Below, piece after piece: positions 1 to 64,000 of a DNA stretch of 64,000 nucleotides. The DNA comes from a virus, in IMG/VR virus record IMGVR_UViG_3300045141_000181, positions 1 to 64,000 of that record; one strand, given 5' to 3'. Position numbers and translations under genes: made by a program. The notes under the pieces were generated by a model. The model made no database searches, was not told the DNA's origin, and was given only the letters and a program-made list of their open reading frames with translations. Position 1 is the first letter of the stretch. Each line of letters opens with the position of its first letter.

Positions 1-961
1 AGGGATTGGACCCATATTGCAAACAATCCCCGGCCGCTGGCGGGCTGCCGATCAGATACGCCATCGCCAATGTGCTTGATCCATTGCCGAACTGATACGT
101 GTTCGACCCGGTATCGTAGGCGATTGCCCCCGCAGCAGTTGGTGCGGCAGCGAGGGACGATGGGACAGTTAGGGCGGTAGACGCCGCAAAGCTGTATGCA
201 AATGCTCCGAACGTAGCGGCAGAGTCGGTGTATACCGTGGTAGAGAACTGTTGCGGCTTAGTCAGCGACGATTGCCCCTGAATCGATGAGGGAGACACCC
301 ATATAGCGACCTGCCCACTGCTGGGCGTCCCTGAACTCGTGACGTTTCCGCCGCCCGCAGGCGTTGCCCATGTCCCATCGCCGCGCCAGAATGTACTGGT
401 CGACGCTCCTGACCCGCTGGCTAGATTGGACACCGGCAAATTGCCGGATACATCTGAAGACAGGCTGACCGCGCTCCAAGTGGGCGCACCGGCCGCTCCG
501 TGCAGCACGGTAGTTGTGGTGCCTAGGGATAATCCCCCGAACGCGCCCGAGTTATTAAACTGCAATGCGCCATTTGCTCCTGCCGGACTTCCGCCACCAC
601 CGCCGCCGCCAGCCTGCGCCGTCCAGACGTTGGTGGCAGTACAGCCATACAGATTCGAGCCGGGAATCTGGGCGGTATTAAAGAACACCATCCCGACTGA
701 GCACGTGCTGGGATTCGTCGGTCCATTCGGTATCTGAAACTTTGCCGTTACGCTCAGTCCCGGTAGCGGACTATTCCCTGACAGAAACAGATCGAGAGAG
801 ACAAAGTTCTGATTGAGAGGGATATTCCAGTTAGGATCATGGGCATTGGGCAAATTCAGCCCAATATTCGGCGTGGTCTGCGCAAGCACCGCACCGCACG
901 CTGCGAGCGTAAGCACGCACGCTTTCATAACGCGCGCTAGGCGCAAAGGCAGACTATTCAT
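1..961 (-). CDS. Tail-fibre-like protein with N-terminal signal peptide (runs off left edge; not in ORF track)
   Basis: Manual translation from ATG 961 (or 928) is open to base 2: [27 protein letters not shown]...[10 protein letters not shown]. Gly/Ser/Thr-rich with fibre-type motifs ([26 protein letters not shown]). Confidence 0.65.
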
Positions 962-984
962 TTTTGGGGTCCTGAAAAAGTGGT

Positions 985-1584
985 TTAGTTCTGAATCCAG
1001 AAACTGGTGGGCGGCTCAGTGGTCATAGTGAAGCCACCATTATGCGTGGTGCTGCAGTGTAGATAATCGCCAACAGCCATATGCTCAGAGAACGACACCT
1101 GGTTGGTAGTGAAGGCTATGCTCGTGATTACATTGGGCGCAATAGCAACTTCTGTATCAACCCCTCCAACGTTATGAAAGATTCTTACCTCGAAGAACCC
1201 GCTGGATGTGGTGTCGGCAGACTTGAATTGACATGAGCCGGTGTAGTTTCCAGCAACCGCCGCAATAAATCGTTCCGGATTTACCGTGTTCGAATGCGTG
1301 ATCGCTGAGCCGGTATTGTTGGCATTGTTTGTGTCGAATGACAAATCAGTATCGGTACTGTCTGGTATGACTTGCCCCGTTGACTGTGTCGCCTTTATCC
1401 ACGTCTTGGCACAGGACCCAGCAATCAATTGGCTACTGGAGTTGCTTCCTAGGCACGCTTGACTGGCAGGAACTGACGCGCCGTTGATAGTCGTGGCGTT
1501 CCCAGACGAGCCGCCTGCGGCTGGAAACTGCGTGATCTGCGCGTAGGCGAGTAGCGCGATGAATGATAAGGCTATGAGTCGCAT
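985..1584 (-). CDS. Fibre-like protein with signal peptide and C1q/TNF-like C-terminal head
   Basis: Likely start [16 protein letters not shown] at 1584. C-terminus (TDLSFDT...[10 protein letters not shown]...QF) resembles a C1q-like trimeric head. Confidence 0.5.
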
Positions 1585-1591
1585 GATTGGC

Positions 1592-2005
1592 CTAGTTGGT
1601 GAAAACGAATTCATAGGTGAGTCCGGCACCGCTCGCCTGCACGGTTATCCCGCTTTGCGCGAGCACGCCGAACGGCGCATTGAATACCACGTCCGTACCG
1701 GCCGCGATCACTTGCGCATCGAGCGGCAACGGTTGGGGCGATCCCTGTGCGTCCTTGATCGTGACCGTGACGCTGCTGCCACCGGTAGGATTGTGTAACC
1801 AGATGCCGATGATGTGGGCCGTGTGAGCCGTTACGACAGTTGATGTCTGCGGCATCACCTGTGAAACAAACTCTAATGGACCTCCAAACCCGAAGGAGTT
1901 ACCCTGCGGTGGCCATTGCCCATTACGGTTAATGATTGTCGGCGGGGCGGCCAACAGTCCGCAAGCACATAGACCTACGGCCAGCAGATACAACTTTCGC
2001 TTCAT
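1592..2005 (-). CDS. Signal-peptide-bearing beta-rich protein in the tail/fibre region
   Basis: MKRKLYLLAVGLCACGLLA-AP signal; co-oriented in the structural operon. Confidence 0.5.
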   Translation of the reverse strand: MKRKLYLLAVGLCACGLLAAPPTIINRNGQWPPQGNSFGFGGPLEFVSQVMPQTSTVVTAHTAHIIGIWLHNPTGGSSVTVTIKDAQGSPQPLPLDAQVIAAGTDVVFNAPFGVLAQSGITVQASGAGLTYEFVFTN

Positions 2006-2033
2006 GATTTGCTCCAGATGAGGATTGGTGAGA

Positions 2034-2657
2034 CTAGAAACCGGACGGGGCGCTAAAATCTTCTACCGGCGCGGGCGGCGGTGCGCCTTGATACAGCCGC
2101 GCTCTCAAGACCCTACGTGGCGGCACGATGGCCACACGTCCACCGGGCGGCGTTACGGCGCGCGTAGCGGCGATGGTATACGGCAGGCTGGCCGGGGATG
2201 TCGCCGTGCTTTGGACCTCAACGCCTTCGGGAGAATGCGCTGTGACTACCGGCGCATCGGGAGGCAGTTGGCTCTTGTCTGGACTCCCCATCCCGAACTG
2301 CGTGCTGCCCAGTATTTCAGGTAATCGATTCTTGCGCGCTGCGGAGTGAATTGCAGCTTTCTTTATTTGCCCTGGATCGTAAGCGTATACATTGCCGTAG
2401 GAGTCACTCGTGATCGCCACTCCGGGCGGATAGCGCTGCGGCGCGGGCGTGCCTTTGGGCAGCATTACAACTTTACGCAGACCCTGACCCAATTGCGCGA
2501 GTTGCGTGGCAATTGTAGCCGGATGTTCGGGAACGGTGGCCGTTGCTGCCGTCGGAGGCAGCGGGGTGGTTGCGGTCACTCGCTGCACATCCGACGGCTC
2601 TGGCGGTTCCTTCTGCTCCAGCGGTTGCGAATCGACAATATCCCAACCGGATATCAT
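2034..2657 (-). CDS. Hypothetical phage protein (possible internal virion protein)
   Basis: ATGA-coupled to the upstream ejection-protein gene; Pro/Ala-rich. Confidence 0.4.
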   Translation of the reverse strand: MISGWDIVDSQPLEQKEPPEPSDVQRVTATTPLPPTAATATVPEHPATIATQLAQLGQGLRKVVMLPKGTPAPQRYPPGVAITSDSYGNVYAYDPGQIKKAAIHSAARKNRLPEILGSTQFGMGSPDKSQLPPDAPVVTAHSPEGVEVQSTATSPASLPYTIAATRAVTPPGGRVAIVPPRRVLRARLYQGAPPPAPVEDFSAPSGF

Positions 2658-4048
2658 TGCTGTCCGTCCACTTGGGTTATGGTGCCGTTCTCGTCTTTTC
2701 GGATGGTCAGGCCATTCCTGAATTTGTAGGTTCCCGGCGCTAGATTGGCCGTCACGTCAGGCGGCGGCGTCATGGCGGCAGCACCAAACCGGATTACGTT
2801 CTGTGGAATATGCGGCGCAACTGCAGCGGTCGCTTTTCCCAACTTCGTAGCCGCTGCGCGGCTGAGCGCAATACCGAGCTTCGATTTGACCTCGGGACTC
2901 TCCAGCGCCATGCGCAAGTAGTGCGCCGCCGCAATCGCCGTTCCCGTGCCGATACCGCCCTCTACGTGCCCAGTTCCCGCCCCCGCCGCAGCAGCCGCAA
3001 TCGCCGCGAAATAGGGGGTAATGCGCTTGTTTCCCTCGCGCACCACGAACGTACTCAGCGCCCGGTCTAGATCTATGAGGCTGCCTTCATTCTGGTTGAG
3101 CGATCCGATTAGCGGATACGCCTGCTCCAGTTCTTTGCGTAGCGCGTCCGCTAGAACCTGTTTGGCCTCGGTCTTCATCGGGACCGGTTCGCCCGTCCAT
3201 GCCTTCGGTGTCTCCCTGCGAACCTCATCATACAGAGCCTTCTTGGTGGTTTGCGCTTCCGGCCCGTTGAAGTTACCCCCCATTCCTTGTGGCGCGCCCT
3301 GAATTCCGCCGTGCCTGTTTAGGAAATTCTTCTCGACTTCGTCGATGGCGTTGATGTAGGACGGGTCGCCGGAACCCGCCGACCATTTCACGCGCAGATC
3401 ATTCAGCCCCTGGACGATTTTCTGCGGATCAATCTTTTTGTTCGGGTCCTGATGAATGATGTCTGTAATCTGATCATTCAGCGCTTCCCATGCTTGATGC
3501 GCTTGATTCTTTCCGGCTTCGCTTACCGGGATACGATTCTTCAGCCCAGCATCCACCACACTATTCGCATAGTCGATACCCTTGGACGGCGCAGGCATCA
3601 CCGAAGATTGATACAACTGCCTAGGATCTAGATAGCGCCCGAATGCCTTCCCGATGGCCGAAGTGATGAACCGCCCAGTGCCTTCGGATAGCCCCTGCCC
3701 GAGCGCATCCAATCCGACATTCTTGCCGAACTCCGCGAACGATTTGGGAGCTTCCGGAGATCCCAGCGCCACGTCCGAACCCTGCTTAATCGCCGATCCA
3801 GCCGCGCCACCCGCGCCCGCATAGAGCATTGCGGCAGGTATTCCAACTTCCGGCGCTAGAAGACTCCCGACCAAGCCACCCGCCGCTGGCAAATAGCTCG
3901 CCATGCGTTCAGGCAGGTCACTCGGTAGTGTCGGACTCACGTCGCTGTTGTGCGGCAGCAACGCTGGTGCTTGGTATTTCGCAAACGGATCACCAGCGGC
4001 ATCTGGTTGCGCCGGTTGCTGATACTTTGCAAATGGATCGTCAGCCAT
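2654..4048 (-). CDS. Putative DNA ejection/internal virion protein
   Basis: Repeated N-terminal DPFAKYQ motif, Ala/Gly-rich hydrophobic stretches, position after the nozzle gene in a podovirus layout. Confidence 0.55.
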   Translation of the reverse strand: MADDPFAKYQQPAQPDAAGDPFAKYQAPALLPHNSDVSPTLPSDLPERMASYLPAAGGLVGSLLAPEVGIPAAMLYAGAGGAAGSAIKQGSDVALGSPEAPKSFAEFGKNVGLDALGQGLSEGTGRFITSAIGKAFGRYLDPRQLYQSSVMPAPSKGIDYANSVVDAGLKNRIPVSEAGKNQAHQAWEALNDQITDIIHQDPNKKIDPQKIVQGLNDLRVKWSAGSGDPSYINAIDEVEKNFLNRHGGIQGAPQGMGGNFNGPEAQTTKKALYDEVRRETPKAWTGEPVPMKTEAKQVLADALRKELEQAYPLIGSLNQNEGSLIDLDRALSTFVVREGNKRITPYFAAIAAAAAGAGTGHVEGGIGTGTAIAAAHYLRMALESPEVKSKLGIALSRAAATKLGKATAAVAPHIPQNVIRFGAAAMTPPPDVTANLAPGTYKFRNGLTIRKDENGTITQVDGQQ

Positions 4049-5707
4049 CTATTTGACTTTCGCGCCCGGGTGATCCTTTATGAACTGGTCCGCTTGGCTG
4101 GCGTGGATCTTGCCGGTTCGTCCGTCCGGCAGTGTCGCCGTAACCATTGCGTCTTGCGGGACCGCCTGCGCCGCTTCTCCCGGCCCAGTACCAGATTGGC
4201 CGCTACTGCTTGGCAAAGAGCCGCGCTTTTGTAGTCTCTGCCGGGTGGCATTGTCAAAATACTTGCCGGTAGGGAAGTCCTGATTGGTGGCCGCCCTGTA
4301 GCGCTGGTAAATTCCCTCAAACTGACTGTCCATCAACTGATTGACTTCGTCGAGAGCATCCTTACGCACGCTCTCTATCGGGGAGAGCAGGTTGGCCTCT
4401 GATCTCTTGGCTTGGTCTTGGGTCAGTACGCCGCCGCTCACGAGCTTTCCGAACTCCTCCGCGATTGCGTTCGAAACGATATGCAATCGCCGCTGAGCAC
4501 CAGTCGTATTCGTTCCGAGCAGCGGCGAGAACCCTAGTGCTGATGAATTCTTATCGAACCGATCCAGATGGCCCATGATGCGCGTGATGGTGCCAAGATT
4601 CTGCGCGTCTTTGCTGTTCTGGAAATTCTTCTTCCCGAGATAGCGCCCTTCTGTATACGTTGGGTCGATCTGGTAAACCCAGTCCATCGTCTGGTTGTAG
4701 TTTTTGCTACGTGGCGATGGTGCTGGAATGTCGCCGTTCGCAATTGCCTTGAGTCGCGGTAGATCTGATGCGGGTGGCGGCGTACTGACTTCCGCCCCAT
4801 TCCCCGCTGCCGGGGTTCTCATTTCGTGCGCCACTCGCACCTTGTCCGCTTGCTGCGCCCTCAGCGCTTTCGCAGGATCACCGCCGTTAGCGTCCAGATA
4901 GGATTGCCATTCGCTGGTGTTGTGTTCCTTGTTGTTGACTCCTACCGCCGCCTGATATAGCGAATTAGGTACGGCAGTTCCCGGCTTGACACCCATCACG
5001 CTTGCAAGGCCCGGATCCGTGACTACCATCGTCTTTTCTGGCTTCTCGTACTTGCCAGCCGCAACCCTGACGAGTTCAGTGGCGGTCGACGACGGGATCT
5101 TGCTTCCCACTTTCAGGATGTCTCCGCTGGCAGCCGCCATTTCCGGCGTAACTTCGACCAATGGCGGCGTGCGGCCCAAACCCTCCATGTAATCCGCGTG
5201 GGCCTTCTTGTAGGCGATATCCGCCGCAGTCCCGGCATTCTTCCACCACGCTTGATTGCGGGCGGTTTCTGTCTCTGCGGCTTGCTGAAGCGGCGCGACG
5301 CGCGATTTCCATTCGGCCAACTTCTGACCGTAACCCGGCGCGAGGATGTTCTGACTGAGTTCGTTCAGGTCGATCGGGTTGCGTGTTCGGCCTGCGGCAT
5401 TGGAATACCCGGCAGCGGCACCCGCACCCGCGCCTGCGAGTCTCTGCCACCACTTCGGTTCCGGTAGGACCGGCTGTTTAGCAAGCTCTGCTGCGAGTGC
5501 TTGGTTAGCCGGTCCCACGACGGGCGGGGGACCACCGGAATCCGTTGGCGGCGGTGCGATCGGAGGCGCGGCCACAGCGACAGGAGCGGGACCGACTGGC
5601 AACGCAGCGCCCGGATCAGGGACGCCTCCGCGCATTTGCGCAAGCTCCTCGTCGGTCATCGGAGGAAGCAAGTCCTCGTCGTCGCCGATGTAATTGACGC
5701 TAGCCAC
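4049..5707 (-). CDS. Putative DNA ejection/internal virion protein
   Basis: 552 aa, helical, Ala/Pro-rich; sits in the three-gene ejection block. Confidence 0.5.
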   Translation of the reverse strand: MASVNYIGDDEDLLPPMTDEELAQMRGGVPDPGAALPVGPAPVAVAAPPIAPPPTDSGGPPPVVGPANQALAAELAKQPVLPEPKWWQRLAGAGAGAAAGYSNAAGRTRNPIDLNELSQNILAPGYGQKLAEWKSRVAPLQQAAETETARNQAWWKNAGTAADIAYKKAHADYMEGLGRTPPLVEVTPEMAAASGDILKVGSKIPSSTATELVRVAAGKYEKPEKTMVVTDPGLASVMGVKPGTAVPNSLYQAAVGVNNKEHNTSEWQSYLDANGGDPAKALRAQQADKVRVAHEMRTPAAGNGAEVSTPPPASDLPRLKAIANGDIPAPSPRSKNYNQTMDWVYQIDPTYTEGRYLGKKNFQNSKDAQNLGTITRIMGHLDRFDKNSSALGFSPLLGTNTTGAQRRLHIVSNAIAEEFGKLVSGGVLTQDQAKRSEANLLSPIESVRKDALDEVNQLMDSQFEGIYQRYRAATNQDFPTGKYFDNATRQRLQKRGSLPSSSGQSGTGPGEAAQAVPQDAMVTATLPDGRTGKIHASQADQFIKDHPGAKVK

Positions 5708-6797
5708 GTTGCCCCTTATACGGCTGTCTGGTCTTGGCCGCTGGCATCTTCGCCATGCTTGGGCGGGTCTTTGCGCCAGCGCGGTAAGACAGCGGCACTA
5801 CCGCTTCGTTCTTTTGCAGCCGCACTTCCGTAGGCTGAGTGAAGATCCCGCCTCTGCCCTGCGGCATGCCTCCGTCTTCGAGATAGTGGTGAGCAATATT
5901 CCCCGCCGCTTCGCCGATCTCCTGATACGGCGTGACCTTGCTCCACGGCTGTTGAGTCATGGGTTGCTGTGGCTGTTGTGCGGCCATCTTGAGCCGCTGC
6001 AGCCATGAAGTAGGCGCGGATACTGGAGGCGCGCTCTCAGCAATCGCCACGTCCGGATACAGTTCATATCCACCCGATGGCGTTAGGTCTATCCCGCCGT
6101 CTTCGTAATAGTTGTTCGGCCCGCTCGGGCCGCTTTTCAAATCTATAATCTTTTCGGGACCAGCCTCGCCAACTACCGCAGGAGTTCCTCCACTTTCTAT
6201 TCCACCGTCTCCCAATTTCTTTAATCCGCCAAGACCACCAGCAACTGCGCCCACTATCTTGTCGAACGTGGAAGGCAATTGCGCTGCAGTCGTGGTGGCC
6301 TGCGCTTGTCTGCCGTACTCGTTCTGGGCATTCTGGTTCTGCTCCTGCTGCAATCCGCCGTAGTAGTTCAGCGCCTGATCCTGCTGTCCGAGCCGCGCAT
6401 TGCCGATAGTCTGCTCGCGTTGCGCTGCCGTATTCGATGCCGCAATGCGGGCCTGCGTCATGGCATCCCCAGCCGCCGCACCACCTTGCTGGGCCGCGCG
6501 GGCTCGATACGTGGCTAGCGCTGCGGGATTTCCTCCCGCTGCGGCTGCCGCCCGTTCCGCCGCTCCAACTGCGGCTTGATTTTGGACCCCGGCAGAGATA
6601 CCCGCGCCTGTGACGATTTGCTGTTGCTGTTCCGGTGTGAGTTCAATCCCAGCCGTTTCCGCTGCGTTATAACCGCCTAGACCCTGCGCAAGCGGGTCCT
6701 CAATTCCACCCAGATAGTCCTGCGTGGCGTTGCGCTGCTGCTCGGCGAGCTGCGCGCGCTGCTTTTCCTGATCGCTTAAATTAGTAAGACTTGCCAT
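5700..6797 (-). CDS. Putative pilot/ejection protein (P22 gp7-like position)
   Basis: Q/A/G-rich; carries DGG...VVGEAGPE and GGIF...NEAVVPL motifs typical of injected virion proteins. Confidence 0.55.
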   Translation of the reverse strand: MASLTNLSDQEKQRAQLAEQQRNATQDYLGGIEDPLAQGLGGYNAAETAGIELTPEQQQQIVTGAGISAGVQNQAAVGAAERAAAAAGGNPAALATYRARAAQQGGAAAGDAMTQARIAASNTAAQREQTIGNARLGQQDQALNYYGGLQQEQNQNAQNEYGRQAQATTTAAQLPSTFDKIVGAVAGGLGGLKKLGDGGIESGGTPAVVGEAGPEKIIDLKSGPSGPNNYYEDGGIDLTPSGGYELYPDVAIAESAPPVSAPTSWLQRLKMAAQQPQQPMTQQPWSKVTPYQEIGEAAGNIAHHYLEDGGMPQGRGGIFTQPTEVRLQKNEAVVPLSYRAGAKTRPSMAKMPAAKTRQPYKGQRG

Positions 6798-6806
6798 GCA
6801 TGTCCT

Positions 6807-7070
6807 TTATGGGGTGAAGCTCTTGAGAATTCCGTTGGTGAAGGCCAGCGTGCTACTGCCGGTATTGGCCGCATTGCCAACTACCGCGCTCACCGTTGCC
6901 CCTGCTGTGATCTGCGCCTGAATAGCCGTTATGGCCTGCTGCATCGACGCGACGGTAGTTTGCATTATGTTGATCGTGGTCATCAGGTCGTCTAAATCCT
7001 TAGCGGCCGACTGCAACGCAGGCTGGCCGGTCGAGCGCAACTGCATTTGCGATTGAAGTTGGAAGGCCAT
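6807..7070 (-). CDS. Small coiled-coil virion protein (tail needle-like)
   Basis: Heptad-like N-terminus; C-terminal LAFTNGIL motif resembles the tailspike C-terminus (LVFTGGIL). Confidence 0.4.
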   Translation of the reverse strand: MAFQLQSQMQLRSTGQPALQSAAKDLDDLMTTINIMQTTVASMQQAITAIQAQITAGATVSAVVGNAANTGSSTLAFTNGILKSFTP

Positions 7071-7073
7071 AAA

Positions 7074-9434
7074 CTACCGGTTGAAAAGACCCTGTTTTTC
7101 GTAGGGCTTCAGCATTGACAACTCCCACCAATCCCCTACTGCGTTTGTGCCGACGCGAATCGTATAGTTCTCGATCTGCGAAATGTCAAACTTCAGCCCG
7201 TACATGATGCCAGGATCCGGAGTGAGCGTTGCCGGGACTCCTGCGGTAGATTGCAATTGCGGATTCACGCTGATCACGTGACCAGGACCATAGACCCAGC
7301 AAATCGCCGTTCCGCTTCCGCGTATCCACACATCGCAATAACCGACGCGAATCATGTTCGAAATGATCTCGTTCCCGCGCGCTAGGCCGCACTCCCAAAA
7401 ACTCTCGATGGCATGGCCTTGGTCGGCGCGCACCGTAGCGTCGAAATGCGCCATGCTCCCTGCGGCAGAAGGACCAATCCACAAATTAGATTGATTCGTG
7501 CTGTCTTCCTTGACTACGCCTAGCGCACTAAACACTGCCGGATTAAACACATCGATTCCGATATCCACCGTGTTGTACGTCAGTCCATTCGTGTAGTCGA
7601 TCACGAACATCGCATTTGGCTCAGTGACGCCCACTCCGAACGGACACCCAACATACAACTTGTGCGCTACCGTGTCATCGGCCATCTGAATTGCATAGGC
7701 CGCTTTCCAGTTGACGGTTGCCCATTCGTCCTGCAGATATGTCAGTGGCAATTCAGCGTATGACCCAGTGAAAAGATATACTCCCGATTCCGTAGTGATC
7801 CACGCATAATTCCCGCCCGTTCGATAGCAAACGCAATTCGCAAATGGAGCACCGAGCGCATCAGATACCCGGACCGGGGGTGCCCACGTCGCGGGAATGT
7901 CATTGTTGTCGGTCACGTACGCCGTCCAGCGGTCGCCCGTCAGGATAAGCGCCGTGCCTCCAGGCATTCCGAAGGCATAACCGAACTTGCGCTGGGATGG
8001 CATTAGGACCTGATTGCGGTCCTGCGCGATCGACTGCGGATTATTGATGTCTGAGGCGTATAGAATCGTGCCGTTCCCGTAGAGCATCCGCAGACCGTAA
8101 TTGCCGACAAACGAAGGATTGAATGGGCCAGCCCCTAGATCGTCCTGAGACAGAAGCAGGAATTGATCGTTAGCCGAATCAGCGGATGCCGCGAGATCCG
8201 CATCCGAGATATTTGCGGTAAACGGTAGATCGATCGCGTTGTTAAACGGTACTGGCTGCTCGCCTACTGATCCGGTCGTCAAGTCAGTTGGCACAAAGTA
8301 CCAATTCGCCGGATTATCCGCGCGGGTCATGATCAGAAACAGCATCGCCCCGCTGCCGCCGTCTGCAAGCGGAGGGAGAGTCACAGTTATGTCGATCCTG
8401 CGGTTGTCCGACGAAAGCGTAACCGACATCGGCGTACTGAAGATCGTAGTCGTTGGTCGGCCAGCATATCCAGTACGATTCTGATAAACGAAGCCAAGGA
8501 GATGCGTCCCAATGGTGCAGAATCCCGCTGCGGCATCGACGGCCGTAAAGTCCGTCGGTGTGATTGGACCGCGAAACGCCAGATCTACAGTATTGCCGTC
8601 CGTCACGCGCGTCTGAATTACGCCATTGCCGAGCGTATCGTATGCGGCAACGTACAGCCACTTGTCCAGCGGCGCGAAGCTTGGTTCCCGCGCGGTCGAT
8701 GTGTCCGCAACGATGGTAAGAATGTTTCCGTCAGACTGGCGATAGCGCTTGATGGCTCCCGGCGATACGCCCTCTTGATACATCACCAGATTTTGTTCGC
8801 TCGTGGCGGGGCTGTTGATGTAGAAGATTCCGTATGCCTGAATCGTATTGGCGGCCGAATCTGTCGCGACCACTTGCAGCAGATGAGCGCCCGCCGCTAG
8901 TCCGGAAGCATCTACCGTCAGCGCCCAGCCGAAATTAGGGGAGCCAGCCATTCCGGGCCTTGCTGCGGCTACGTCGGTGCGCGGAATGCCGATTGTCACA
9001 GTCCCGGCTGGCGCGATGCCGTCTATTACCATCGTCACGCCCGTAACCGTATTGACCGCTCCAGCGACTGCCCATCCGAAGAAATTGATATTTAGTACGC
9101 CACCGACCGGAGTGTAGACAAACGTGTGTGATGGCTCCGGATTGTCGATCTGGATCTCGAAATCTCCGTCAAGATTGTGATAGTTCCCGCCCGGTGCGCC
9201 TACAAGATTCTGGATTCCCGGCTCGATCCAGTTGTAAATACCGGTCACTTTAGCCGACACTGTTGGATTGATCGCGATGGTTCCAGGGCGCATACCGGAC
9301 ACTCCCGGAGAGATCCGCGCATTCTGCATTGCAGAGGCGCGCGCGGGCGTTCCCTTACGTTTCTGCGCAGTGGTCGACCATTGGCCCCTCGGCGTAGTGA
9401 TTTCCTTGCCGGGGGCAAATCCGCTGATTGACAT
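7074..9434 (-). CDS. Tail nozzle/stabilisation protein (P22 gp10 / T7 gp12-like) with inserted Ig-like domain
   Basis: 786 aa, beta-rich, propeller-like repeats (ILYASDINNPQS); position between head-completion and ejection genes. Confidence 0.6.
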   Translation of the reverse strand: MSISGFAPGKEITTPRGQWSTTAQKRKGTPARASAMQNARISPGVSGMRPGTIAINPTVSAKVTGIYNWIEPGIQNLVGAPGGNYHNLDGDFEIQIDNPEPSHTFVYTPVGGVLNINFFGWAVAGAVNTVTGVTMVIDGIAPAGTVTIGIPRTDVAAARPGMAGSPNFGWALTVDASGLAAGAHLLQVVATDSAANTIQAYGIFYINSPATSEQNLVMYQEGVSPGAIKRYRQSDGNILTIVADTSTAREPSFAPLDKWLYVAAYDTLGNGVIQTRVTDGNTVDLAFRGPITPTDFTAVDAAAGFCTIGTHLLGFVYQNRTGYAGRPTTTIFSTPMSVTLSSDNRRIDITVTLPPLADGGSGAMLFLIMTRADNPANWYFVPTDLTTGSVGEQPVPFNNAIDLPFTANISDADLAASADSANDQFLLLSQDDLGAGPFNPSFVGNYGLRMLYGNGTILYASDINNPQSIAQDRNQVLMPSQRKFGYAFGMPGGTALILTGDRWTAYVTDNNDIPATWAPPVRVSDALGAPFANCVCYRTGGNYAWITTESGVYLFTGSYAELPLTYLQDEWATVNWKAAYAIQMADDTVAHKLYVGCPFGVGVTEPNAMFVIDYTNGLTYNTVDIGIDVFNPAVFSALGVVKEDSTNQSNLWIGPSAAGSMAHFDATVRADQGHAIESFWECGLARGNEIISNMIRVGYCDVWIRGSGTAICWVYGPGHVISVNPQLQSTAGVPATLTPDPGIMYGLKFDISQIENYTIRVGTNAVGDWWELSMLKPYEKQGLFNR

Positions 9435-9478
9435 TTGGAGGGATGGCAGCCGCCCCGGTTAGAACGGCTGCCGGTTTA

Positions 9479-10096
9479 CTACAGGGTTACGATTGAATAC
9501 CAGATCTGGACTTTTGCGGTTCCAGTTCCGGCCGCAAATGCCGTTGACCCGTTGGTGATATCGATACCGAGGTTCGCCGGTACAGTCAGCGCGGTTGCAC
9601 TCGCGTTACCGAGCACAACGTTCTGACTCCCAGCACCACCGGTTACAACGGCCGCAGCAATCGTTCCGGTATGAGCGATGCTTGATCCGTGGTAATCGAA
9701 CTCGACCGTGCCGCCTCCGGTGAATGCTGTCGATGTGCGCGTCATCTCAAACAAGATCTGCTTGACGACGATAGCCTTACCCGCCCCAGGTGCGGCGAGG
9801 ATGGAGACGGGTGCCCCGTTCATTGCAATGATATTGGCAGCCGTCAGGCTGACGGTTGCGGCAGAGAGCGTGGATCCGTCAGCAAATACGACGTTGTTGT
9901 TCGCGTCGACTCCAATGATGTTGACGACGCCCGTATTGGCCGCATTGATCGCAGTAACGAATTCGCCGTTGAGGATCGTCGGGGGTTGCCCGAATTGCGT
10001 AGACTCTCCCGTGTTGCCGAACCATCCATATTGCATGGTTCTGCGCAGAGAGGCTAGAAAGTTCGTTTTTGTTCCTGTTGCTGGTGCGAATGCCAT
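9479..10096 (-). CDS. Virion structural protein (head fibre/decoration-like)
   Basis: Ala/Thr/Gly-rich beta protein in the structural operon with an SD upstream. Confidence 0.45.
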   Translation of the reverse strand: MAFAPATGTKTNFLASLRRTMQYGWFGNTGESTQFGQPPTILNGEFVTAINAANTGVVNIIGVDANNNVVFADGSTLSAATVSLTAANIIAMNGAPVSILAAPGAGKAIVVKQILFEMTRTSTAFTGGGTVEFDYHGSSIAHTGTIAAAVVTGGAGSQNVVLGNASATALTVPANLGIDITNGSTAFAAGTGTAKVQIWYSIVTL

Positions 10097-10128
10097 GGTA
10101 GTTTCCTCTTTTCTCGGGAGACTACCCG

Positions 10129-10587
10129 CTAATTCACATTCTGGCCGCCGCGTGCATAGACGAGATAGAACGTTACCGTCTCGCTACATGCACCGTCGGC
10201 AAACTCAGTCGTACCGTTGTAAAGACGGATCGTGGCTGGGCAAGTCGCCAACTGTAAATCGGGTCGCACATTGGTCGATGATCCACCGGCGAACGGGTAC
10301 GTGGCAGGATTCGTGTATGTCGGCGTGCCAACGACCAGCGCGGCAGGCAGATACTTACCGGTCGACGATACTCCCTCTACCGACAATCCGACCACGTCAG
10401 CCGGATTAATGTAGGCCATCGAGAACGGTGCGGCTTGAGTGAGCGGGATGGTGAGGTCAATCGGTAGACCACCGCTTGCTGTGGCGTAAGTAGTGGCCGA
10501 TGCGACGACGGTCACTTGAATAAAAGACGGATCTGCGCCTACGGCGATTCTGCCGAAACTGGCGACACTTTGCGTGGTTGCAGCCAT
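10129..10587 (-). CDS. Virion structural protein (decoration-like)
   Basis: Start MAATTQ at 10587 after AAGGAG; YATASGGLPIDL motif. Confidence 0.45.
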   Translation of the reverse strand: MAATTQSVASFGRIAVGADPSFIQVTVVASATTYATASGGLPIDLTIPLTQAAPFSMAYINPADVVGLSVEGVSSTGKYLPAALVVGTPTYTNPATYPFAGGSSTNVRPDLQLATCPATIRLYNGTTEFADGACSETVTFYLVYARGGQNVN

Positions 10588-10680
10588 TGAAATTCTCCTT
10601 ATTTCAATCTGATAAACGGTTCGGGGTTGATACAAACGCGGCGCACCGCGTCAAGACTTTGAGATTGTTGGTTTTCGACT

Positions 10681-10752
10681 TACAATAGAAAAGGCCCCGC
10701 GCTATGCCAATAGCGCTAAGGGCCATGCACGCGAGCGATTGAGGCGCTCAAT
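10681..10752 (+). promoter_or_regulatory. -10 box plus two-hairpin leader of HNH gene
   Basis: TACAAT at 10681, hairpin GGCCC-c-GCGCTA/TAGCGC-taa-GGGCC, then GAGCG/CGCTC hairpin enclosing the SD. Confidence 0.55.
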
Positions 10753-11208
10753 ATGCACCCTAATTCTAAAACACTTGCCTGCCTTGGAAAGTTCATTAGT
10801 CCTGAACCCACTTCTGGCTGTTGGCTTTGGCTGGGATCTACCGACTCCGGCGGATACGGCGTGATAAAGATTTGTAGTACATTGCGCCAAGCGCACCGTA
10901 TTTTTTACGAAATGCTCAAGCATCCGATTCCTGAAGGTTTGGAGCTTGACCATCTTTGTAGAGTGCATTGTTGCGTGAACCCAGATCATCTGGAGCCGGT
11001 AACTCACGCAGAGAATCAGCGCAGATCACACACAGGTAATCGCAAAGGCAACGGAGGCATTAATAATGCCCGAAAGACGCATTGCCCTAAAGGTCATCCC
11101 TACGACGCAGTGAACACCCTGACGTGCAAGGGTAAGCGACATTGTCTTGCTTGTAATAGGTCCTACTACCGCGACCATGTATCTAGGCAATCCAGCCGAA
11201 CATCATAA
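10753..11208 (+). CDS. Free-standing HNH homing endonuclease
   Basis: SGCWLW...AHR...LDHLCRVHCCVNPDHLE plus KTHCPKGHPY...C..C zinc module; antisense to the structural operon. Confidence 0.9.
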   Translation: MHPNSKTLACLGKFISPEPTSGCWLWLGSTDSGGYGVIKICSTLRQAHRIFYEMLKHPIPEGLELDHLCRVHCCVNPDHLEPVTHAENQRRSHTGNRKGNGGINNARKTHCPKGHPYDAVNTLTCKGKRHCLACNRSYYRDHVSRQSSRTS

Positions 11209-11548
11209 TCGAGTCCCCAACTTGCGGCGTCTGACCAACCGAGAAGACCATATAGCGATTGCCAAACGATACGTCGTAATTCAGAGTCATAAGCACGCCG
11301 TTTCTCCAGATTTGAGCGCGGCGAAGCACCACCCCGACGTGAAAGATTCGGTTTGTCCCGTCAATCGGCCCTATGATCGTGCCGGGATACACGATGCTGT
11401 CGCCATATCCGCCCTCACCATAGCCGCCGTCGCCGTATCCGAGCAATACATCCTTGCTCGTGAACTGCATCGGTGGCGCGGACCCGAGATTGCCAAGGTA
11501 GCCGCCGTAGTTCGGAACCCCGAACCCGCCTTGTCCGAATCCACTCAT
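11183..11548 (-). CDS. Structural protein, paralogous to the adaptor C-terminal domain
   Basis: IDGTNRIF...RNGV...PQVGDSI matches IDGTNTVF...RNGV...PQPGDIL in 11545-12546; GYG repeats at the N-terminus. Confidence 0.5.
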   Translation of the reverse strand: MSGFGQGGFGVPNYGGYLGNLGSAPPMQFTSKDVLLGYGDGGYGEGGYGDSIVYPGTIIGPIDGTNRIFHVGVVLRRAQIWRNGVLMTLNYDVSFGNRYMVFSVGQTPQVGDSIMMFGWIA

Positions 11549-12546
11549 GACGACGGTGCCAAATAGACCTCGAAGGTTAATATGTCTCCGGGCTGCGGTG
11601 CCGATCCGCTCATGAACGTGACGACATTGCTGATGTACGTGTAGTCCACCAGGAACGTTAGCCCGACGCCGTTACGAAACACAAGAATCTGGGAGACAAT
11701 GCCGAAAATGTTAAGCGTAAATACGGTATTGGTTCCGTCGATCACGCCCACGACAGAACCGTCGTTCGTGCCGGTCGATAGTTGAATAGGCACGTTTTGC
11801 GCGCCGCCGCCCGTTGTCCCTTGCTGCGCGGCCACGTACGGGATTGCGCGTCCCGCCCACAAGCGCCGCCCAGCCTGGAACGGTCTGTGCGCAATCTGCA
11901 CATTTTGCCGACTGCGCACGAGCGGCTGGATGAGCATGTAGAGCTGACCGCCCATCGAGCCTAGGAGGTACTTCGGCCCTACGGCCTGCAGGAAGCAACG
12001 CTGCGCGATGGCATCGTATCCCTTGCGCTGGCCCGCCACACCTACGGCATAGTTACTGAGGAAGGAAAGGCTAGAATCAACCATGACCTGAGTGGCATCG
12101 GCAGCAGGAGATACCGGCGCGGTGCCGGATGCTTCCCACTTGATTTCGAGTTGTATGTTCTGTGTGGCACCAATCCAATAAAATGTGTTATTCCTCCAGT
12201 TGAACCAGCGCAGCATATCGCTAGGCTGGCGCTGCGGAAGAACATCGACTGAGGTCATTTCGCGGAACTTATCGCTACTACCCAATGGCCGCTCGCGGAG
12301 GAAGACATAATCCCCGAAGTCCGCAATACCCATGTCGGCGGGCGTCATCCCGGTATTCATCGCCGGTACCGTGATCTGCTGCATCAACTCGATGCGCGGA
12401 CACTGCGCCGTAAGCATTGCGGCAAATAGAGAGTCAAAAGCCTCACCGAATGCCGCGTTGAATACATCGTCGGTAAACACGGCTCCGCTCGGGTCATCGA
12501 GCAAAGCCCGGAAGCGCGTCTTGACCATGCCGACGGTTGGATACAT
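11545..12546 (-). CDS. Head-tail adaptor (tail tubular protein A-like) with extra C-terminal beta domain
   Basis: Helical N-terminus (TVGMVKTRFRALLDD...FTDD) typical of podovirus adaptors; position. Confidence 0.55.
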   Translation of the reverse strand: MYPTVGMVKTRFRALLDDPSGAVFTDDVFNAAFGEAFDSLFAAMLTAQCPRIELMQQITVPAMNTGMTPADMGIADFGDYVFLRERPLGSSDKFREMTSVDVLPQRQPSDMLRWFNWRNNTFYWIGATQNIQLEIKWEASGTAPVSPAADATQVMVDSSLSFLSNYAVGVAGQRKGYDAIAQRCFLQAVGPKYLLGSMGGQLYMLIQPLVRSRQNVQIAHRPFQAGRRLWAGRAIPYVAAQQGTTGGGAQNVPIQLSTGTNDGSVVGVIDGTNTVFTLNIFGIVSQILVFRNGVGLTFLVDYTYISNVVTFMSGSAPQPGDILTFEVYLAPSS

Positions 12547-12547
12547 C

Positions 12548-14746
12548 TTACGGGCAGCTCGTGCTTGTCAGAATTCCGCCGGTAAATACTAAGTTGCAAG
12601 CGCCGCCGCCACCACCAGTTACCGATATGGTCTGCGTAAGTCCAGCGGTGCCGCCCACGTTATAACCCCCGGTAACATTCAGATGCCCGGTAGTGAGCAA
12701 TTGCATAATCGGGGTGCCGGAAATAGGCGTATTGAACGTTTTAGAAAACCAGTCGAACGCGATAGAATCAGCGGAATAGCTCCACGCCAACGGATGCGCC
12801 ACGTTTGTCCCTTGGCTGGACCCAAATCCAGATGACCAATTCGGATCGCCTAGATTAATCTGCTCGTTGTAGTGATTCCCGCCGCTGTCTCCACCGGACG
12901 CCTCCAGGTTCATAACTTGCAATCCGGCCGAATCCGTTACATGCGTTCCGCTGATGTCCAATACAGGGTTGTACTTCGTCGTGTCGTTGACAATAGGATT
13001 CTGCGCGATTGTGCCCTTTGGCGTGCTCTTGAACACCAGAAGGTTCTGTAATGCCGCCGCGCTTAATACCCGGTCTGTAGCGCCTGATCCGCCCGGTCCC
13101 TGCGATGGCACCGTGTATAACTTCATGCCCGCCTCAGTCCCGTACGTTCCTATCCAGCACGCGCCGCCGTTATTGGTTCCATCCGTCTTTAGTCGCCAAT
13201 TGGTCCCGTCCCATGCGCAATTGACCCCAAGTCCGAACTGGAAACCATTCGACGAGCCGACCGATGGGATTAAGCCGGTGGCTGGATTGTCGACACCAAC
13301 AGACCGCGCGGCTATTTTTAGGCCAGTGCGCGGATCCATTCTCAACACTTGATTTAGCGGATTGGCGCATACATTTGTGGCATCGCCGAACCCTAGCGCG
13401 CAAAGGCTGAAAGTATTGTTAGCCGAGTCGAATATCGAGATGAACGGGCTAGATATGCTGTTGCCCGAAAAATACCCGAAGTTCATGATTCCGGCATTGT
13501 CGGCAGCAATGATTTGCGGCGTGACTGGCGTGCCGCCGATAGTCGCCGTGCCGGTATCCCACGATTGCGAAGTGTTTAAGGAAGTAACGCGCGCTACTTG
13601 CTGTTGCTTTGCTGCGCCGTCGTACACACCGGGGGTTATTACGCCTCCCGGAGACAAGATATTGACCGTGCCCCATCCCCAGAAGTTCCCGCTAGCCGTG
13701 ACGTGTACCGATTGCGCAGTATGCGCACCGCTGTACTCGCCCGTAACCATGTACTCGTTTTCGGCTACGTTTCCGTCGCTCTGGATGCATGTTGGCGGCG
13801 AAGTGAATGACGCACCATCGTCCATATTGCACGTGCTCGTAAAGCTCGTGTTGTACATGAATACGCCGGTCTTGAACCAGAATCCGATCTGTCCGGAATG
13901 CGCATTCGCCGACACATTTAGGAATCGGTTGTATCCAAAACTCGTGTTGGAAGGACTCCCAACCGTCTCAAAGATCCAGCCGGTCGTGTTGTAGGGATCG
14001 GTCGGATAAATCGATGTTGGAACGCCGCCCGCCCAGACGTTATCCCAGGTGTTTCGCTCAGTCCATGCGCCGCCGTTATCCGGGAAGCAATCCAGCCGAT
14101 CTTGAACGCGAATTCCAGCGGCGCTCGCTCCGGTGTAGCCGGTTGCGAAGATCTGTTGGAATACCGCTCCTACGATGCATCCGGTTTGTAGTCCAGCGGA
14201 TCCGGTTGCCGTTCCTACGATTCCAAATTTCCCGTAATATCCGGCAGGCTCAACGGAAAACGGACTCATTTGAATCACTACGCCGGGGATAAACGTCGCC
14301 GGAACGTGATGGATCAGCGCGCAGGATTCGTTTTCGCCCTCGAAGTTAACAAGTTGTGAATGAATTGTAAACGTCCCGGTAAGTCGATACGTGCCGCACG
14401 GCATGAAGATCGTCCCACCGCCCGCCGCTACTGCCGCCGCATATGTCGCATTGAACGCCGCCGTCTGATCGCCCGTGTCATCGCCCACCGCGCCAAATGC
14501 TTTCACGTTGAACACCGTAGACCCTGGATTGGATCCCGGCTGATAGTGTGAGCCGTCGCAGATGTAGAGCGTATCCGTGGTGGTGAGGTAGAACTGATTC
14601 CCGGCAATGGAGCACGAACTGGGAACCACCGTTCCCGACGTGATCGGCTTATTGCGGATCTGCGTGTTGTAGTCGATCATCGTCTGCGAGAACGCAGGCA
14701 CTGACCACACCATCAGAACCGACAAGTATAGGAAGTAGCGGCGCAT
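12548..14746 (-). CDS. Tailspike / beta-helix depolymerase-like protein with signal peptide
   Basis: Likely start MRRYFLYLSVLMVWSVPAFS-Q at 14746. Pectate-lyase-3-type VFNVKAFGAVGDDTGDQTAAF...GGGTIFMPCGTY motif. Confidence 0.75.
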   Translation of the reverse strand: MRRYFLYLSVLMVWSVPAFSQTMIDYNTQIRNKPITSGTVVPSSCSIAGNQFYLTTTDTLYICDGSHYQPGSNPGSTVFNVKAFGAVGDDTGDQTAAFNATYAAAVAAGGGTIFMPCGTYRLTGTFTIHSQLVNFEGENESCALIHHVPATFIPGVVIQMSPFSVEPAGYYGKFGIVGTATGSAGLQTGCIVGAVFQQIFATGYTGASAAGIRVQDRLDCFPDNGGAWTERNTWDNVWAGGVPTSIYPTDPYNTTGWIFETVGSPSNTSFGYNRFLNVSANAHSGQIGFWFKTGVFMYNTSFTSTCNMDDGASFTSPPTCIQSDGNVAENEYMVTGEYSGAHTAQSVHVTASGNFWGWGTVNILSPGGVITPGVYDGAAKQQQVARVTSLNTSQSWDTGTATIGGTPVTPQIIAADNAGIMNFGYFSGNSISSPFISIFDSANNTFSLCALGFGDATNVCANPLNQVLRMDPRTGLKIAARSVGVDNPATGLIPSVGSSNGFQFGLGVNCAWDGTNWRLKTDGTNNGGACWIGTYGTEAGMKLYTVPSQGPGGSGATDRVLSAAALQNLLVFKSTPKGTIAQNPIVNDTTKYNPVLDISGTHVTDSAGLQVMNLEASGGDSGGNHYNEQINLGDPNWSSGFGSSQGTNVAHPLAWSYSADSIAFDWFSKTFNTPISGTPIMQLLTTGHLNVTGGYNVGGTAGLTQTISVTGGGGGACNLVFTGGILTSTSCP

Positions 14747-14748
14747 TT

Positions 14749-15507
14749 TTATGCTGCGGGCTGGCTTGCGTTCGTCTTCGCCTGCTTGATCGCCGCGCCC
14801 TTGAGCGCTTCGCGTTCTGCCCATCGATCCATATCCACAACTTGCTGGCAGTGCGGGCAGACAACCGCCTCTTTCGAGATCGAGCGCGTGCACATCGGGC
14901 AATTGACCACATCGAGCGCCGCACCCTCGCGCATCCACGGCGCGACTACGCCGAAATGCGTTGCCGCGGCCCGCGCCGGTGGGGGCACCAGCGGAATGCG
15001 CTTAGGGTTGCCGTCGGTGAATGCGGTGGCATCTTGAATCAGCCGATGACCATAGATCTGGTTGGCATTGTGCGCCGCTGCTAGATCTTCATCCCACATC
15101 TGTTTCTTCTCTGCCGCAGTAGCGTCCCGATACAGCGCCTTTCCTTCGGCGTCCATCTGGATCTGCCCGTCCCGTTCCCCGCCTTCGTGAATCAGGGGAA
15201 TCGTCTCGCGAACCATAAAGATTCCCGGATGACATTCCGGCGTCATCATGTGGCCGCTTGCAGCCCACTCGTTGACGAGATCACGCGCGATGTCACCGGC
15301 GTTGATCAGGTAGCGACGCTTCTGGCGCTTGCCTCCCTGCCCGAGAATGTAGGGACCTTCCTCGACCTGGACCTTGTCGGTCAATTCAAGAATGATCGGA
15401 TCCGCGCCGCGTGGTACGGCCGGAATGTCGTAAGGCCCGTGGCCGAACGTGCTGCGATCGGCATGTACGGGATAGAAATAGACAGACGCTATGCGTGCTG
15501 TGCTCAT
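14749..15507 (-). CDS. Hypothetical protein with C-terminal zinc ribbon
   Basis: CPMC...CPHC motif; downstream of the capsid gene. Confidence 0.55.
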   Translation of the reverse strand: MSTARIASVYFYPVHADRSTFGHGPYDIPAVPRGADPIILELTDKVQVEEGPYILGQGGKRQKRRYLINAGDIARDLVNEWAASGHMMTPECHPGIFMVRETIPLIHEGGERDGQIQMDAEGKALYRDATAAEKKQMWDEDLAAAHNANQIYGHRLIQDATAFTDGNPKRIPLVPPPARAAATHFGVVAPWMREGAALDVVNCPMCTRSISKEAVVCPHCQQVVDMDRWAEREALKGAAIKQAKTNASQPAA

Positions 15508-15977
15508 GATGTTGCTCCTCTGTAACCTGTTTGCTCGTAACTGTCGATCGCCGAGTAGTTCTGGTTCTGAACGTACTCAGTCCATTCGTCATCTACGGTT
15601 TGTATTTGGCGCTCCATGTCGGCGTTGACTGAGCGCATTTCCTTCGCGAATGTCGTTGACATCTGCGCATCGAGCGCGCGGATTGCTTTCTGGGTCAGTT
15701 CGTCCGACGGCTCTTGTCCGACCGGCAGCGCCCATTCGACATAGGCGTGATACATGCCGTTTTCCGGGTACGGATAGCGGCTATTAAATTCTTTGTGCCA
15801 TCGCTCGCGCGGCCAGTTTGGTTTGTCCCAATGGGTCATAACCCACTGATCGCTGAGATGCTTCGACCAGAAGATGAGGCTTGGACCCCACGCCCAGCGG
15901 AATCGCGGTTGTGTTCCTCCCCGAACAAATCCTAAAGACTCTCCGAGCTTCCGGTTGAGCCGGTCAATATGTGTCAT
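15504..15977 (-). CDS. Hypothetical phage protein
   Basis: Trp-rich ORF, ATGA-coupled to the next gene. Confidence 0.5.
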   Translation of the reverse strand: MTHIDRLNRKLGESLGFVRGGTQPRFRWAWGPSLIFWSKHLSDQWVMTHWDKPNWPRERWHKEFNSRYPYPENGMYHAYVEWALPVGQEPSDELTQKAIRALDAQMSTTFAKEMRSVNADMERQIQTVDDEWTEYVQNQNYSAIDSYEQTGYRGATS

Positions 15978-15985
15978 GTGTTTTG

Positions 15986-16018
15986 AAAAAGAGGGGCGGC
16001 GTTATGGGTCACCGCCCC
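15986..16018 (-). terminator. Rho-independent terminator after the capsid/HNH genes
   Basis: Minus strand GGGGCGGTG-acccataa-CGCCGCCCC followed by TCTTTTT. Confidence 0.7.
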
Positions 16019-16045
16019 GTAATGGAGGAAAGAGAATCGCCGCGT

Positions 16046-16747
16046 TTACTGTTCTGCCGCCTTGCGGCGGTCGTACATTCCCTTTTGACGAATGTGGCAG
16101 CACTCCCTACAGCGCTTTTGAACTCCCCACTTCGTCTTGTAGAACAAGACATTGTCTGCCGTGAGCGCGTGCCCGCGCAGGCATTCTTTCTTGAACTTTG
16201 CAGGATCCTTTTTATGCTTAGGGCGAATCCGCTTCGCGTCTCGATGTGACTGTGCCTTGATACGGTCACAAGCCCTGCATTCCCGGTGACCACGCACATT
16301 GATGCGCGTGTTTTCCGGCGTGTACGGGTGCCCTGCAGCGCAACAGTCACGATGTGCGGCAATGCTTGAAGCCGTTCCGGGGGTCAACTCTACGATGTGC
16401 TCTCGTGGCGTGACCGATAGCGTGTGTTCTGGATTCGCGCACGCGCGCCCAGTACATCTGATCGGTTCTTCTACCTGATGGTGTACGTGGCGTTCCGGTG
16501 GCACTGGGCCATAGGTAAGCTCGTGGCACAGCCGATGAACGGATAGATTACCAGTCTTTCTTAGGCTACGGATTTTGACGACGCCGTAACCAGCAACGCA
16601 TGATCTTTTCCAGAGCCAACAGCCCGTAGCCGGTGAATAGTCCATATTTCCCAGCAAGCGTTCTATCTTCTCTTTTCCAATGCCGAGATGGTCATTGAAT
16701 ATTGCTGGGGATGCGATCGATGATTGAATTGCTTCTAGCACTGTCAC
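16046..16747 (-). CDS. Free-standing HNH homing endonuclease
   Basis: TGCWLW...VHR...HH...CANPEH plus two C..GH...C..C zinc modules. Leaderless promoter TATACA-17-TAAAAT-6-GTG. Confidence 0.85.
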   Translation of the reverse strand: MTVLEAIQSSIASPAIFNDHLGIGKEKIERLLGNMDYSPATGCWLWKRSCVAGYGVVKIRSLRKTGNLSVHRLCHELTYGPVPPERHVHHQVEEPIRCTGRACANPEHTLSVTPREHIVELTPGTASSIAAHRDCCAAGHPYTPENTRINVRGHRECRACDRIKAQSHRDAKRIRPKHKKDPAKFKKECLRGHALTADNVLFYKTKWGVQKRCRECCHIRQKGMYDRRKAAEQ

Positions 16748-16821
16748 ATCCCCATTTTACTTCAGACTTGCACCAGTGTATAATCTTACTGGATTAGATT
16801 TTTCGTTGCCTTCTGCTATCT

Positions 16822-18093
16822 TTATGAATAATAAGACGATAGCGGAAGATTATTGATAAGACCCTGCTCCCCTGGGTTTATGCAATATAGATCTTGATCG
16901 CGAGTGAGTCCGAACCATACGCCCGCAGCCGGACCACCCGACGCGCCGTACAGCTGAATGAATCGCGCGTCAGGGCCGCTCTTGCCGGGAGTCTCGAAGA
17001 ACCCATCTGGCGCGAGTTGCGCACGTCCCCAAGTGCTCGGATCGATGTAGGGCACAACCGTCTGCGATTGGTGGATGTCCACGTAGTGCGGAATGCCGCC
17101 CCACATGAACGATTCCTTGCCCTTGATCTTCGGCAAGCGATCGACCACCGGAGCAGTGCCGCCGTCGAGCAGCGACATCTGAATCGCCATCATCTGGGTG
17201 TAAGCGTACGCGCGCTGCGCGGGCGCTGCGATTCCCAGAAGATTCGGCACTTCGCCACGATCCATCAAGATGCGGTCATACAGAGCCATGACCGCTTCAG
17301 TCGTCAGGCCGTTGGTGCCGTCTACCGATTTGGAAATGATCTGATTGGTCAATGCGCGGTCGATACCGGCAGTTGTGCCCGATGCGGCATTGCTGATCCA
17401 GTACTGCAGACCGCGAGGACCGGCAGGCTGAGCGCCCGAAACGCCTTCAAACGCGATTAGGTCGCCCGATGCCCCACCAGGCACCACGCCCGATAGAGTC
17501 AGCGTGCGAGCTTGCGTGCCAATCTGAGTCGCCCACAGAACCCCGGCGCTCTTAACCGTAGTGCCGGTCGAGTCGTAGACCGTGTAATACTGCCCGATGC
17601 GTAGCAACTGCGTACCGAACGCATTGGTCATCGTGTAGACCGATACGCCGGTGCCGGTGGAATAGGCGTTGGACGTCGCCAAGAATGCGGTGCCGTTGCC
17701 GTGGATGATCTTGTCCCACAGCAGTTGATTTTCCTTCCACCCGTCCGCGATGCATTGCAGAAACGGATTCTGTACGGCGATTTTCTTGTTGGTCGTCGCC
17801 TTGATCTGCATCTGATCAAATTCGAAGTTAAGTCTCCAACTGAAGAACGACTGGAACATCACGTTGCCGGTCGGTGAAGAGCCGCGCCCCATGTCGCCCA
17901 ATTGGTTGTCGTAGTGACCGCCTCGGCCACCGAACGTTAACTTGAACGGAATGCGGTAGTCACGCTCACCGACAATCTCGATCTCGCCTTTGCTGATGAA
18001 GTCGGACAGCACCTTGAAGTCCGCCTCTGCCCAGAACGGGAAGAGTTTGGTGCGGACTACTTCGGACTGCTGCCAGAGTGTATTTGAAGCCAT
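16822..18093 (-). CDS. Major capsid protein
   Basis: 423 aa after the scaffold; GPRGLQYWI...AGIDRA motif common in P22-like capsid proteins; followed by a terminator. Confidence 0.75.
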   Translation of the reverse strand: MASNTLWQQSEVVRTKLFPFWAEADFKVLSDFISKGEIEIVGERDYRIPFKLTFGGRGGHYDNQLGDMGRGSSPTGNVMFQSFFSWRLNFEFDQMQIKATTNKKIAVQNPFLQCIADGWKENQLLWDKIIHGNGTAFLATSNAYSTGTGVSVYTMTNAFGTQLLRIGQYYTVYDSTGTTVKSAGVLWATQIGTQARTLTLSGVVPGGASGDLIAFEGVSGAQPAGPRGLQYWISNAASGTTAGIDRALTNQIISKSVDGTNGLTTEAVMALYDRILMDRGEVPNLLGIAAPAQRAYAYTQMMAIQMSLLDGGTAPVVDRLPKIKGKESFMWGGIPHYVDIHQSQTVVPYIDPSTWGRAQLAPDGFFETPGKSGPDARFIQLYGASGGPAAGVWFGLTRDQDLYCINPGEQGLINNLPLSSYYS

Positions 18094-18122
18094 TGGTTAA
18101 TTCCCCTGATTGTTTTGCACTC

Positions 18123-19574
18123 TCACAGGCCGAGCCGCTTCATTTGCGCTGCCGCTGTTTTCGGGTCATACACGCCGTCTTTGAAAGCCGGAAAGTCTTT
18201 GGGTATGAGCGAACGCGGCACCGTTCCTGTAGCGGATTTCGGTGCGGTGCGGTTCTGAGCGCTTGCTTGCCGCTCGTGTCTCTGGTCGGCCTGCTGTTTC
18301 AACCGGTTTGCGGCGAATTCGAGGACCGGCTTTTTAACCGCCTCTGCCGCCAACTTGGCGCGATTAACTACAATCCTCTTCATTTCCTGACCAATCTCGT
18401 CTCGTCTCTGTGCAGAAACGGCGCGTTTGGCTTGGCTGTCTAGTTGATTGAGTCGTGCATTGAAACCCTCGTCGCTCTTTAGAACTTCGTTAACCTTCTT
18501 GTGCAAGCGGTCAACTACCAGATCGTTATAGTCGTCGGGGAATTTTTCCCAAGACTTCTCGACAGAAGACAAAGCAGGCTTGATTACCTCGTCGAGAACT
18601 CCTGTTTTTACTGCTTTAGATGTCGCCGTTTGCCACGCGTCAAACTGTTCAGCTTGGGTGGCAGTCGAACGTCCATCTACTATTGCCTGTAAACGCTGTA
18701 ATTCCGCACGCATCGCTGCGTCCGGCTTAGCGGCCCCAGGCTTCATTCCGGGCATTTCCTCAAGCGAGAAAAACGGAATCTTTTGACGGCTGGCGATATC
18801 CCGCATTTGGGATACATCTGCAATCCCATCCGCATTGGCCAACGTTCTCGCCAGTATTTGCGTAGAGGTAAATAAATCACGGTTACCCTTCTCCGCAGCC
18901 TCTGCGAACATCTCGCCAATAAAGTCTCGGGCGGCCATCATCCGCAGATTTGCGTAGCCATCCGGCGACCGCTCCTTCAGTTGCGAATACACCGCCTCCC
19001 CGAACGGGACACTCGAATCGACGCCGGTTTCCCCGGTTTCGCGCGCGCGCTTCATTTCATCCAGGAAGGTGTTGACGATATTCTTCTGAGTGGTTACATC
19101 CCCAGCGCCCAGGTCGCCGTATAGGTTCTCCTGCGCTAGATAGGCTTCGTGGCGTAACTGGAGCGCTTCAGCAGTTGCCGGTTCGCCCAGCATCTCGGAA
19201 ACTTTCTGTACGAGCTGGTGATTTCCGTAAATATTGTGGTAGCGGTTCTCTTCGAGGAAAAACCCCGGTTTTCCGTTGCGATCCTTGCCGCGCTTGACGC
19301 CCTCAGGCAGTTCTTCCTCGTCGGGCTTGGCTTCTTCCGGCTTCTCGGATTCTTCTTCGGGCAGTTCTTCGGTTCCCGGCTGCGGTTCTACTTCCGGTTG
19401 CTCGACTTCGGGCGCTTCCTGTGTATCAATTTCGGATTCGCCGATATCAGGTTGCGCATCTGCGCCCTGATCTGAGGTGCTATCAGTCCCCGCATCGAGA
19501 CCGGAGAATAGATCGGCTGGCGCGGCATTGACTAGATCCGCACCGCTACTTACAACAAGTGGCATGGTTGCCAT
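18123..19574 (-). CDS. Scaffolding protein
   Basis: Acidic disordered N-terminus, helical body, basic C-terminus; between portal and capsid. Confidence 0.65.
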   Translation of the reverse strand: MATMPLVVSSGADLVNAAPADLFSGLDAGTDSTSDQGADAQPDIGESEIDTQEAPEVEQPEVEPQPGTEELPEEESEKPEEAKPDEEELPEGVKRGKDRNGKPGFFLEENRYHNIYGNHQLVQKVSEMLGEPATAEALQLRHEAYLAQENLYGDLGAGDVTTQKNIVNTFLDEMKRARETGETGVDSSVPFGEAVYSQLKERSPDGYANLRMMAARDFIGEMFAEAAEKGNRDLFTSTQILARTLANADGIADVSQMRDIASRQKIPFFSLEEMPGMKPGAAKPDAAMRAELQRLQAIVDGRSTATQAEQFDAWQTATSKAVKTGVLDEVIKPALSSVEKSWEKFPDDYNDLVVDRLHKKVNEVLKSDEGFNARLNQLDSQAKRAVSAQRRDEIGQEMKRIVVNRAKLAAEAVKKPVLEFAANRLKQQADQRHERQASAQNRTAPKSATGTVPRSLIPKDFPAFKDGVYDPKTAAAQMKRLGL

Positions 19575-19626
19575 ATTCGTGATGTCCTTTGGTAATTCGT
19601 CGCGAATGCGACTAGATGGGTGTGAC

Positions 19627-19878
19627 TTAGAAAGATTCTGGCTTCGCGATCGATCTCACGAGAGCCATGAATCCTTTTTGTAGATCTGTCTTGGCGATGG
19701 CAAACCAGCGTGCATCAGCTACGCCTTCCGGCGCATCGCCACCACCCGGATTTCCGTAGCTTATGCCGTCGAGTAGTTCCTTGACCTGCTCGCCTGTCGC
19801 CTTGATTTTGTTCATTAGGTCTATTTCGACCTGCGATAGATCACGATAGCCCTTAATTTTTTGGTGTTGATTTTCCAT
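19627..19878 (-). CDS. acb2: Anti-CBASS cyclic-nucleotide sponge protein Acb2 (Vs.4/Tad1 family)
   Basis: MENQHQKIKGYRDLSQVEIDLMNKIK...RWFAIAKTDLQKGFMALVRSIAKPESF closely matches my recollection of Pseudomonas phage Acb2. Confidence 0.85.
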   Translation of the reverse strand: MENQHQKIKGYRDLSQVEIDLMNKIKATGEQVKELLDGISYGNPGGGDAPEGVADARWFAIAKTDLQKGFMALVRSIAKPESF

Positions 19879-19899
19879 TGTGATGTCCTTTGAGTTTTG

Positions 19900-22272
19900 T
19901 TACTGAATTGGCTGCGGCATCTGCCCTTTAGGCAGCGCCGTCAACGGCGGCAGCGGTTCGGCTTGCTGCTGTCCGCCCATCGGCGCCGGAGCACTGAAGT
20001 TTGCCGGAGCGCCGGGGGCCGCAGGGGTTGCGGGGATCTGCGGCGGTCCCGGCTGTCCGGTGATCCCGGCGCTCTGTAAGAACTCTGGGATCAAATTTGG
20101 CACGTCTTCGGCCTTCAGTGTCACATTCAAGCCGCTGCGCATCGGTGGAGGCGCGAGAGGCGGCGGAGGCACGGCCAGTTCTTGATGTGCAGCTTGGAAC
20201 GCCACGACATTGTCGAATCCGGCTGGATTGGATTGCCGCGCGGTCTGACCGGTCTTCGAAACGAGCCACTTGCCCAACAGATTCGCCACGATCACGTGAT
20301 TGTCGAAGGAATCGGGCGGAATCGACGGCTGTTTTGGTCCCGGTAGTCCATCCGGCCCCGGAGCTCCAGGAATCGGCTGCGATTGCAGCAATTGCGCCAC
20401 ATCTACCGACAGCGTCTTGTTGACTTGCTCTCTCACCGCGCTTTCGAAGCCGGGGAGTTCGATCAATTCGAAGATCGACTCGATATTCATCGGATCCAGC
20501 AGTGAAAGAGCTTGCTGGACGTCGGGCGGGAACTGTTCCAGCGCCTGCAGCAGCGAATCGCGCGTATCCGCGGCGGTCATCGGCCAGGAATCGTCCGCTT
20601 CCGCGTGCCAGCCGCTATCTTTGAGCGCCGCCATATCTACCATGTCGATTTCGGTCCCATACGCGCCTTTACGCTGCGCTTTGACCGTCCCGGAACCGTA
20701 TTTCGCGCGCAATTTGACCAGTAATGTAGCTGTTTCCGCTGCGGCGTAGCGCATTTCGTCCGCTTGCGGCGCGAGTTGCAACAAAGCCTGATCCCTGCGC
20801 TGCCGGGCCTCGCGATAAGTCTGTGTCGGCTCCCCGCCACCCGTCAATTCGGGCCGGATGCCGTTGATGTCCTGCCACCAGTTGCGAACCAGTCCGATGA
20901 CCGGGATAACTTGGTCCCCCAGCCGCGCCGGTGGGATCTGCGCCATCTGTTTGTTGATGTCGCCGTCGATCGGCGTGGCCGTGAGGATAATTTCTCCCGG
21001 AATCGCCTCTTTCGTGCTGTACGCCTCGCGGTCGATCAGCATCGAGTTCATGATGGTCTGCGGAATTGCCCGCAAAACCGTCTCGATGGTCATTCCGACG
21101 AGGTCATTAATGGCCGTCTGTAACGGAACCGTGTCCGCGCATATCGGGCGGTCGTTAATTCGCTCGGTATGGCCTACTTTGCAGACCGTCCAGACCTCGG
21201 TAGCGGCCTGATTCTCAATCTTCATCGTCAGACTGCCGACTTTGGAGATATACAGGCCGTCGGGAAAGTGATCTTCGAAGATTTTGCGCGCTTCCGCGTC
21301 CGTGATGGCCTGATAAAGGTGTGGCTGCGCCCAAATCTCCGAATGTCGCCATTGATTCTGCTTTTTGGAGTATTCCGTGCCGCTCGGCGTGAAGGAACTC
21401 TCGCGCACCGCCGCCGCAGTAGTCGACGCGCCCGTCATATCGTCGTCCGGCACATCTCCGGTACGGTACTGCTCCAGTTTTCCGGCCGTTCCGTCGGCAT
21501 CGGAGTACTCTTTGAGCAGTTCCCACTTAGACCGCATAACTTCGCACTTCAGGAACCCGCATTCGTCGATGGTTTTGGAGTGCCACGGCGCGGAAACCTC
21601 AAGAATGGAGTAAACGCGCGGCTCGGCATCGCCGTTTACGTACTCTTTTTGGCCGACTTCGACCGGCACCGGCACTCCGTCCTGGCCCTCCTGCACTTCT
21701 AGCTGCGGTTCGGTCGACGAACCGTACTTTTTGCGGTCGGTATTCCAAAAACAGCGGATAAATGCCGGTCCCGTTGCATACTGATGGAACGCAACCGTGC
21801 GCCACAGCCGATCAATCTCGTTTTTCTCCCACAAATCGCGTATATTGGCGTCCGCATTGTGCGCTGCGTCGGCAGATTCGCCATCGTGCGGATCGTCGGC
21901 GATCGCTTTAACTTGCGGCGCGCGTTGGCCGAGCACCGCCGTGTATTTCCAACAGTCGCCACCGATGAAATTGATGGGCGGGCAGAGCCGAACGTTCGCG
22001 CCGTTCTGGTCTCCGTCTTCCCCGCCGTCAGCAAACGGCAGATAATCGACATAGTTGCCGAATTCGCCGCCGACTAAGCCCGGAACTCCGAACTGCTGGC
22101 CGCGGATCTTCATGATCTGCTGGCGCGCACAGTTCAGAAGGAAAATACGCTCAGCGTCGTACTGGGTCTCGACGCAGGCTTTACAGATGGCCTCCACAGC
22201 GCCGGGATATTTCTTCAGAATGTCGTCCGCAGACAACGATTCTTCAGGGCTTGCTGGTCCGATTACTTCCAC
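19900..22272 (-). CDS. Portal protein (P22-like)
   Basis: 790 aa downstream of the terminase; DINGIRPELTG...QT motif; Pro-rich C-terminal tail. Confidence 0.8.
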   Translation of the reverse strand: MEVIGPASPEESLSADDILKKYPGAVEAICKACVETQYDAERIFLLNCARQQIMKIRGQQFGVPGLVGGEFGNYVDYLPFADGGEDGDQNGANVRLCPPINFIGGDCWKYTAVLGQRAPQVKAIADDPHDGESADAAHNADANIRDLWEKNEIDRLWRTVAFHQYATGPAFIRCFWNTDRKKYGSSTEPQLEVQEGQDGVPVPVEVGQKEYVNGDAEPRVYSILEVSAPWHSKTIDECGFLKCEVMRSKWELLKEYSDADGTAGKLEQYRTGDVPDDDMTGASTTAAAVRESSFTPSGTEYSKKQNQWRHSEIWAQPHLYQAITDAEARKIFEDHFPDGLYISKVGSLTMKIENQAATEVWTVCKVGHTERINDRPICADTVPLQTAINDLVGMTIETVLRAIPQTIMNSMLIDREAYSTKEAIPGEIILTATPIDGDINKQMAQIPPARLGDQVIPVIGLVRNWWQDINGIRPELTGGGEPTQTYREARQRRDQALLQLAPQADEMRYAAAETATLLVKLRAKYGSGTVKAQRKGAYGTEIDMVDMAALKDSGWHAEADDSWPMTAADTRDSLLQALEQFPPDVQQALSLLDPMNIESIFELIELPGFESAVREQVNKTLSVDVAQLLQSQPIPGAPGPDGLPGPKQPSIPPDSFDNHVIVANLLGKWLVSKTGQTARQSNPAGFDNVVAFQAAHQELAVPPPPLAPPPMRSGLNVTLKAEDVPNLIPEFLQSAGITGQPGPPQIPATPAAPGAPANFSAPAPMGGQQQAEPLPPLTALPKGQMPQPIQ

Positions 22273-22275
22273 GGT

Positions 22276-22662
22276 TTAACTTTGGGAATACAGATTCTTG
22301 ACGAACTCAAGCGAGGCGTTCGAAACCGCTTCGCTCGGCAACTGTCGGCCACGTCGGCCGACCGGCTCATTGCTTTCTTGCGCGTGTTGACGTACCGGCA
22401 AATGCGGTGCATCTGGGTATGGAACCCCGCCACCCTGCCTCTGGATACTCAGGTTTACGTGCATCTGGTACGCGATCTTCATTTCGTCGATCGATTTGGC
22501 CATCAGATCCCAGAGCTTCGTACGATCCGCGAGCGCCGCTTCCAGCCTGTCTTCGAGGCGCAACTTTTCCTGCACACTCACTTGCAAGGCTTCGCGCACC
22601 AGCGCCAAGTCATCCTCAAGCGCCCGGAATTCGGGCAGCCGATATAGAAGCCAGCGAAACAC
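22276..22662 (-). CDS. Hypothetical coiled-coil protein
   Basis: ORF in the terminase-portal interval with a GTG start. Confidence 0.45.
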   Translation of the reverse strand: MFRWLLYRLPEFRALEDDLALVREALQVSVQEKLRLEDRLEAALADRTKLWDLMAKSIDEMKIAYQMHVNLSIQRQGGGVPYPDAPHLPVRQHAQESNEPVGRRGRQLPSEAVSNASLEFVKNLYSQS

Positions 22663-22952
22663 TAATACCCAGGCCCCTGACCGCTTTCGGGAGTTGCGGG
22701 CGCACTCGGCGGCGCGCCGGAATCGTCGCCTTGATCTCCCTGATCGCTGCCGTCGTCCGTCATGCTCATGATGTAGTTGATGAGCTTGTCGGCGGTCGCC
22801 TGCGGAATCTTGGGCACGTCGGAATCGTCGCCCATGTCTTCTTTCGGCGGCATCGGCGCTTTGGTATCGCCGAAACCTGCGGGCGCTCCGAAGTCCCCGC
22901 CGCCCATCGGCTTTTTGCCGATACCTACCTTGATTGCTAATCCGTTTGCCAT
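22662..22952 (-). CDS. Small acidic/low-complexity protein
   Basis: AGGAG SD; in the late operon. Confidence 0.5.
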   Translation of the reverse strand: MANGLAIKVGIGKKPMGGGDFGAPAGFGDTKAPMPPKEDMGDDSDVPKIPQATADKLINYIMSMTDDGSDQGDQGDDSGAPPSAPATPESGQGPGY

Positions 22953-22962
22953 TCTTTTTCTC

Positions 22963-24951
22963 CTAATTCAGCCGGTGCCGTGCGCTTCCAGTTCGCGGAA
23001 GCGTCAGTGTTTTGGATAATCCGGCATGCTGCCTGTCGAATCGAGCGCTTTGCGTCGCCGCGATCATCGCGAGCCGGGTATTGTCCGTCAATTCTTCGCC
23101 AAACGCCTGCACATGCCGTTCTTGCGCCTGCGTCATTTGCTCATTCAGCCAATACGACTTCGGCATGACCGCCTCGACTTCCTTGTAGCCCATCGCGAGA
23201 TACCGCAGGCAGTCCAAGCCGTCATCGCCGCCCACGCCGTCAACCGCGTCCCACTTGCGTACGTCCTCAGACTTCGGCGGCTCGTCGTGCATGGCTTCCG
23301 TCAGCCCGCGAATAGCTTCCGTACACTTCGACCAGAGCACCATCTTCGGCAACTTCTCTTCACCGTGGCCTTTGGCGCGGCCGAGTTCCTTCTCGTACGC
23401 CTCAACACCGGCCCGCGTAAACGTCGCCTGCAACCGTTCTTTCAATTCGTCCTGCGTCTCAACCAAGACCGGCCTGAAGCGCAGCAACTCGTGAAGGTAA
23501 GACCACCCGGCAAGCCGGTCATTATTCGCCGGTTTCAGCGCAATACAGATCTGACCGCGCGCCATCTCGCCCTTCCGGCGCTCAAATAACATCTGCGCCA
23601 TCTTGGGATCTTTGCCCATCGCCATGCGCTCGTCATCGTTGTAGCGGAGCAGAAACGCCCCGTACGGCCCGAGTACGTCTTTGATCCCGTCGGCCATCTG
23701 TTCGGCGCGAGTTCTGGTTGCATCGGTTTTCGAAAAGGCATCTGGCGAAAGCGCTAACGTGATTTGCTTGTCGGGCAAGTATTCCAGATCCGGCAGCCAC
23801 CACTTTGCGATCATGGTCCCGAGTTCGTAGGAACCTATGCCGCGCACGGCCATCTCGTCATAAACGTGGATTTTGCCGTCCTTCTCGTTGCGGCACGCCT
23901 TATGCACGACCGACAAGTGGCCGAAACCGATATCGCATCCGGAGAAGCGACGCCACCACGGCTTTAATTCGACCGGCTCAATGACGTGCCGCGCCCAGGG
24001 ATATCGCGCTTCCTCGTCCGATCCTACGGGACCATCCGGCCGGAATTCCGTGAAGTACTGACCGGCTCCTGCGTCCCAATCCCCATCCATCCATTGTTTG
24101 CGAGTGACTGGGTCCTGAGAAAGCAACATTCCTTCGTACTGCTTGTTGTCCCTAAGAAATGGGTTGTCGGAGAGGCGCATCGGAACGAATATGCGCCGCA
24201 ATCCAGAGATCGGATCCCGCATCGGCGTGTTCCACGGGATTAACTTCCCGTCGGACGAGTACACCTTCACGAAACGCTTTTTGACCCATTCCTTACCGAC
24301 ACCGTCCGGATTCGTGGTAGAGAGAATCTGGCAACGCATTGGCTCAAATGTCTGCTTGCCGTGCACCCGGATCTGCTTCTTATTGCGCAATGAGCCGAGT
24401 AGCTTCAGATACCAGCGCTCCTCTGGAATCTGCGTCAACTCTTCTACGCCGATCTTGGTTAGTCCGTGGCCACGATATTTCTCGTACGCTTCGCGGTCGC
24501 CCAAGTGGTTCGTGTATATCTTTGGCCCGTCTTTGCCGCCCTTGCGCTGGAATATAACCGGGTCATCGTGCGGATAGAGATCAAAGGCCCGGAGGAAGTC
24601 GGCCGCTTCGTCCACAAATTCGGCCATTGCCTGATATTCCCTTCTCAAAATGAGTGCCCTAAATGACGGCTCATTCAAATACGAATACCTTGCGGGATCG
24701 TTTTCCGCTAGCGATAGGTCTCCCATGGCTAGCCACGCAATAAGCGCGGCTGTTTTTGATCCGCCGCGCCGACCACCAATAACTATTTCATCGAACGGAC
24801 AGAGTAGAACCCAAGTCTGCGGCCCCCTATTTGAACGCCAATGGACTTCTCCTTCGCGCTTCCTGATCTCAATCTGAAAATCCGGAGATGGCATTACCCC
24901 CAGTAGCCACGCCGGGATGGGTGGTGTCGGATATTTTTCTTGTTGATCCAC
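22963..24951 (-). CDS. terL: Terminase large subunit
   Basis: PQ motif, Walker A GGRRGGSKT, Walker B IGVEEL, STTNP coupling motif, RNase H nuclease (GCDIG, DDGLDCLRY). Confidence 0.92.
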   Translation of the reverse strand: MDQQEKYPTPPIPAWLLGVMPSPDFQIEIRKREGEVHWRSNRGPQTWVLLCPFDEIVIGGRRGGSKTAALIAWLAMGDLSLAENDPARYSYLNEPSFRALILRREYQAMAEFVDEAADFLRAFDLYPHDDPVIFQRKGGKDGPKIYTNHLGDREAYEKYRGHGLTKIGVEELTQIPEERWYLKLLGSLRNKKQIRVHGKQTFEPMRCQILSTTNPDGVGKEWVKKRFVKVYSSDGKLIPWNTPMRDPISGLRRIFVPMRLSDNPFLRDNKQYEGMLLSQDPVTRKQWMDGDWDAGAGQYFTEFRPDGPVGSDEEARYPWARHVIEPVELKPWWRRFSGCDIGFGHLSVVHKACRNEKDGKIHVYDEMAVRGIGSYELGTMIAKWWLPDLEYLPDKQITLALSPDAFSKTDATRTRAEQMADGIKDVLGPYGAFLLRYNDDERMAMGKDPKMAQMLFERRKGEMARGQICIALKPANNDRLAGWSYLHELLRFRPVLVETQDELKERLQATFTRAGVEAYEKELGRAKGHGEEKLPKMVLWSKCTEAIRGLTEAMHDEPPKSEDVRKWDAVDGVGGDDGLDCLRYLAMGYKEVEAVMPKSYWLNEQMTQAQERHVQAFGEELTDNTRLAMIAATQSARFDRQHAGLSKTLTLPRTGSARHRLN

Positions 24952-25558
24952 GTGCCGCTGAGAGCTTTTTATTTCTGGCGTTTTCCCGGTTCCTAATGCA
25001 TATCCTGCATTGTCGACCGCTGGAATTACTAAGTGTGTTGTCGGGGGCTAATTCATGACCCCTGAGGCAATGGGTTCTTGGTTTCCTGGGTGGGGTAGGG
25101 CCGCGAGCTGCTTTAATTACAGCCCAATTATCAACACTTCTCTTTTGGGTGCACGCTATACACTCCCGCCCACCGGCATGAATTCCTGTCCTGATATGCG
25201 TGTTCTCTTCATTGTATGGATGCCCCTGCGGGCAATGCGTCTTTGCGCGCATGCGTTCACCCGCGCGGATTCCAGCCACGCCTCGACGAATATTCTCAGA
25301 CTTTGTAACCGCCTCAAGATGATCCGGATTGACACAGCAACGAACCCTGCAAAGGTGATCTATTTCTAAGCCTTCCGGTATGGGACCGCGCATCTCCTCA
25401 TACGCAATCCTATGCGCCATGTATGAGAGCCCGGCGGGACGCTGCATTCGGCCATACCCTTCGCCCGTCTGCCCCAACCATAGCCAACAACCGGAATTTG
25501 GTTCTGGAGAAACAAATGTTAGGAATCTCTCAAGTACTGTAAGCTTGGATCGGGCCAT
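24869..25558 (-). CDS. Free-standing HNH homing endonuclease
   Basis: SGCWLW...AHR...IDHLCRVRCCVNPDHLE plus two THC..GH zinc modules; likely start MARSK at 25558. Confidence 0.9.
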   Translation of the reverse strand: MARSKLTVLERFLTFVSPEPNSGCWLWLGQTGEGYGRMQRPAGLSYMAHRIAYEEMRGPIPEGLEIDHLCRVRCCVNPDHLEAVTKSENIRRGVAGIRAGERMRAKTHCPQGHPYNEENTHIRTGIHAGGRECIACTQKRSVDNWAVIKAARGPTPPRKPRTHCLRGHELAPDNTLSNSSGRQCRICIRNRENARNKKLSAARGSTRKISDTTHPGVATGGNAISGFSD

Positions 25559-25630
25559 GTGACTCCTTTCAGTCGCATCGGTCAAGGGCTACTCGGTGCT
25601 AGTCACACCGCGTGGCCCGCCTCTATTATC
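25559..25630 (-). promoter_or_regulatory. -10 box plus two-hairpin leader of HNH gene
   Basis: GATAAT, hairpin GGGC..CGGTG/CACCG..GCCC, then GACT/AGTC hairpin overlapping the AAGGAG SD. Confidence 0.55.
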
Positions 25631-25877
25631 CCTTACTTTCCACCGGTAAAGCTTCTAAATACGCCGTGCCATCGCGCACGCTCAAGACGGCTCCGGAGAC
25701 TTCGAGCCAACCCTTGGGTGCACCGAGCGGAGCGTTCACGTCGAATACCGTCGTGGCTTCCACGCCCTTACCGAGAATGACCCACTGCACATGAATCTCG
25801 CTGCTCTGGTTCCCACTGTCCACTGACCAGACTTGCGGCGCGTTTTCGGTGCGATGGTAATACAACCGGTAATTCAC
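25626..25877 (-). CDS. Hypothetical phage protein
   Basis: Coupled small ORF in the late operon. Confidence 0.45.
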   Translation of the reverse strand: MNYRLYYHRTENAPQVWSVDSGNQSSEIHVQWVILGKGVEATTVFDVNAPLGAPKGWLEVSGAVLSVRDGTAYLEALPVESKG

Positions 25878-26068
25878 TTTCCGTATGGCTTGCGCTTCTT
25901 ATTGGCGTTTACTGCGAATCTGGCTTTCTCGCCGACTTTGCCTTTGGCGTGGTAATGATCCCGCGCGAACTCCATCGGGCTTTCGCCCGCTTTCTTGGCG
26001 ATGCGCGTCAGGGAACCCTTTTCCTTCGGGTCAACCGCTTTCTGGATCCAGTTGGTATTACTCGCCAT
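25874..26068 (-). CDS. Small basic phage protein (WIQKA motif)
   Basis: NWIQKAV...GSL...KARFA pattern seen in small basic proteins near terminases. Confidence 0.55.
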   Translation of the reverse strand: MASNTNWIQKAVDPKEKGSLTRIAKKAGESPMEFARDHYHAKGKVGEKARFAVNANKKRKPYGK

Positions 26069-26466
26069 CACTCGCCCTTTCTGAATCCGCCCCAAAAGCC
26101 GCGCTTTTCTTCGACAGACTCTGGCTCCGGAAGGTATGCCGGATTGATCTGGTTTCCTGCCGCATCAGCGGGCGGCACGGGCGGCCATACCGCTGCGACC
26201 GGCTTGCCCCGATGCTCCTCGATCAACTTGACCAGCGCAGGTTCTGCTGGCTTCCCGTCGACCCAATCCGGATATTTCTCGTTGTTGCCTGCCGCCTCGG
26301 GTTCGAACGTCAGAACAATCTTACCGGGAAGGTATAAATAGCCAGCGGTCAAGCCGTCCAGCGTCATCGTGTCGGCCGTTACTTCCCCGCCCGCGTCACG
26401 TATCGCTTGCACAATCTCCAGATAGTGATGTGGGCTTACCCTGAACTCGTAATGCAGATTGGTCAT
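26068..26466 (-). CDS. Hypothetical protein
   Basis: Coupled ORF in the late operon. Confidence 0.45.
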   Translation of the reverse strand: MTNLHYEFRVSPHHYLEIVQAIRDAGGEVTADTMTLDGLTAGYLYLPGKIVLTFEPEAAGNNEKYPDWVDGKPAEPALVKLIEEHRGKPVAAVWPPVPPADAAGNQINPAYLPEPESVEEKRGFWGGFRKGE

Positions 26467-26675
26467 ATCTTCGCTCCGTAGTACTTGCGTTTGGGTCTGA
26501 ATGGTTTGGGCGCGGCAGGCGCGGTTTCCGGCAAGCCTTTTTCCGGAGTCGACGCGAAATCACTCATCTGTTGCTTGTTCATTCCGCTGGGCATTTTCCC
26601 TTCTGCGCGTGCCTGCGCGGGATTGTGCTCGGCCCAGGCAAAGTATCGTCGCTGTTTGATTGACGTGGCGGGCAT
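26463..26675 (-). CDS. Small basic protein, DUF3008-like
   Basis: MPATSIKQ...DFASTPEKGLP motif. Confidence 0.55.
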   Translation of the reverse strand: MPATSIKQRRYFAWAEHNPAQARAEGKMPSGMNKQQMSDFASTPEKGLPETAPAAPKPFRPKRKYYGAKI

Positions 26676-26676
26676 G

Positions 26677-26868
26677 TCATCTCCCCCACCGGTACGGCGC
26701 AACCACCGGCCCCGGCAACAGCCCGACAATCCCCAGCAGCCATAGAAGCACGACCAGAATCACCAGCACGCGGATGATCGTTTTGATCGTCGCGTCCATC
26801 GGAATGAGTTGGATCAGATACAGCACCACCCCGATAATGATCAGCGCAACTATGAGTTCAATCAGCAT
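26677..26868 (-). CDS. Small two-helix membrane protein (Thivi_2564-like)
   Basis: Two hydrophobic segments joined by IPMDATIK; GGGAGG SD. Confidence 0.65.
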   Translation of the reverse strand: MLIELIVALIIIGVVLYLIQLIPMDATIKTIIRVLVILVVLLWLLGIVGLLPGPVVAPYRWGR

Positions 26869-26877
26869 GGGACCTCC

Positions 26878-27090
26878 CTACAACTTCGCGTACTCTTCCA
26901 GATCACAAGGCGTCTTGTGTCCGTCCCGATTGGGGTGATGCACCAGCAACGAAGGAATTTCCAGCACTTCGCCTAATTGGTGCTTCTCGATAGCCTTATT
27001 CGCGTCGTCGAGAGAATCGAATACCCCCACGCAATCCCCGCATCCGCCGCCGGGATAATATCCTCGATAGCCAAACGCGATAAACTTCAC
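26878..27090 (-). CDS. Hypothetical phage protein
   Basis: YYPGGG..D motif; coupled ORF. Confidence 0.45.
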   Translation of the reverse strand: MKFIAFGYRGYYPGGGCGDCVGVFDSLDDANKAIEKHQLGEVLEIPSLLVHHPNRDGHKTPCDLEEYAKL

Positions 27091-27355
27091 GTAATCAGCA
27101 CCGGCTTTTCTTTCGGCTTCTGCATCCCCTCAAGTTCCGTCACCATGTCGGCCAGCGCCGTCAGCACCGCGTTTCCTCGCTCTTTCGCATCGGCATCCTT
27201 GTGAATCTGCGCCACGTCTTCTTGCACTCGCATCAGAACCGCCGCACAGCCGAGAAAGAAAGCTTCCTGCAGCATCCGGTACGGGCGGCTCTCTTCCCGC
27301 AACCCCGCATGCTTCGCGCCGTAAAAACGCGACCAGGAATGCTCTAGCGAATCGC

Positions 27356-27673
27356 TCATACCGCAACCGCCTGCACCGCATTCCAAGAATCGATCGCTTC
27401 CTGCGTCGTCGGGAACTCCGCGCTCCTGCACAGCGAAGACTGCGTACATTTGCCGCAATTAGACGGAACCGGCTCAATCCAGATTCCGCCGTGACCATCC
27501 TTTGTCACCATCGTGACTGGGCACGTCCGCGCCCCGCATCTCGCACAATCCACCGCGGCAGTCGCGCCCGTTCCATTAATGTTCTTCTGCGCCGTCTCCA
27601 TCGCTTCAAGCACCTGCTCGCTCAACGGCTTCTCTACTTCGTGTTCCGTCCATCCCATATTTCGATTATCCAC
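27356..27673 (-). CDS. Zinc-ribbon hypothetical protein
   Basis: CARC...CGKC; C-terminal EAIDSWN resembles Lar-type small phage proteins. Confidence 0.4.
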   Translation of the reverse strand: MDNRNMGWTEHEVEKPLSEQVLEAMETAQKNINGTGATAAVDCARCGARTCPVTMVTKDGHGGIWIEPVPSNCGKCTQSSLCRSAEFPTTQEAIDSWNAVQAVAV

Positions 27674-28407
27674 CGGTTTACCGAATTACCGCTCCGCAAT
27701 TCTACCGGCCAACGCTAAAATCGGTTGGTAATAATACGGCATGGATGCCGAGCTCAACGCTGTTTTAGCGGATCAAGGGGTCCTTCCCCTGGACAAGATG
27801 AAGTTGGCTCGCCAGATTGTAGAGAAAGATCCACGCACCGTAATGCTTCGCGATTCTCTTTCACAAATTCAGGACTTCCAATCCATCGAAGATATTTTAA
27901 GGAATTTTCAAGGGCCGATCCAATAGCCCTTCGTGTTTCTAAATTCACGCACAATTCTCCCTTTTCCCGGCCCGCTCATCCTGTCCATGCTCATCGGGAA
28001 TCTTGCATGAACCGCTTTTCTTACGTCCGGTCGCCCACATTGCACATACTTTCAGCACCGCTATCTGTTGCTTGAATGTTCCGCTCTCCCAGTACACCTC
28101 CAGCAACTTGGCCCCATCGAATCCCGGATATGCCAACTCAATCGCTTCAACCATCGGATCCATTTAACTCTCTCCTTTGGGAATCACAGCGCCCGCGTGT
28201 GAGTTTTAGGCCCATGGCCCGGAGTTTTAAGTACCTAACGATTTCGGGTATGGGGGTGGGTGCCGGGTCCTTCTGAAAAAGAATTACTTGCTCGCCCTAG
28301 CGCACTAGAATCAGCGCTGTCCTGCCTCAACATTGGGACATCGTTGGTACATCTTCTTTGCTCTCAACACTTTCGTTGCATGTGCATCTGATTAGGAATC
28401 CGATGTA

Positions 28408-28971
28408 CTAGCGTTTCGGTAGCGCAATGTCGATTGTCTGATACGCTGCAGGCTCTGTAAGGTCTGCTGTAAGGCTTTGTAAGGTTTGCGGTTGCGAAGC
28501 GGGATAAACGATCTGTATTGCCACGCTGTTGTTTGCAACGCTCTCCAGCTCGCCAGTCGCGCGTCCCAGGATCTCACAGTTCTTATGTGCTTGATTTATA
28601 AGGGGTGCAAGTAAGTGAATGTCGCCATCCGCCTTCGCCTTCTCGATCGACTCATCGGTTACGCCCCAAAGTTTTTCAACTCTTTCCCTGAAGGGCGACG
28701 ACTTCACGATATCCCTTGTAAGGCTTGTTTGTTCTGCAACCCTTACAGCGTTAGGTTTCGTAACTCCTTGCAGCGCTTGGACTTTCTGAGCGGTGAGAAT
28801 TGCTGGGAGCAGAACCTTTGTCTTATACTCGCCAACCTGCTGAGCGCTGATTCCGACCAGTTTCGCAACTTTGCGCAACGGCTGACCCGCAAGAAGTGCG
28901 TCAACCACTTTAGATCGTTGCACTTCCGGGAGATTATCAATGACGGATCTGGATGTTTTAACGGCAGGCAT
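28408..28971 (-). CDS. terS: Terminase small subunit (putative)
   Basis: N-terminal HTH (LRKVAKLVGIS), helical core, ILGRATGEL motif; upstream of terL in the same operon. Confidence 0.6.
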   Translation of the reverse strand: MPAVKTSRSVIDNLPEVQRSKVVDALLAGQPLRKVAKLVGISAQQVGEYKTKVLLPAILTAQKVQALQGVTKPNAVRVAEQTSLTRDIVKSSPFRERVEKLWGVTDESIEKAKADGDIHLLAPLINQAHKNCEILGRATGELESVANNSVAIQIVYPASQPQTLQSLTADLTEPAAYQTIDIALPKR

Positions 28972-29037
28972 GTCAGGGCTTTGTAAGGGCTTATAAGGTT
29001 TATGTAAGGTTTATGTAAGGTTTGGGGTTGAATAAGG
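28971..29037 (+). repeat. Phased TGTAAGG-type repeats at the terS start
   Basis: Copies or variants at 28971, 28982, 28992, 29003, 29014 (10-11 bp period); more at 28456, 28468, 28478, 28717. Confidence 0.7.
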
Positions 29038-29120
29038 CTCACCCTTGCCAGGGGTGTCGCGCACTTTCTTAGGGTGCGGCCGGTGTCTGTGCGGCTGGCT
29101 TGACGCGCAACGCGTCGGCC

Positions 29121-29696
29121 CTAACGATCCCGCACAACGCCATTTGCCCGAATGATTCCGCTTTGTATCGCGTTTCCAGAGAGGTGCTGGCTCCTGGCTT
29201 CATTCTTCGGGCCGACCATCCCAGCTAGTGCTGGCATATGGTCACCGGTGCGACCTTGCGACCGTTCTACTTTTTTGCGCTCCAAACGCTGGCGCTTTGC
29301 CTTCTTGACGGCCTTGATTTCTTTTGCGGCGCTCGGGATTCCGTGGTAAGCGCGATGGCAGTCATCGCACGTCACAACCACGTCCGTAGGCAGTTCTTTG
29401 CCGAGGCGCTCGTAGGTCAAATGATGAATCTGTGGATGCTTGGTGTACGCTTTGCACACTTCGCACGCAGAGCCACGTTGCGCGAGCGTATTCATGCGGA
29501 ATATGCGCCATTCGGCTGAGCGCAGATACGTTTTGTATTTGCTCTCTTTGGGCCTGAATTGTTCAGCACGCTTGCGTTTGGCCGCTTTTCGCTCGGTTGG
29601 CGTCAGTGACGTATGAGTCGCGTATTCCAGCGACATCGCGCGCAGTTTCATCATCTTACGCGCACGCTCACGGACTAATTTATTCGGTTGCGGCAT
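29121..29696 (-). CDS. HNH endonuclease (terminase-adjacent type)
   Basis: YLRSAEW...CEVC...IHHLTYERLG.E...CDDCH. Confidence 0.8.
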   Translation of the reverse strand: MPQPNKLVRERARKMMKLRAMSLEYATHTSLTPTERKAAKRKRAEQFRPKESKYKTYLRSAEWRIFRMNTLAQRGSACEVCKAYTKHPQIHHLTYERLGKELPTDVVVTCDDCHRAYHGIPSAAKEIKAVKKAKRQRLERKKVERSQGRTGDHMPALAGMVGPKNEARSQHLSGNAIQSGIIRANGVVRDR

Positions 29697-29723
29697 TAGC
29701 CCAAATCTTTTTTCACTTTGTTC

Positions 29724-29758
29724 TTGACTTAAGCAGCTAGCAGCTTTAGTATTGAGCC
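29724..29758 (+). promoter_or_regulatory. Leaderless sigma70 promoter 1
   Basis: TTGACT-17-TAGTAT-6 nt-ATG(29759); palindromic spacer AAGC-a-GCTAGC-a-GCTT. Confidence 0.7.
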
Positions 29759-29992
29759 ATGGAACATATAGCAGATCGGATCAAGGCGCACTTGGCAGCC
29801 GATCCGAACAATGTGATCGTGGTGGCCACGTATACGAAGGCTTGGCAGATCCAGCAGAAGGACATCGATAAATTCGCCAAACGCGGTTATGAGCTAATCA
29901 GCAAGCGTGACGGCGAATCCGGATTCTACATGCAGCAGGGTAAATCCAAGGTCTATTGCACTGGCGGTGTTCGCTTCGGAGCTTACCGCTAA
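29759..29992 (+). CDS. Hypothetical small protein (cassette 1)
   Basis: Directly at a leaderless promoter. Confidence 0.55.
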   Translation: MEHIADRIKAHLAADPNNVIVVATYTKAWQIQQKDIDKFAKRGYELISKRDGESGFYMQQGKSKVYCTGGVRFGAYR

Positions 29993-30160
29993 ACCGGGAG
30001 CCTAACATGCCACTCAGCCAAATCCTAGAAGCTATCAACGATTGCCACTTAAGCCAGGAGGAACTGCGCGATGTTTACTCGGCAGTCACTCAACGATTGG
30101 CCCAGAACGAAACGCAAGAAATGGAATTCGACCCAGACGAAAATTATTTTGCATTAGCTC

Positions 30161-30195
30161 TTGACATAACCAGCTAGCAGGTTTAATATAAGGAC
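30161..30195 (+). promoter_or_regulatory. Leaderless sigma70 promoter 2
   Basis: TTGACA-17-TAATAT-6 nt-ATG(30196); spacer AACC-a-GCTAGC-a-GGTT. Confidence 0.75.
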
Positions 30196-30414
30196 ATGAG
30201 CAAAACGACAGTATGCCCAGAGAATCTAAAACAGCTAGCTAGGAATGTAGGGTTAAGAGCAAAGTCTAGCGATGGCCAGATAGTTATCTATGCGGACGGA
30301 AAGCAAATTTGGAATTTCACAATCCAGGAAGCCCTTAGCACTATTGAAGCTTATGCTGGAAGCCATGAGAACTATGAGATGGCGCTTAAAAATTATAAGG
30401 CATTATCCGCATAG
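30196..30414 (+). CDS. Hypothetical small protein (cassette 2)
   Basis: Directly at a leaderless promoter. Confidence 0.55.
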   Translation: MSKTTVCPENLKQLARNVGLRAKSSDGQIVIYADGKQIWNFTIQEALSTIEAYAGSHENYEMALKNYKALSA

Positions 30415-30423
30415 GAGCATGAC

Positions 30424-30627
30424 ATGTTTACAAACGAAACCATCGAACAATATCGGCCAGCCGTTGAGCTATTTGCCGATGCATTCGGCAGACCGGAAGC
30501 AGTTCTGTTGAACTTTGAGACCGGCGAACTTACCGCCATCGAGGATATGCGGTGCTTGCCTGAATTGCGCTATTCGATTCGCGCGGAGTACATCTACAGT
30601 ACTCCGTGGTCTGGAGGTGCTGTTTGA
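30424..30627 (+). CDS. Hypothetical small protein
   Basis: AGGAG SD; coupled to the next ORF. Confidence 0.5.
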   Translation: MFTNETIEQYRPAVELFADAFGRPEAVLLNFETGELTAIEDMRCLPELRYSIRAEYIYSTPWSGGAV

Positions 30628-30821
30628 CATCCTACAAACCAGTCTGGGATCTAACCACGATCCCAGATCCCCAATTCAATTCCGAACACGCGCGCCGCAA
30701 TAGCGCGAAGCGCAAGACCCATTCCGGGGGCAAGGACGGCAGGCCGCGAACCGATGCGCCTAGATGCGCTTGTGGGCTCATGACGGCTAGATTGGCTACA
30801 ATCCGTAAGCATATCTGTTAG
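30624..30821 (+). CDS. Small basic Cys/His protein (putative DNA-binding)
   Basis: TTG start after GGAGG; DLTTIPD..SE..RR motif, GRPR, CAC...HIC. Confidence 0.45.
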   Translation: MTSYKPVWDLTTIPDPQFNSEHARRNSAKRKTHSGGKDGRPRTDAPRCACGLMTARLATIRKHIC

Positions 30822-31013
30822 GCGCTAGCGCTCTTCGCCTTCTCAAACCCGCGCAATTGCAGGAACTTAGCGATCGATCCGTTTGGCTGAACTAGAATGT
30901 CCAATTCCTCAAGAATGCCCGCAAGATCCGACACTTGCTTTTCCAGGCTTCTCACTTTGGCTTCGAGGTCGGCTTTTGTGTCGACAGCCACAAAAATAAA
31001 TCCATTTTTCTTC

Positions 31014-31048
31014 TTGACTCTCTACATGCACGCATGTAATATTGAGAC
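31014..31048 (+). promoter_or_regulatory. Leaderless sigma70 promoter 3
   Basis: TTGACT-17-TAATAT-6 nt-ATG(31049); palindrome TACATGC-ac-GCATGTA. Confidence 0.75.
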
Positions 31049-31339
31049 ATGGAAACGAAACCGGCTTCTAAAGTTTTCTCAGAGATTCGGCGGTTGCTTG
31101 CTTCCGCTAACTCGCGGGCTAATGGGCTGTACGTCTACTTGTCTACCAACCAAGAACGAGACCTCTTGAGGTTGGTGAGCGATGCCAGATTCCGGGGTGG
31201 CCTACAGACTCATTCCGAATATCGTGGCTCCTCAAGAGCGTTGCTGATCGGGCGCAACCAATACTCTATCGTTGACGGATGCCTTATGGACATGCTGGAA
31301 GAGTCTAGGCGCATCGCATCGGAGGCGGAAAATGTCTAA
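31049..31339 (+). CDS. Hypothetical protein (cassette 3)
   Basis: Directly at a leaderless promoter. Confidence 0.5.
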   Translation: METKPASKVFSEIRRLLASANSRANGLYVYLSTNQERDLLRLVSDARFRGGLQTHSEYRGSSRALLIGRNQYSIVDGCLMDMLEESRRIASEAENV

Positions 31340-31832
31340 CCGGATCGACTGGAACGCGCTGGAGGGAGTCGCAAAACGAATCCATGAACTCAATAAAATC
31401 AACGATGCGGCCTCACACTTGCGAGTAGCGCTCTCGCAAGTAATTCCACAAGATGACCGGGTGATTATCGGACATATAGAAGCGGCATTGCACGCGCTGG
31501 AGTCGTGCCATTTGGCCGATGACGAACCATCGAAAGATCCGCCCATGAGACGCAACCTACCCACCGATCCAGCTTGGACTTGTCCGCCATGTAAAACGAC
31601 CAACCTGCCAGACGCCGAGAACTGCCGGGTGTGTGGCTATCCAACTCACGATTTAACCACCGTACCGGACGAACAACTATACTCCGAAACGCAGCGTAGG
31701 CGAGCGCTAAAGCGTTCGTATCAACTGAAAACATCCAAGAGCGAGACAGTGAACGAATCCCGTCGCAAGAAACGTGAGGCGATGCGCAAGTATCGGGAAA
31801 AGCTGAAGTCAAGGCTTCTTAGTGCTCACTAG
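31332..31832 (+). CDS. RanBP2-type zinc finger protein with basic C-terminus
   Basis: WTCPPCKTTN....CRVC; start MSNRIDW after GGAGG. Confidence 0.6.
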   Translation: MSNRIDWNALEGVAKRIHELNKINDAASHLRVALSQVIPQDDRVIIGHIEAALHALESCHLADDEPSKDPPMRRNLPTDPAWTCPPCKTTNLPDAENCRVCGYPTHDLTTVPDEQLYSETQRRRALKRSYQLKTSKSETVNESRRKKREAMRKYREKLKSRLLSAH

Positions 31833-31975
31833 CCATTGGTGCGTCGCAATCCCGTACACACCGCGCAAGTAATCGCGGGCAAACGCTTTGAATTGCTTCC
31901 AGTTGAGCGGCATGACGGTTTGATTCTTGGCGATTGCGGATGTTTTGGTCAGATAGAACGTCTGCGCGGGCTGCG

Positions 31976-32209
31976 TCATTGCGTGCGCAGCCAAACGCGG
32001 AACTGAGTGCCTTTGGGGAACTGAATCACCCGACGAATCGTGCGCACGTGATTCTTGACGCTCTGCTCCGTGATGCTCAGCTCTTCGGCCGTATCGCTGT
32101 TGCGATAGCCGCTCAGGATACAGTCCAGCACTTCGTTCTCGCGCGCGGAGAGTAGTGGACGCTTATCGGCCAATACCTCAAGCCTCGCGACCATCAGACG
32201 AACTCCCAC
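31976..32209 (-). CDS. LuxR-type HTH protein (stand-alone)
   Basis: LSARENEVL..ILSGYRNSDTAEELSITEQSVKNHVRTI. Confidence 0.75.
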   Translation of the reverse strand: MGVRLMVARLEVLADKRPLLSARENEVLDCILSGYRNSDTAEELSITEQSVKNHVRTIRRVIQFPKGTQFRVWLRTQ

Positions 32210-32562
32210 TCAACATCGGTGTTGTCTTTCATCTCCAGCCAATCCCAAACCAGTTGCCCGAGGTCGATGCCGGCGCCGTTTGTGGTGTGGGCTTCGATCG
32301 GCTGGTTGTACATCTTGCGCTGATTGCTTTCAGACAACGGCCGCGCACCACGCAGCACATATTCGTCATCCTGCTCAGACCACGGGCCGGTGTCCAACAC
32401 TTCGGCCTGTATTACCTTACCGTTCAATGGGTTGCGAACACGTACCCAACGCTTCTTGACTGCCACAGATGGCAGCGCTACAAACGCGCGCTCATTGCTG
32501 ATTGGCCAACCGGTTGAGGTCTGGCCGCCCTCGAGACCTTCTCTCGTGGCCTTAACGATCAT
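32194..32562 (-). CDS. Putative endolysin, RlpA-like double-psi beta-barrel
   Basis: FVALP...VRVRN...NGK...VLDTGPW...AGIDL pattern; adjacent to a holin-like gene. Confidence 0.55.
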   Translation of the reverse strand: MIVKATREGLEGGQTSTGWPISNERAFVALPSVAVKKRWVRVRNPLNGKVIQAEVLDTGPWSEQDDEYVLRGARPLSESNQRKMYNQPIEAHTTNGAGIDLGQLVWDWLEMKDNTDVEWEFV

Positions 32563-32837
32563 TTGGGAGGCTCAACCGTGGTGGATTGCACTGCGGGCTG
32601 ATTCGGTGGTGGCTGCCAACGCTTGTACAGCGACAGCACAGCTCCACCGATGGCGATAGCGGAGAGCCGATGGAAATCAATCTTGTTCAGCTCGATCTTG
32701 CCTTTGGACAGATCCACAGCTTGCACGTAGATATCGCCCAGCGCACCAACTGCGCCGCCGACGGCAATACTAAACGTTGATTTCAGCCAAACCTGCCATG
32801 ACGGCGGGAGTTCAATGGAAATCAGCTTAAGAGCCAT
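32559..32837 (-). CDS. Putative holin
   Basis: 92 aa with two hydrophobic segments; ATGA-coupled to the lysin candidate. Confidence 0.55.
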   Translation of the reverse strand: MALKLISIELPPSWQVWLKSTFSIAVGGAVGALGDIYVQAVDLSKGKIELNKIDFHRLSAIAIGGAVLSLYKRWQPPPNQPAVQSTTVEPPK

Positions 32838-32881
32838 AGCAACAGCCTGAAGAACGGATCGTATAGAATCGGCGGAAGCGT

Positions 32882-33154
32882 TTAGTTCTCCGCAGCCTTA
32901 GCCTGCCTGCGCTTCACTTTGGCCGCTTCGTAATCCCAGACCTTTTGCGCGAGAAAGTCGTTTTTCACGTGCAACTGATCGCAAGCCGTCTTTTCGTGCT
33001 TCAGTTCTGCCCGGGCGACTTCCAGATCAAAATCTAGCTTCGTGATGCGCTTTTCGAGAATCCGGCCGGTAATCGTCCATGCAATGGCGGCTCCCAGCGT
33101 CGCGCCGGATGCGGCACCCCAGAACACCGGAATGGCATGTGCTAACGGTCCCAT
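32882..33154 (-). CDS. Membrane-anchored coiled-coil protein (lysis cassette)
   Basis: One TM segment then a heptad region; likely start MGPLAH. Confidence 0.4.
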   Translation of the reverse strand: MGPLAHAIPVFWGAASGATLGAAIAWTITGRILEKRITKLDFDLEVARAELKHEKTACDQLHVKNDFLAQKVWDYEAAKVKRRQAKAAEN

Positions 33155-33660
33155 CCGTCCGCGCGGCCCCATTCCAAGCCTGGTTCCAGCACGGCCGCCT
33201 TCGTTGTGCGCCAGCACTCTTGCCATTTGGAGGGCCTGGATTCTAGCCGTATCCATTTGACACGCTTGGACTTCCAGCAAATCGTGTACTCGTTACGGCG
33301 CAGCCGTACAATAGCTTGGCGCGGTTCGATTGATAGGCTTGAGCCATCCAGCAGGAGCTTCACCTTGGGATGGTCAGGGCGCTCTAGAAGCGCAATCGCC
33401 TGCTCTGCTTTGTAGGACACGTGGAAGGGAATCAAAAGGGTTCGCGATGGAACCCGGCACGCGATCAGATTGGCCCCTGAGCGAATACTTCCTTTGGGCG
33501 GCAAAGCGCGGGGTAGGCGCTCTCGCAACGCTTCACCCCGCCTTGTTCAAATGCTTTGTTGTTTGTAGGGTATAGTACTTTCCCTACGTAGTAAATAGCG
33601 TAGGCGGGGCTACTGTGGAAAGCCTGTTAAAAGTATTTACCGCTTTACCGAAGATTTCTC

Positions 33661-33695
33661 TTGCAATGTGGTAGGCATGCCTATATAGTTATGAC
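33661..33695 (+). promoter_or_regulatory. Leaderless sigma70 promoter 4
   Basis: TTGCAA-17-TATAGT-6 nt-ATG(33696); palindrome TAGGCATGCCTA. Confidence 0.7.
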
Positions 33696-33965
33696 ATGAG
33701 GATTGAAGCGAAAAACCTAAAAGGAATCCTAAGAACTCGTCGCACTTACGATGTGAGAGTAGATTCCAAAACTGGTCAGAAATCTGAAGTATCGCCGCTT
33801 GAATGTACGTGCTGCCACAAGCAGATTTACATTGTCTCCGAATTGGAGAATGGGGATCTTGTCGGCTCTGAATGCCAAGGGCTTCTTTCGATTCCGGTAT
33901 ATCGCCTAGGTCGCACATTGACCACTAAACAAGCCGCTTACGCGGGAGCGCGGGGATTGCTATGA
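33696..33965 (+). CDS. Cys-containing hypothetical protein (cassette 4)
   Basis: CTCC...GSEC; at a leaderless promoter. Confidence 0.55.
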   Translation: MRIEAKNLKGILRTRRTYDVRVDSKTGQKSEVSPLECTCCHKQIYIVSELENGDLVGSECQGLLSIPVYRLGRTLTTKQAAYAGARGLL

Positions 33966-34135
33966 CGCTGAGGCTTAAATGTCTACGGTGTGGCCATGAA
34001 TGGCTGAGGCGCAATCTTGATAAGCTACCTGCGAATTGCCCAAACCGTGAATGCAACTCGCCGTACTGGAACAAGGAAAGAAAGCTCGCCGCGATTCGGA
34101 AGCACAAATGCAACGCAGAGGAAGGAACAAAATGA
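33962..34135 (+). CDS. Small zinc-ribbon protein (57 aa, below ORF-track cutoff)
   Basis: Manual translation MTLRLKCLRCGHEWLRR...PANCPNRECNSPYWNKERK; ATGA-coupled at both ends. Confidence 0.65.
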   Translation: MTLRLKCLRCGHEWLRRNLDKLPANCPNRECNSPYWNKERKLAAIRKHKCNAEEGTK

Positions 34136-34365
34136 AAAAAACCGCAGTGGAAATACGCTCTGAAGTATATCTTGCCAATCAGATAGTCGACTTGGAGGAT
34201 GAGAACAAACGGCTGCGGAATGAGATCGCGCGGAAGGATGAGATTATCCGGCTAATGTGGAACGGAAACGACTACTTTTTATCGCTAGAGATAGCGGAGC
34301 GCAACGCACGAGAGGCAATTGAGCGTACATTATCCGCAGACCAGAAGAACGCGCCATTCGACTAG
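34132..34365 (+). CDS. Small coiled-coil protein
   Basis: Start MKKTAVE; followed by a GC hairpin. Confidence 0.5.
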   Translation: MKKTAVEIRSEVYLANQIVDLEDENKRLRNEIARKDEIIRLMWNGNDYFLSLEIAERNAREAIERTLSADQKNAPFD

Positions 34366-34447
34366 GGATATGCGGACCGCTGGCGTGTGCAATCGCTTCG
34401 CCAGCGGCCTTCAGATCCAAAAGATCGAGAAGGGGAATAGAGAGTAA

Positions 34448-34645
34448 ATGAAAAAACTATTGGTTGTGGTAGCGGTTTCCGCCTTGACAACGTTCGCCGC
34501 CACCACACCCGTACAGGCTACCCGTGTTATCGAAAAGCCTGTCGTTCATGCTATCACCGTCAACGTGAAGCAGGAGTTGCCAGTCCAGACGAGCCAAAGT
34601 ATTTGGGGAGACCTCCAAGCGCTTGCTGGCTTCTTCTCGTTGTAG
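34448..34645 (+). CDS. Small secreted protein
   Basis: MKKLLVVVAVSALTTFA signal peptide; followed by a hairpin at about 34656-34684. Confidence 0.55.
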   Translation: MKKLLVVVAVSALTTFAATTPVQATRVIEKPVVHAITVNVKQELPVQTSQSIWGDLQALAGFFSL

Positions 34646-34655
34646 ATAGGAGCGT

Positions 34656-34684
34656 GCCGGGAGCCCCGACTGTGGGCTCCCGGT
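34656..34684 (+). terminator. Stem-loop / probable terminator
   Basis: GCCGGGAGCCC-cgactgt-GGGCTCCCGGT; weak T tail. Confidence 0.45.
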
Positions 34685-34831
34685 TCCCAACTTTAACCCT
34701 TAATTCTCCGATTTTATGTTAAATGCACGCTTGTATTGCCAGATTGTTACGGCTATACTACGCGCAATTCAGCCCCGCCTATTGCGACCGGGCTATGTAG
34801 TCTCCCTAAACCGAACCAATCGGAGGTTCTC

Positions 34832-35635
34832 ATGAAATTCCCTACATTTGTTCTCATCGCAGTATCCCCGCTTTTCGCCTCGCCCATCATCACCAACAGT
34901 GTCACGTGCGGCGCAACCGGATTTCAATCAACCACAGGCACAACGTTCTGCGAAGCAGGCTTGGCGTCTAGTCCTATATCGCCGCAATACAACCCGCCGT
35001 ACGGTACGGCATCCAGTTCGGCAAGCGTACAACTGCAGCAGCAAGCCAGCGATCAACTGGTTATCAATATCCTAAGCAGCGCAACGTCAAGAGACGGCCT
35101 GTCTTGGTATCAGACGCAAGGGCAGTATTTGGATCGCGCCATCTCAGCTCCAGGCTTCGCGGCGGCCGAGACAACTCTTCACATTGATCTATCCACGGAT
35201 GGCCCGCAACGTCAGGGCATCTTCACCATGCAAGTAACCCCGATCTGGCAGGGCGGATTTGGCGATACGAGCGCAATGGCCACTTTCAGCATCGGATCGC
35301 ATCACTACACCTGTGCTGGCGCTGGCTCATCTTCGCCCAACTGCGACACGCCTGGGATATTCTCGACTGATCCGCTCACGCTCATGTTGGGAACGTCATT
35401 CACATTCGATAGCGATGTTAAATTCTCGAACGAAGCGGATAATGGCAACCAGAACGGCTTCGCGGGCCTATTGCTTAAGTTCAATTTTTACGAAGCAGAC
35501 GGCATTACGCCAGTGCTCGCGATTGATCCGCCTGATTCAGTGCCCGAGCCCGCCACGTGGGGGTTCATGGGATTGGCTAGCCTCGGCTGCGCCATTCATG
35601 CGTGGCGAAAGAGCGAAGGAAGGGGGAAGGGATGA
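34832..35635 (+). CDS. PEP-CTERM sorting-domain surface protein
   Basis: Signal MKFPTFVLIAVSPLFA-SPI; C-terminal VPEPATWGFMGLASLG..WRK; own promoter TTGTAT-17-TATACT. Confidence 0.88.
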   Translation: MKFPTFVLIAVSPLFASPIITNSVTCGATGFQSTTGTTFCEAGLASSPISPQYNPPYGTASSSASVQLQQQASDQLVINILSSATSRDGLSWYQTQGQYLDRAISAPGFAAAETTLHIDLSTDGPQRQGIFTMQVTPIWQGGFGDTSAMATFSIGSHHYTCAGAGSSSPNCDTPGIFSTDPLTLMLGTSFTFDSDVKFSNEADNGNQNGFAGLLLKFNFYEADGITPVLAIDPPDSVPEPATWGFMGLASLGCAIHAWRKSEGRGKG

Positions 35636-35874
35636 GCTTAGAAGAATTTCGATCAAACCTCGACGATCTCTACACGATCACTCTAGCTTCTGATTCTCAC
35701 ACCATGACTAGACTAACCGCACATATTGAAATAAGCGAAGCGTGCGGCGTACAGTCTACGTTCTACCGCATAAAAGGACCGGAAGCCAATCTTAGGACGC
35801 AAAGCATAGCAGAAGCTACCAGAGCTTACTATGGTCTAGTCTACGCCGCGAAGGAAGGAGCGAAGGGGAGATGA
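35632..35874 (+). CDS. Hypothetical protein
   Basis: Start MSLEEF, ATGA-coupled. Confidence 0.45.
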   Translation: MSLEEFRSNLDDLYTITLASDSHTMTRLTAHIEISEACGVQSTFYRIKGPEANLRTQSIAEATRAYYGLVYAAKEGAKGR

Positions 35875-36290
35875 CGAAAGATCAGGAAGCAATACTTGCA
35901 TTAACCGGACAACTAGCCGCATCCCAGAAGCGCGAAGCTGGGTTGACTAAGGACGTAGCTGACTGGAAGCAGATGTATGAGGAACAGACGCAAGCCTACA
36001 CCTACCTACGCGACACGGCGGGCAAGCTACAGGCGGAAAAGGAAGCGTTGCGGATTGAACGCGACCAGATCCAGGGATATTTGACACTGGCTGACGAAGT
36101 GAAGGATATCCAGTGCAAAATGATCGGTAAATTGACGCAAGAAAACGACCGGTTGCGGGCTGCGTTGGTCCGCTCGCGTAAATGGGCTATGGTTGACGCG
36201 GATCGAATGACAGAAGAGGATATCGACCGATACAACGAAGATGCGGAGTTTATCAAGCAAGCGCTAGCCGGAACAACGGAGGTCAAATGA
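35871..36290 (+). CDS. Coiled-coil hypothetical protein
   Basis: Heptad-rich; shares ENDRLR.AL and KQALAG with the next ORF. Confidence 0.5.
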   Translation: MTKDQEAILALTGQLAASQKREAGLTKDVADWKQMYEEQTQAYTYLRDTAGKLQAEKEALRIERDQIQGYLTLADEVKDIQCKMIGKLTQENDRLRAALVRSRKWAMVDADRMTEEDIDRYNEDAEFIKQALAGTTEVK

Positions 36291-36514
36291 CACGAGACGA
36301 GAACTTTAGAAGAGTGCTCAGGGCGAGCAGATTAGCCAGCGAGGGTGTAACGATGGAATCACTTATCGAAGAAAACGACCGGCTGCGGTCTGCGTTGAAA
36401 TTAATTCAGTTTACGGCTGAGCCTCTAGATTCATTAGGCGCTGATTTGATCGCTCATACAGCCAAGCAAGCGCTCGCCGGGGAGAAGGTTCAGGAAGCAA
36501 CGCCCACCGCATAG
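36287..36514 (+). CDS. Small coiled-coil protein (paralogue of the previous ORF)
   Basis: Shared motifs; converges on the relaxase gene. Confidence 0.45.
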   Translation: MTRDENFRRVLRASRLASEGVTMESLIEENDRLRSALKLIQFTAEPLDSLGADLIAHTAKQALAGEKVQEATPTA

Positions 36515-39405
36515 CCGCGAATCTCTTCCTCGGCCAGCGCCTTTGGTTTTAATTGCTGTCTGAGTGCTGGCGAGTTCTCTCCAAGCAACGTCGCCCTATC
36601 GTCGGTGAAAACATGCAATGTCTGCGCCGCCCGCGAACCACCTACATACACAAGCGACTTGTCCATCAGTGAACGTATGCGCGAATCCCCGGTATCAAGA
36701 TGCAACAGAACATTCTCGGCGGTCGCATACTGCAAGCTGTAGCTCGTCATGGCATAGGAGTAGTCGACATGCGGCATGGCGCGCGCATCCCAGCGCACCT
36801 TGCGCCCATCCTCAAACTCCAAGACTCCTCGCCCTTTAGCATCTAGCGCCTTAATTGTGGTCATCGCGCGGTTGGGTATCCGTTCGTTCTTATTGAGTCG
36901 CCACGGTCGCGTAATCTGGACCCGCTCGCCCACTGCTAGTTTGCGGCGCTCCGCATTGTAGATCTCGACGCCATAAGCCAGCCTGGGGTTGTATGTCTTC
37001 TCGACGCCGTAGACGTCGATCGTGACCAGATTCTTTGCCGTATCCGTGCGGACCACGGGCGTATAGTCGCCGCTCTTTACCCCCAGCATGGCCACGCCTT
37101 TCCCCCACCGGATCACGTTACCCGCTTCGTACATCACGGCTAACTTGCGGTCTGCCTCGCGTACATCGCGCGTGCCGACAAGGATTGTGGCCTCGTACCG
37201 ATCCGCTCCCAACTTCTCGACCTTGCGCATCTCAACGCGCGCCGCGGCGTTCAACTCTGCGATCGATCGGTTATCCGGCGCAACCATGAGCGTGTCGTCA
37301 TGGGCCGCATACCACTGCGCCATTGCCTGAAACCGTTTCTTGCGGTCAGGCACTTGCCACACATGGGCCTGCTCATCCAGTTTCTTCAGCCCTTCTGTGA
37401 TTCGGCCTTCCTTCCAGTCGTTCACCACTTCGAGCAAAGCCGGATTATTCCGCTGGCGTACGATCTTTTCCACCTGAAACATGGGCACCCCGGCCATCTT
37501 CATTTCTTCGATGATTCGGCCCGCCTCTACAGATTGGTGTTGTCTCAGGTCGCCCGCCACTACATAGCGATCCTCGGGCCTAATGCTGCGCAGGAAAGTG
37601 TAGAACTGCCGTGTGCCGATCAATGAGCCCTCATCCAGGATGTAGAGGCGCTTATTCTCCGATGGATCAACCGACGCATGATTATGCGCCTGAATTGTCA
37701 TGGGCTCGATTCCCAGTGTGCGCAAGTTCTCTGCTGCCTTGGATGCGCTGGCCATTCCGATGACCGTATAGCCCTGCTCTCTGGCTACCTCCGCAATCGG
37801 CTCCAAGGATGTGGTCTTGCCGGTGCCCGCCGCGCCGAATACCAGCATGCCTTGATGCGGAGAGGTTAAGACATTGAACCCTATGCGCATCTGGCCACCA
37901 TTCGGAATGATGACCTTGTCGCCCTTTTTGCGCTCCTGGTAGCGCTCCCTGAATTCATCGGCGGTCAGATCAGGCGCAATCGGGGTTACAGTTCCCTTTC
38001 CGGCCAGCATTACCTCAATGCTCTGCCGCTCCATCTGCTGCATGGCTTTTGTCGTATAGCGCGCGCCAGGAGCGTTTTCCCGGTAATGCCCTACCCTAAC
38101 GAACTCCTGCCGCCCCGCAAACGCTTCCTCAACGTCCTGGAGTCGCAAATGCCCCAATCCGGCTCTTAGGGCATCGCGCATTAGCTCGTAATGGTCATTT
38201 ACCGCTTGGTGCTCGAAAAGCCGGTCGCGAGCGTGGTCTATCGAACGGTGCGCCCGTTTGCCCAGCTCGGCGGGGGAAAGTATGTGAACCTGACGCGCCT
38301 TCGATTCTGCCACGATGCGCTCCGGATGCTGGCCGAACTCTTCCGCCTGCCGTCGGTGTTCGGCTTTTAACGCCCCCGGATCCCATTCCTGTTTTGGCTG
38401 GCGCAGCGCTTTGTTGATAATCTCGTCGGCGGCGGCACCGGTTACGCCGCGGCGCTCTTTCTCGGCTTCAATCTCATTCGTGCGGGCCGAGATGCTTTCC
38501 AGGTACTCATCCGAATAGCCCTTGATGCGTGTGCTGAAGTTTTTCCCGTGCTCCAGTTCGAATCCGCCCGCCCATGCTTGTCGAGCAAGTGACGCCTCGT
38601 ATACGGCATTCATGTAGCTTTGAATGGCGAAGATTTCCCACGTCAGGAGCGCCCTCACCTTCCCATCCGCGTCCGTCATGTTCATAATCACGCAATGTGT
38701 GTGTAATTGCGGATCCGGCGCACGATTCTCAACGGGGCGAGATGTGTCATGTACGAACCTAGCAACCGCCCAATTGCCGGTAGTGTACGGCAACCGCGCC
38801 TTGCCCATTCGGGTTTGCGCGTAGAGTTCTCCAGCGTCGAGCATTTCCGTCACCGCGCGATTGTGCCAATCCACAATGCGCTTGTCCCCACCGACCAACG
38901 CGGACGCACTGTAGCTTTTGTGGGGCGAAACGACTACATCCCAGGATGCTACATGTAGAGACGGTGCCTTAGCTTCCTTCTCCGGCTTACCAGGCGGCAC
39001 AACACGGAACTCGACGGGGTCCAATTCGAGCGGGTCGACTTCGTCCATGAATTCGCGCACGCCTTCCGGCAACTGCGCACGCTCGCCAAGTGCCCATAGA
39101 TTCCTTACGTGTTCCTCCCACGCTACATGGTCAGTGAGCCATTTCGGTTCCCATAGTTTTGGATCGGGCGCCGGCAATCGGTGCTTGATTAATTGCTCCT
39201 CGGTATGGGGATGTTTCCCGGCAGCCAGCAGATCATAGTGCGCCATGTCGATCGGCCCGACCAGTCCCCACTTTTCCGCAAGTTTGCCGTGCCAAGTTCC
39301 GGGAGCGTGCGCGCCTTCCGTGTAATAGTAGGCGTTCTGTTGTTCGCGCGGATAGTCTTTTGTGTGCGCTTCCCCGAGCGGCTTCGATACCTTGGCTACA
39401 CCCAT
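36490..39405 (-). CDS. trwC: Conjugative relaxase-helicase, MOBF (TrwC/TraI)
   Basis: Y18 and Y26-28, HDTSRP...DPQLHTH HUH triad, Walker A GAAGTGKT, LDEGS, GDLRQHQSV, YAMTSYSLQ; 971 aa. Confidence 0.95.
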   Translation of the reverse strand: MGVAKVSKPLGEAHTKDYPREQQNAYYYTEGAHAPGTWHGKLAEKWGLVGPIDMAHYDLLAAGKHPHTEEQLIKHRLPAPDPKLWEPKWLTDHVAWEEHVRNLWALGERAQLPEGVREFMDEVDPLELDPVEFRVVPPGKPEKEAKAPSLHVASWDVVVSPHKSYSASALVGGDKRIVDWHNRAVTEMLDAGELYAQTRMGKARLPYTTGNWAVARFVHDTSRPVENRAPDPQLHTHCVIMNMTDADGKVRALLTWEIFAIQSYMNAVYEASLARQAWAGGFELEHGKNFSTRIKGYSDEYLESISARTNEIEAEKERRGVTGAAADEIINKALRQPKQEWDPGALKAEHRRQAEEFGQHPERIVAESKARQVHILSPAELGKRAHRSIDHARDRLFEHQAVNDHYELMRDALRAGLGHLRLQDVEEAFAGRQEFVRVGHYRENAPGARYTTKAMQQMERQSIEVMLAGKGTVTPIAPDLTADEFRERYQERKKGDKVIIPNGGQMRIGFNVLTSPHQGMLVFGAAGTGKTTSLEPIAEVAREQGYTVIGMASASKAAENLRTLGIEPMTIQAHNHASVDPSENKRLYILDEGSLIGTRQFYTFLRSIRPEDRYVVAGDLRQHQSVEAGRIIEEMKMAGVPMFQVEKIVRQRNNPALLEVVNDWKEGRITEGLKKLDEQAHVWQVPDRKKRFQAMAQWYAAHDDTLMVAPDNRSIAELNAAARVEMRKVEKLGADRYEATILVGTRDVREADRKLAVMYEAGNVIRWGKGVAMLGVKSGDYTPVVRTDTAKNLVTIDVYGVEKTYNPRLAYGVEIYNAERRKLAVGERVQITRPWRLNKNERIPNRAMTTIKALDAKGRGVLEFEDGRKVRWDARAMPHVDYSYAMTSYSLQYATAENVLLHLDTGDSRIRSLMDKSLVYVGGSRAAQTLHVFTDDRATLLGENSPALRQQLKPKALAEEEIRGYAVGVAS

Positions 39406-39408
39406 CCC

Positions 39409-39795
39409 TTATCCGTTCAGCCAGCGCATGAATTTACTCTTTTTGCTAGGCGCTTGCTTGACGGGTTTTGGCGTTCGTTTTACGGCGCGCTTTTTCCTGC
39501 GAAGTTCTTCGATTTCCGCTAAAGCGCGTTGAAGTTCTCGCGTTTGAGCCATGTGCGCATCGGACAGCCCATCTAGCGACGCGTCTGCCTCTTCCCAGAG
39601 ACATATGGCGCATTTGTCCATTCCATCTACACCAACCCAGCACTGCAACGAATGTCCACATGGTCCGATCGCTTTTGCTTCAGCTAGTTCGCTACGCAGC
39701 AACGCGACCGTCTTATCGTAAAGCTCGATCTGGGCACGCTTTGTGGCAACTTCAAATTCTAATTCCGCGAGGGTTGGTTTCCCTGTATCGCTCAT
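39409..39795 (-). CDS. Phage-like coiled-coil/zinc hypothetical protein inside the tra operon
   Basis: Start MSDTGK, ATGA-coupled to the T4CP gene; CGH...C..C. Confidence 0.45.
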   Translation of the reverse strand: MSDTGKPTLAELEFEVATKRAQIELYDKTVALLRSELAEAKAIGPCGHSLQCWVGVDGMDKCAICLWEEADASLDGLSDAHMAQTRELQRALAEIEELRRKKRAVKRTPKPVKQAPSKKSKFMRWLNG

Positions 39796-41720
39796 ATCCC
39801 CTCCGTAAGCGGATTCGGATTCGGCGCTTGCTTTGCGGTTTTCTTCGGCAACCGCAACGGTTCCGGCTCCTCGTCGCGCGTCGGGATAGTGATAGGCATT
39901 TTGCGCGGGATTGGCGCAGGCGTGACATCCTCCGCAGCGGGAGTTTGTTCCGGTTCCTCCAGACGAGGAATCAATCTTTCCATGCGGCAAGTTCTCGTCT
40001 TGCGCGGTAACGGTTGTATGTTGATCTTCACTGTTTTTCCTTGCTGCTTTAGCCAGCCCTCGAACAGCGGCACGCCTTGCACTTCGGACCCCATGACCGG
40101 GTCAATCGTTGGAGTCTGATTAGACCAAGAACGCGATCGGTTATGTTTCGCCATCATGTGAGCTGGTCGGCTTTCTGTCATGCGCTCGATTTCTTCTTTA
40201 CCAATCAGTCCAGCCATTTCCGCTGCTGCCTTGTCGCTTTCGGTTTGCAGAATGATATTCGTTGCGGCCTGCGATGTGACAGTGACCGCGCCGTTGTCGC
40301 CGTAGCGATCCTTAAGTTGCGCCATGTCGTGAATTCCCAGGATCAGCACGTTACCAGACGCGCGTTGTTTCGTCATGCCGGATTGCAACTGCGGTAGCCG
40401 TTGCATACTGGCTAGTTCGTCCAGAACAAACCACACCTTGGGAAGCTTTACACCGGGAGCGGGCGGCGCTTGTGTACTGAGAATCAGCAGATCGATCACG
40501 GCAGATTGCAAAGGCAATAGCGCCTCTGCGGTGAGTGGATCGCTGGTCATAAAAATCCACCCTGTACGCTTCGCTGCAAATTCCCTGACAGAGAACTGCC
40601 TACGACCTTCCGGAGTTGCTGGCATCATGCGGAGCGCTTTGGATACTTCGCCAAGCGTGGCCCATATTCCGGCTCCCTGTTGCGGCGCTTTCGGATCTGT
40701 CGCAACCGCAAATTCCGTACCCTTTAGCTTTGGTGCCACTTCTTTTTCTGGATGTGCCAGCCAATAACCAAGAGTGGACATCGGAGCGGGATAGCGAGAC
40801 ATCAGAAACGAAAAGATTCCTTTGGCGTAATTCCGAAAGAATGGCTGCGAACGCGGCAGTTCTGGCCAAAAGGCAGAACCCCAAGGCGTGGCCTGCGCTT
40901 CATCTTTTGCCTCTGACTCAAACGCATGATATACGCCTCTGGAATCCGTTGGATCATAGATCGAGTCCCCGCGCGACTCGTCGTAAAACTCATCCCTGAA
41001 TTCGCCCTTTGGATCGTAGATGACCGCCGTCTCGCCTCGGGCCTGCACTTGGTGCAAGATCTCCCTAATGAGCGTAGACTTGCCACGACCCGTCGCGCCG
41101 AATATTCCGAAGTGGTACGCAAGAAACTGCTCAGCGATGTGGATCTTTTGCCACGACCGTTTGCCAACTCGCAGTGTCAACCCGACCGGCTTAGGCGACT
41201 CCGAATTGAACCGGCTCCGGCTCACCATGCGCGTGCCGCGCACATGTACGCCCCACTGTCCCATGCGCTGGCGGCGACGGTCATACTCCACGCCCACCGC
41301 CACGCACAGAACGAACCAACCGCAGAACAACAACCCGAACACTCGGAATGTGCTTAGGATGTCGCCCGCGTACACGTCCTTTTCGAGCCACGTGCGCAAC
41401 TTGGACGGAACGGCTTGCACCATTTGCACGCGCTCCTCTGCAACCGGCTGCGTCACCAGGTGCGGCGCGTTTGCCGGACCCGTAACCACCATCGGGTACC
41501 ACTTCCATCGCTCCGTCTTGTGCAATCCAGACAGCGCACTTTGCGCAACCGTGCGCACGTACGTTGACAAGTAGTATTGCTGCAAGATTGGTCGATAGTG
41601 TACGCCGACTTTCCACCAGACCGGTACCAACACTAGCGCAAGCAGAATGCCGCACAGTTTGCCGATCGGTGCGCGTATCGGGAACGGTCCCCAGCGGCCA
41701 GGCGTTGCGCGCTCAGACAT
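39792..41720 (-). CDS. trwB: Type IV coupling protein (TrwB/TraD-like)
   Basis: Two N-terminal TM segments, Walker A GATGRGKS, IYDPKGEF, Walker B LDELASM, QL..RYG. Confidence 0.92.
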   Translation of the reverse strand: MSERATPGRWGPFPIRAPIGKLCGILLALVLVPVWWKVGVHYRPILQQYYLSTYVRTVAQSALSGLHKTERWKWYPMVVTGPANAPHLVTQPVAEERVQMVQAVPSKLRTWLEKDVYAGDILSTFRVFGLLFCGWFVLCVAVGVEYDRRRQRMGQWGVHVRGTRMVSRSRFNSESPKPVGLTLRVGKRSWQKIHIAEQFLAYHFGIFGATGRGKSTLIREILHQVQARGETAVIYDPKGEFRDEFYDESRGDSIYDPTDSRGVYHAFESEAKDEAQATPWGSAFWPELPRSQPFFRNYAKGIFSFLMSRYPAPMSTLGYWLAHPEKEVAPKLKGTEFAVATDPKAPQQGAGIWATLGEVSKALRMMPATPEGRRQFSVREFAAKRTGWIFMTSDPLTAEALLPLQSAVIDLLILSTQAPPAPGVKLPKVWFVLDELASMQRLPQLQSGMTKQRASGNVLILGIHDMAQLKDRYGDNGAVTVTSQAATNIILQTESDKAAAEMAGLIGKEEIERMTESRPAHMMAKHNRSRSWSNQTPTIDPVMGSEVQGVPLFEGWLKQQGKTVKINIQPLPRKTRTCRMERLIPRLEEPEQTPAAEDVTPAPIPRKMPITIPTRDEEPEPLRLPKKTAKQAPNPNPLTEGI

Positions 41721-42015
41721 GCTTTTCCTTGTGCCACTCTTGTATGGAATCGGCATCGGCCAGTTCCTGCAACAAAGCACTAGCGCGATATCCAGCGGCA
41801 CCAAGTAGCGTTGCTAATTCTTCTACATAGCTGAAGTATGTCTCCAATTCATCTGGATCAAGTGGAGGCTTTCCAGCAATCGCCCTTTGAATTACACTGT
41901 GAGCTTTCGCCAGCGCACAGCACGCCATGATTAACGCAGTGTCTAGCGTCTCCATGTCCAGCGGTTCTTCAGTCACGTTTGCACGCCTCCGTACAGATCT
42001 CCCGGTACTCTTCAT
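41713..42015 (-). CDS. Hypothetical protein
   Basis: Coupled ORF between the RHH and T4CP genes. Confidence 0.4.
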   Translation of the reverse strand: MKSTGRSVRRRANVTEEPLDMETLDTALIMACCALAKAHSVIQRAIAGKPPLDPDELETYFSYVEELATLLGAAGYRASALLQELADADSIQEWHKEKHV

Positions 42016-42292
42016 GCGTCATTGGTACGTGTCCGTTATCAATTTCCCATTCCTTGATGAATCTCGTGACACGCAAAAGATCGCCCAACTTTTTACGGAT
42101 GATGCGAATGCTTTCCGAATCTTCTGCGCTACCACTGCTTGCTTCACCGTTGCCGACAATCTCGCGCAATATCAGATGCCGAATATACGAACTTTCGTCC
42201 ATGCCCCGACCGCTCGCCAAACCACGAAACAAAGCGGCCTGTTCCTCGCTCAGCTTCGTCCCAACCGACACCGTTTTTGATCCGTTTTTCAT
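41969..42292 (-). CDS. Ribbon-helix-helix relaxosome accessory protein (TrwA/MobC-like)
   Basis: SVGTKLSEEQ..F..LA...GMDESSYIRHLI; upstream of T4CP and relaxase as in trwABC. Confidence 0.6.
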   Translation of the reverse strand: MKNGSKTVSVGTKLSEEQAALFRGLASGRGMDESSYIRHLILREIVGNGEASSGSAEDSESIRIIRKKLGDLLRVTRFIKEWEIDNGHVPMTHEEYREICTEACKRD

Positions 42293-42400
42293 GTGTATTC
42301 TACTTAACCCCAGTAACCCCAGTAACCGATCTGAATTCCAGAGACGTCATCTCAGGGGGGAGTAAACCCGTGTCGCCTTTTTGGTTTACCGTTGGCTCTA
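42293..42400. other. Candidate oriT
   Basis: Intergenic, upstream of the trwA-like gene; AACCCCAGT direct repeats, GTAAACC/GGTTTAC inverted repeat. Confidence 0.4.
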
Positions 42401-43131
42401 TCACGTTATGGGTTGCTTGGCTAGTTCTTCTTGGCATTCACACCAATAGGCTGCAAGGCATACCGCCATTTCCACTTCAGACAGAAGTTCGCCACCATCC
42501 CTAGCCATCATCTGCGCAGCCATCCGTCTAGCAACACGCTCTTGCACTGGGTTGGTTAGGCTTAGCTCTCGCAACGCCCTTTCGCACCTAGCCTGTATGT
42601 TTGGGCGCATGGCAAGCCTTATTTTTGCCGCCATGCCAATGACCCACCTCATAGCCGATATCCCTCCGAAACCGCCATAACCTCGCGCCCAACACTCATG
42701 GAACTATCTCTCCGTCTATCCAGTGACCCAGCCATTTGCCTAAGCTACCGTCAGGATTTTGTTCAAAGACAATGGGTGCCGACGGCAGCATTTCCGCCAA
42801 GTCGTACCACGCCAGAAGGCACTCAAGAAGCGATTGCCCGATATAACTTTCAGTATTCGATAACCCACAAACGAAGTACATCCACCGAAAGAGCATCTGG
42901 CGCAGATTCATATCCCATATCCCTCAGAAATCTCCTTCACTTCTCTCTGCGCTGCGACTTCTCTATCGATTGCTGCATTCCTAATCGGAGTAGCGCCAAT
43001 GCGTAATTTATCCAGGAATGATAGGTAATCCTTGCGTCCGTATTCATCACCCATCCACGGCGGGCCGCCGTCATATTTGTCAAGATACGCCCTCCTGACA
43101 ATCCGCACCTCGTCTTCAATCTGATCACTTT

Positions 43132-44124
43132 TCATAGCCGATACCCTTCTGATTGAACAAACTTTTCTTCGTTTTTTATGCCCTCCTTTTTCATATGGGT
43201 AACGTATTTGTCAAGCATTTCTACGGCGGTAATGCCCGGCTGCTCGCGTCCCATTTCGTTCATTCGTCTACTTACCTCTTCCGGCGTATGCCGCTCTCTC
43301 ATTAGCCAGTACAGATTATCTTGTGCTGACTCTTCCAGAATTTGTTTTTCTACTTGCATATAGCCCCCACTTCCAGAAACCGCCATAACCTCGCGCTCTT
43401 GCTGCGCGTACACATGCGCCTGCCCCGTGTTTACCGTGTAGCCCTTTTCGCGCGCTTCGACGATCATTTCGGCGAGCTTTCCGAGCGCTTTGTTGTGCGC
43501 TTCCTGCGCCTTCTCCGGGCTGTCCGTAATGTACGTTTGGCTGAGATCTATGGTCCGATTCCCAACTGACAATTGATTCGAGAAGTCGCGCGCCATGGCC
43601 GATACAGGTAGCTCGATGCGCATGTGCTCAACGTCAACGAGTTGGATCTTTCCGTTGACTTCTTTCTCCATCTTGCCGTCGGCATAATTGAGCAGAATCT
43701 CTGCCATCTTTAGGCGCGATTCATGCTCTGGCACCCAGTTCGAAATGGCTTGCTGCGCACCTTGGTGGTAGCGATATTCGACGAAGTTTATCGCACCCTT
43801 TTCTGTCGTATCGAACTGCAATGCAGCCGCTGTCGCGAATGGCATAATGCGGCGTTGGTGGTCATTCAATAGCTCGTCCAACTGCTGCATATTGCGCGGG
43901 AACGGTTCAGCCTGGAGGCGCTTCATTTCGGCCTCGTAGCCAAGCTTTTCCGGGTCAGCCTTAATCAACTGATGCTCTATTTCCTTGATTCGTCCGTACC
44001 CTTTGTCGAGATTCAGCATGCGCTCGTTGGGTGCCAAATCGTTCACATGGCTGAGCTGATCGATGATTAAGGCCCGCTCAGCGGCGAGCCTTTCGCGAAC
44101 GCTTTCCTGCGCCTGAGCTTCCAT
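43132..44124 (-). CDS. Hypothetical helical protein in the tra region
   Basis: 330 aa, charged; no family recognised. Confidence 0.6.
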   Translation of the reverse strand: MEAQAQESVRERLAAERALIIDQLSHVNDLAPNERMLNLDKGYGRIKEIEHQLIKADPEKLGYEAEMKRLQAEPFPRNMQQLDELLNDHQRRIMPFATAAALQFDTTEKGAINFVEYRYHQGAQQAISNWVPEHESRLKMAEILLNYADGKMEKEVNGKIQLVDVEHMRIELPVSAMARDFSNQLSVGNRTIDLSQTYITDSPEKAQEAHNKALGKLAEMIVEAREKGYTVNTGQAHVYAQQEREVMAVSGSGGYMQVEKQILEESAQDNLYWLMRERHTPEEVSRRMNEMGREQPGITAVEMLDKYVTHMKKEGIKNEEKFVQSEGYRL

Positions 44125-44346
44125 CTACGCCACCTTTCGGATAGCTTCTTTAGCGGCCTTTGTGCGCCGCTGTTTGGCCGGTTTGTCGCTCGGCAGAACC
44201 TGATCAAGGATCTGGCCGACGACGTAGTCCACGCTGCTGTCGAGCGATTCGGCGTACCCGATTAGCCGAGTTATCAACTCCGGATGCACCTTAATCGTGA
44301 GCGCTTCCGGTATTGCTTTGTCTTCTGGTTTAATGTCAATCTTCAT
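44125..44346 (-). CDS. DUF2274-like small protein
   Basis: LTIKVHPELITRLIGYAESL resembles DUF2274 proteins found after trbI; AAGGAGG SD. Confidence 0.45.
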   Translation of the reverse strand: MKIDIKPEDKAIPEALTIKVHPELITRLIGYAESLDSSVDYVVGQILDQVLPSDKPAKQRRTKAAKEAIRKVA

Positions 44347-44793
44347 TACTTTTCTCCTCCTTAAATCGGTCACACTTCCCACATGGGCAGTTGCGGACAT
44401 CATCTCCGTCAATGCCTATGTAATGTCGGTCTCTTATGCACCCACAGGCGGCGCATTTGGTGTTTCTCTTCTCTTCCAGTAGGCGTTCGTATTCGCGATC
44501 GCATTCCCAAAAGCACGTTACCGGGCGCGGACAAGTCTCTCCGGTTTCTGGACAAATCCTCATTCCGCGCATGGTTCCACAATTGACTCTGTTTTGTACT
44601 TCCTCTTCATTGGGCCATCGCAACTATAAGCCCAAAAAACAACGGCAACACGCCAAACGTAATCACCCCGGACAGCAAGCAATAACGGAACTTTGCATGC
44701 CGCCGTAGCCACCGAAATACCGTCACCAGAAACCACACCGTACCGGCAATACAGCACGCCGATTGAGCCACCCAAATCAAAGGCCAAATCATG

Positions 44794-45336
44794 TTATCTC
44801 CAGTTCGCCGTAAATACCGGCTTCGCATAAAACGCAATCTGTTGCGGTGCAACGACTCCAAAATAACGAGAGTCGAAACTGTCAGGACTGAAGTCGCTAA
44901 TGGCCCAATAGCCGTAGTGATATCTTCCAAAGTCGTAGTGTGTGAGGGGCTTTCCGGCCAACGATACTTTCTTGGGTGCGGTGTTCGGCAGCAGCTTTCC
45001 GTCTACATAAAAGCCTTCTGCGGCCAACTTGATCGGATTGTCCATAGTGGCCTCGTATACCGGCTTAAGAATCGGCTGCAGGCCAGTGTTGGGGCACTCC
45101 CCAGGGCGCAGGTCGATGCCAGCTGCAACTGCCGGTGCGAGTTGTTCCATAGACAGGCAGATCGCGGCATATCGCGCTGTGCTGGTGGTCCGGTAATACA
45201 TGCCTACAGGGACAGATTTGGAGAGATTCAGCCGCAGATTTGAAGCGCGCAGGGTGTCGCCAATCACGAAGTATGCCGGGAATCCTACAGCCACAACCAG
45301 AGCGGCAATTGTTACGGTCTTGATGTTAATTTTCAT
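44794..45336 (-). CDS. traF: Conjugal transfer peptidase / pilin cyclase (S26)
   Basis: NLSKSVPVGMY, LKPV, DSFDSRYFG motifs. Confidence 0.88.
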   Translation of the reverse strand: MKINIKTVTIAALVVAVGFPAYFVIGDTLRASNLRLNLSKSVPVGMYYRTTSTARYAAICLSMEQLAPAVAAGIDLRPGECPNTGLQPILKPVYEATMDNPIKLAAEGFYVDGKLLPNTAPKKVSLAGKPLTHYDFGRYHYGYWAISDFSPDSFDSRYFGVVAPQQIAFYAKPVFTANWR

Positions 45337-46625
45337 TTGATCTCCGTAGGCTGATAAGGACCGGGGAATACGATATTTTTCTTAACGAAGATCTCGAAAT
45401 TGTCGCCCGGGCGGATCTTGATAGTTGGCTGAATATTTAGATTCTTGCTTGTGATCTGCTGCCCGACCGTAGCCGCTTGCTGGGCGATTGCGGCACTGGC
45501 TATCTGCGCGTTTGACGGATAGGCCAATACACCGCCAGCGCCGCCGTTTGCATGATTCTGCGAAATCTGGAGACCAGCCGCAAACAAAGAACTGAGAGCC
45601 ACTCCGCCAATTAAACGTTTATAGTGGTTATCCACTTGATCTTTTAACCCGGCTGAACCATCGGCGGAATGGCCCGGAAATCTAGCCAGATCGACATACG
45701 ATCCGTCGGGAAACCGCAGATACGTCCATGCGATCTGAACCCTGTTCTGGCCATACGACACTGACGAATTGTATTCGCCAGCGAGAAGCGATCCTGCGGG
45801 AATCATGACGTACCTGTGTGTCGGCGTATCGTATACGTCGCGCTTCACCATTGCGATAAGATCACCCGGCAAATCAGACACAACCTTGTTGGGCAGACCG
45901 GCCGGAATAACCTCTCCCTTTTCGACAATCCAGCGGCTCAAGGGCGCGATGCGTGTTGTCTTCATGTAGTCGTCGGTGTCGGCAGGTTCAGAGTTAAACT
46001 TGCGCTTTTGCTCCTGTCCATTAGGATCATCTTCCATGGCTTGCTGGTTAGCTTGAGGCGCACCGGAAGGCCCCACCTGACCAGCCAGTGAGCGGATGCG
46101 ATCCACCTCTGCTTGGTAAGGATCTTGCGGCGCCACTTGCGGCTGTGACTGCGCCTTGCTGGTTGCTCCCGTTGGCGCTTCCAGTGCTGCTTGATGGCGC
46201 TCGTATTGATGCGCTAATTCCTGCGCCTTTATGGTTTCCGCTGGGCTTTGCCTTCCGGCTTCCGCATCATACGGTGGCACATACGAAGGCGCATAATACG
46301 GAGTCGGTGCTGGCTGATTGGCTGGTATATGCGCGACGACGGGCGTGACTGTTGGACTGGGCTCAGCGAGCGTACTGGCCGGTTGACTGTTTGGCCCGTC
46401 CGTCTGTCCACCCCGGACTTGGGGGCGGTTACTCACTGCCGCATCTCCAGCCGCAACATGCTCTTGTGCGGCGTGCTTTCGCTCCTCTTTCTGTTTGATG
46501 CGTACGTGAAAGCCCCAGATCACCACCACAACCAAGAGGATTATCAGGGCTACGCCAGTAGCCAGTAACCGGCCCGATACCGTGCGCTGGATCATCGGAA
46601 TGCGCCCCCGAAGATTGATCGCCAT
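45333..46625 (-). CDS. trbI: T4SS core protein TrbI/VirB10
   Basis: TM, Pro-rich linker, G.VIPA....SDLPG...GL.DQVDNH...NIQPTIKIRPG. Confidence 0.93.
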   Translation of the reverse strand: MAINLRGRIPMIQRTVSGRLLATGVALIILLVVVVIWGFHVRIKQKEERKHAAQEHVAAGDAAVSNRPQVRGGQTDGPNSQPASTLAEPSPTVTPVVAHIPANQPAPTPYYAPSYVPPYDAEAGRQSPAETIKAQELAHQYERHQAALEAPTGATSKAQSQPQVAPQDPYQAEVDRIRSLAGQVGPSGAPQANQQAMEDDPNGQEQKRKFNSEPADTDDYMKTTRIAPLSRWIVEKGEVIPAGLPNKVVSDLPGDLIAMVKRDVYDTPTHRYVMIPAGSLLAGEYNSSVSYGQNRVQIAWTYLRFPDGSYVDLARFPGHSADGSAGLKDQVDNHYKRLIGGVALSSLFAAGLQISQNHANGGAGGVLAYPSNAQIASAAIAQQAATVGQQITSKNLNIQPTIKIRPGDNFEIFVKKNIVFPGPYQPTEIK

Positions 46626-47620
46626 TAGTTGGCCGCTCCCTTCAATCCGTTGTTTTTGATGCAGGCCCGTTGCTGCTTTTTACCTACGCCTTCCAGTAGG
46701 CAGGCATTTTCAAAGAGAGCATCTACAATGAGTTCGTTACCCGCTTCCCAGTGCATATTTGCCGGAATGGTCCCCTGCGCATCTTTGATCTCGATTACCG
46801 GCAAGCCACGATAGCGGGCCTCGTCCGACATCTTTATGTGCGTGTGGATTCCGTCATCGCCAATCTGAATCGGCTTCATGAATTGTGCATCTTTGCCGTG
46901 CAGTTCGACCGTATAATCCCAGTTCTTAATTGGGCCTACCGTATTCAACTGGGCGAGCTTTTCGGCCTCTAACTTTTGCCGTTCTGCGGCTTCAACCTGC
47001 GCCGCCGCTTCTGCTTTCTTTCGGGCCGCTTCCTCGTCTGGGTAGGAGAAGGCAACCCGCGCCATATGCTCGGCCGATGTGGAAATTAGGCGGATGTAGT
47101 AGGACCGGCGATCTGTGCCGATCGTCAGTGTCGTATCGAGTCCCACCTGGGTAGGTTTAACCACCACATAAACGAACTGATTGGAGCCGGATCCAGCGGT
47201 GCGGCTAGCAATCTGCCAGCGCGTATCTCCCCAATCCAGTGCGTCAGCGGTTAGCTTCTCCCCCGGCTCCAGATCTACTTCGCACACCTGGAGAATGGCG
47301 CATACTACGGTTGGCAGGATCTGGCCGTACCTGAAAAGCACTCGGCCACTCTTTGCTTCTGGCAGGGGGCCGTTATTGAGCCATTCTCTTGATAGATTTA
47401 GAGCCGTGCGCGCGGCTGGCGTCAAGACCAGTTGCCGCTCAACCGTTACCGTGTCCAGCGTTGCCTCGGGCGCGGGTTTCTTTTTTCGGCTCTTGGCGTC
47501 GGGCGCGTCCTCAACGATACGCTTGGCTTGCAGATAAACATCTGGCCCCGGCATCGGAGGCGCGGGCTGTTGTGCTACGCCTAACAGCGAACACGCTAAG
47601 AATAGAATTGATAGCTTCAT
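46625..47620 (-). CDS. trbG: T4SS TrbG/VirB9
   Basis: Signal peptide MKLSIL (47620); PTVVCAILQVCEVDLEPGE, GDTRW, VVVKP, TDRRSY, DDG.HT. Confidence 0.9.
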   Translation of the reverse strand: MKLSILFLACSLLGVAQQPAPPMPGPDVYLQAKRIVEDAPDAKSRKKKPAPEATLDTVTVERQLVLTPAARTALNLSREWLNNGPLPEAKSGRVLFRYGQILPTVVCAILQVCEVDLEPGEKLTADALDWGDTRWQIASRTAGSGSNQFVYVVVKPTQVGLDTTLTIGTDRRSYYIRLISTSAEHMARVAFSYPDEEAARKKAEAAAQVEAAERQKLEAEKLAQLNTVGPIKNWDYTVELHGKDAQFMKPIQIGDDGIHTHIKMSDEARYRGLPVIEIKDAQGTIPANMHWEAGNELIVDALFENACLLEGVGKKQQRACIKNNGLKGAAN

Positions 47621-47631
47621 GTTTCCTTCCC

Positions 47632-48345
47632 TTACTGAACCGGCTCGGCTTGCAACTCGGTAATGAGAATGCCTAGCGGGTTTTCTTCGCGGGCCTTCTC
47701 GGCCGTGGGGATGCGAATCGAGTAGACGATACGCGCTCGCCATGACTTCTGAGCCGTCACTTCGCCGCTGGTAGATGTTGTCGTCTCGGTCCACCAGATC
47801 CCATACGTGTGTTGGCCTTCGACATCGTAGGTCTTGTACTGCACCGTTACGAGGTGCCCGTCGTCGGCAGCCTTGATTGGATCGTGCTCTTGATACCACG
47901 TCGCCACAACCCGCTTGGCTTGGCTGGCATCGCCGAGATAAGAGAAGCTCCTATCCCATGCGGTTGCTTGCGCGGTGCGGTCGCTCGTTACCGTGCGCCA
48001 TGACTCAATGAACCGCTTGAGAGATTGGACCTTAACCGCGTCCCATGTTGCAGCATCCATATCCGCAGGCTTGGTCGGCCCGGAATAGGAGACTTGATTA
48101 GCCGCATCTCGCTGTAGCACATATACGTCGGTCTTTGACAGCGTAGCCACATGCCAGAGGGCGGCGACCAGTGCGGCAACGATCCCTATCAGCCCGAAAG
48201 CCGCCAGCATCCAGTTGCGCCTACCGGCCGCAAGGTTGCTCCATGACTCTTCCCATGCGCGTGCGGCGAGCTTTGACCGAATCGCCGGGTCCTTATCGGC
48301 AGACTCTGCCTTGGTTCTTTGAAGTGTTTCTAGAGTGTGTGCCAT
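47632..48345 (-). CDS. trbF: T4SS TrbF/VirB8
   Basis: AWEE...RNWML TM; RFIESWRTV..D; NPLGILI. Confidence 0.9.
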   Translation of the reverse strand: MAHTLETLQRTKAESADKDPAIRSKLAARAWEESWSNLAAGRRNWMLAAFGLIGIVAALVAALWHVATLSKTDVYVLQRDAANQVSYSGPTKPADMDAATWDAVKVQSLKRFIESWRTVTSDRTAQATAWDRSFSYLGDASQAKRVVATWYQEHDPIKAADDGHLVTVQYKTYDVEGQHTYGIWWTETTTSTSGEVTAQKSWRARIVYSIRIPTAEKAREENPLGILITELQAEPVQ

Positions 48346-48353
48346 ATTTTTCC

Positions 48354-49583
48354 CTAATGATTGAATCCGTTGAATCTTGGCGTGCTACCGCCCGCGCCGG
48401 AATGCGGCATGCGGGCCGCTGAATTGACCGCAACCTGCGCCATGCTGACAGCGCCGCGCGCCATAGCTCCTGATGCTGCCGAGCGACCGCCACCAGGGGA
48501 CACTTGCGGTGTTTCATTACCGCCCGATGGTGAGCCACCCGGCGCTACTCCATTAACAGAGTTCGCTGCACTGGCAGCACCAGAGACCGCACCACCTACC
48601 GCTGCCGTAGCGCCGCCGCTGGCGAACCCTGCCGCCACCATTGCCCCGGACACTGCGGCGCCTATTGCTGGCGCGACAAAGCTCAACATGTCGCTATGGC
48701 TAAGGTTTGGAGAGCCACCCAGTAGACCGGCAATGTGCGACGGCAGAAACCAGCAGACCGATGCGTACAGAACTGCACCGGCCGCGATCAGATAGGAAGC
48801 CTGCACACCGGCCTGAGTGAATGGGATGGCTTGCGCTGCCGCTATCCAGGAATTCGTCATCATCCAGCCCGCACCGATGAGCAAATACATCATCATCAGG
48901 CGGATTCCTGCCCCGAACGAATACGCGAAGTATCGCTCAACATACGAACTGGTATAGCCAGATCCGCCGAACCCCAGGAACAAGACACCCGCACCAAGCG
49001 CGACGAACGTTTGTACTTTGGCGATTATGAATTGTATGGTGATGACCAAAAAGCACGCGATGATCACCGTCCCGGCAAACACAAGCGCATGCGCTGTGGC
49101 GATATCGGCCATCAAGCCGTGCTTGAATGCTTCCCATAGCAGCTTGCCGAATATCTTGAAGCCCTGGAGAAGCACTACTGACGGAGCTATAGAGGGCACC
49201 CCGCTTGCAGCTTTGCCGATCTGCACAAAGCTGTTGATAATCGCGCCCATCCATGTGCCAGCATTCATCAGTAGGGCCAAAAACATTCCAATCATCAGAA
49301 TTTTGTTGGTAGCAGTGAAGATTACGCTTCGGATATCCTGCCCATTCCATGTACGCCACAGCGTCCAACCCAGAAAGGCCATTTCCAGGCCTGCCAACGC
49401 CCAAAAAATCTCAAATGCGAATGGAGAGATGGACGTGAACCATACAGTGGATACTTGCTCAATTGCCTGAGTAAGCGAGGACGGATCAGAGATGACCGGC
49501 GCGGACGGAGGGCCGAATTGCCCAAACAATACTGGCGCTAATAACAGGCCGAGCAAAAGGCGTTTATTCATTGGAGTTACCAC
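48354..49583 (-). CDS. trbL: T4SS TrbL/VirB6
   Basis: Polytopic membrane protein with a Gly/Ala/Ser-rich tail; gene order. Confidence 0.9.
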   Translation of the reverse strand: MVTPMNKRLLLGLLLAPVLFGQFGPPSAPVISDPSSLTQAIEQVSTVWFTSISPFAFEIFWALAGLEMAFLGWTLWRTWNGQDIRSVIFTATNKILMIGMFLALLMNAGTWMGAIINSFVQIGKAASGVPSIAPSVVLLQGFKIFGKLLWEAFKHGLMADIATAHALVFAGTVIIACFLVITIQFIIAKVQTFVALGAGVLFLGFGGSGYTSSYVERYFAYSFGAGIRLMMMYLLIGAGWMMTNSWIAAAQAIPFTQAGVQASYLIAAGAVLYASVCWFLPSHIAGLLGGSPNLSHSDMLSFVAPAIGAAVSGAMVAAGFASGGATAAVGGAVSGAASAANSVNGVAPGGSPSGGNETPQVSPGGGRSAASGAMARGAVSMAQVAVNSAARMPHSGAGGSTPRFNGFNH

Positions 49584-49897
49584 GCCCGCGATCTGTCGGC
49601 GAGCGGTTCAGGTGCCGGGGTAGCCATCATTGCGGCGCGGCAGACGGTGCCTTCAGAACTGCGCCCCCAACTTGCTGTAGCGTTCAATTGCCGCTGCTGG
49701 CATGCCGTAGAAATCTCCGTTGCCAGCGTGGGACGATTGGCGAACCACGTTCCCAGACTCAAGGCGTCAAAGGTGGACAGATCCCCAGCACCCGCCGCCT
49801 CAACCCGGCGCACGATTGCCGATTGCTGAGCGTTCGGGTCATAGCAACCGATCAAGGAAATTATTCCCAGCATGGCTACACCTAGCCGACTAAACAT
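49577..49897 (-). CDS. Lipoprotein, putative entry exclusion (TrbK position)
   Basis: Lipobox SLIG-C; between trbJ and trbL. Confidence 0.55.
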   Translation of the reverse strand: MFSRLGVAMLGIISLIGCYDPNAQQSAIVRRVEAAGAGDLSTFDALSLGTWFANRPTLATEISTACQQRQLNATASWGRSSEGTVCRAAMMATPAPEPLADRSRAW

Positions 49898-50165
49898 GCG
49901 TGGCCTCCGTATCAGTGCAGGCGAGTTTGGTCTCCGATATGACCGGTGGTGCTCCGCAAAACATGTATACTAAGCTCACCACCACGACCTGCATAACGGC
50001 AAACGCATTGCCGAATAGACGCACATCGGCTTCATAAGCGGCGGGCAAATCCCCAAACTTCAGAACCGCCCAGCACACACATAATGGCCATATTGCTACA
50101 ACCAGAAGCCCTATCACGTGCCTATATCTAGAGACAAATGATGCCGCTATCTTTATAGTTTTCAT
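49890..50165 (-). CDS. Small membrane protein
   Basis: Two hydrophobic segments; inserted after trbJ. Confidence 0.45.
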   Translation of the reverse strand: MKTIKIAASFVSRYRHVIGLLVVAIWPLCVCWAVLKFGDLPAAYEADVRLFGNAFAVMQVVVVSLVYMFCGAPPVISETKLACTDTEATHV

Positions 50166-50171
50166 ATTGCC

Positions 50172-50897
50172 TTACCATGCCCTCGTATCTGCTGAAATGC
50201 TGCTCGGGTCGCCAAACCCAGAAGTGGCCGCCTGAATCTGTGCCTGCTGGGTATTAATCTGCTGTGCCGAAATAGCGGCCTTGGCTGCCATGTCAGCAGC
50301 AAAGAGTGCGCGCAGCTTCATGAGTTGAGCGACCGTTTCTGTGCCTACCGAAACGCCGAGCTGCAGACTTTGATTGCGTCCCTGCGGAGTAACCATTAGC
50401 GCTTGAATCCGCGCCATGAATTGCTGATCGTTGGCTAAGCTGTTACCCTGCATTCCGGCCGTATTGGCCACGCCCTGAATGGTCTTTAGTGCGGTATCTG
50501 ACCAAGTGTTGTATGCCGTAGCGTAAGTTTGCGTGCCTGTAGAAGCAAACGGTACGTAGACCGCGCGGAATTGATTGTCCATCTGCGCAAAGTCAAGCGC
50601 TAAGCCGCGCGACTGCTGCAAGATACTTCCAAAACTTGAAATATCCGCCAAGATGTTCGTGCTCGGATGTTGCGCCAGATCAACCCCTTCTCGCACCATG
50701 ATTTGAGCCATTTGCACGGCATTTAACGCGGTTTGGGCCTCCTTCACGTAATTTGATAGAAGCTGGGCGTGGTTGAGAAGCTGGGTAATTTCTGATGCTG
50801 CTAGTGGGTTCCAGAACTGCGCCCGCGCTTCCTCTGCCGGAACAAGCAAGAGCGCTGCCGGAAGAATCACAAGTGGGAAAGTGGATAGTTTACGCAT
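50172..50897 (-). CDS. trbJ: T4SS TrbJ/VirB5
   Basis: Signal peptide, ASEITQLLN, G.NQSLQ...QLMKLR motifs. Confidence 0.88.
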   Translation of the reverse strand: MRKLSTFPLVILPAALLLVPAEEARAQFWNPLAASEITQLLNHAQLLSNYVKEAQTALNAVQMAQIMVREGVDLAQHPSTNILADISSFGSILQQSRGLALDFAQMDNQFRAVYVPFASTGTQTYATAYNTWSDTALKTIQGVANTAGMQGNSLANDQQFMARIQALMVTPQGRNQSLQLGVSVGTETVAQLMKLRALFAADMAAKAAISAQQINTQQAQIQAATSGFGDPSSISADTRAW

Positions 50898-53382
50898 ACT
50901 GGGCCGTCTCCTTTTCGGCCAGATTAGAAATCTGCGAATAGTAGTCTGCCCATTCGTTGAGTCCTCGCGAGCGAAGCCAAGTGGCTACCCAGCCGTGCCC
51001 ATTGCGAGCGATCATATTGTCAACGCGAGCGCGATCCGCATCAGTGGATGCCGCCACAAACGACAATGTGAGCGCACCCAATTCCAGCGCGATAAGGCGC
51101 TTCCCGTCGGGCGACATCACGTAGTAGTCGGACTTCAGCTCTGCATGTGCGATCTTTTCACGGTCCAGCGAATTGCAGCCCATCGCCTCGTACGCCGCCG
51201 CGCCCTCCAGAATTGCTTGCGGATTAGGCAGGCACACTTTCGTTAAGCATTGATCCAGAACCGCCGATTTCAGCGGAGAAGCGAAGACCTTGGACAATTC
51301 CTGAAGAACCAGCCAAACCGACATGTTGAGCTTTCGCCCCTCAAGCAGGAATTCCTCGAAGCATTTAGCGGCCATCGGATGCGATAGCGCCTCTCGGAAT
51401 TCATCAACCGTAACGAGAGTCGGAACGTCCGAGCGAAGGCGCTTGCGGATCTTGTGGAAGATATAAAACAGGGCTCCATTCATGGTCTTTTTGTCGAGAC
51501 GATACAGTTCATCCATCTCGAACACGACCATGCGGCTTAGCTCTAAATTATCCTTTTCCCCGTCAAGGATGCCACCGCAGTAGAACTTCAGCGCTTCCTT
51601 TACCTCAATCGAAGCCACGGCCATCCTAAAATCCGTAAGGGAGCGCCCGCCCTTGCTGCCCGCGAGCAATTGCAGCGCTTCCGCTACATCATTGCGGATA
51701 TCTGGAGTTACCGTTAAGCCGTTCTGATCCAGAAGAAGCTCGATCCACTGAGATGCCCAATCTAGATCCCGCTTTGTCTCTAATTGCGCCAGCGGACAAA
51801 GCAGCGTCTCGCCTGAATCGGGGCTGATATCTATGAAGTCGCCACCCATCGCCTTCGTGAGCGTATAAAGGGCGCGCTTCTTATCGAATGCATATACCTG
51901 CGCGCCTGGGTAGCGGAACCACTGCGCGATAGAGAGCCCCAGCCATGTGGTCTTACCGCTGCCGGTCGGGCCGGTTATCAATTGATGGCCTACGTCTTTA
52001 ACTAATGGATGGAAGCGATACGCGCTGCCACCACTCGTAACCGCATGAAAGAGTGGTGGAGACTTATATGGAAAGTATGGCGACGGGCAAAACTCCAAGC
52101 CACGGAATGGTGCCGACAATGGCATCATATGCACTAAGTTTTCCGTAGTCACGATAAACGTGCGCGGGTCCTTGTACTGCTGTCCTGGAAATGTAGCCAG
52201 CCATGCCGCTACCGCGTTGGTGGTCTCGACCCGACAAGAAAATCCGCAATTCTGGCGAATAACCCTTGTGATGGCCTGGGCCGCTTCGCGCAAACGCTCC
52301 ACGCTTGACTCCATAACTATGACCTTGCCCGAATACCGCACCGAGACCTCGCGTCCATGCTCTGCGAGATTCATGGCGCGCAACGCATCGCCCTCCAACT
52401 CAGCGGCTACCGTATCCGCAAGCTCCGGGGATGCATTCTGCATCAATTTGCTCTTGATGGAGGTCTTTTTGCTTTTCCACTTTCCCTTGTTCGCCTCATG
52501 CGCTTTCGTGGCTTCCTGCGCGTCCATGAGAGCACCCTGCTGGCAGAAGCGGAAATCATAAGGGATGGAGTCCAGTTCGCGCATAATACCGGCAAAGCTT
52601 AACTGTGGGAATCCATCTATCGCGATGACACAGATGCGCTTTCCGGGGACCAGTTCATTCATTGGATCGCCCAGCTCCGGCTCCCCGCCACCCGTGAAAT
52701 CATCCGCGGCCAAATATTGATTCAGGTGCGCCGGAACGTCTGGGATAGCGAATGGGAATTCTTCTCCACAGATACACCAGCGCACGTATTCCAGAAGCTC
52801 ATCGCAGACCATAGTGGCCTCGCCTACGCGCTTCTCATAACTCTTGAGACGGCGCACGCCGGGAAGATTCGCCCGCAGAAGTGAATCGATCTCGGATACC
52901 TTCTTTCCAAATACTGCGAGGTCTTTTTCATCAGATCCGCCGCCCTGCGTTGCGTCGAATAGAAACCGGGCGGCTTTCGCTGATCCTCCCGCGCCAGCCT
53001 CATACGAGACAGCCATAAAATAGCGGCTGAGTCTCGTTCCGCTTTCGTCGGCCAGCATATAGCGATTGCGGCGCTCATGGTCGATCATGTGCGAGACCGC
53101 ATCGGGCCAGTCGGCACTTGGTGAATACTCCGACTTCTGGGAACGGATTAAATCGCAATGAATCGTCCAGCCCTTCCCCATGCGCAACTTACTAGACATG
53201 CGCTTGGCGATCTGCCAGCACTCCTCAATGGGCAGTGCGTCCATATCCGGACCCCAGAATTCCCATGCGGCCACAAGCACATTCGTAGATAGAAGCAGCA
53301 CGCCATCGTCCGCAAGCGCGAAGTAGTCAATCAGGTCTGACAGACCATTAGCGTTTTTTCTGGCTTCAGCCTGAATAAACAT
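50890..53382 (-). CDS. trbE: T4SS ATPase TrbE/VirB4
   Basis: 830 aa; DVGHQLITGPTGSGKT, FDK, VDEF, RKLN, LPNP motifs. Confidence 0.95.
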   Translation of the reverse strand: MFIQAEARKNANGLSDLIDYFALADDGVLLLSTNVLVAAWEFWGPDMDALPIEECWQIAKRMSSKLRMGKGWTIHCDLIRSQKSEYSPSADWPDAVSHMIDHERRNRYMLADESGTRLSRYFMAVSYEAGAGGSAKAARFLFDATQGGGSDEKDLAVFGKKVSEIDSLLRANLPGVRRLKSYEKRVGEATMVCDELLEYVRWCICGEEFPFAIPDVPAHLNQYLAADDFTGGGEPELGDPMNELVPGKRICVIAIDGFPQLSFAGIMRELDSIPYDFRFCQQGALMDAQEATKAHEANKGKWKSKKTSIKSKLMQNASPELADTVAAELEGDALRAMNLAEHGREVSVRYSGKVIVMESSVERLREAAQAITRVIRQNCGFSCRVETTNAVAAWLATFPGQQYKDPRTFIVTTENLVHMMPLSAPFRGLEFCPSPYFPYKSPPLFHAVTSGGSAYRFHPLVKDVGHQLITGPTGSGKTTWLGLSIAQWFRYPGAQVYAFDKKRALYTLTKAMGGDFIDISPDSGETLLCPLAQLETKRDLDWASQWIELLLDQNGLTVTPDIRNDVAEALQLLAGSKGGRSLTDFRMAVASIEVKEALKFYCGGILDGEKDNLELSRMVVFEMDELYRLDKKTMNGALFYIFHKIRKRLRSDVPTLVTVDEFREALSHPMAAKCFEEFLLEGRKLNMSVWLVLQELSKVFASPLKSAVLDQCLTKVCLPNPQAILEGAAAYEAMGCNSLDREKIAHAELKSDYYVMSPDGKRLIALELGALTLSFVAASTDADRARVDNMIARNGHGWVATWLRSRGLNEWADYYSQISNLAEKETAQYA

Positions 53383-53384
53383 TC

Positions 53385-53687
53385 TTAAGTTCTCCAGCGC
53401 TTCGCCCGGATCGGCTTAGCCGTCCAGAATCCTCGGTTGTAGCGTTGCGAATTGTGGTGGACCTCGATGAGGCGTGGGTCATCCTTAGCCATTTCTTGGA
53501 GCATTTTGCGGAGAAAAAAGAAAAGGCCAATCGACAGCCCAATCCCGTAACGATTGGGCACCGACAGCACCACCACCACGCACAATACCCCTACAAGCAC
53601 TATCGCGGCCGGTTCGCACCCAACAAGTAAGTGTGTCCGATTAGACGACTCGTGGAACTTTGCGCAAAAGCTAGGGTGAATATCCAT
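53385..53687 (-). CDS. trbD: T4SS TrbD/VirB3
   Basis: H.S.NR.HLL.G.E, two TM segments, MAKDDP. Confidence 0.88.
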   Translation of the reverse strand: MDIHPSFCAKFHESSNRTHLLVGCEPAAIVLVGVLCVVVVLSVPNRYGIGLSIGLFFFLRKMLQEMAKDDPRLIEVHHNSQRYNRGFWTAKPIRAKRWRT

Positions 53688-53699
53688 TGGCCTTTTGAG

Positions 53700-54017
53700 T
53701 TAAATAATTGCGCCCTGGACGCCAGGGATAAAGCTGAGCAGTGAAGCGCTGCCCAAGGCGATTCCAGCAACCGCCAGAGTTCCCATTGCTCCGTTACCTA
53801 CCGCGCCCATATCGTGGTGGTGCCGATACCATGAGATCGCGCCAACCACCACCATGATTAGCGAGAGCCCATAAGCCAGAGGGCCAGCCACTTCGTTTGA
53901 TAGCCCGAAAATCGCTTCAGTGGCTACTAGCCTTCCACCACCGACAGCAAGCATGTGCGGGGCCGTTAGCAGGCTCGACAATATAAATCCAGAAGCACGT
54001 AATGCAAACTTTTTCAT
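53700..54017 (-). CDS. trbC: Pilin TrbC/VirB2
   Basis: Start MKKFALR (54017); signal peptide, VAGPLAY, two hydrophobic helices; between trbB and trbD. Confidence 0.8.
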   Translation of the reverse strand: MKKFALRASGFILSSLLTAPHMLAVGGGRLVATEAIFGLSNEVAGPLAYGLSLIMVVVGAISWYRHHHDMGAVGNGAMGTLAVAGIALGSASLLSFIPGVQGAII

Positions 54018-54030
54018 CTCTAATTTCCTT

Positions 54031-55113
54031 TCAGACAAATCGATATGCGTAATCCTGTTTTTCTCGGTCGAATCCATCGATGAGCAGGATTTCGCGAACC
54101 TTTCGACCAGCGGAGACTCGGTCTTCGCCATCAATGAAAATCACCATGTTGATCGCTGACGCGATTCTTTCTCTGGTGGATGCCTCATGGCCACCCACCA
54201 AAGTCTCTAGCTTTCTAAGACCCTGTACGGCATCGTCAGCGTGGAGTGTAGCCAATCCACCCGAATGTCCCGTATTCCAAGCGCTTAATAGCGTGCGCGC
54301 TGGATGCTCCTCTCGCACTTCTCCAACCACGATGCGTTTCGGTATCAGGCGCAACGTCGTAGTTAGCAGTTCCGCTTGCGATATGTGCGCGGTTGACAAT
54401 AACTGCACATGATTAGGCAAACTGCATTGCAACTCGGGCGTGTCCTCGATTATTACGACCCGATCTCCCGGCGTGGATTCTAGCCAATCGTGAATCACGC
54501 TGTTCGCTGCGGTGGTTTTGCCGCTGCCTGTAGGCCCAACCATCAAAATATTCCTGCGATGACGATTGGCGGCTCGAATTACGTCAACGTGGTCAAGCGA
54601 CGACGACTCCATTTCTCGGCTGAACTCGTCGCGATTGCGTTTACTGTTGAGTGGATCGTCCTTTCGGGTTGTTATTCCGCCATCGTGCATATCCTGCAAA
54701 GAGAAGATTTTCTTCTGTCTGGTGCGGATGGCGAACACTGGAGATGTAACCACCGGGCTACATACCCCCTCTATTCGGTCCCCTGTCAACGGGAAGATTG
54801 TTTCCAGGATTGGGTGGTCATGATCAAATTGAATGCCGCGAACTGTTGCGATTCCAGAAAGCAGCAACGCGCTTGAGTTTGGCGGAAAATGATCCACACA
54901 CATAAACCCATAACCCAATCGATTTACCCACAGCCTAGAGTCTGCGTTCACCACCACATCAAGCGTTAACGGATCCTGAAGGAGTTCGACGATCGGACCA
55001 GCATGGCAAGCCAGATTGTGTAATTGCCGCCTCTCCTGGTCCGATGTCGTCTTCATAGATACTTTCGCTCCAATCGCAGATGTAACCGGTGTAGCCATCG
55101 CCTCATGATTCAT
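54031..55113 (-). CDS. trbB: T4SS ATPase TrbB/VirB11
   Basis: GPTGSGKT, IEDTPEL, LRL.P.RI.VGEVR, WNTGH.GG..TLHA. Confidence 0.95.
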   Translation of the reverse strand: MNHEAMATPVTSAIGAKVSMKTTSDQERRQLHNLACHAGPIVELLQDPLTLDVVVNADSRLWVNRLGYGFMCVDHFPPNSSALLLSGIATVRGIQFDHDHPILETIFPLTGDRIEGVCSPVVTSPVFAIRTRQKKIFSLQDMHDGGITTRKDDPLNSKRNRDEFSREMESSSLDHVDVIRAANRHRRNILMVGPTGSGKTTAANSVIHDWLESTPGDRVVIIEDTPELQCSLPNHVQLLSTAHISQAELLTTTLRLIPKRIVVGEVREEHPARTLLSAWNTGHSGGLATLHADDAVQGLRKLETLVGGHEASTRERIASAINMVIFIDGEDRVSAGRKVREILLIDGFDREKQDYAYRFV

Positions 55114-55198
55114 TCCTTTTTGTTTTGCGCGGCGAGTGGTTGCCCGCCGCGCTATGTCGTCACCCTTTGGTTTTAAGTACTATCTCCTCCTAGTTCAT

Positions 55199-55227
55199 AC
55201 TGTACACATTTTTGTTTACACTGTCAA
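55199..55227 (-). promoter_or_regulatory. sigma70 promoter of the trb operon
   Basis: TTGACA(55227-55222)-17-TACAGT; overlapping TGTACAC/GTTTACA imperfect inverted repeat; adjacent CCATTATCT/AGATAATGG inverted repeat. Confidence 0.7.
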
Positions 55228-55279
55228 CCATTATCTTGTATAATTCTTTGTAGATAATGGATTACACTTATGCCAAGGG

Positions 55280-55462
55280 ATGAAAACTAAACAGCCCGTG
55301 AAGAAGCGTAGAGACGACGTTGAGCGAGCCCCAGTCAATATACGAAATGTTGCAAAACGAGACTGGGAGAACATAAAAGACATCGCCAAACAGGAAGGCT
55401 TGAGCCTCTGGATGGTACTCGATGAGATGTTTCATGATTGGCTTAAGAAGCACCGCCATTAG
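55280..55462 (+). CDS. Small RHH-like regulator divergent from the trb operon
   Basis: VNIRNV...W..IK..A...GLSL..VL..M...W. Confidence 0.55.
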   Translation: MKTKQPVKKRRDDVERAPVNIRNVAKRDWENIKDIAKQEGLSLWMVLDEMFHDWLKKHRH

Positions 55463-55773
55463 GCTGCTCGTTTCCCCGTCAATTCCTCGATCAATCCCCG
55501 AATCACCCACTCCAGCTCCATATCAACCGCCCGCTGCGCATCCACCATCCGGCACGCATAAATCACGGTGGCGTGATTCTTCCCGCCGAAGTATCGTCCG
55601 ATCCACGGAAAGCTATTGCCGTTGATCGTTCGCATCAGGTACATCGCAATCTGGCGCGGATGCACAATCGCATGGCGTCCATCACGCCTACGCAGATCTT
55701 TCGATTCCAGCCCATAGCGGACAGCAACGGCCCGCAGTATCGCGTCTGGTGCAACGCGACGAGGCAGAGTCAC
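55459..55773 (-). CDS. DnaA C-terminal HTH domain protein
   Basis: PRQIAMYL.R....SFPWIGRYFGGKNHATVIYAC. Confidence 0.88.
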   Translation of the reverse strand: MTLPRRVAPDAILRAVAVRYGLESKDLRRRDGRHAIVHPRQIAMYLMRTINGNSFPWIGRYFGGKNHATVIYACRMVDAQRAVDMELEWVIRGLIEELTGKRAA

Positions 55774-56620
55774 GCGCGTCGCCTCTTGGCCGCTAACCGT
55801 TTCCAGCGCCTACTCTCGCGTGCGCGTTTGTATCTGTCCGCGCAACCCATACAGCAGAACTTGGCATTGGGTCCGTAGGGCGCAAACCAGCGACCACAGA
55901 GACATTGCTTCTCTTTCGGGAGATTCTTGCCGAGGAATATTCCTTGAATCACAACCGAACCCCAGCAAGTCGCGACATGTGCTCCAAGATCGCCGGGTTT
56001 TTGTAGTAATCCGCTGCGGCGGCTACCTGCTTCGCAAAATACTCGTTACCGGCTTTTCCTACCCAGTCATCCACACGTGGCTCAGCCGGTCGGCTTGCGC
56101 GTTCCGCATCTCGCGCAGCCCGCTTCTTCGCATTCCGTGCATTTTGCAGTTTTCTCGAACAGGCGCGACAGCGTCTCGACCGTGTTATCCCCGTTTGCCA
56201 GATGTGACAGATTACGCAGCTCTCGTATCCCGCATCCCAGAGCCAGCGCTTCATGCGCATTTCCAGGTACGTTTTGCAACCGAACTTTGGGTACTTCATG
56301 CAGCTCTCTTTTCTTCCGGCTTCACTGGCTCTAAACCTAGCGACCAGAGCTTGCTGTTTGCCCGCTTCAGCGCAATCTCGGTGGCCTCCAGCTTATTTTC
56401 CAGATTCTCGATTTCGTCTTCCCACCAGAACCGATGCTCAGGCGACTGAATAGGCATTGCCGTCCTCCAGTTCCTCCAGCGCAATCTTTTCCGACAGCCA
56501 GTCAACGTGTCCCAGCGTCGCGCCAAATCGCTCCGTGGCCGTCAGGCTTTCGTCCCGCGCGTTCTTCAGGCATAGTTCCGCTTGCTTGGCGCAGTATTCG
56601 ATGTGCTCGTCTCTAGTCAT
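55770..56620 (-). CDS. Cluster of small coupled phage ORFs (Cys-rich and coiled-coil)
   Basis: 55770-55952, 55949-56299, 56296-~56457 and 56438-56620, mostly ATGA-overlapped. Confidence 0.45.
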
Positions 56621-57942
56621 GCCGCTACTGGCCTTTCTTCGACCTCGTCAAATCGCGCATATCGCGAAGTGAAGATCAGATTTCCGTGTCCCTTGGGACC
56701 GCCACGCTGCTTCTTGAGTCGGATTATGAACGGCTGCACGTCGGCCTCGTCATCGTCCGTTACGCGCTCAAGGAAGATCACGTGATTCGCGTCTTGCTCG
56801 ATGCCCGACGATTCCTTCAAGTCGGTAAGCTTGCGGTTCTTTGTGTTGCCGCTTTTTTCCGGCCTGCTGAATTGAGACAGCACCATGACGGGGATATCAA
56901 AGTCTTGCGCAATCTGCTTCATCCCCCGGCTCAGACTGGCGACTTCCTCGGCGCGCGTTCCAAATCTCCCGATACCGCTCATGAGTTGCAAATAATCGAC
57001 CACTAGGAACTCAATGGGCTTGCCAATGGACCGATAGCGGTGTAGGTCCTGCCGTAGCATCGGGATCGTGATAGTCCCGGTGTCGCGATACAAAATCAGA
57101 TCCCCGAGTTCAGCGATCTTCCAGGCCGTAGCACATGCCTTGCCGCGCTCGTCTTCCTCGCCCAGCCCGATACTCAGCCGGTGCATGTTGACGCGCCCGA
57201 CTTGCCCGATGATGCGGCACAGTACCTCCTCGTTGCTCATCTCCATCGAGTAAAGCGCCGTTCTTTTGCCAGCGTGCGCCGCCGAGTAAATCGACTGCAT
57301 GGCGCATGCTGTTTTCCCTTCTCCGGTATTCGCCGCCAGCACCGTAAGCGTTTTGCGCTTAAACCGCATCCTCGACCGCAGCCAAGCGAATGGAGGCTCG
57401 ATGCCGTTCTGTGATGGCCTGATTAGGTCGTTGATGCCAACGCGCTCGATGATCTGGTCGGCCGTCTCGAAAGCTTTCTCACCCTTCGGCTGCATGCCCT
57501 CCCCGACGCGCCGTAGCTCTTCCGCCAGATCCCCAGGTGATTCGCCGCGATAGGCCCGCGATTTGATGCTCTCGACATCGCAGATCAACTTCCGCAGCAT
57601 CGCTTTTTCCCTCAAGATGCTGATGTAGTTGTCGATGTGATGAACATGAGGCAGTCCGTCATCCAACGAGACCAGATAGCTCAATCCGTCGACCGAGGCC
57701 AGTTCACCGTGGCGCTGCAATTCCTCAGCGACCGTGACGCGATCGATCTTGCCGCCCCGCTGCTGGATCTCGCCCATGCGCAGGAAAATCCGCTTATGCT
57801 TCTCAAGCGAGAAGTCAGTCTGCGCCAAGCTCGTCATGATCGCCTCGACAGGCGTTCTGGCCGGGTCCGCGCTCATCAGCGCACCGAGCACAAGTCTCTC
57901 GCAGTCCAGGTTGTCGGGTAACGGTAAGTCTTCAGTATTCAT
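56617..57942 (-). CDS. dnaB: Replicative DNA helicase DnaB-like
   Basis: AANTGEGKT, SMEM, VVDYLQLM, LSQFSR, DLKESSGIEQDA, KQRGG. Confidence 0.95.
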   Translation of the reverse strand: MNTEDLPLPDNLDCERLVLGALMSADPARTPVEAIMTSLAQTDFSLEKHKRIFLRMGEIQQRGGKIDRVTVAEELQRHGELASVDGLSYLVSLDDGLPHVHHIDNYISILREKAMLRKLICDVESIKSRAYRGESPGDLAEELRRVGEGMQPKGEKAFETADQIIERVGINDLIRPSQNGIEPPFAWLRSRMRFKRKTLTVLAANTGEGKTACAMQSIYSAAHAGKRTALYSMEMSNEEVLCRIIGQVGRVNMHRLSIGLGEEDERGKACATAWKIAELGDLILYRDTGTITIPMLRQDLHRYRSIGKPIEFLVVDYLQLMSGIGRFGTRAEEVASLSRGMKQIAQDFDIPVMVLSQFSRPEKSGNTKNRKLTDLKESSGIEQDANHVIFLERVTDDDEADVQPFIIRLKKQRGGPKGHGNLIFTSRYARFDEVEERPVAA

Positions 57943-58730
57943 CGCAAAAAAATCTCTCCCAGGGGTCTAGTGTCTACGGCCGGTACATCCCGTACGGGAG
58001 AGGCGCGGGCCGCGAAAAGCGTGGGCGGCTCCTGCTCGTAACGCTCCATCGTGGCCGCGAGATAGTTGCTGAGGGCCTTCGCGTACTCGCCGCCGTTTTT
58101 AGTCCAGTCCTCGGATTCTGACTTTGCTTGGTGGATGGCAACGATTTTCCGCACATATGCCGCAGTTTCATCAAGCGGCTTTCCCTCAGCAGTCACCAAC
58201 CGTTTATGCTTCAGAATCGCCACGAGCCGTTTTCTAACTTCGCTCGGGCCAATGTCGCGCCTATTCGGCGGATGGGTCTGGTGAATGTCGGTGGAGGCTT
58301 GATCGAGTACTGCCTGAAAGGGACTTAAGGGTTTATCTGAAGATGAAGACAGAAGAAGTAATGTTGAACCACCCTTGGGTAGCTGGTTGGTTTTTTGTAA
58401 CTTCTTACTTTCTGCGGAGTTACGCCCACCTGTACTAGACTTTTCGGCCCATTTCTGCTGCTTTTCGCGCTCCAACTCCAGCCTCTTGTGAACCAACCTT
58501 GTGTTGTCGGTTGCCGAGTGGCTGAAGCATTTTGTAACCACCCTTAATACGGTGCTGTCTGCACCCTTGCATAACCGTGAGAGCATGACTTCATCGGCAG
58601 GAATGCTGCCCTCTCGCCAGCAGTAGGACAGCAGCCGGATATACGCGCCTTCTTCCTCAAGGGTCATCAACTGTACTTGCTCGTCGGCAAGGTAGTCGGC
58701 AGCGTAAAACTGAAAAGCTGGAGCCTTCAT
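57939..58730 (-). CDS. Phage replication initiator, YdaU/DUF1376-like
   Basis: PAFQFYAADYL...MTLEEEGAYIRLL..CW; immediately upstream of dnaB. Confidence 0.85.
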   Translation of the reverse strand: MKAPAFQFYAADYLADEQVQLMTLEEEGAYIRLLSYCWREGSIPADEVMLSRLCKGADSTVLRVVTKCFSHSATDNTRLVHKRLELEREKQQKWAEKSSTGGRNSAESKKLQKTNQLPKGGSTLLLLSSSSDKPLSPFQAVLDQASTDIHQTHPPNRRDIGPSEVRKRLVAILKHKRLVTAEGKPLDETAAYVRKIVAIHQAKSESEDWTKNGGEYAKALSNYLAATMERYEQEPPTLFAARASPVRDVPAVDTRPLGEIFLR

Positions 58731-59422
58731 GCTGTGGCCTCCGCGTCGAACGAGAACACTTCCTGACTTAGCCGCTCGGCAGCTATTTCGCAGTAGCGCT
58801 CCTCCCGTTCAATACCCACATACGGAATGCCCAATTCATGGCACGCGTGCGCCGTAGTGCCGGAACCCATAAACGGGTCGCAGACGCTTGTTCCGCCGAA
58901 GTATTTTAGAAGCCACCGCGCATGCTGTGGCTTCCTGGGTGTTGGATGGCGCAATGTGGCGATTGCCTCGTCTGTAGCGATTTTGTTGCGGCCATTGCCA
59001 CGCGCAAACCCCTTGTCGTTTCGTGTGGCGACTATTCGCCCCGGAATTACATGAGCCCCCTCGCGCGAAGGGGGGGGCTCACCAAAGGCATAGGCCACGT
59101 CTGCCGTATAAAGCAGGCGTCCGATGTAGTTCGGGCAGGCCAGTTCCAGCCAACATACGCGAAAGAAAGCAAATCGGGCCGGAACTGCTGCCAGAAATCT
59201 AGGATCGGAATTGCATCCCAGATGGATCACTATTCGCTTGGTCTCCTTGCCGCATTTATCTAATGCCTCACCAAGAAGCGCTTGTGGGTCTTCGATGTCA
59301 AGAAAGACCGAATTAGGCCAAACGGGATCAGTGATTATGGCTTCTGCCTCGACCTGCGGCAGCACTTCCCGGCAATCGCCGTGATAGATGGTTATTCCAG
59401 CGTGCTGATAGTACGGCTTCAC
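58727..59422 (-). CDS. DNA methyltransferase (N4/N6, beta class)
   Basis: IYHGDC, ITDPVW (motif IV variant), HPT.KP, DPFMGSGTT. Confidence 0.85.
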   Translation of the reverse strand: MKPYYQHAGITIYHGDCREVLPQVEAEAIITDPVWPNSVFLDIEDPQALLGEALDKCGKETKRIVIHLGCNSDPRFLAAVPARFAFFRVCWLELACPNYIGRLLYTADVAYAFGEPPPSREGAHVIPGRIVATRNDKGFARGNGRNKIATDEAIATLRHPTPRKPQHARWLLKYFGGTSVCDPFMGSGTTAHACHELGIPYVGIEREERYCEIAAERLSQEVFSFDAEATA

Positions 59423-59688
59423 TTCTGTCGCTCCTCGATCGCCGCGGTCTCAGCCGCCAGCCTGCGCACGTCCTCGTAATCCGCCTCAAGCCGCGCCAGG
59501 GCTGCGCGCGTACGGCGTCTCTCGCTGGCACTCTTTTTCTGCCACGGCGCATTGCCATCGTTTTTGCACCGTCCGTGATCCAAATGGAGCCGAGCATCCT
59601 GCTCCGTGTAACCGCATGACGGACAATATTCGCGCGTTTCCTCTATGCGGCGGCGCAGCTCTGCCATCAGGCCGGTTATGGGGGTCAT
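59419..59688 (-). CDS. Hypothetical protein
   Basis: CPSC...H..C; ATGA-coupled. Confidence 0.45.
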   Translation of the reverse strand: MTPITGLMAELRRRIEETREYCPSCGYTEQDARLHLDHGRCKNDGNAPWQKKSASERRRTRAALARLEADYEDVRRLAAETAAIEERQK

Positions 59689-60185
59689 GCGGCCGCTTCT
59701 CCCCTTGGGAAGTTTAGAATTGCAAACTCCCCGAACAACTCTAGTGCTTTGGCGTCATAGGCGCGGGCGGCCTCTTCCGCCGTTGCGAAGCGACCTATGT
59801 TTATCTGTTTGCGATTCAGCCCAATGGTCGCGCTCCACTTACCGCTCCTGGTAGCCGCCACTCCGCGATACGGGCGATTTCCACGCTTTGGCATCACCCT
59901 GTTTGCGTTGTTCTGAGTGCGGGTAGCCACTCGTAGATTCAATCTGCAGCAATTTAATCCGTCGCGGTCACGATGATCAACGTGCTGATCCGGTCCGGCC
60001 TCCAGCAGGAATCGATGAAGGTAAATCATCTTTCCGGCTTCCATACGCACGGCATAAAGGATGTCCCTGCGCTTTCCGGTTCTCAGTAGTGACCACGTGT
60101 ATTGAGCCACTAGGCGATAGTCGTCCCGGTCAATAGTGGCGAATTCGCCACGCGAGAGCGGTATCCGGAGCGTGGCCGACGTCAT
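59685..60185 (-). CDS. HNH-AP2 endonuclease
   Basis: LHR...VDHRDRDGLNC.R.NLR plus AP2 domain YRGV...W.A.I....GRFATAEEAARAYD. Confidence 0.92.
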   Translation of the reverse strand: MTSATLRIPLSRGEFATIDRDDYRLVAQYTWSLLRTGKRRDILYAVRMEAGKMIYLHRFLLEAGPDQHVDHRDRDGLNCCRLNLRVATRTQNNANRVMPKRGNRPYRGVAATRSGKWSATIGLNRKQINIGRFATAEEAARAYDAKALELFGEFAILNFPRGEAAA

Positions 60186-60259
60186 TTACGGTCCCCTATC
60201 CGGTACACATAGGTGCAGTTAATTGGGACAGCCGGGCTTGTCTTGCCGCTTAAGTTATT

Positions 60260-60306
60260 GAGCCGGCAGGGGGAGTTGAACCCCCGCCTTCGGATTACAA
60301 ATCCGA
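60260..60306 (-). other. attP core: 3' half of tRNA-Thr(UGU)
   Basis: Minus strand TCGGA-TTTGTAA-TCCGA (anticodon arm), GGGGG-TTCAACT-CCCCC (T arm), then TGCCGGCTC; no 5' half or D arm; about 110 bp from the integrase stop. Confidence 0.8.
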
Positions 60307-60417
60307 CGTATTCCCTATCGCCACGTGTTGTGGTGTTGCTTTTCAATATATTCACGTCGCCGGTTTGTCGCCATGTGCTCCACTTTTGCCCACCAATACC
60401 GCAAACATTGGGACAGG

Positions 60418-61491
60418 TCATTTGACCCTCCGCAACAGCGGTTTTTCAGCTCGCCCCATGCTTCGCTTCTCTCTGGCGATATCAAGGTTTTCCTTGTCCA
60501 CGATTCCGTAGCGCCGGTCGATCGACGGCGTCTTCATCCCCATAACCTTCATGCGGACGCCTTCTGGAATACCGCAGTCACGCATGCCCATGTTGGCCGA
60601 GCGCCGCAGATCATGGAAGCGCAAACCGGGGAACCCGGCACGTTTGCAAGCGCTGGCCCACGCCTTGCGGATCGTCTTCAACCGCCGCCCGTTGTGCGTA
60701 AATAGGGCCGGTTCGCCAGGGCATACCGAATCGTGATAGATCAGTTCCTCAGTGAGCAGATCCAGCATCGGCCCATCGAATATAGGGACCTCTCGCGGCT
60801 CACCATTTTTTGTCTTCCGAAGGTATATCGCCAGCCCATCCAGATTGAGGTCAGACACATCGACCGACAGCCACTCTCCCCGGCGAGCGCCAGCGTAGAA
60901 TGCGCAAGCGCTGACGGCCCTCAGGTAGCGAGGCAATTCCGGCAACAGTTTCTTCTCGAAGTCCTCGTCGCGGATGAACCCTTGGCGCACGTTGTCTTTC
61001 TCTGACTCCATCGGGAAATGCGGCAGAGTGGGGAGCGCCTTGGGGCGACGCTCCGCCAAGTCGTTCATAGCTGACCGCAGGAACGCCAATTCCCGATTGA
61101 TGGAGGTCTGACTGGTGCGCGGCTGCTTCTCGCGTTGCTCCCGGTAGTCGGTCAGCATGTCCGTTGTGATGCGTGTCAGCAACGTGTCGCCAAAGAACGG
61201 GTTGAGGTGCTTCCGGGCTTGCGATGCATAGGTCTTGTGTGTGCCGACGGCGAGCTTCTTGCGCTTCAGGAACGACTCCAGGAGTTCCGGGACAGTCAGT
61301 GTGTCCCGCCCATTGCTAAGCGTTCCAGCAGCGGCTTTCTGCTGTAATTGCAGTAACAGCTCGACAGCCTTCCCGCGATCGCTGCTGCCGGTGGCGTATT
61401 CCTTACCGTGGAACCGCACAGACCAACGCTGACCGCGCTGAAAGACTCGACCGAATCCGTACTGGCGCGTGCGTTTGCGCTTGATACGCAT
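60418..61491 (-). CDS. int: Tyrosine integrase
   Basis: N-terminal arm-binding domain, INRELAFL, GARRGEW, KTKNG, FHDLRRS, RRY. Confidence 0.93.
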   Translation of the reverse strand: MRIKRKRTRQYGFGRVFQRGQRWSVRFHGKEYATGSSDRGKAVELLLQLQQKAAAGTLSNGRDTLTVPELLESFLKRKKLAVGTHKTYASQARKHLNPFFGDTLLTRITTDMLTDYREQREKQPRTSQTSINRELAFLRSAMNDLAERRPKALPTLPHFPMESEKDNVRQGFIRDEDFEKKLLPELPRYLRAVSACAFYAGARRGEWLSVDVSDLNLDGLAIYLRKTKNGEPREVPIFDGPMLDLLTEELIYHDSVCPGEPALFTHNGRRLKTIRKAWASACKRAGFPGLRFHDLRRSANMGMRDCGIPEGVRMKVMGMKTPSIDRRYGIVDKENLDIAREKRSMGRAEKPLLRRVK

Positions 61492-61700
61492 TAAGCTAGT
61501 ACCGCCGCCGAGTATGTACTGATCGCTTCTTTAATGCCTTCCATCCATGCCGCCTTTACTTCTTGGGGCACCTCGTCCCAGGAAAGTACATACTTAGAAT
61601 TCCGGAATGCTTGTCTGTATGCCTCATAGGCAACCTGCGCCAAAGCCATCCAGTTCCATTGTTGGTTCATGCGATCCTCTCTACTGACCTTGCCGCCCAC
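61491..61700 (-). CDS. Hypothetical phage protein
   Basis: LAQVAYEAY...WDE.P..VK.AW motif. Confidence 0.5.
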   Translation of the reverse strand: MGGKVSREDRMNQQWNWMALAQVAYEAYRQAFRNSKYVLSWDEVPQEVKAAWMEGIKEAISTYSAAVLA

Positions 61701-61924
61701 TCGTCCAGGTCCACCCGGCGAAACTGCATCGACCTATCCGCCCGCACTGCGGGGATTTGGCCGAACCGGTGTAGATTGCGAAGCGCCTGAACGGAGCGGT
61801 CTATATATTCGGCGGCCGTCTCGATCGACATCACCGCTGGCCAGTCATGTCTATCGGGCTGCTTTTTACTGATCCGCTCAGAAATAGCATCCGCCAATTC
61901 GTCCAAGAATGTCTTGTCGAACAT
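61667..61924 (-). CDS. xis: Excisionase-like HTH protein
   Basis: VMSIETAAEYIDRS...GQIPAVR....FRRVDLDEW. Confidence 0.75.
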   Translation of the reverse strand: MFDKTFLDELADAISERISKKQPDRHDWPAVMSIETAAEYIDRSVQALRNLHRFGQIPAVRADRSMQFRRVDLDEWAARSVERIA

Positions 61925-62136
61925 CAGGCTTCCCCCAACTTGCGCAATTGGCTGACTCTCCAGAATCCGCCGCCCTCAAAGAACGCTATGGCCTCTAAGT
62001 TCGGGAATCTTTCGAGGGCGTCTTTACCGTACACTTTGACTTCCTCCACTTTGCACGTAAACGGCGAGCCATCTGGGTTATACCCCCAGTTCGGTCCGGT
62101 GACGATATCGCCGGGTTGACATTCACACACCTTCAT
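61924..62136 (-). CDS. Hypothetical protein
   Basis: Coupled ORF. Confidence 0.45.
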   Translation of the reverse strand: MKVCECQPGDIVTGPNWGYNPDGSPFTCKVEEVKVYGKDALERFPNLEAIAFFEGGGFWRVSQLRKLGEA

Positions 62137-62613
62137 CTACGCCGCCTTTCCGCTAATTTTCGAGATGTCGTACCCGTAGACGCTGACGGCCAGTGCTGCC
62201 CACATATGGCTTGCGATGCCGAACGTAGGACCGGGCGCTTTGCGATTTCCGGGAGGTCCAAGCCGGTCAATCAAAGCTTCCCGCACATGTGAGTCGTTCG
62301 CTCTGGCAACCCCGCATAGATGCGTCTTGATGGTAGGTCTGGTCGCAAACTCCGGCATCGTTCGCAGATCCTTCCAGCGCTGAGTAAATCGCCCCGTCCA
62401 GAGGATCGTCTTGATGGTTGATGACCCCATCTGCGTGCCGTAGTTCTGCACCATTTCGATGAAGCAGGTCGGGTACTCCAGTTCTGCCCACGCCTTTAGT
62501 TGCCACTCTTCCAGTTCGTCATTGTCGTAGATTCCGTAGCCGATAATTCGCGCGCCGTCCCACATAACCGCTGCTGATTTATCGCTGCCGGGATCGATGC
62601 CCAGAATTGTCAT
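62137..62613 (-). CDS. RuvC-like Holliday junction resolvase
   Basis: ILGIDPG...FIE...IK..LCG...AALAV. Confidence 0.8.
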   Translation of the reverse strand: MTILGIDPGSDKSAAVMWDGARIIGYGIYDNDELEEWQLKAWAELEYPTCFIEMVQNYGTQMGSSTIKTILWTGRFTQRWKDLRTMPEFATRPTIKTHLCGVARANDSHVREALIDRLGPPGNRKAPGPTFGIASHMWAALAVSVYGYDISKISGKAA

Positions 62614-62942
62614 TTGCGTTTCTTCTCCACGGGCTTAGCCCACTCGCGGGAGAAGCCCCAACCCGGATGCGCGGCCTCGCACGGAATAATGCCAACACCC
62701 ATGCGGCGGCCGTGAGCGGGTATTTGCCCGCGCTCAGTTAGATCGACCGTCTCGGCACATACCGGACATTGAATTGCCTTTTGCTCGTCCTGTTTCATCG
62801 ACGCCCTCCCAATAACTCACGCACTTTATTCAGCGCCCAGAACCATGTCGGCCCGAATCCTTCCAGTCGCGCATCCCTGATGCGGTACACGTGCCACCAG
62901 CCGGATTCGCGGCAGATTCGGTATTGGGCGGATTGCTTCATC

Positions 62943-63314
62943 TCAATCGACAAATTCAAACTCAATTCGGGTTACTTCCGTCTCTGGCGCGCAGCCCTTA
63001 TGGGATGCGCAGAAGAACTTAACGAACTCTGACGGGAATCGCAATGTAGGGTGATAGGCAAACCCTTCCTTGACGCATTCTGCTATCCCGTATCTGACAT
63101 CGTCGGTCATTCTATTAAGCGGCTCTTGAGAGGTATCTACTACTCGAATTACGGCAAGTTTGGTGATCTTCTCGCCCCTCTTTAATCCTTGACTCTTCAG
63201 AACTCCCTGAAGCAGCGTTCCCGGCTTGAGCGCCCGCCAGCCATTCCTGCGCGTAACGGTCTTCGTCCGATTCCGGATCTGTTCCCTCGTTAAAGCGAAC
63301 GATATATTTCTCAT
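62943..63314 (-). CDS. ASCH/PUA-like domain protein
   Basis: ISF...KTVTRR.GW...PG...EGF......F...F.......V.RIEF. Confidence 0.75.
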   Translation of the reverse strand: MRNISFALTREQIRNRTKTVTRRNGWRALKPGTLLQGVLKSQGLKRGEKITKLAVIRVVDTSQEPLNRMTDDVRYGIAECVKEGFAYHPTLRFPSEFVKFFCASHKGCAPETEVTRIEFEFVD

Positions 63315-63322
63315 CTATTGCC

Positions 63323-64000
63323 CTATCGTGGAATATCCGCATCAGTAATGCTTGTCCGCTTCTCCATCTGTATTGCGGTCCAAATCTCTAGCAATGCTGG
63401 CCGTGCGCCACTGGTCTTCTCGCCGCGAAACTGATTGCTCCGCTCTACACCTTGCGCGCGCAACGCTGCGCGATAGATACTCTCCGCTTCGTTGATTCCA
63501 ATCAGCTCTTCTAGTGCTTCCTTGAGCCGCTGGAACACCTTAACCGTGGAAGCAATATCCGTCATCTCCTCACAGAGCACCAGCAACGCATCCGGCGTTA
63601 TGTCTTCCTCGGTTTCCGGCTGTGCAAACTCGCGCTTGGCCTTGATGGACTGGAACAGTAGCTTGGCTACTTCGCGCTTTTGCTCTAAGTCCAACTCGCT
63701 CGACTTGGTAACATTGAACCGCTTGATTATGCGGTCCAGTTCGGCCTTGGCATCTTCGGCTTTGAAGTACTTCGGCATCTCCATCTGCACCAGATTCGTC
63801 AGGACGACGTTGACTTGGTTTAGGCTGGCCTGTTTGATCTGCTGATTGAATCGCTCGGAATCGGATAGGTTCTCATCCACAGTGGGCGGTTCTTCACGTC
63901 GAATCTGCTGTAGTTTTCTGTCTCTTACTTCCTCTGCCGCCTGCCTGCTTCCGTTCAATCCGCTACCCTCGTTTCCGTCGTCATCCTCTGGAGCGATCCC
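63323..64000 (-). CDS. erf: ERF-family ssDNA annealing protein (5' truncated at window edge)
   Basis: Frame is open to base 64000 and begins GIAPEDDDGN, the ERF C-terminal signature. Confidence 0.7.
   Translation of the reverse strand, partial: GIAPEDDDGNEGSGLNGSRQAAEEVRDRKLQQIRREEPPTVDENLSDSERFNQQIKQASLNQVNVVLTNLVQMEMPKYFKAEDAKAELDRIIKRFNVTKSSELDLEQKREVAKLLFQSIKAKREFAQPETEEDITPDALLVLCEEMTDIASTVKVFQRLKEALEELIGINEAESIYRAALRAQGVERSNQFRGEKTSGARPALLEIWTAIQMEKRTSITDADIPR

Follow-up and report, generated by a model that had tools for sequence, protein, structure and literature searches.

A Soil Temperate-Phage Genome With an Embedded Conjugation Gene Block: A Probable Phage-Conjugative Hybrid

Organization of the Element

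The element is a 72,812-bp IMG/VR record from a short-read soil metagenome assembly (IMGVR_UViG_3300045141_000181); the window is its positions 1–64,000, i.e., the whole 64,000-nucleotide stretch of DNA that was analyzed. The record carries identical 127-bp termini, is assigned to the DTR class by IMG/VR, and has a CheckV completeness of 100%. Given these shared termini, the element assembles as a circle, with a size of 72,685 bp (~72.7 kb). This total size is within the range of its phage family: two circular relatives (G002 and G003; 67 and 71 kb) measure 67,457 and 70,593 bp, and 12 other contigs with homologues of the large terminase subunit (TerL) span 64.5–73.8 kb. The genes follow one another on one strand in the order erf, int, methylase, initiator, dnaB, trb operon, traF, candidate oriT, coupling protein, relaxase, a 7.5-kb accessory region, packaging genes, and virion genes. 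No partition gene was found among the ORFs scanned in the element, and no lysis gene was recognized in it.

Virion, Packaging, and Early Phage Genes

Phage-type genes flank the conjugation block (36,490–55,113). One flank encodes TerL, a capsid protein of the HK97 fold, a tailspike, and a probable portal; the opposite flank encodes DnaB, an initiator, the integrase, Erf, and a methylase. The element also has an HNH-AP2 gene of phage type.

9,479–10,096, minus: capsid-associated protein (phmmer match to PDB 9EG4 chain 'orf16', 5.7e-21)
12,548–14,938, minus: tailspike with pectate-lyase-like domain (Pfam Pect-lyase_RHGA_epim 1.8e-08; phrog_2234 tail spike 1.9e-07)
16,822–18,093, minus: predicted major capsid protein, HK97 fold (AlphaFold model, Foldseek)
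19,900–22,272, minus: probable portal, 790 aa (phrog_156 1.5e-4, weak; position between TerL and capsid genes)
22,963–24,951, minus: TerL (phrog_2 1.1e-24)
55,459–55,773, minus: DnaA C-terminal HTH domain protein, initiator (Pfam Bac_DnaA_C 4e-23)
56,617–57,942, minus: DnaB-type replicative helicase (Pfam DnaB_C 3.7e-49, DnaB 6.9e-21)
57,939–58,730, minus: DUF1376/primosomal-type replication protein (Pfam DUF1376 1.2e-07; phrog_9327 2.3e-17)
58,727–59,422, minus: N6/N4 DNA methyltransferase (Pfam 2.5e-12; phrog_67 8.7e-27)
60,418–61,491, minus: tyrosine integrase (phrog_1 1.8e-41; Pfam Phage_integrase 4.2e-11)
63,323–64,000, continuing to 64,606 past the window, minus: Erf single-strand annealing protein (Pfam ERF 5.7e-21, phrog_155 1.1e-41, on L001:3323-4606)

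TerL matched 537 phage records (tblastn), with 24–25% identity to annotated terminases among the matches listed, and is 72% identical to its counterpart in G002 and 66% to that in G003. The probable portal ORF is conserved in 20 of 32 TerL-family loci. PDB 9EG4, to which the capsid-associated protein is matched, is one of two models deposited for phage LME-1 (capsid; portal-tail complex) according to the LME-1 paper. The integrase is the only recombinase found among the ORFs scanned in the element.

The capsid protein has no Pfam or PHROG match, and none of its 115 family members has a Pfam match; it is 81% identical to its counterpart in G002. Its assignment as the HK97-fold major capsid protein is a structural prediction, by which an AlphaFold model (pLDDT 91.6, built on 115 sequences) matches the capsids of SU10, Mic1, and A-1(L) in Foldseek. 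Of its 256 matches at E <= 0.001, all but one among the matches listed were capsids of phages, satellite phages, or GTAs. The closest fold is that of phage SU10 (cryo-EM capsid; 7z45_C, 5.9e-11), at ~10% sequence identity. Neighbors of the capsid protein in the Atlas include clusters of which 12% have SU10_MCP.

The Conjugation Block

The block consists of co-oriented conjugation genes, all full length, recognized by Pfam and NCBIfam family searches: a MOB-F TrwC relaxase-helicase, a coupling protein, TraF, and TrbI, G, F, L, J, E, D, C, and B.

36,490–39,405, minus: TrwC-type MOB-F relaxase with C-terminal SF1 helicase, 971 aa (Pfam TrwC 1.8e-63, AAA_30 5.9e-38)
39,792–41,804, minus: type IV coupling protein, TrwB/TraD type (Pfam TrwB_AAD_bind 5.6e-67, TraG-D_C 2.6e-17)
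41,969–42,292, minus: 107-aa ORF where TrwA, an accessory DNA-binding protein, would be expected (position only; no Pfam or NCBIfam match)
42,293–42,420, no strand: candidate oriT (direct repeats TAACCCCAG x2, then inverted repeat GTAAACC-N14-GGTTTAC)
43,132–44,124, minus: 330-aa ORF (L047 match, 32% over 117 aa; Atlas scores <0.9, uninformative)
44,125–44,412, minus: 95-aa ORF kept beside traF in chromosomal relatives (47–49% identity over 78 aa, G207 and G278)
44,794–45,336, minus: TraF, conjugative pilin-processing signal peptidase (NCBIfam TIGR02771 8e-24, below equivalog cut-off)
45,333–46,625, minus: TrbI/VirB10 (Pfam TrbI 1.9e-52)
46,625–47,899, minus: TrbG/VirB9 (Pfam CagX 4.5e-32)
47,632–48,345, minus: TrbF/VirB8 (Pfam VirB8 2.6e-26)
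48,354–49,583, minus: TrbL/VirB6 (Pfam TrbL 1.2e-21)
49,577–50,165, minus: two small ORFs (106 and 91 aa) in the trbJ-trbL gap, the expected position of a lipoprotein/entry-exclusion gene (position; no Pfam or NCBIfam match)
50,172–50,897, minus: TrbJ/VirB5 (NCBIfam TIGR02780 1.3e-23, below cut-off)
50,890–53,382, minus: TrbE/VirB4 ATPase (NCBIfam NF010404 1.1e-161, profile positions 7–812 of 818; Pfam CagE_TrbE_VirB)
53,385–53,687, minus: TrbD/VirB3 (NCBIfam 9.6e-10, Pfam VirB3 5.7e-4, both below cut-offs)
53,700–54,134, minus: TrbC/VirB2 pilin (Pfam TrbC 6.4e-06, 26.7 bits vs. cut-off 27.9)
54,031–55,113, minus: TrbB/VirB11 ATPase (Pfam T2SSE 5.6e-29)
55,199–55,227, minus: sigma-70-like promoter match directly upstream of trbB (TTGACA-17-TACAGT, 10/12; top match in a 20-kb scan; consensus match only)

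By these family matches, the predicted type IV secretion system is P-type (Trb, MPF-T-like) with a complete gene set. A sequence-only reading of this DNA had proposed a complete, co-oriented conjugation gene set within a phage sequence, with key catalytic motifs and no frameshifts, and the matches from TrwC to TrbB bear this out. The relaxase has Y18, Y26-28, HDTSRPV...LHTH, and a helicase Walker A box (GAAGTGKT), and Walker A boxes are also present in the coupling protein, TrbE, and TrbB; every recognizable gene of the virion and conjugation modules is full length and free of stops. The same reading's co-occurrence of terminase, capsid, DnaB, initiator, and integrase is likewise upheld (phrog_2, the capsid model, Pfam, phrog_1), with a weak match for the portal. 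The 330-aa ORF is the only large ORF of the block that matched no Pfam or NCBIfam family. The first of the two small trbJ-trbL ORFs is 43–53% identical to ORFs of G207 and G278. Placing oriT at 42,293–42,420 is a guess from the repeats; the region lacks nucleotide conservation in L047, the closest conjugation relative.

In line with the claim that the block has no integrase or transposase, no recombinase turned up among its ORFs scanned with Pfam or NCBIfam, and convincing att repeats around it were not found: the best flanking direct repeat is 13 bp, at 36,540 and 55,164, and borderline (P ~0.035). In tetranucleotide signature, the block and the rest of the element correlate at 0.84–0.88, vs. 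0.79 for the block and its closest conjugation relative, a likeness that weakly favors the block belonging to the element.

These boundaries bear on whether the circle is the joint excision product of two autonomous integrative elements that had come together at an att site. Phage-ICE tandems and nested ICE::Phage forms have been described (Huang et al., Sci Adv 2026; PMC13651849), and the account there places such composites, nested forms included, in seven phyla; in the published cases, circularization is the work of a phage integrase, and transfer that of the ICE machinery. Like our element, they link a prophage physically to a conjugation system as a unit that could move as one, and the element has both an integrase and a full conjugation set. 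However, the tandems as described pair two elements that each bring an integrase and att sites, are longer than either single phages or ICEs, and are set apart by their authors with the words 'rather than a hybrid element' (PMC13651849). In contrast, our element has a single integrase among the ORFs scanned, no second att-like repeat apart from the borderline 13-mer, no clear inner boundaries, and a size equal to that of block-free relatives; its conjugation genes lie between phage replication and packaging genes, and the chromosomal relatives of the block have none of its flanks. A tandem or nested origin is thus quite improbable.

Linkage of the Two Modules

Evidence on the linkage came from the probable source run, in which a second, independent assembler gave a 22,841-bp contig covering 29,026 to ~51,866 with 0 differences. 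This contig joins an HNH gene and ORF 32,194–32,562 (52% identical to a G003 gene) to the genes for the relaxase and coupling protein and to the bulk of the type IV secretion system; the independent-assembly evidence reaches to 51.9 kb, and the 55.3-kb junction lies beyond it. Logan contigs end and start at 29,026–29,032, at the following repeat, and no contig of the independent assembly bridges 29.03 kb.

28,985–29,025, no strand: 11-bp tandem array, ~40 bp long, at the contig break and depth step of the independent assembly (TTTATGTAAGG and variants; sequence reading)

The short-read metagenomic origin, the position of this break near the end of homology to phage relatives, the source-run word depth (12.0 and 12.4 for virion-side contigs vs. 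10.4 for the conjugation-side contig), and the finding of both modules together in none of the relatives examined are what would be expected of a false circle, in which the assembler had fused a phage with an ICE or conjugative plasmid from one and the same host strain. Against such a chimera, two wrong joins would be required, and the break is accounted for by the array, which a 31-mer assembler cannot resolve. Furthermore, the conjugation-side contig itself carries an HNH gene, the G003-gene homologue, and a 15-bp motif that recurs at 66,034 (variant at 27,678); phage-type early genes (integrase, Erf, DnaB) lie beyond the far side of the block; the element size agrees with that of the family; and a 33,231-bp contig in separate data seems to carry homologues of TerL, relaxase, and coupling protein together (see below). 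We therefore regard misassembly as improbable. In two runs from other studies, short contigs (depths 2–4) match TerL, the accessory region, the relaxase, and the coupling protein with 0 differences, so that near-identical copies of both modules are present in three studies.

Distribution of the Modules Among Relatives

The two circular relatives share only the virion/packaging half with the element, with synteny across genes at 1.6–26.7 kb. VirB4 was found in 0 of 6 larger IMG/VR relatives, and the relaxase in 0 of the 5 tested. In comparisons extending ~10 kb either side of each locus, ORFs of 36.5–55.1 kb were matched in 0 of 32 TerL-family loci and ORFs of 1.6–29 kb in 0 of 85 relaxase loci; the TerL family of the element was found in none of 3 IMG/VR relaxase records. 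In a set of 401 host-family genomes, the TerL family occurs in 2 and TrbE in 43, with no genome having both. The absence of the block from relatives that share only the virion half points to a lineage-specific acquisition by modular exchange, and the wholly different early halves among relatives point to rapid modular turnover. The claim that the block is an integral part of the phage therefore stands as to position (inside the phage genome, co-oriented, with phage genes on both sides) and falls as to its being a family trait. Block-free relatives exist, as had been sought, and a clean empty site was not found in them because the whole early half differs.

The nearest chromosomal homologues of TrbE, in G207 and G278, are 64 and 65% identical, and the conjugation genes there are interrupted by stops and frame changes, whereas the copy in the element is intact; the coupling protein was not found in G207 within the 80 kb searched. 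The nearest relaxase homologue is 75% identical and the nearest coupling protein homologue 65%. Close relaxase relatives are ~1300 aa and primase-fused, vs. the unfused 971-aa relaxase of the element. Relaxase and coupling protein relatives named by source are from Bryobacteraceae and Silvibacterium, and the host is probably a member of the Acidobacteriota (Bryobacteraceae). The search for relatives pairing this TerL with conjugation genes, which gave no VirB4 in the IMG/VR set, did yield one candidate: homologues of TerL (50%), relaxase (75%), and coupling protein (65%) fall under one record ('Logan, 2 contigs, longest 33231'), and by these matching record statistics the three appear to be held together on a second contig of 33,231 bp.

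The linkage might be real and yet recent, perhaps transient, with an integrase-stripped conjugation module put into a phage by recombination or insertion, only one route still working, and the block a passenger or the phage half becoming a defective prophage; P1-derived plasmids, in which phage functions were lost, offer a parallel for the latter. The absence of the block from all six larger relatives checked, the rapid turnover of the early half, the decaying chromosomal remnants homologous to the block, the borderline 13-bp repeat around it, and the lack of any recognized lysis gene are compatible with such a state. However, the intact genes of both modules, the near-identical copies in three studies, and a genome size held in the family range speak against it, and the same pairing in a second element with a TerL only 50% identical argues for persistence. 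On balance we consider a recent or transient association unlikely, but a serious contender.

Proposed Dual Transmission and Comparison With Known Systems

The element is probably a genuine phage-conjugative hybrid. The reading that we prefer in full, and hold to be somewhat more probable than its alternatives combined, is that of a single ~72.7-kb circular replicon, a temperate tailed phage with a rebuilt early half, which would act simultaneously as phage and integrative conjugative element. Modular exchange would have rebuilt the early half, bringing in the Trb secretion system, the coupling protein, and the MOB-F relaxase. From a free circle, or after integrase-mediated excision, the relaxase would nick at oriT near 42.3–42.4 kb, the coupling protein would deliver the single strand, relaxase attached, to the Trb channel, and mating would carry the entire phage genome into the recipient. 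Alternatively, the late genes would package the same DNA into capsids. Judging from gene content, the element may therefore have dual transmission; if so, one element would spread both by virus particle and by cell-to-cell mating. Reviewers in 2025 described such a combination as not yet found; since 2026, composite phage-plus-ICE units are already known (PMC13651849). The hybrid element probably stands beside the phage-ICE tandems described in that year as a distinct variant.

Phage-plasmids such as P1, N15, and SSU5 resemble the element in joining a full virion gene set to plasmid-typical functions in one replicon (Pfeifer et al., 2021, PMC7969092; PMC12282955). As characterized in these sources, they persist by plasmid replication and partition and transfer only as particles, whereas the element has an integrase and no partition gene among the ORFs scanned. 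Six E. coli phage-plasmids with conjugation genes are reported at ~175 kb, as suspected co-integrates or artefacts (PMC10123127). The conjugation modules of IncW R388 and IncP-Ti (TrwABC plus Trb/VirB) have the same relaxase, coupling protein, and Trb gene families as the element, and likewise keep an accessory gene, coupling protein, and relaxase in one operon beside a repeat-bearing non-coding region; the element differs from them in its low identity and in its Acidobacteriota hosts.

Genome organization

The record, a single 72,812-bp contig of which the window covers bases 1-64000, begins and ends with the same 127 bases and so closes into a circle of about 72,685 bp; it is classed as a virus with direct terminal repeats, and CheckV gives a completeness of 100%. 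Across the window GC ranges from 0.51 to 0.61 with no step at the conjugation genes, long ORFs lie nearly all on the minus strand, and no tRNA genes were found. The contig ends lie within an ORF of ~725 codons, and a 1334-aa ORF comes next; thus, the virion module runs from ~67.5 kb, via the origin, to 29 kb. The principal features are as follows.

Principal features of the element, with the matches on which they were assigned
9479-10096: 205-aa protein, matching PDB 9EG4 chain 'orf16' (5.7e-21)
16822-18093: major capsid protein, 423 aa, HK97 fold
22963-24951: large terminase subunit, TerL (phrog_2, 1.1e-24)
28985-29025: 11-bp tandem array, about 40 bp long, TTTATGTAAGG and variants, just upstream of the HTH gene 28408-28971
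Within 36,490-55,113, minus strand: MOB-F relaxase, 971 aa, with AAA_30 helicase (Pfam TrwC, 1.8e-63, above cut-off)
Conjugation block, minus strand: coupling protein, TrwB type (TrwB_AAD_bind, 5.6e-67)
Conjugation block, minus strand: TrbE, VirB4-family ATPase (NF010404, 1.1e-161, full length)
Far side of the block from the virion genes: DnaA_C protein, DnaB, DUF1376/primosomal protein, methylase, HNH-AP2 and Erf (family matches)
60418-61491: tyrosine integrase (phrog_1, 1.8e-41)
16046-16747, 24869-25585, 29121-29696 and 59685-60185: four HNH endonuclease genes, scattered over the genome

The integrase (60418-61491) and the conjugation block (36490-55113) lie on one circle, which at the gene level is the combination of integrase and complete conjugation set that defines an ICE. 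ParA/ParB or plasmid Rep families were absent from the ORFs scanned, a set that covered part of the small ones; by this measure the element does not have the plasmid-type replication and partition of a phage-plasmid with extrachromosomal lysogeny, and it has an integrase instead. No integrated copy was found in 401 genomes of the Bryobacteraceae family.

Virion module

The phage half is real and very divergent. TerL matches 537 GenBank phage records (tblastn), and its identity to the annotated terminases listed there is 24-25%. The capsid protein (16822-18093) has no Pfam or PHROG match, neither the protein nor its profile matches a PDB sequence, and Pfam gave no match on 115 of its relatives. 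A profile search yielded 408 relatives, of which these 115 were used for modeling; the resulting model has a pLDDT of 91.6, vs. 38.8 from 10 close sequences. Compared with phage capsids using Foldseek, it is closest to that of SU10 (7z45_C, 5.9e-11), and the product is accordingly an HK97-fold capsid protein. The sequence-only reading had described a tailed phage, and the large terminase (phrog_2, tblastn) and the HK97-fold capsid (model and Foldseek) agree with that description.

The portal candidate fits in position and size, with only a weak match to phrog_156 (1.5e-4) and no PDB sequence match. A tailspike with a pectate-lyase-like domain and one further fibre-like match were identified. 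No lysis gene was recognized, and tube, sheath, tape-measure and endolysin families were not recognized among the ORFs scanned. When six window ORFs and one capsid profile were searched against solved structures, the 205-aa protein (9479-10096) gave the sole sequence-level match; the 786-aa ORF and ORFs 10129-10635 and 26068-26466 gave none. Its paper lists 9EG4 among the models deposited for Legionella phage LME-1, of which there are two (capsid and portal-tail complex).

Conjugation block

A self-transmissible conjugative element, as defined by CONJscan, comprises a relaxase, a coupling protein (T4CP), VirB4, and type-specific mating-pair formation (MPF) genes. In addition to the relaxase, coupling protein and TrbE, the block encodes TrbL, TrbF (VirB8), TrbG (CagX), TrbI and TrbB, all scoring above Pfam cut-offs; TrbJ, TrbD, TrbC and the TraF signal peptidase are recognized, yet fall under curated cut-offs. 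TrbE scores 539 bits, under the subfamily cut-off of 810, and its Pfam match (CagE_TrbE_VirB) is above its own cut-off. Most MPF-T accessory genes (VirB2, 3, 5, 6, 8, 9, 10 and 11) are thereby represented by Pfam or NCBIfam matches. The helicase part of the relaxase, the coupling protein, TrbE and TrbB each have a Walker A box, and the relaxase carries Y18, Y26-28 and HDTSRPV...LHTH, which we take to correspond to the catalytic residues of TrwC. Judged by this gene content, the block is real and intact. The claim that a tailed phage genome holds an intact conjugation set is thus borne out by family matches in both modules on one circle.

No Pfam or NCBIfam family match was obtained for ORF 41969-42292 (the TrwA position), two small ORFs between trbJ and trbL, or the 330-aa ORF 43132-44124, for which an Atlas search was also uninformative. 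The two best sigma-70-like matches of 20 kb, which are consensus matches only, fall in the gap upstream of trbB. The candidate oriT (42293-42420) is a region of repeats and a hairpin; in 117 loci its nucleotide matches were limited to chance 12-13-mers, with no conservation in L047, the metagenome contig that is the closest conjugation relative. Most close relatives of the relaxase (P0122, P0125, P0126, P0129 and others) include a fused primase (Toprim, DnaG-type domains) and measure ~1300 aa; the primase part is missing from the window relaxase (971 aa).

Probable physical linkage of the two modules

Contigs from Logan, an independent assembly, were compared over 22,001-42,000 for run X1, the probable source, and for runs X2 and X3, which come from other studies. 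In X1, a 22,841-bp contig at depth 10.4 spans 29,026 to about 51,866 with 0 differences. The 36.5-kb junction, which the sequence-only reading had singled out for checking, is therefore bridged without a single difference. On this contig the conjugation genes are physically tied to ORF 32194-32562, which shares 52% identity with a gene of the circular phage relative G003, and to a gene of the HNH type (phrog_119, 5e-09); the contig also bears the TTTACCGCTTTACCG motif.

No X1 contig bridges 29,026-29,032, a break that is expected because a 31-mer graph cannot resolve the ~40-bp tandem array; the array (28985-29025) could itself be an operator, iterons or a pac-related site. Word depths of the X1 virion-side contigs are 12.0 and 12.4, vs. 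10.4 on the conjugation side, and the step from 12.4 to 10.4 could reflect GC bias, a minor block-free variant, nearby pac-site packaging, or two replicons. X2 and X3 yielded short contigs at depths of 2-4, with 0 differences on TerL, the accessory region (~7.5 kb between the relaxase and packaging genes), the relaxase and the coupling protein. The two modules therefore occur together in all three studies. A tetranucleotide comparison was too weak to decide, and a joint in X3 (28000->38997) was set aside, one of its sides comprising only 20 letters. Overall, we consider it likely that the phage and conjugation modules are physically linked.

Phage relatives

There were 251 TerL homologues at E<=1e-20, and among the 120 listed, twelve are on contigs of 64.5-73.8 kb; an IMG/VR scan with the TerL profile gave 31 loci, and a scan of genome contigs one 10-kb MAG contig. 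Seven TerL homologues (P0022, P0072, P0080, P0085, P0091, P0095 and P0109) are intein-bearing terminases of ~930-1050 aa that carry Hint or LAGLIDADG domains (PF13403, PF14528, PF14890).

Two circular relatives, G002 (67,457 bp) and G003 (70,593 bp), are syntenic with the window ORF by ORF over 1.6-26.7 kb, with capsid proteins 81 and 76% identical and TerL 72 and 66% identical, respectively; over 29-72.7 kb they have almost nothing in common with the element. The early region of G002 encodes a helicase, methylases, a weak integrase match, a VapE primase-helicase, YqaJ and a Gp3-like factor, from which the relatives are best described as ordinary temperate-phage-like genomes with interchangeable early halves. 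Because the early halves are interchangeable, an 'empty site' comparison is impossible. Homologues of gene 28408-28971 lie in the early region of G002 and G003, on the strand opposite to the virion genes, and this gene may not be the small terminase for which it had been considered. The virion module of both relatives contains a giant ORF, of 4377 aa in G002 (47642-60775) and 4252 aa in G003 (52542-65300); its counterpart in the element is only a 207-aa ORF (2034-2657) matching part of it, and the element has, separately, the 1334-aa ORF and the ORF of ~725 codons across the contig ends.

VirB4 is absent from all six larger relatives searched (one first, then five), using a query that recovered the window's own gene as a control, and the relaxase is absent from the later five, which include the circles of 67,457 and 70,593 bp and one relative of 76,503 bp.

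Conjugation relatives and block boundaries

Where relatives of the relaxase and coupling protein have source names, these are Bryobacteraceae and Silvibacterium MAGs, and one TerL relative is also from a Bryobacteraceae MAG. Among the 401 genomes of the Bryobacteraceae family, TrbE occurs in 43 and this TerL family in 2, with none having both. A metagenome scan with the relaxase profile recovered mostly relaxases ~35% identical. The closest chromosomal Trb copies, in G207 and G278, have TrbE 64-65% identical to that of the window and are fragmented by stops and frame changes; what they share with the window is confined to genes within 36.5-53.4 kb, with its flanks unmatched, and in G207 the coupling protein is absent within the 80 kb fetched. 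These copies are decaying ICE remnants in complete genomes of the family. The closest intact synteny to the block is on L047 (17.7 kb). When the ORFs of the element's own record (G000) were compared with 32 TerL-family and 85 relaxase loci, which extend ~10 kb per side at most, phage ORFs matched only TerL loci and block ORFs only relaxase loci.

No second recombinase is present among the ORFs scanned, which include one integrase only. Of the direct repeats that bracket the block, the longest measures 13 bp (CCTTTGGTTTTAA, at 36540-36552 and 55164-55176). Its P, estimated from 1000 shuffles, is about 0.035, and it ranks first against 47 control pairs taken from real sequence; as a block boundary it is a borderline candidate.

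The sequence-only reading had the block as an integral part of the phage. This holds to the extent that the block is embedded, shows no recombinase of its own among the ORFs scanned, and looks functional from its genes. However, with VirB4 absent from the six larger relatives, it is a lineage-specific acquisition rather than a family trait.

Inferred and possible further instances

Relatives combining the same TerL with trb genes, which that reading had proposed to look for, were not found among the fetched records, although co-occurrence of TerL, relaxase and coupling protein homologues on a 33,231-bp contig is suggested by record statistics. The closest homologues of the relaxase (P0122, 75%) and of the coupling protein (P0248, 65%), together with one homologue of TerL (P0106, 50%), have the same record, 'Logan, 2 contigs, longest 33231', and no other longest-contig value is common to the TerL and relaxase homologues listed. 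Read from these matching statistics, one 33.2-kb contig type would carry all three homologues.

L042, an IMG/VR fragment of 14,992 bp with genes over 1-14110, encodes on one strand a coupling protein (36%), a relaxase (37%) and a DUF1376 homologue (59%), and on the same strand a 313-aa ORF with a phrog_2 terminase match (3.8e-12). Of 84 relaxase loci, it alone has the segment that follows its relaxase. L042 may be another phage with conjugation genes, or the edge of a tandem. The case comprises one metagenomic circle, one inferred instance and one possible instance, and constitutes a strong lead, not a demonstration.

Comparison with known composite elements

Spread by particles and spread by mating are regarded as alternatives that differ in cost, host range and size limit. 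In the running text of the literature searched, we found no compact conjugative phage in print. The six E. coli phage-plasmids with conjugation genes are about 175 kb and suspected to be co-integrates or artefacts (PMC10123127). A 2026 preprint, as far as its accessible text goes, uses 'conjugative phage-plasmids' for viral clusters with plasmid hallmarks (10.64898/2025.12.20.690322). In October 2026, phage-ICE tandems, some of them nested, were reported as pairs of elements with separate integrases, longer, and 'rather than a hybrid element' (PMC13651849). The two elements of such a tandem are neighbors, and each has an integrase and att boundaries of its own. In contrast to those tandems, the element described here has one integrase among the ORFs scanned, no clear inner borders (the best flanking repeat being 13 bp), and a size like that of its block-free relatives.

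Full dual function, by particles and by mating, is suggested by the gene content with a confidence that ranges from rather doubtful to marginally favorable. At the doubtful end of that range we place a broader proposal, by which acidobacterial soils would harbor a lineage of conjugative phages that are temperate, limited by capsid size and keep a full Trb/MOB-F conjugation system within their own genome, with the same 70-kb DNA moving in virions and by mating, and mating reaching hosts without the phage's receptor; the 29.03-kb depth step could mark headful packaging, in which case the block would be encapsidated. Composites described since 2026 take the form of loose two-element tandems (PMC13651849). 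A compact single-integrase genome of the family's capsid size with a complete conjugation system would mean that one evolutionary unit can combine both strategies. Such a genome would also provide a concrete object for testing viral escape from a receptor-limited host range, and a warning that binary virus-or-plasmid classifiers mislabel such elements.

HNH genes, accessory region and repeated motif

Two of the four HNH genes sit between core virion and packaging genes, and for each of them matches occur in just 2 of the 32 TerL-family loci, suggesting that these two are mobile homing-type insertions. In the accessory region, ORF 34736-35635 was considered as an integrase and rejected; its 299-aa product has a PEP-CTERM sorting motif at the C-terminus (E 0.001, just under cut-off) and may be host-envelope cargo. 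The 15-bp motif TTTACCGCTTTACCG has exact copies at 33636-33650 and at 66034 of the record, and a variant at 27678-27691. The pattern TTACCG-N2-TTACCG occurs at only 2 sites in the window and at one, 66,034, beyond it, with none in the conjugation block. The TTTACCGCTTTACCG copies link the accessory, late and early regions.
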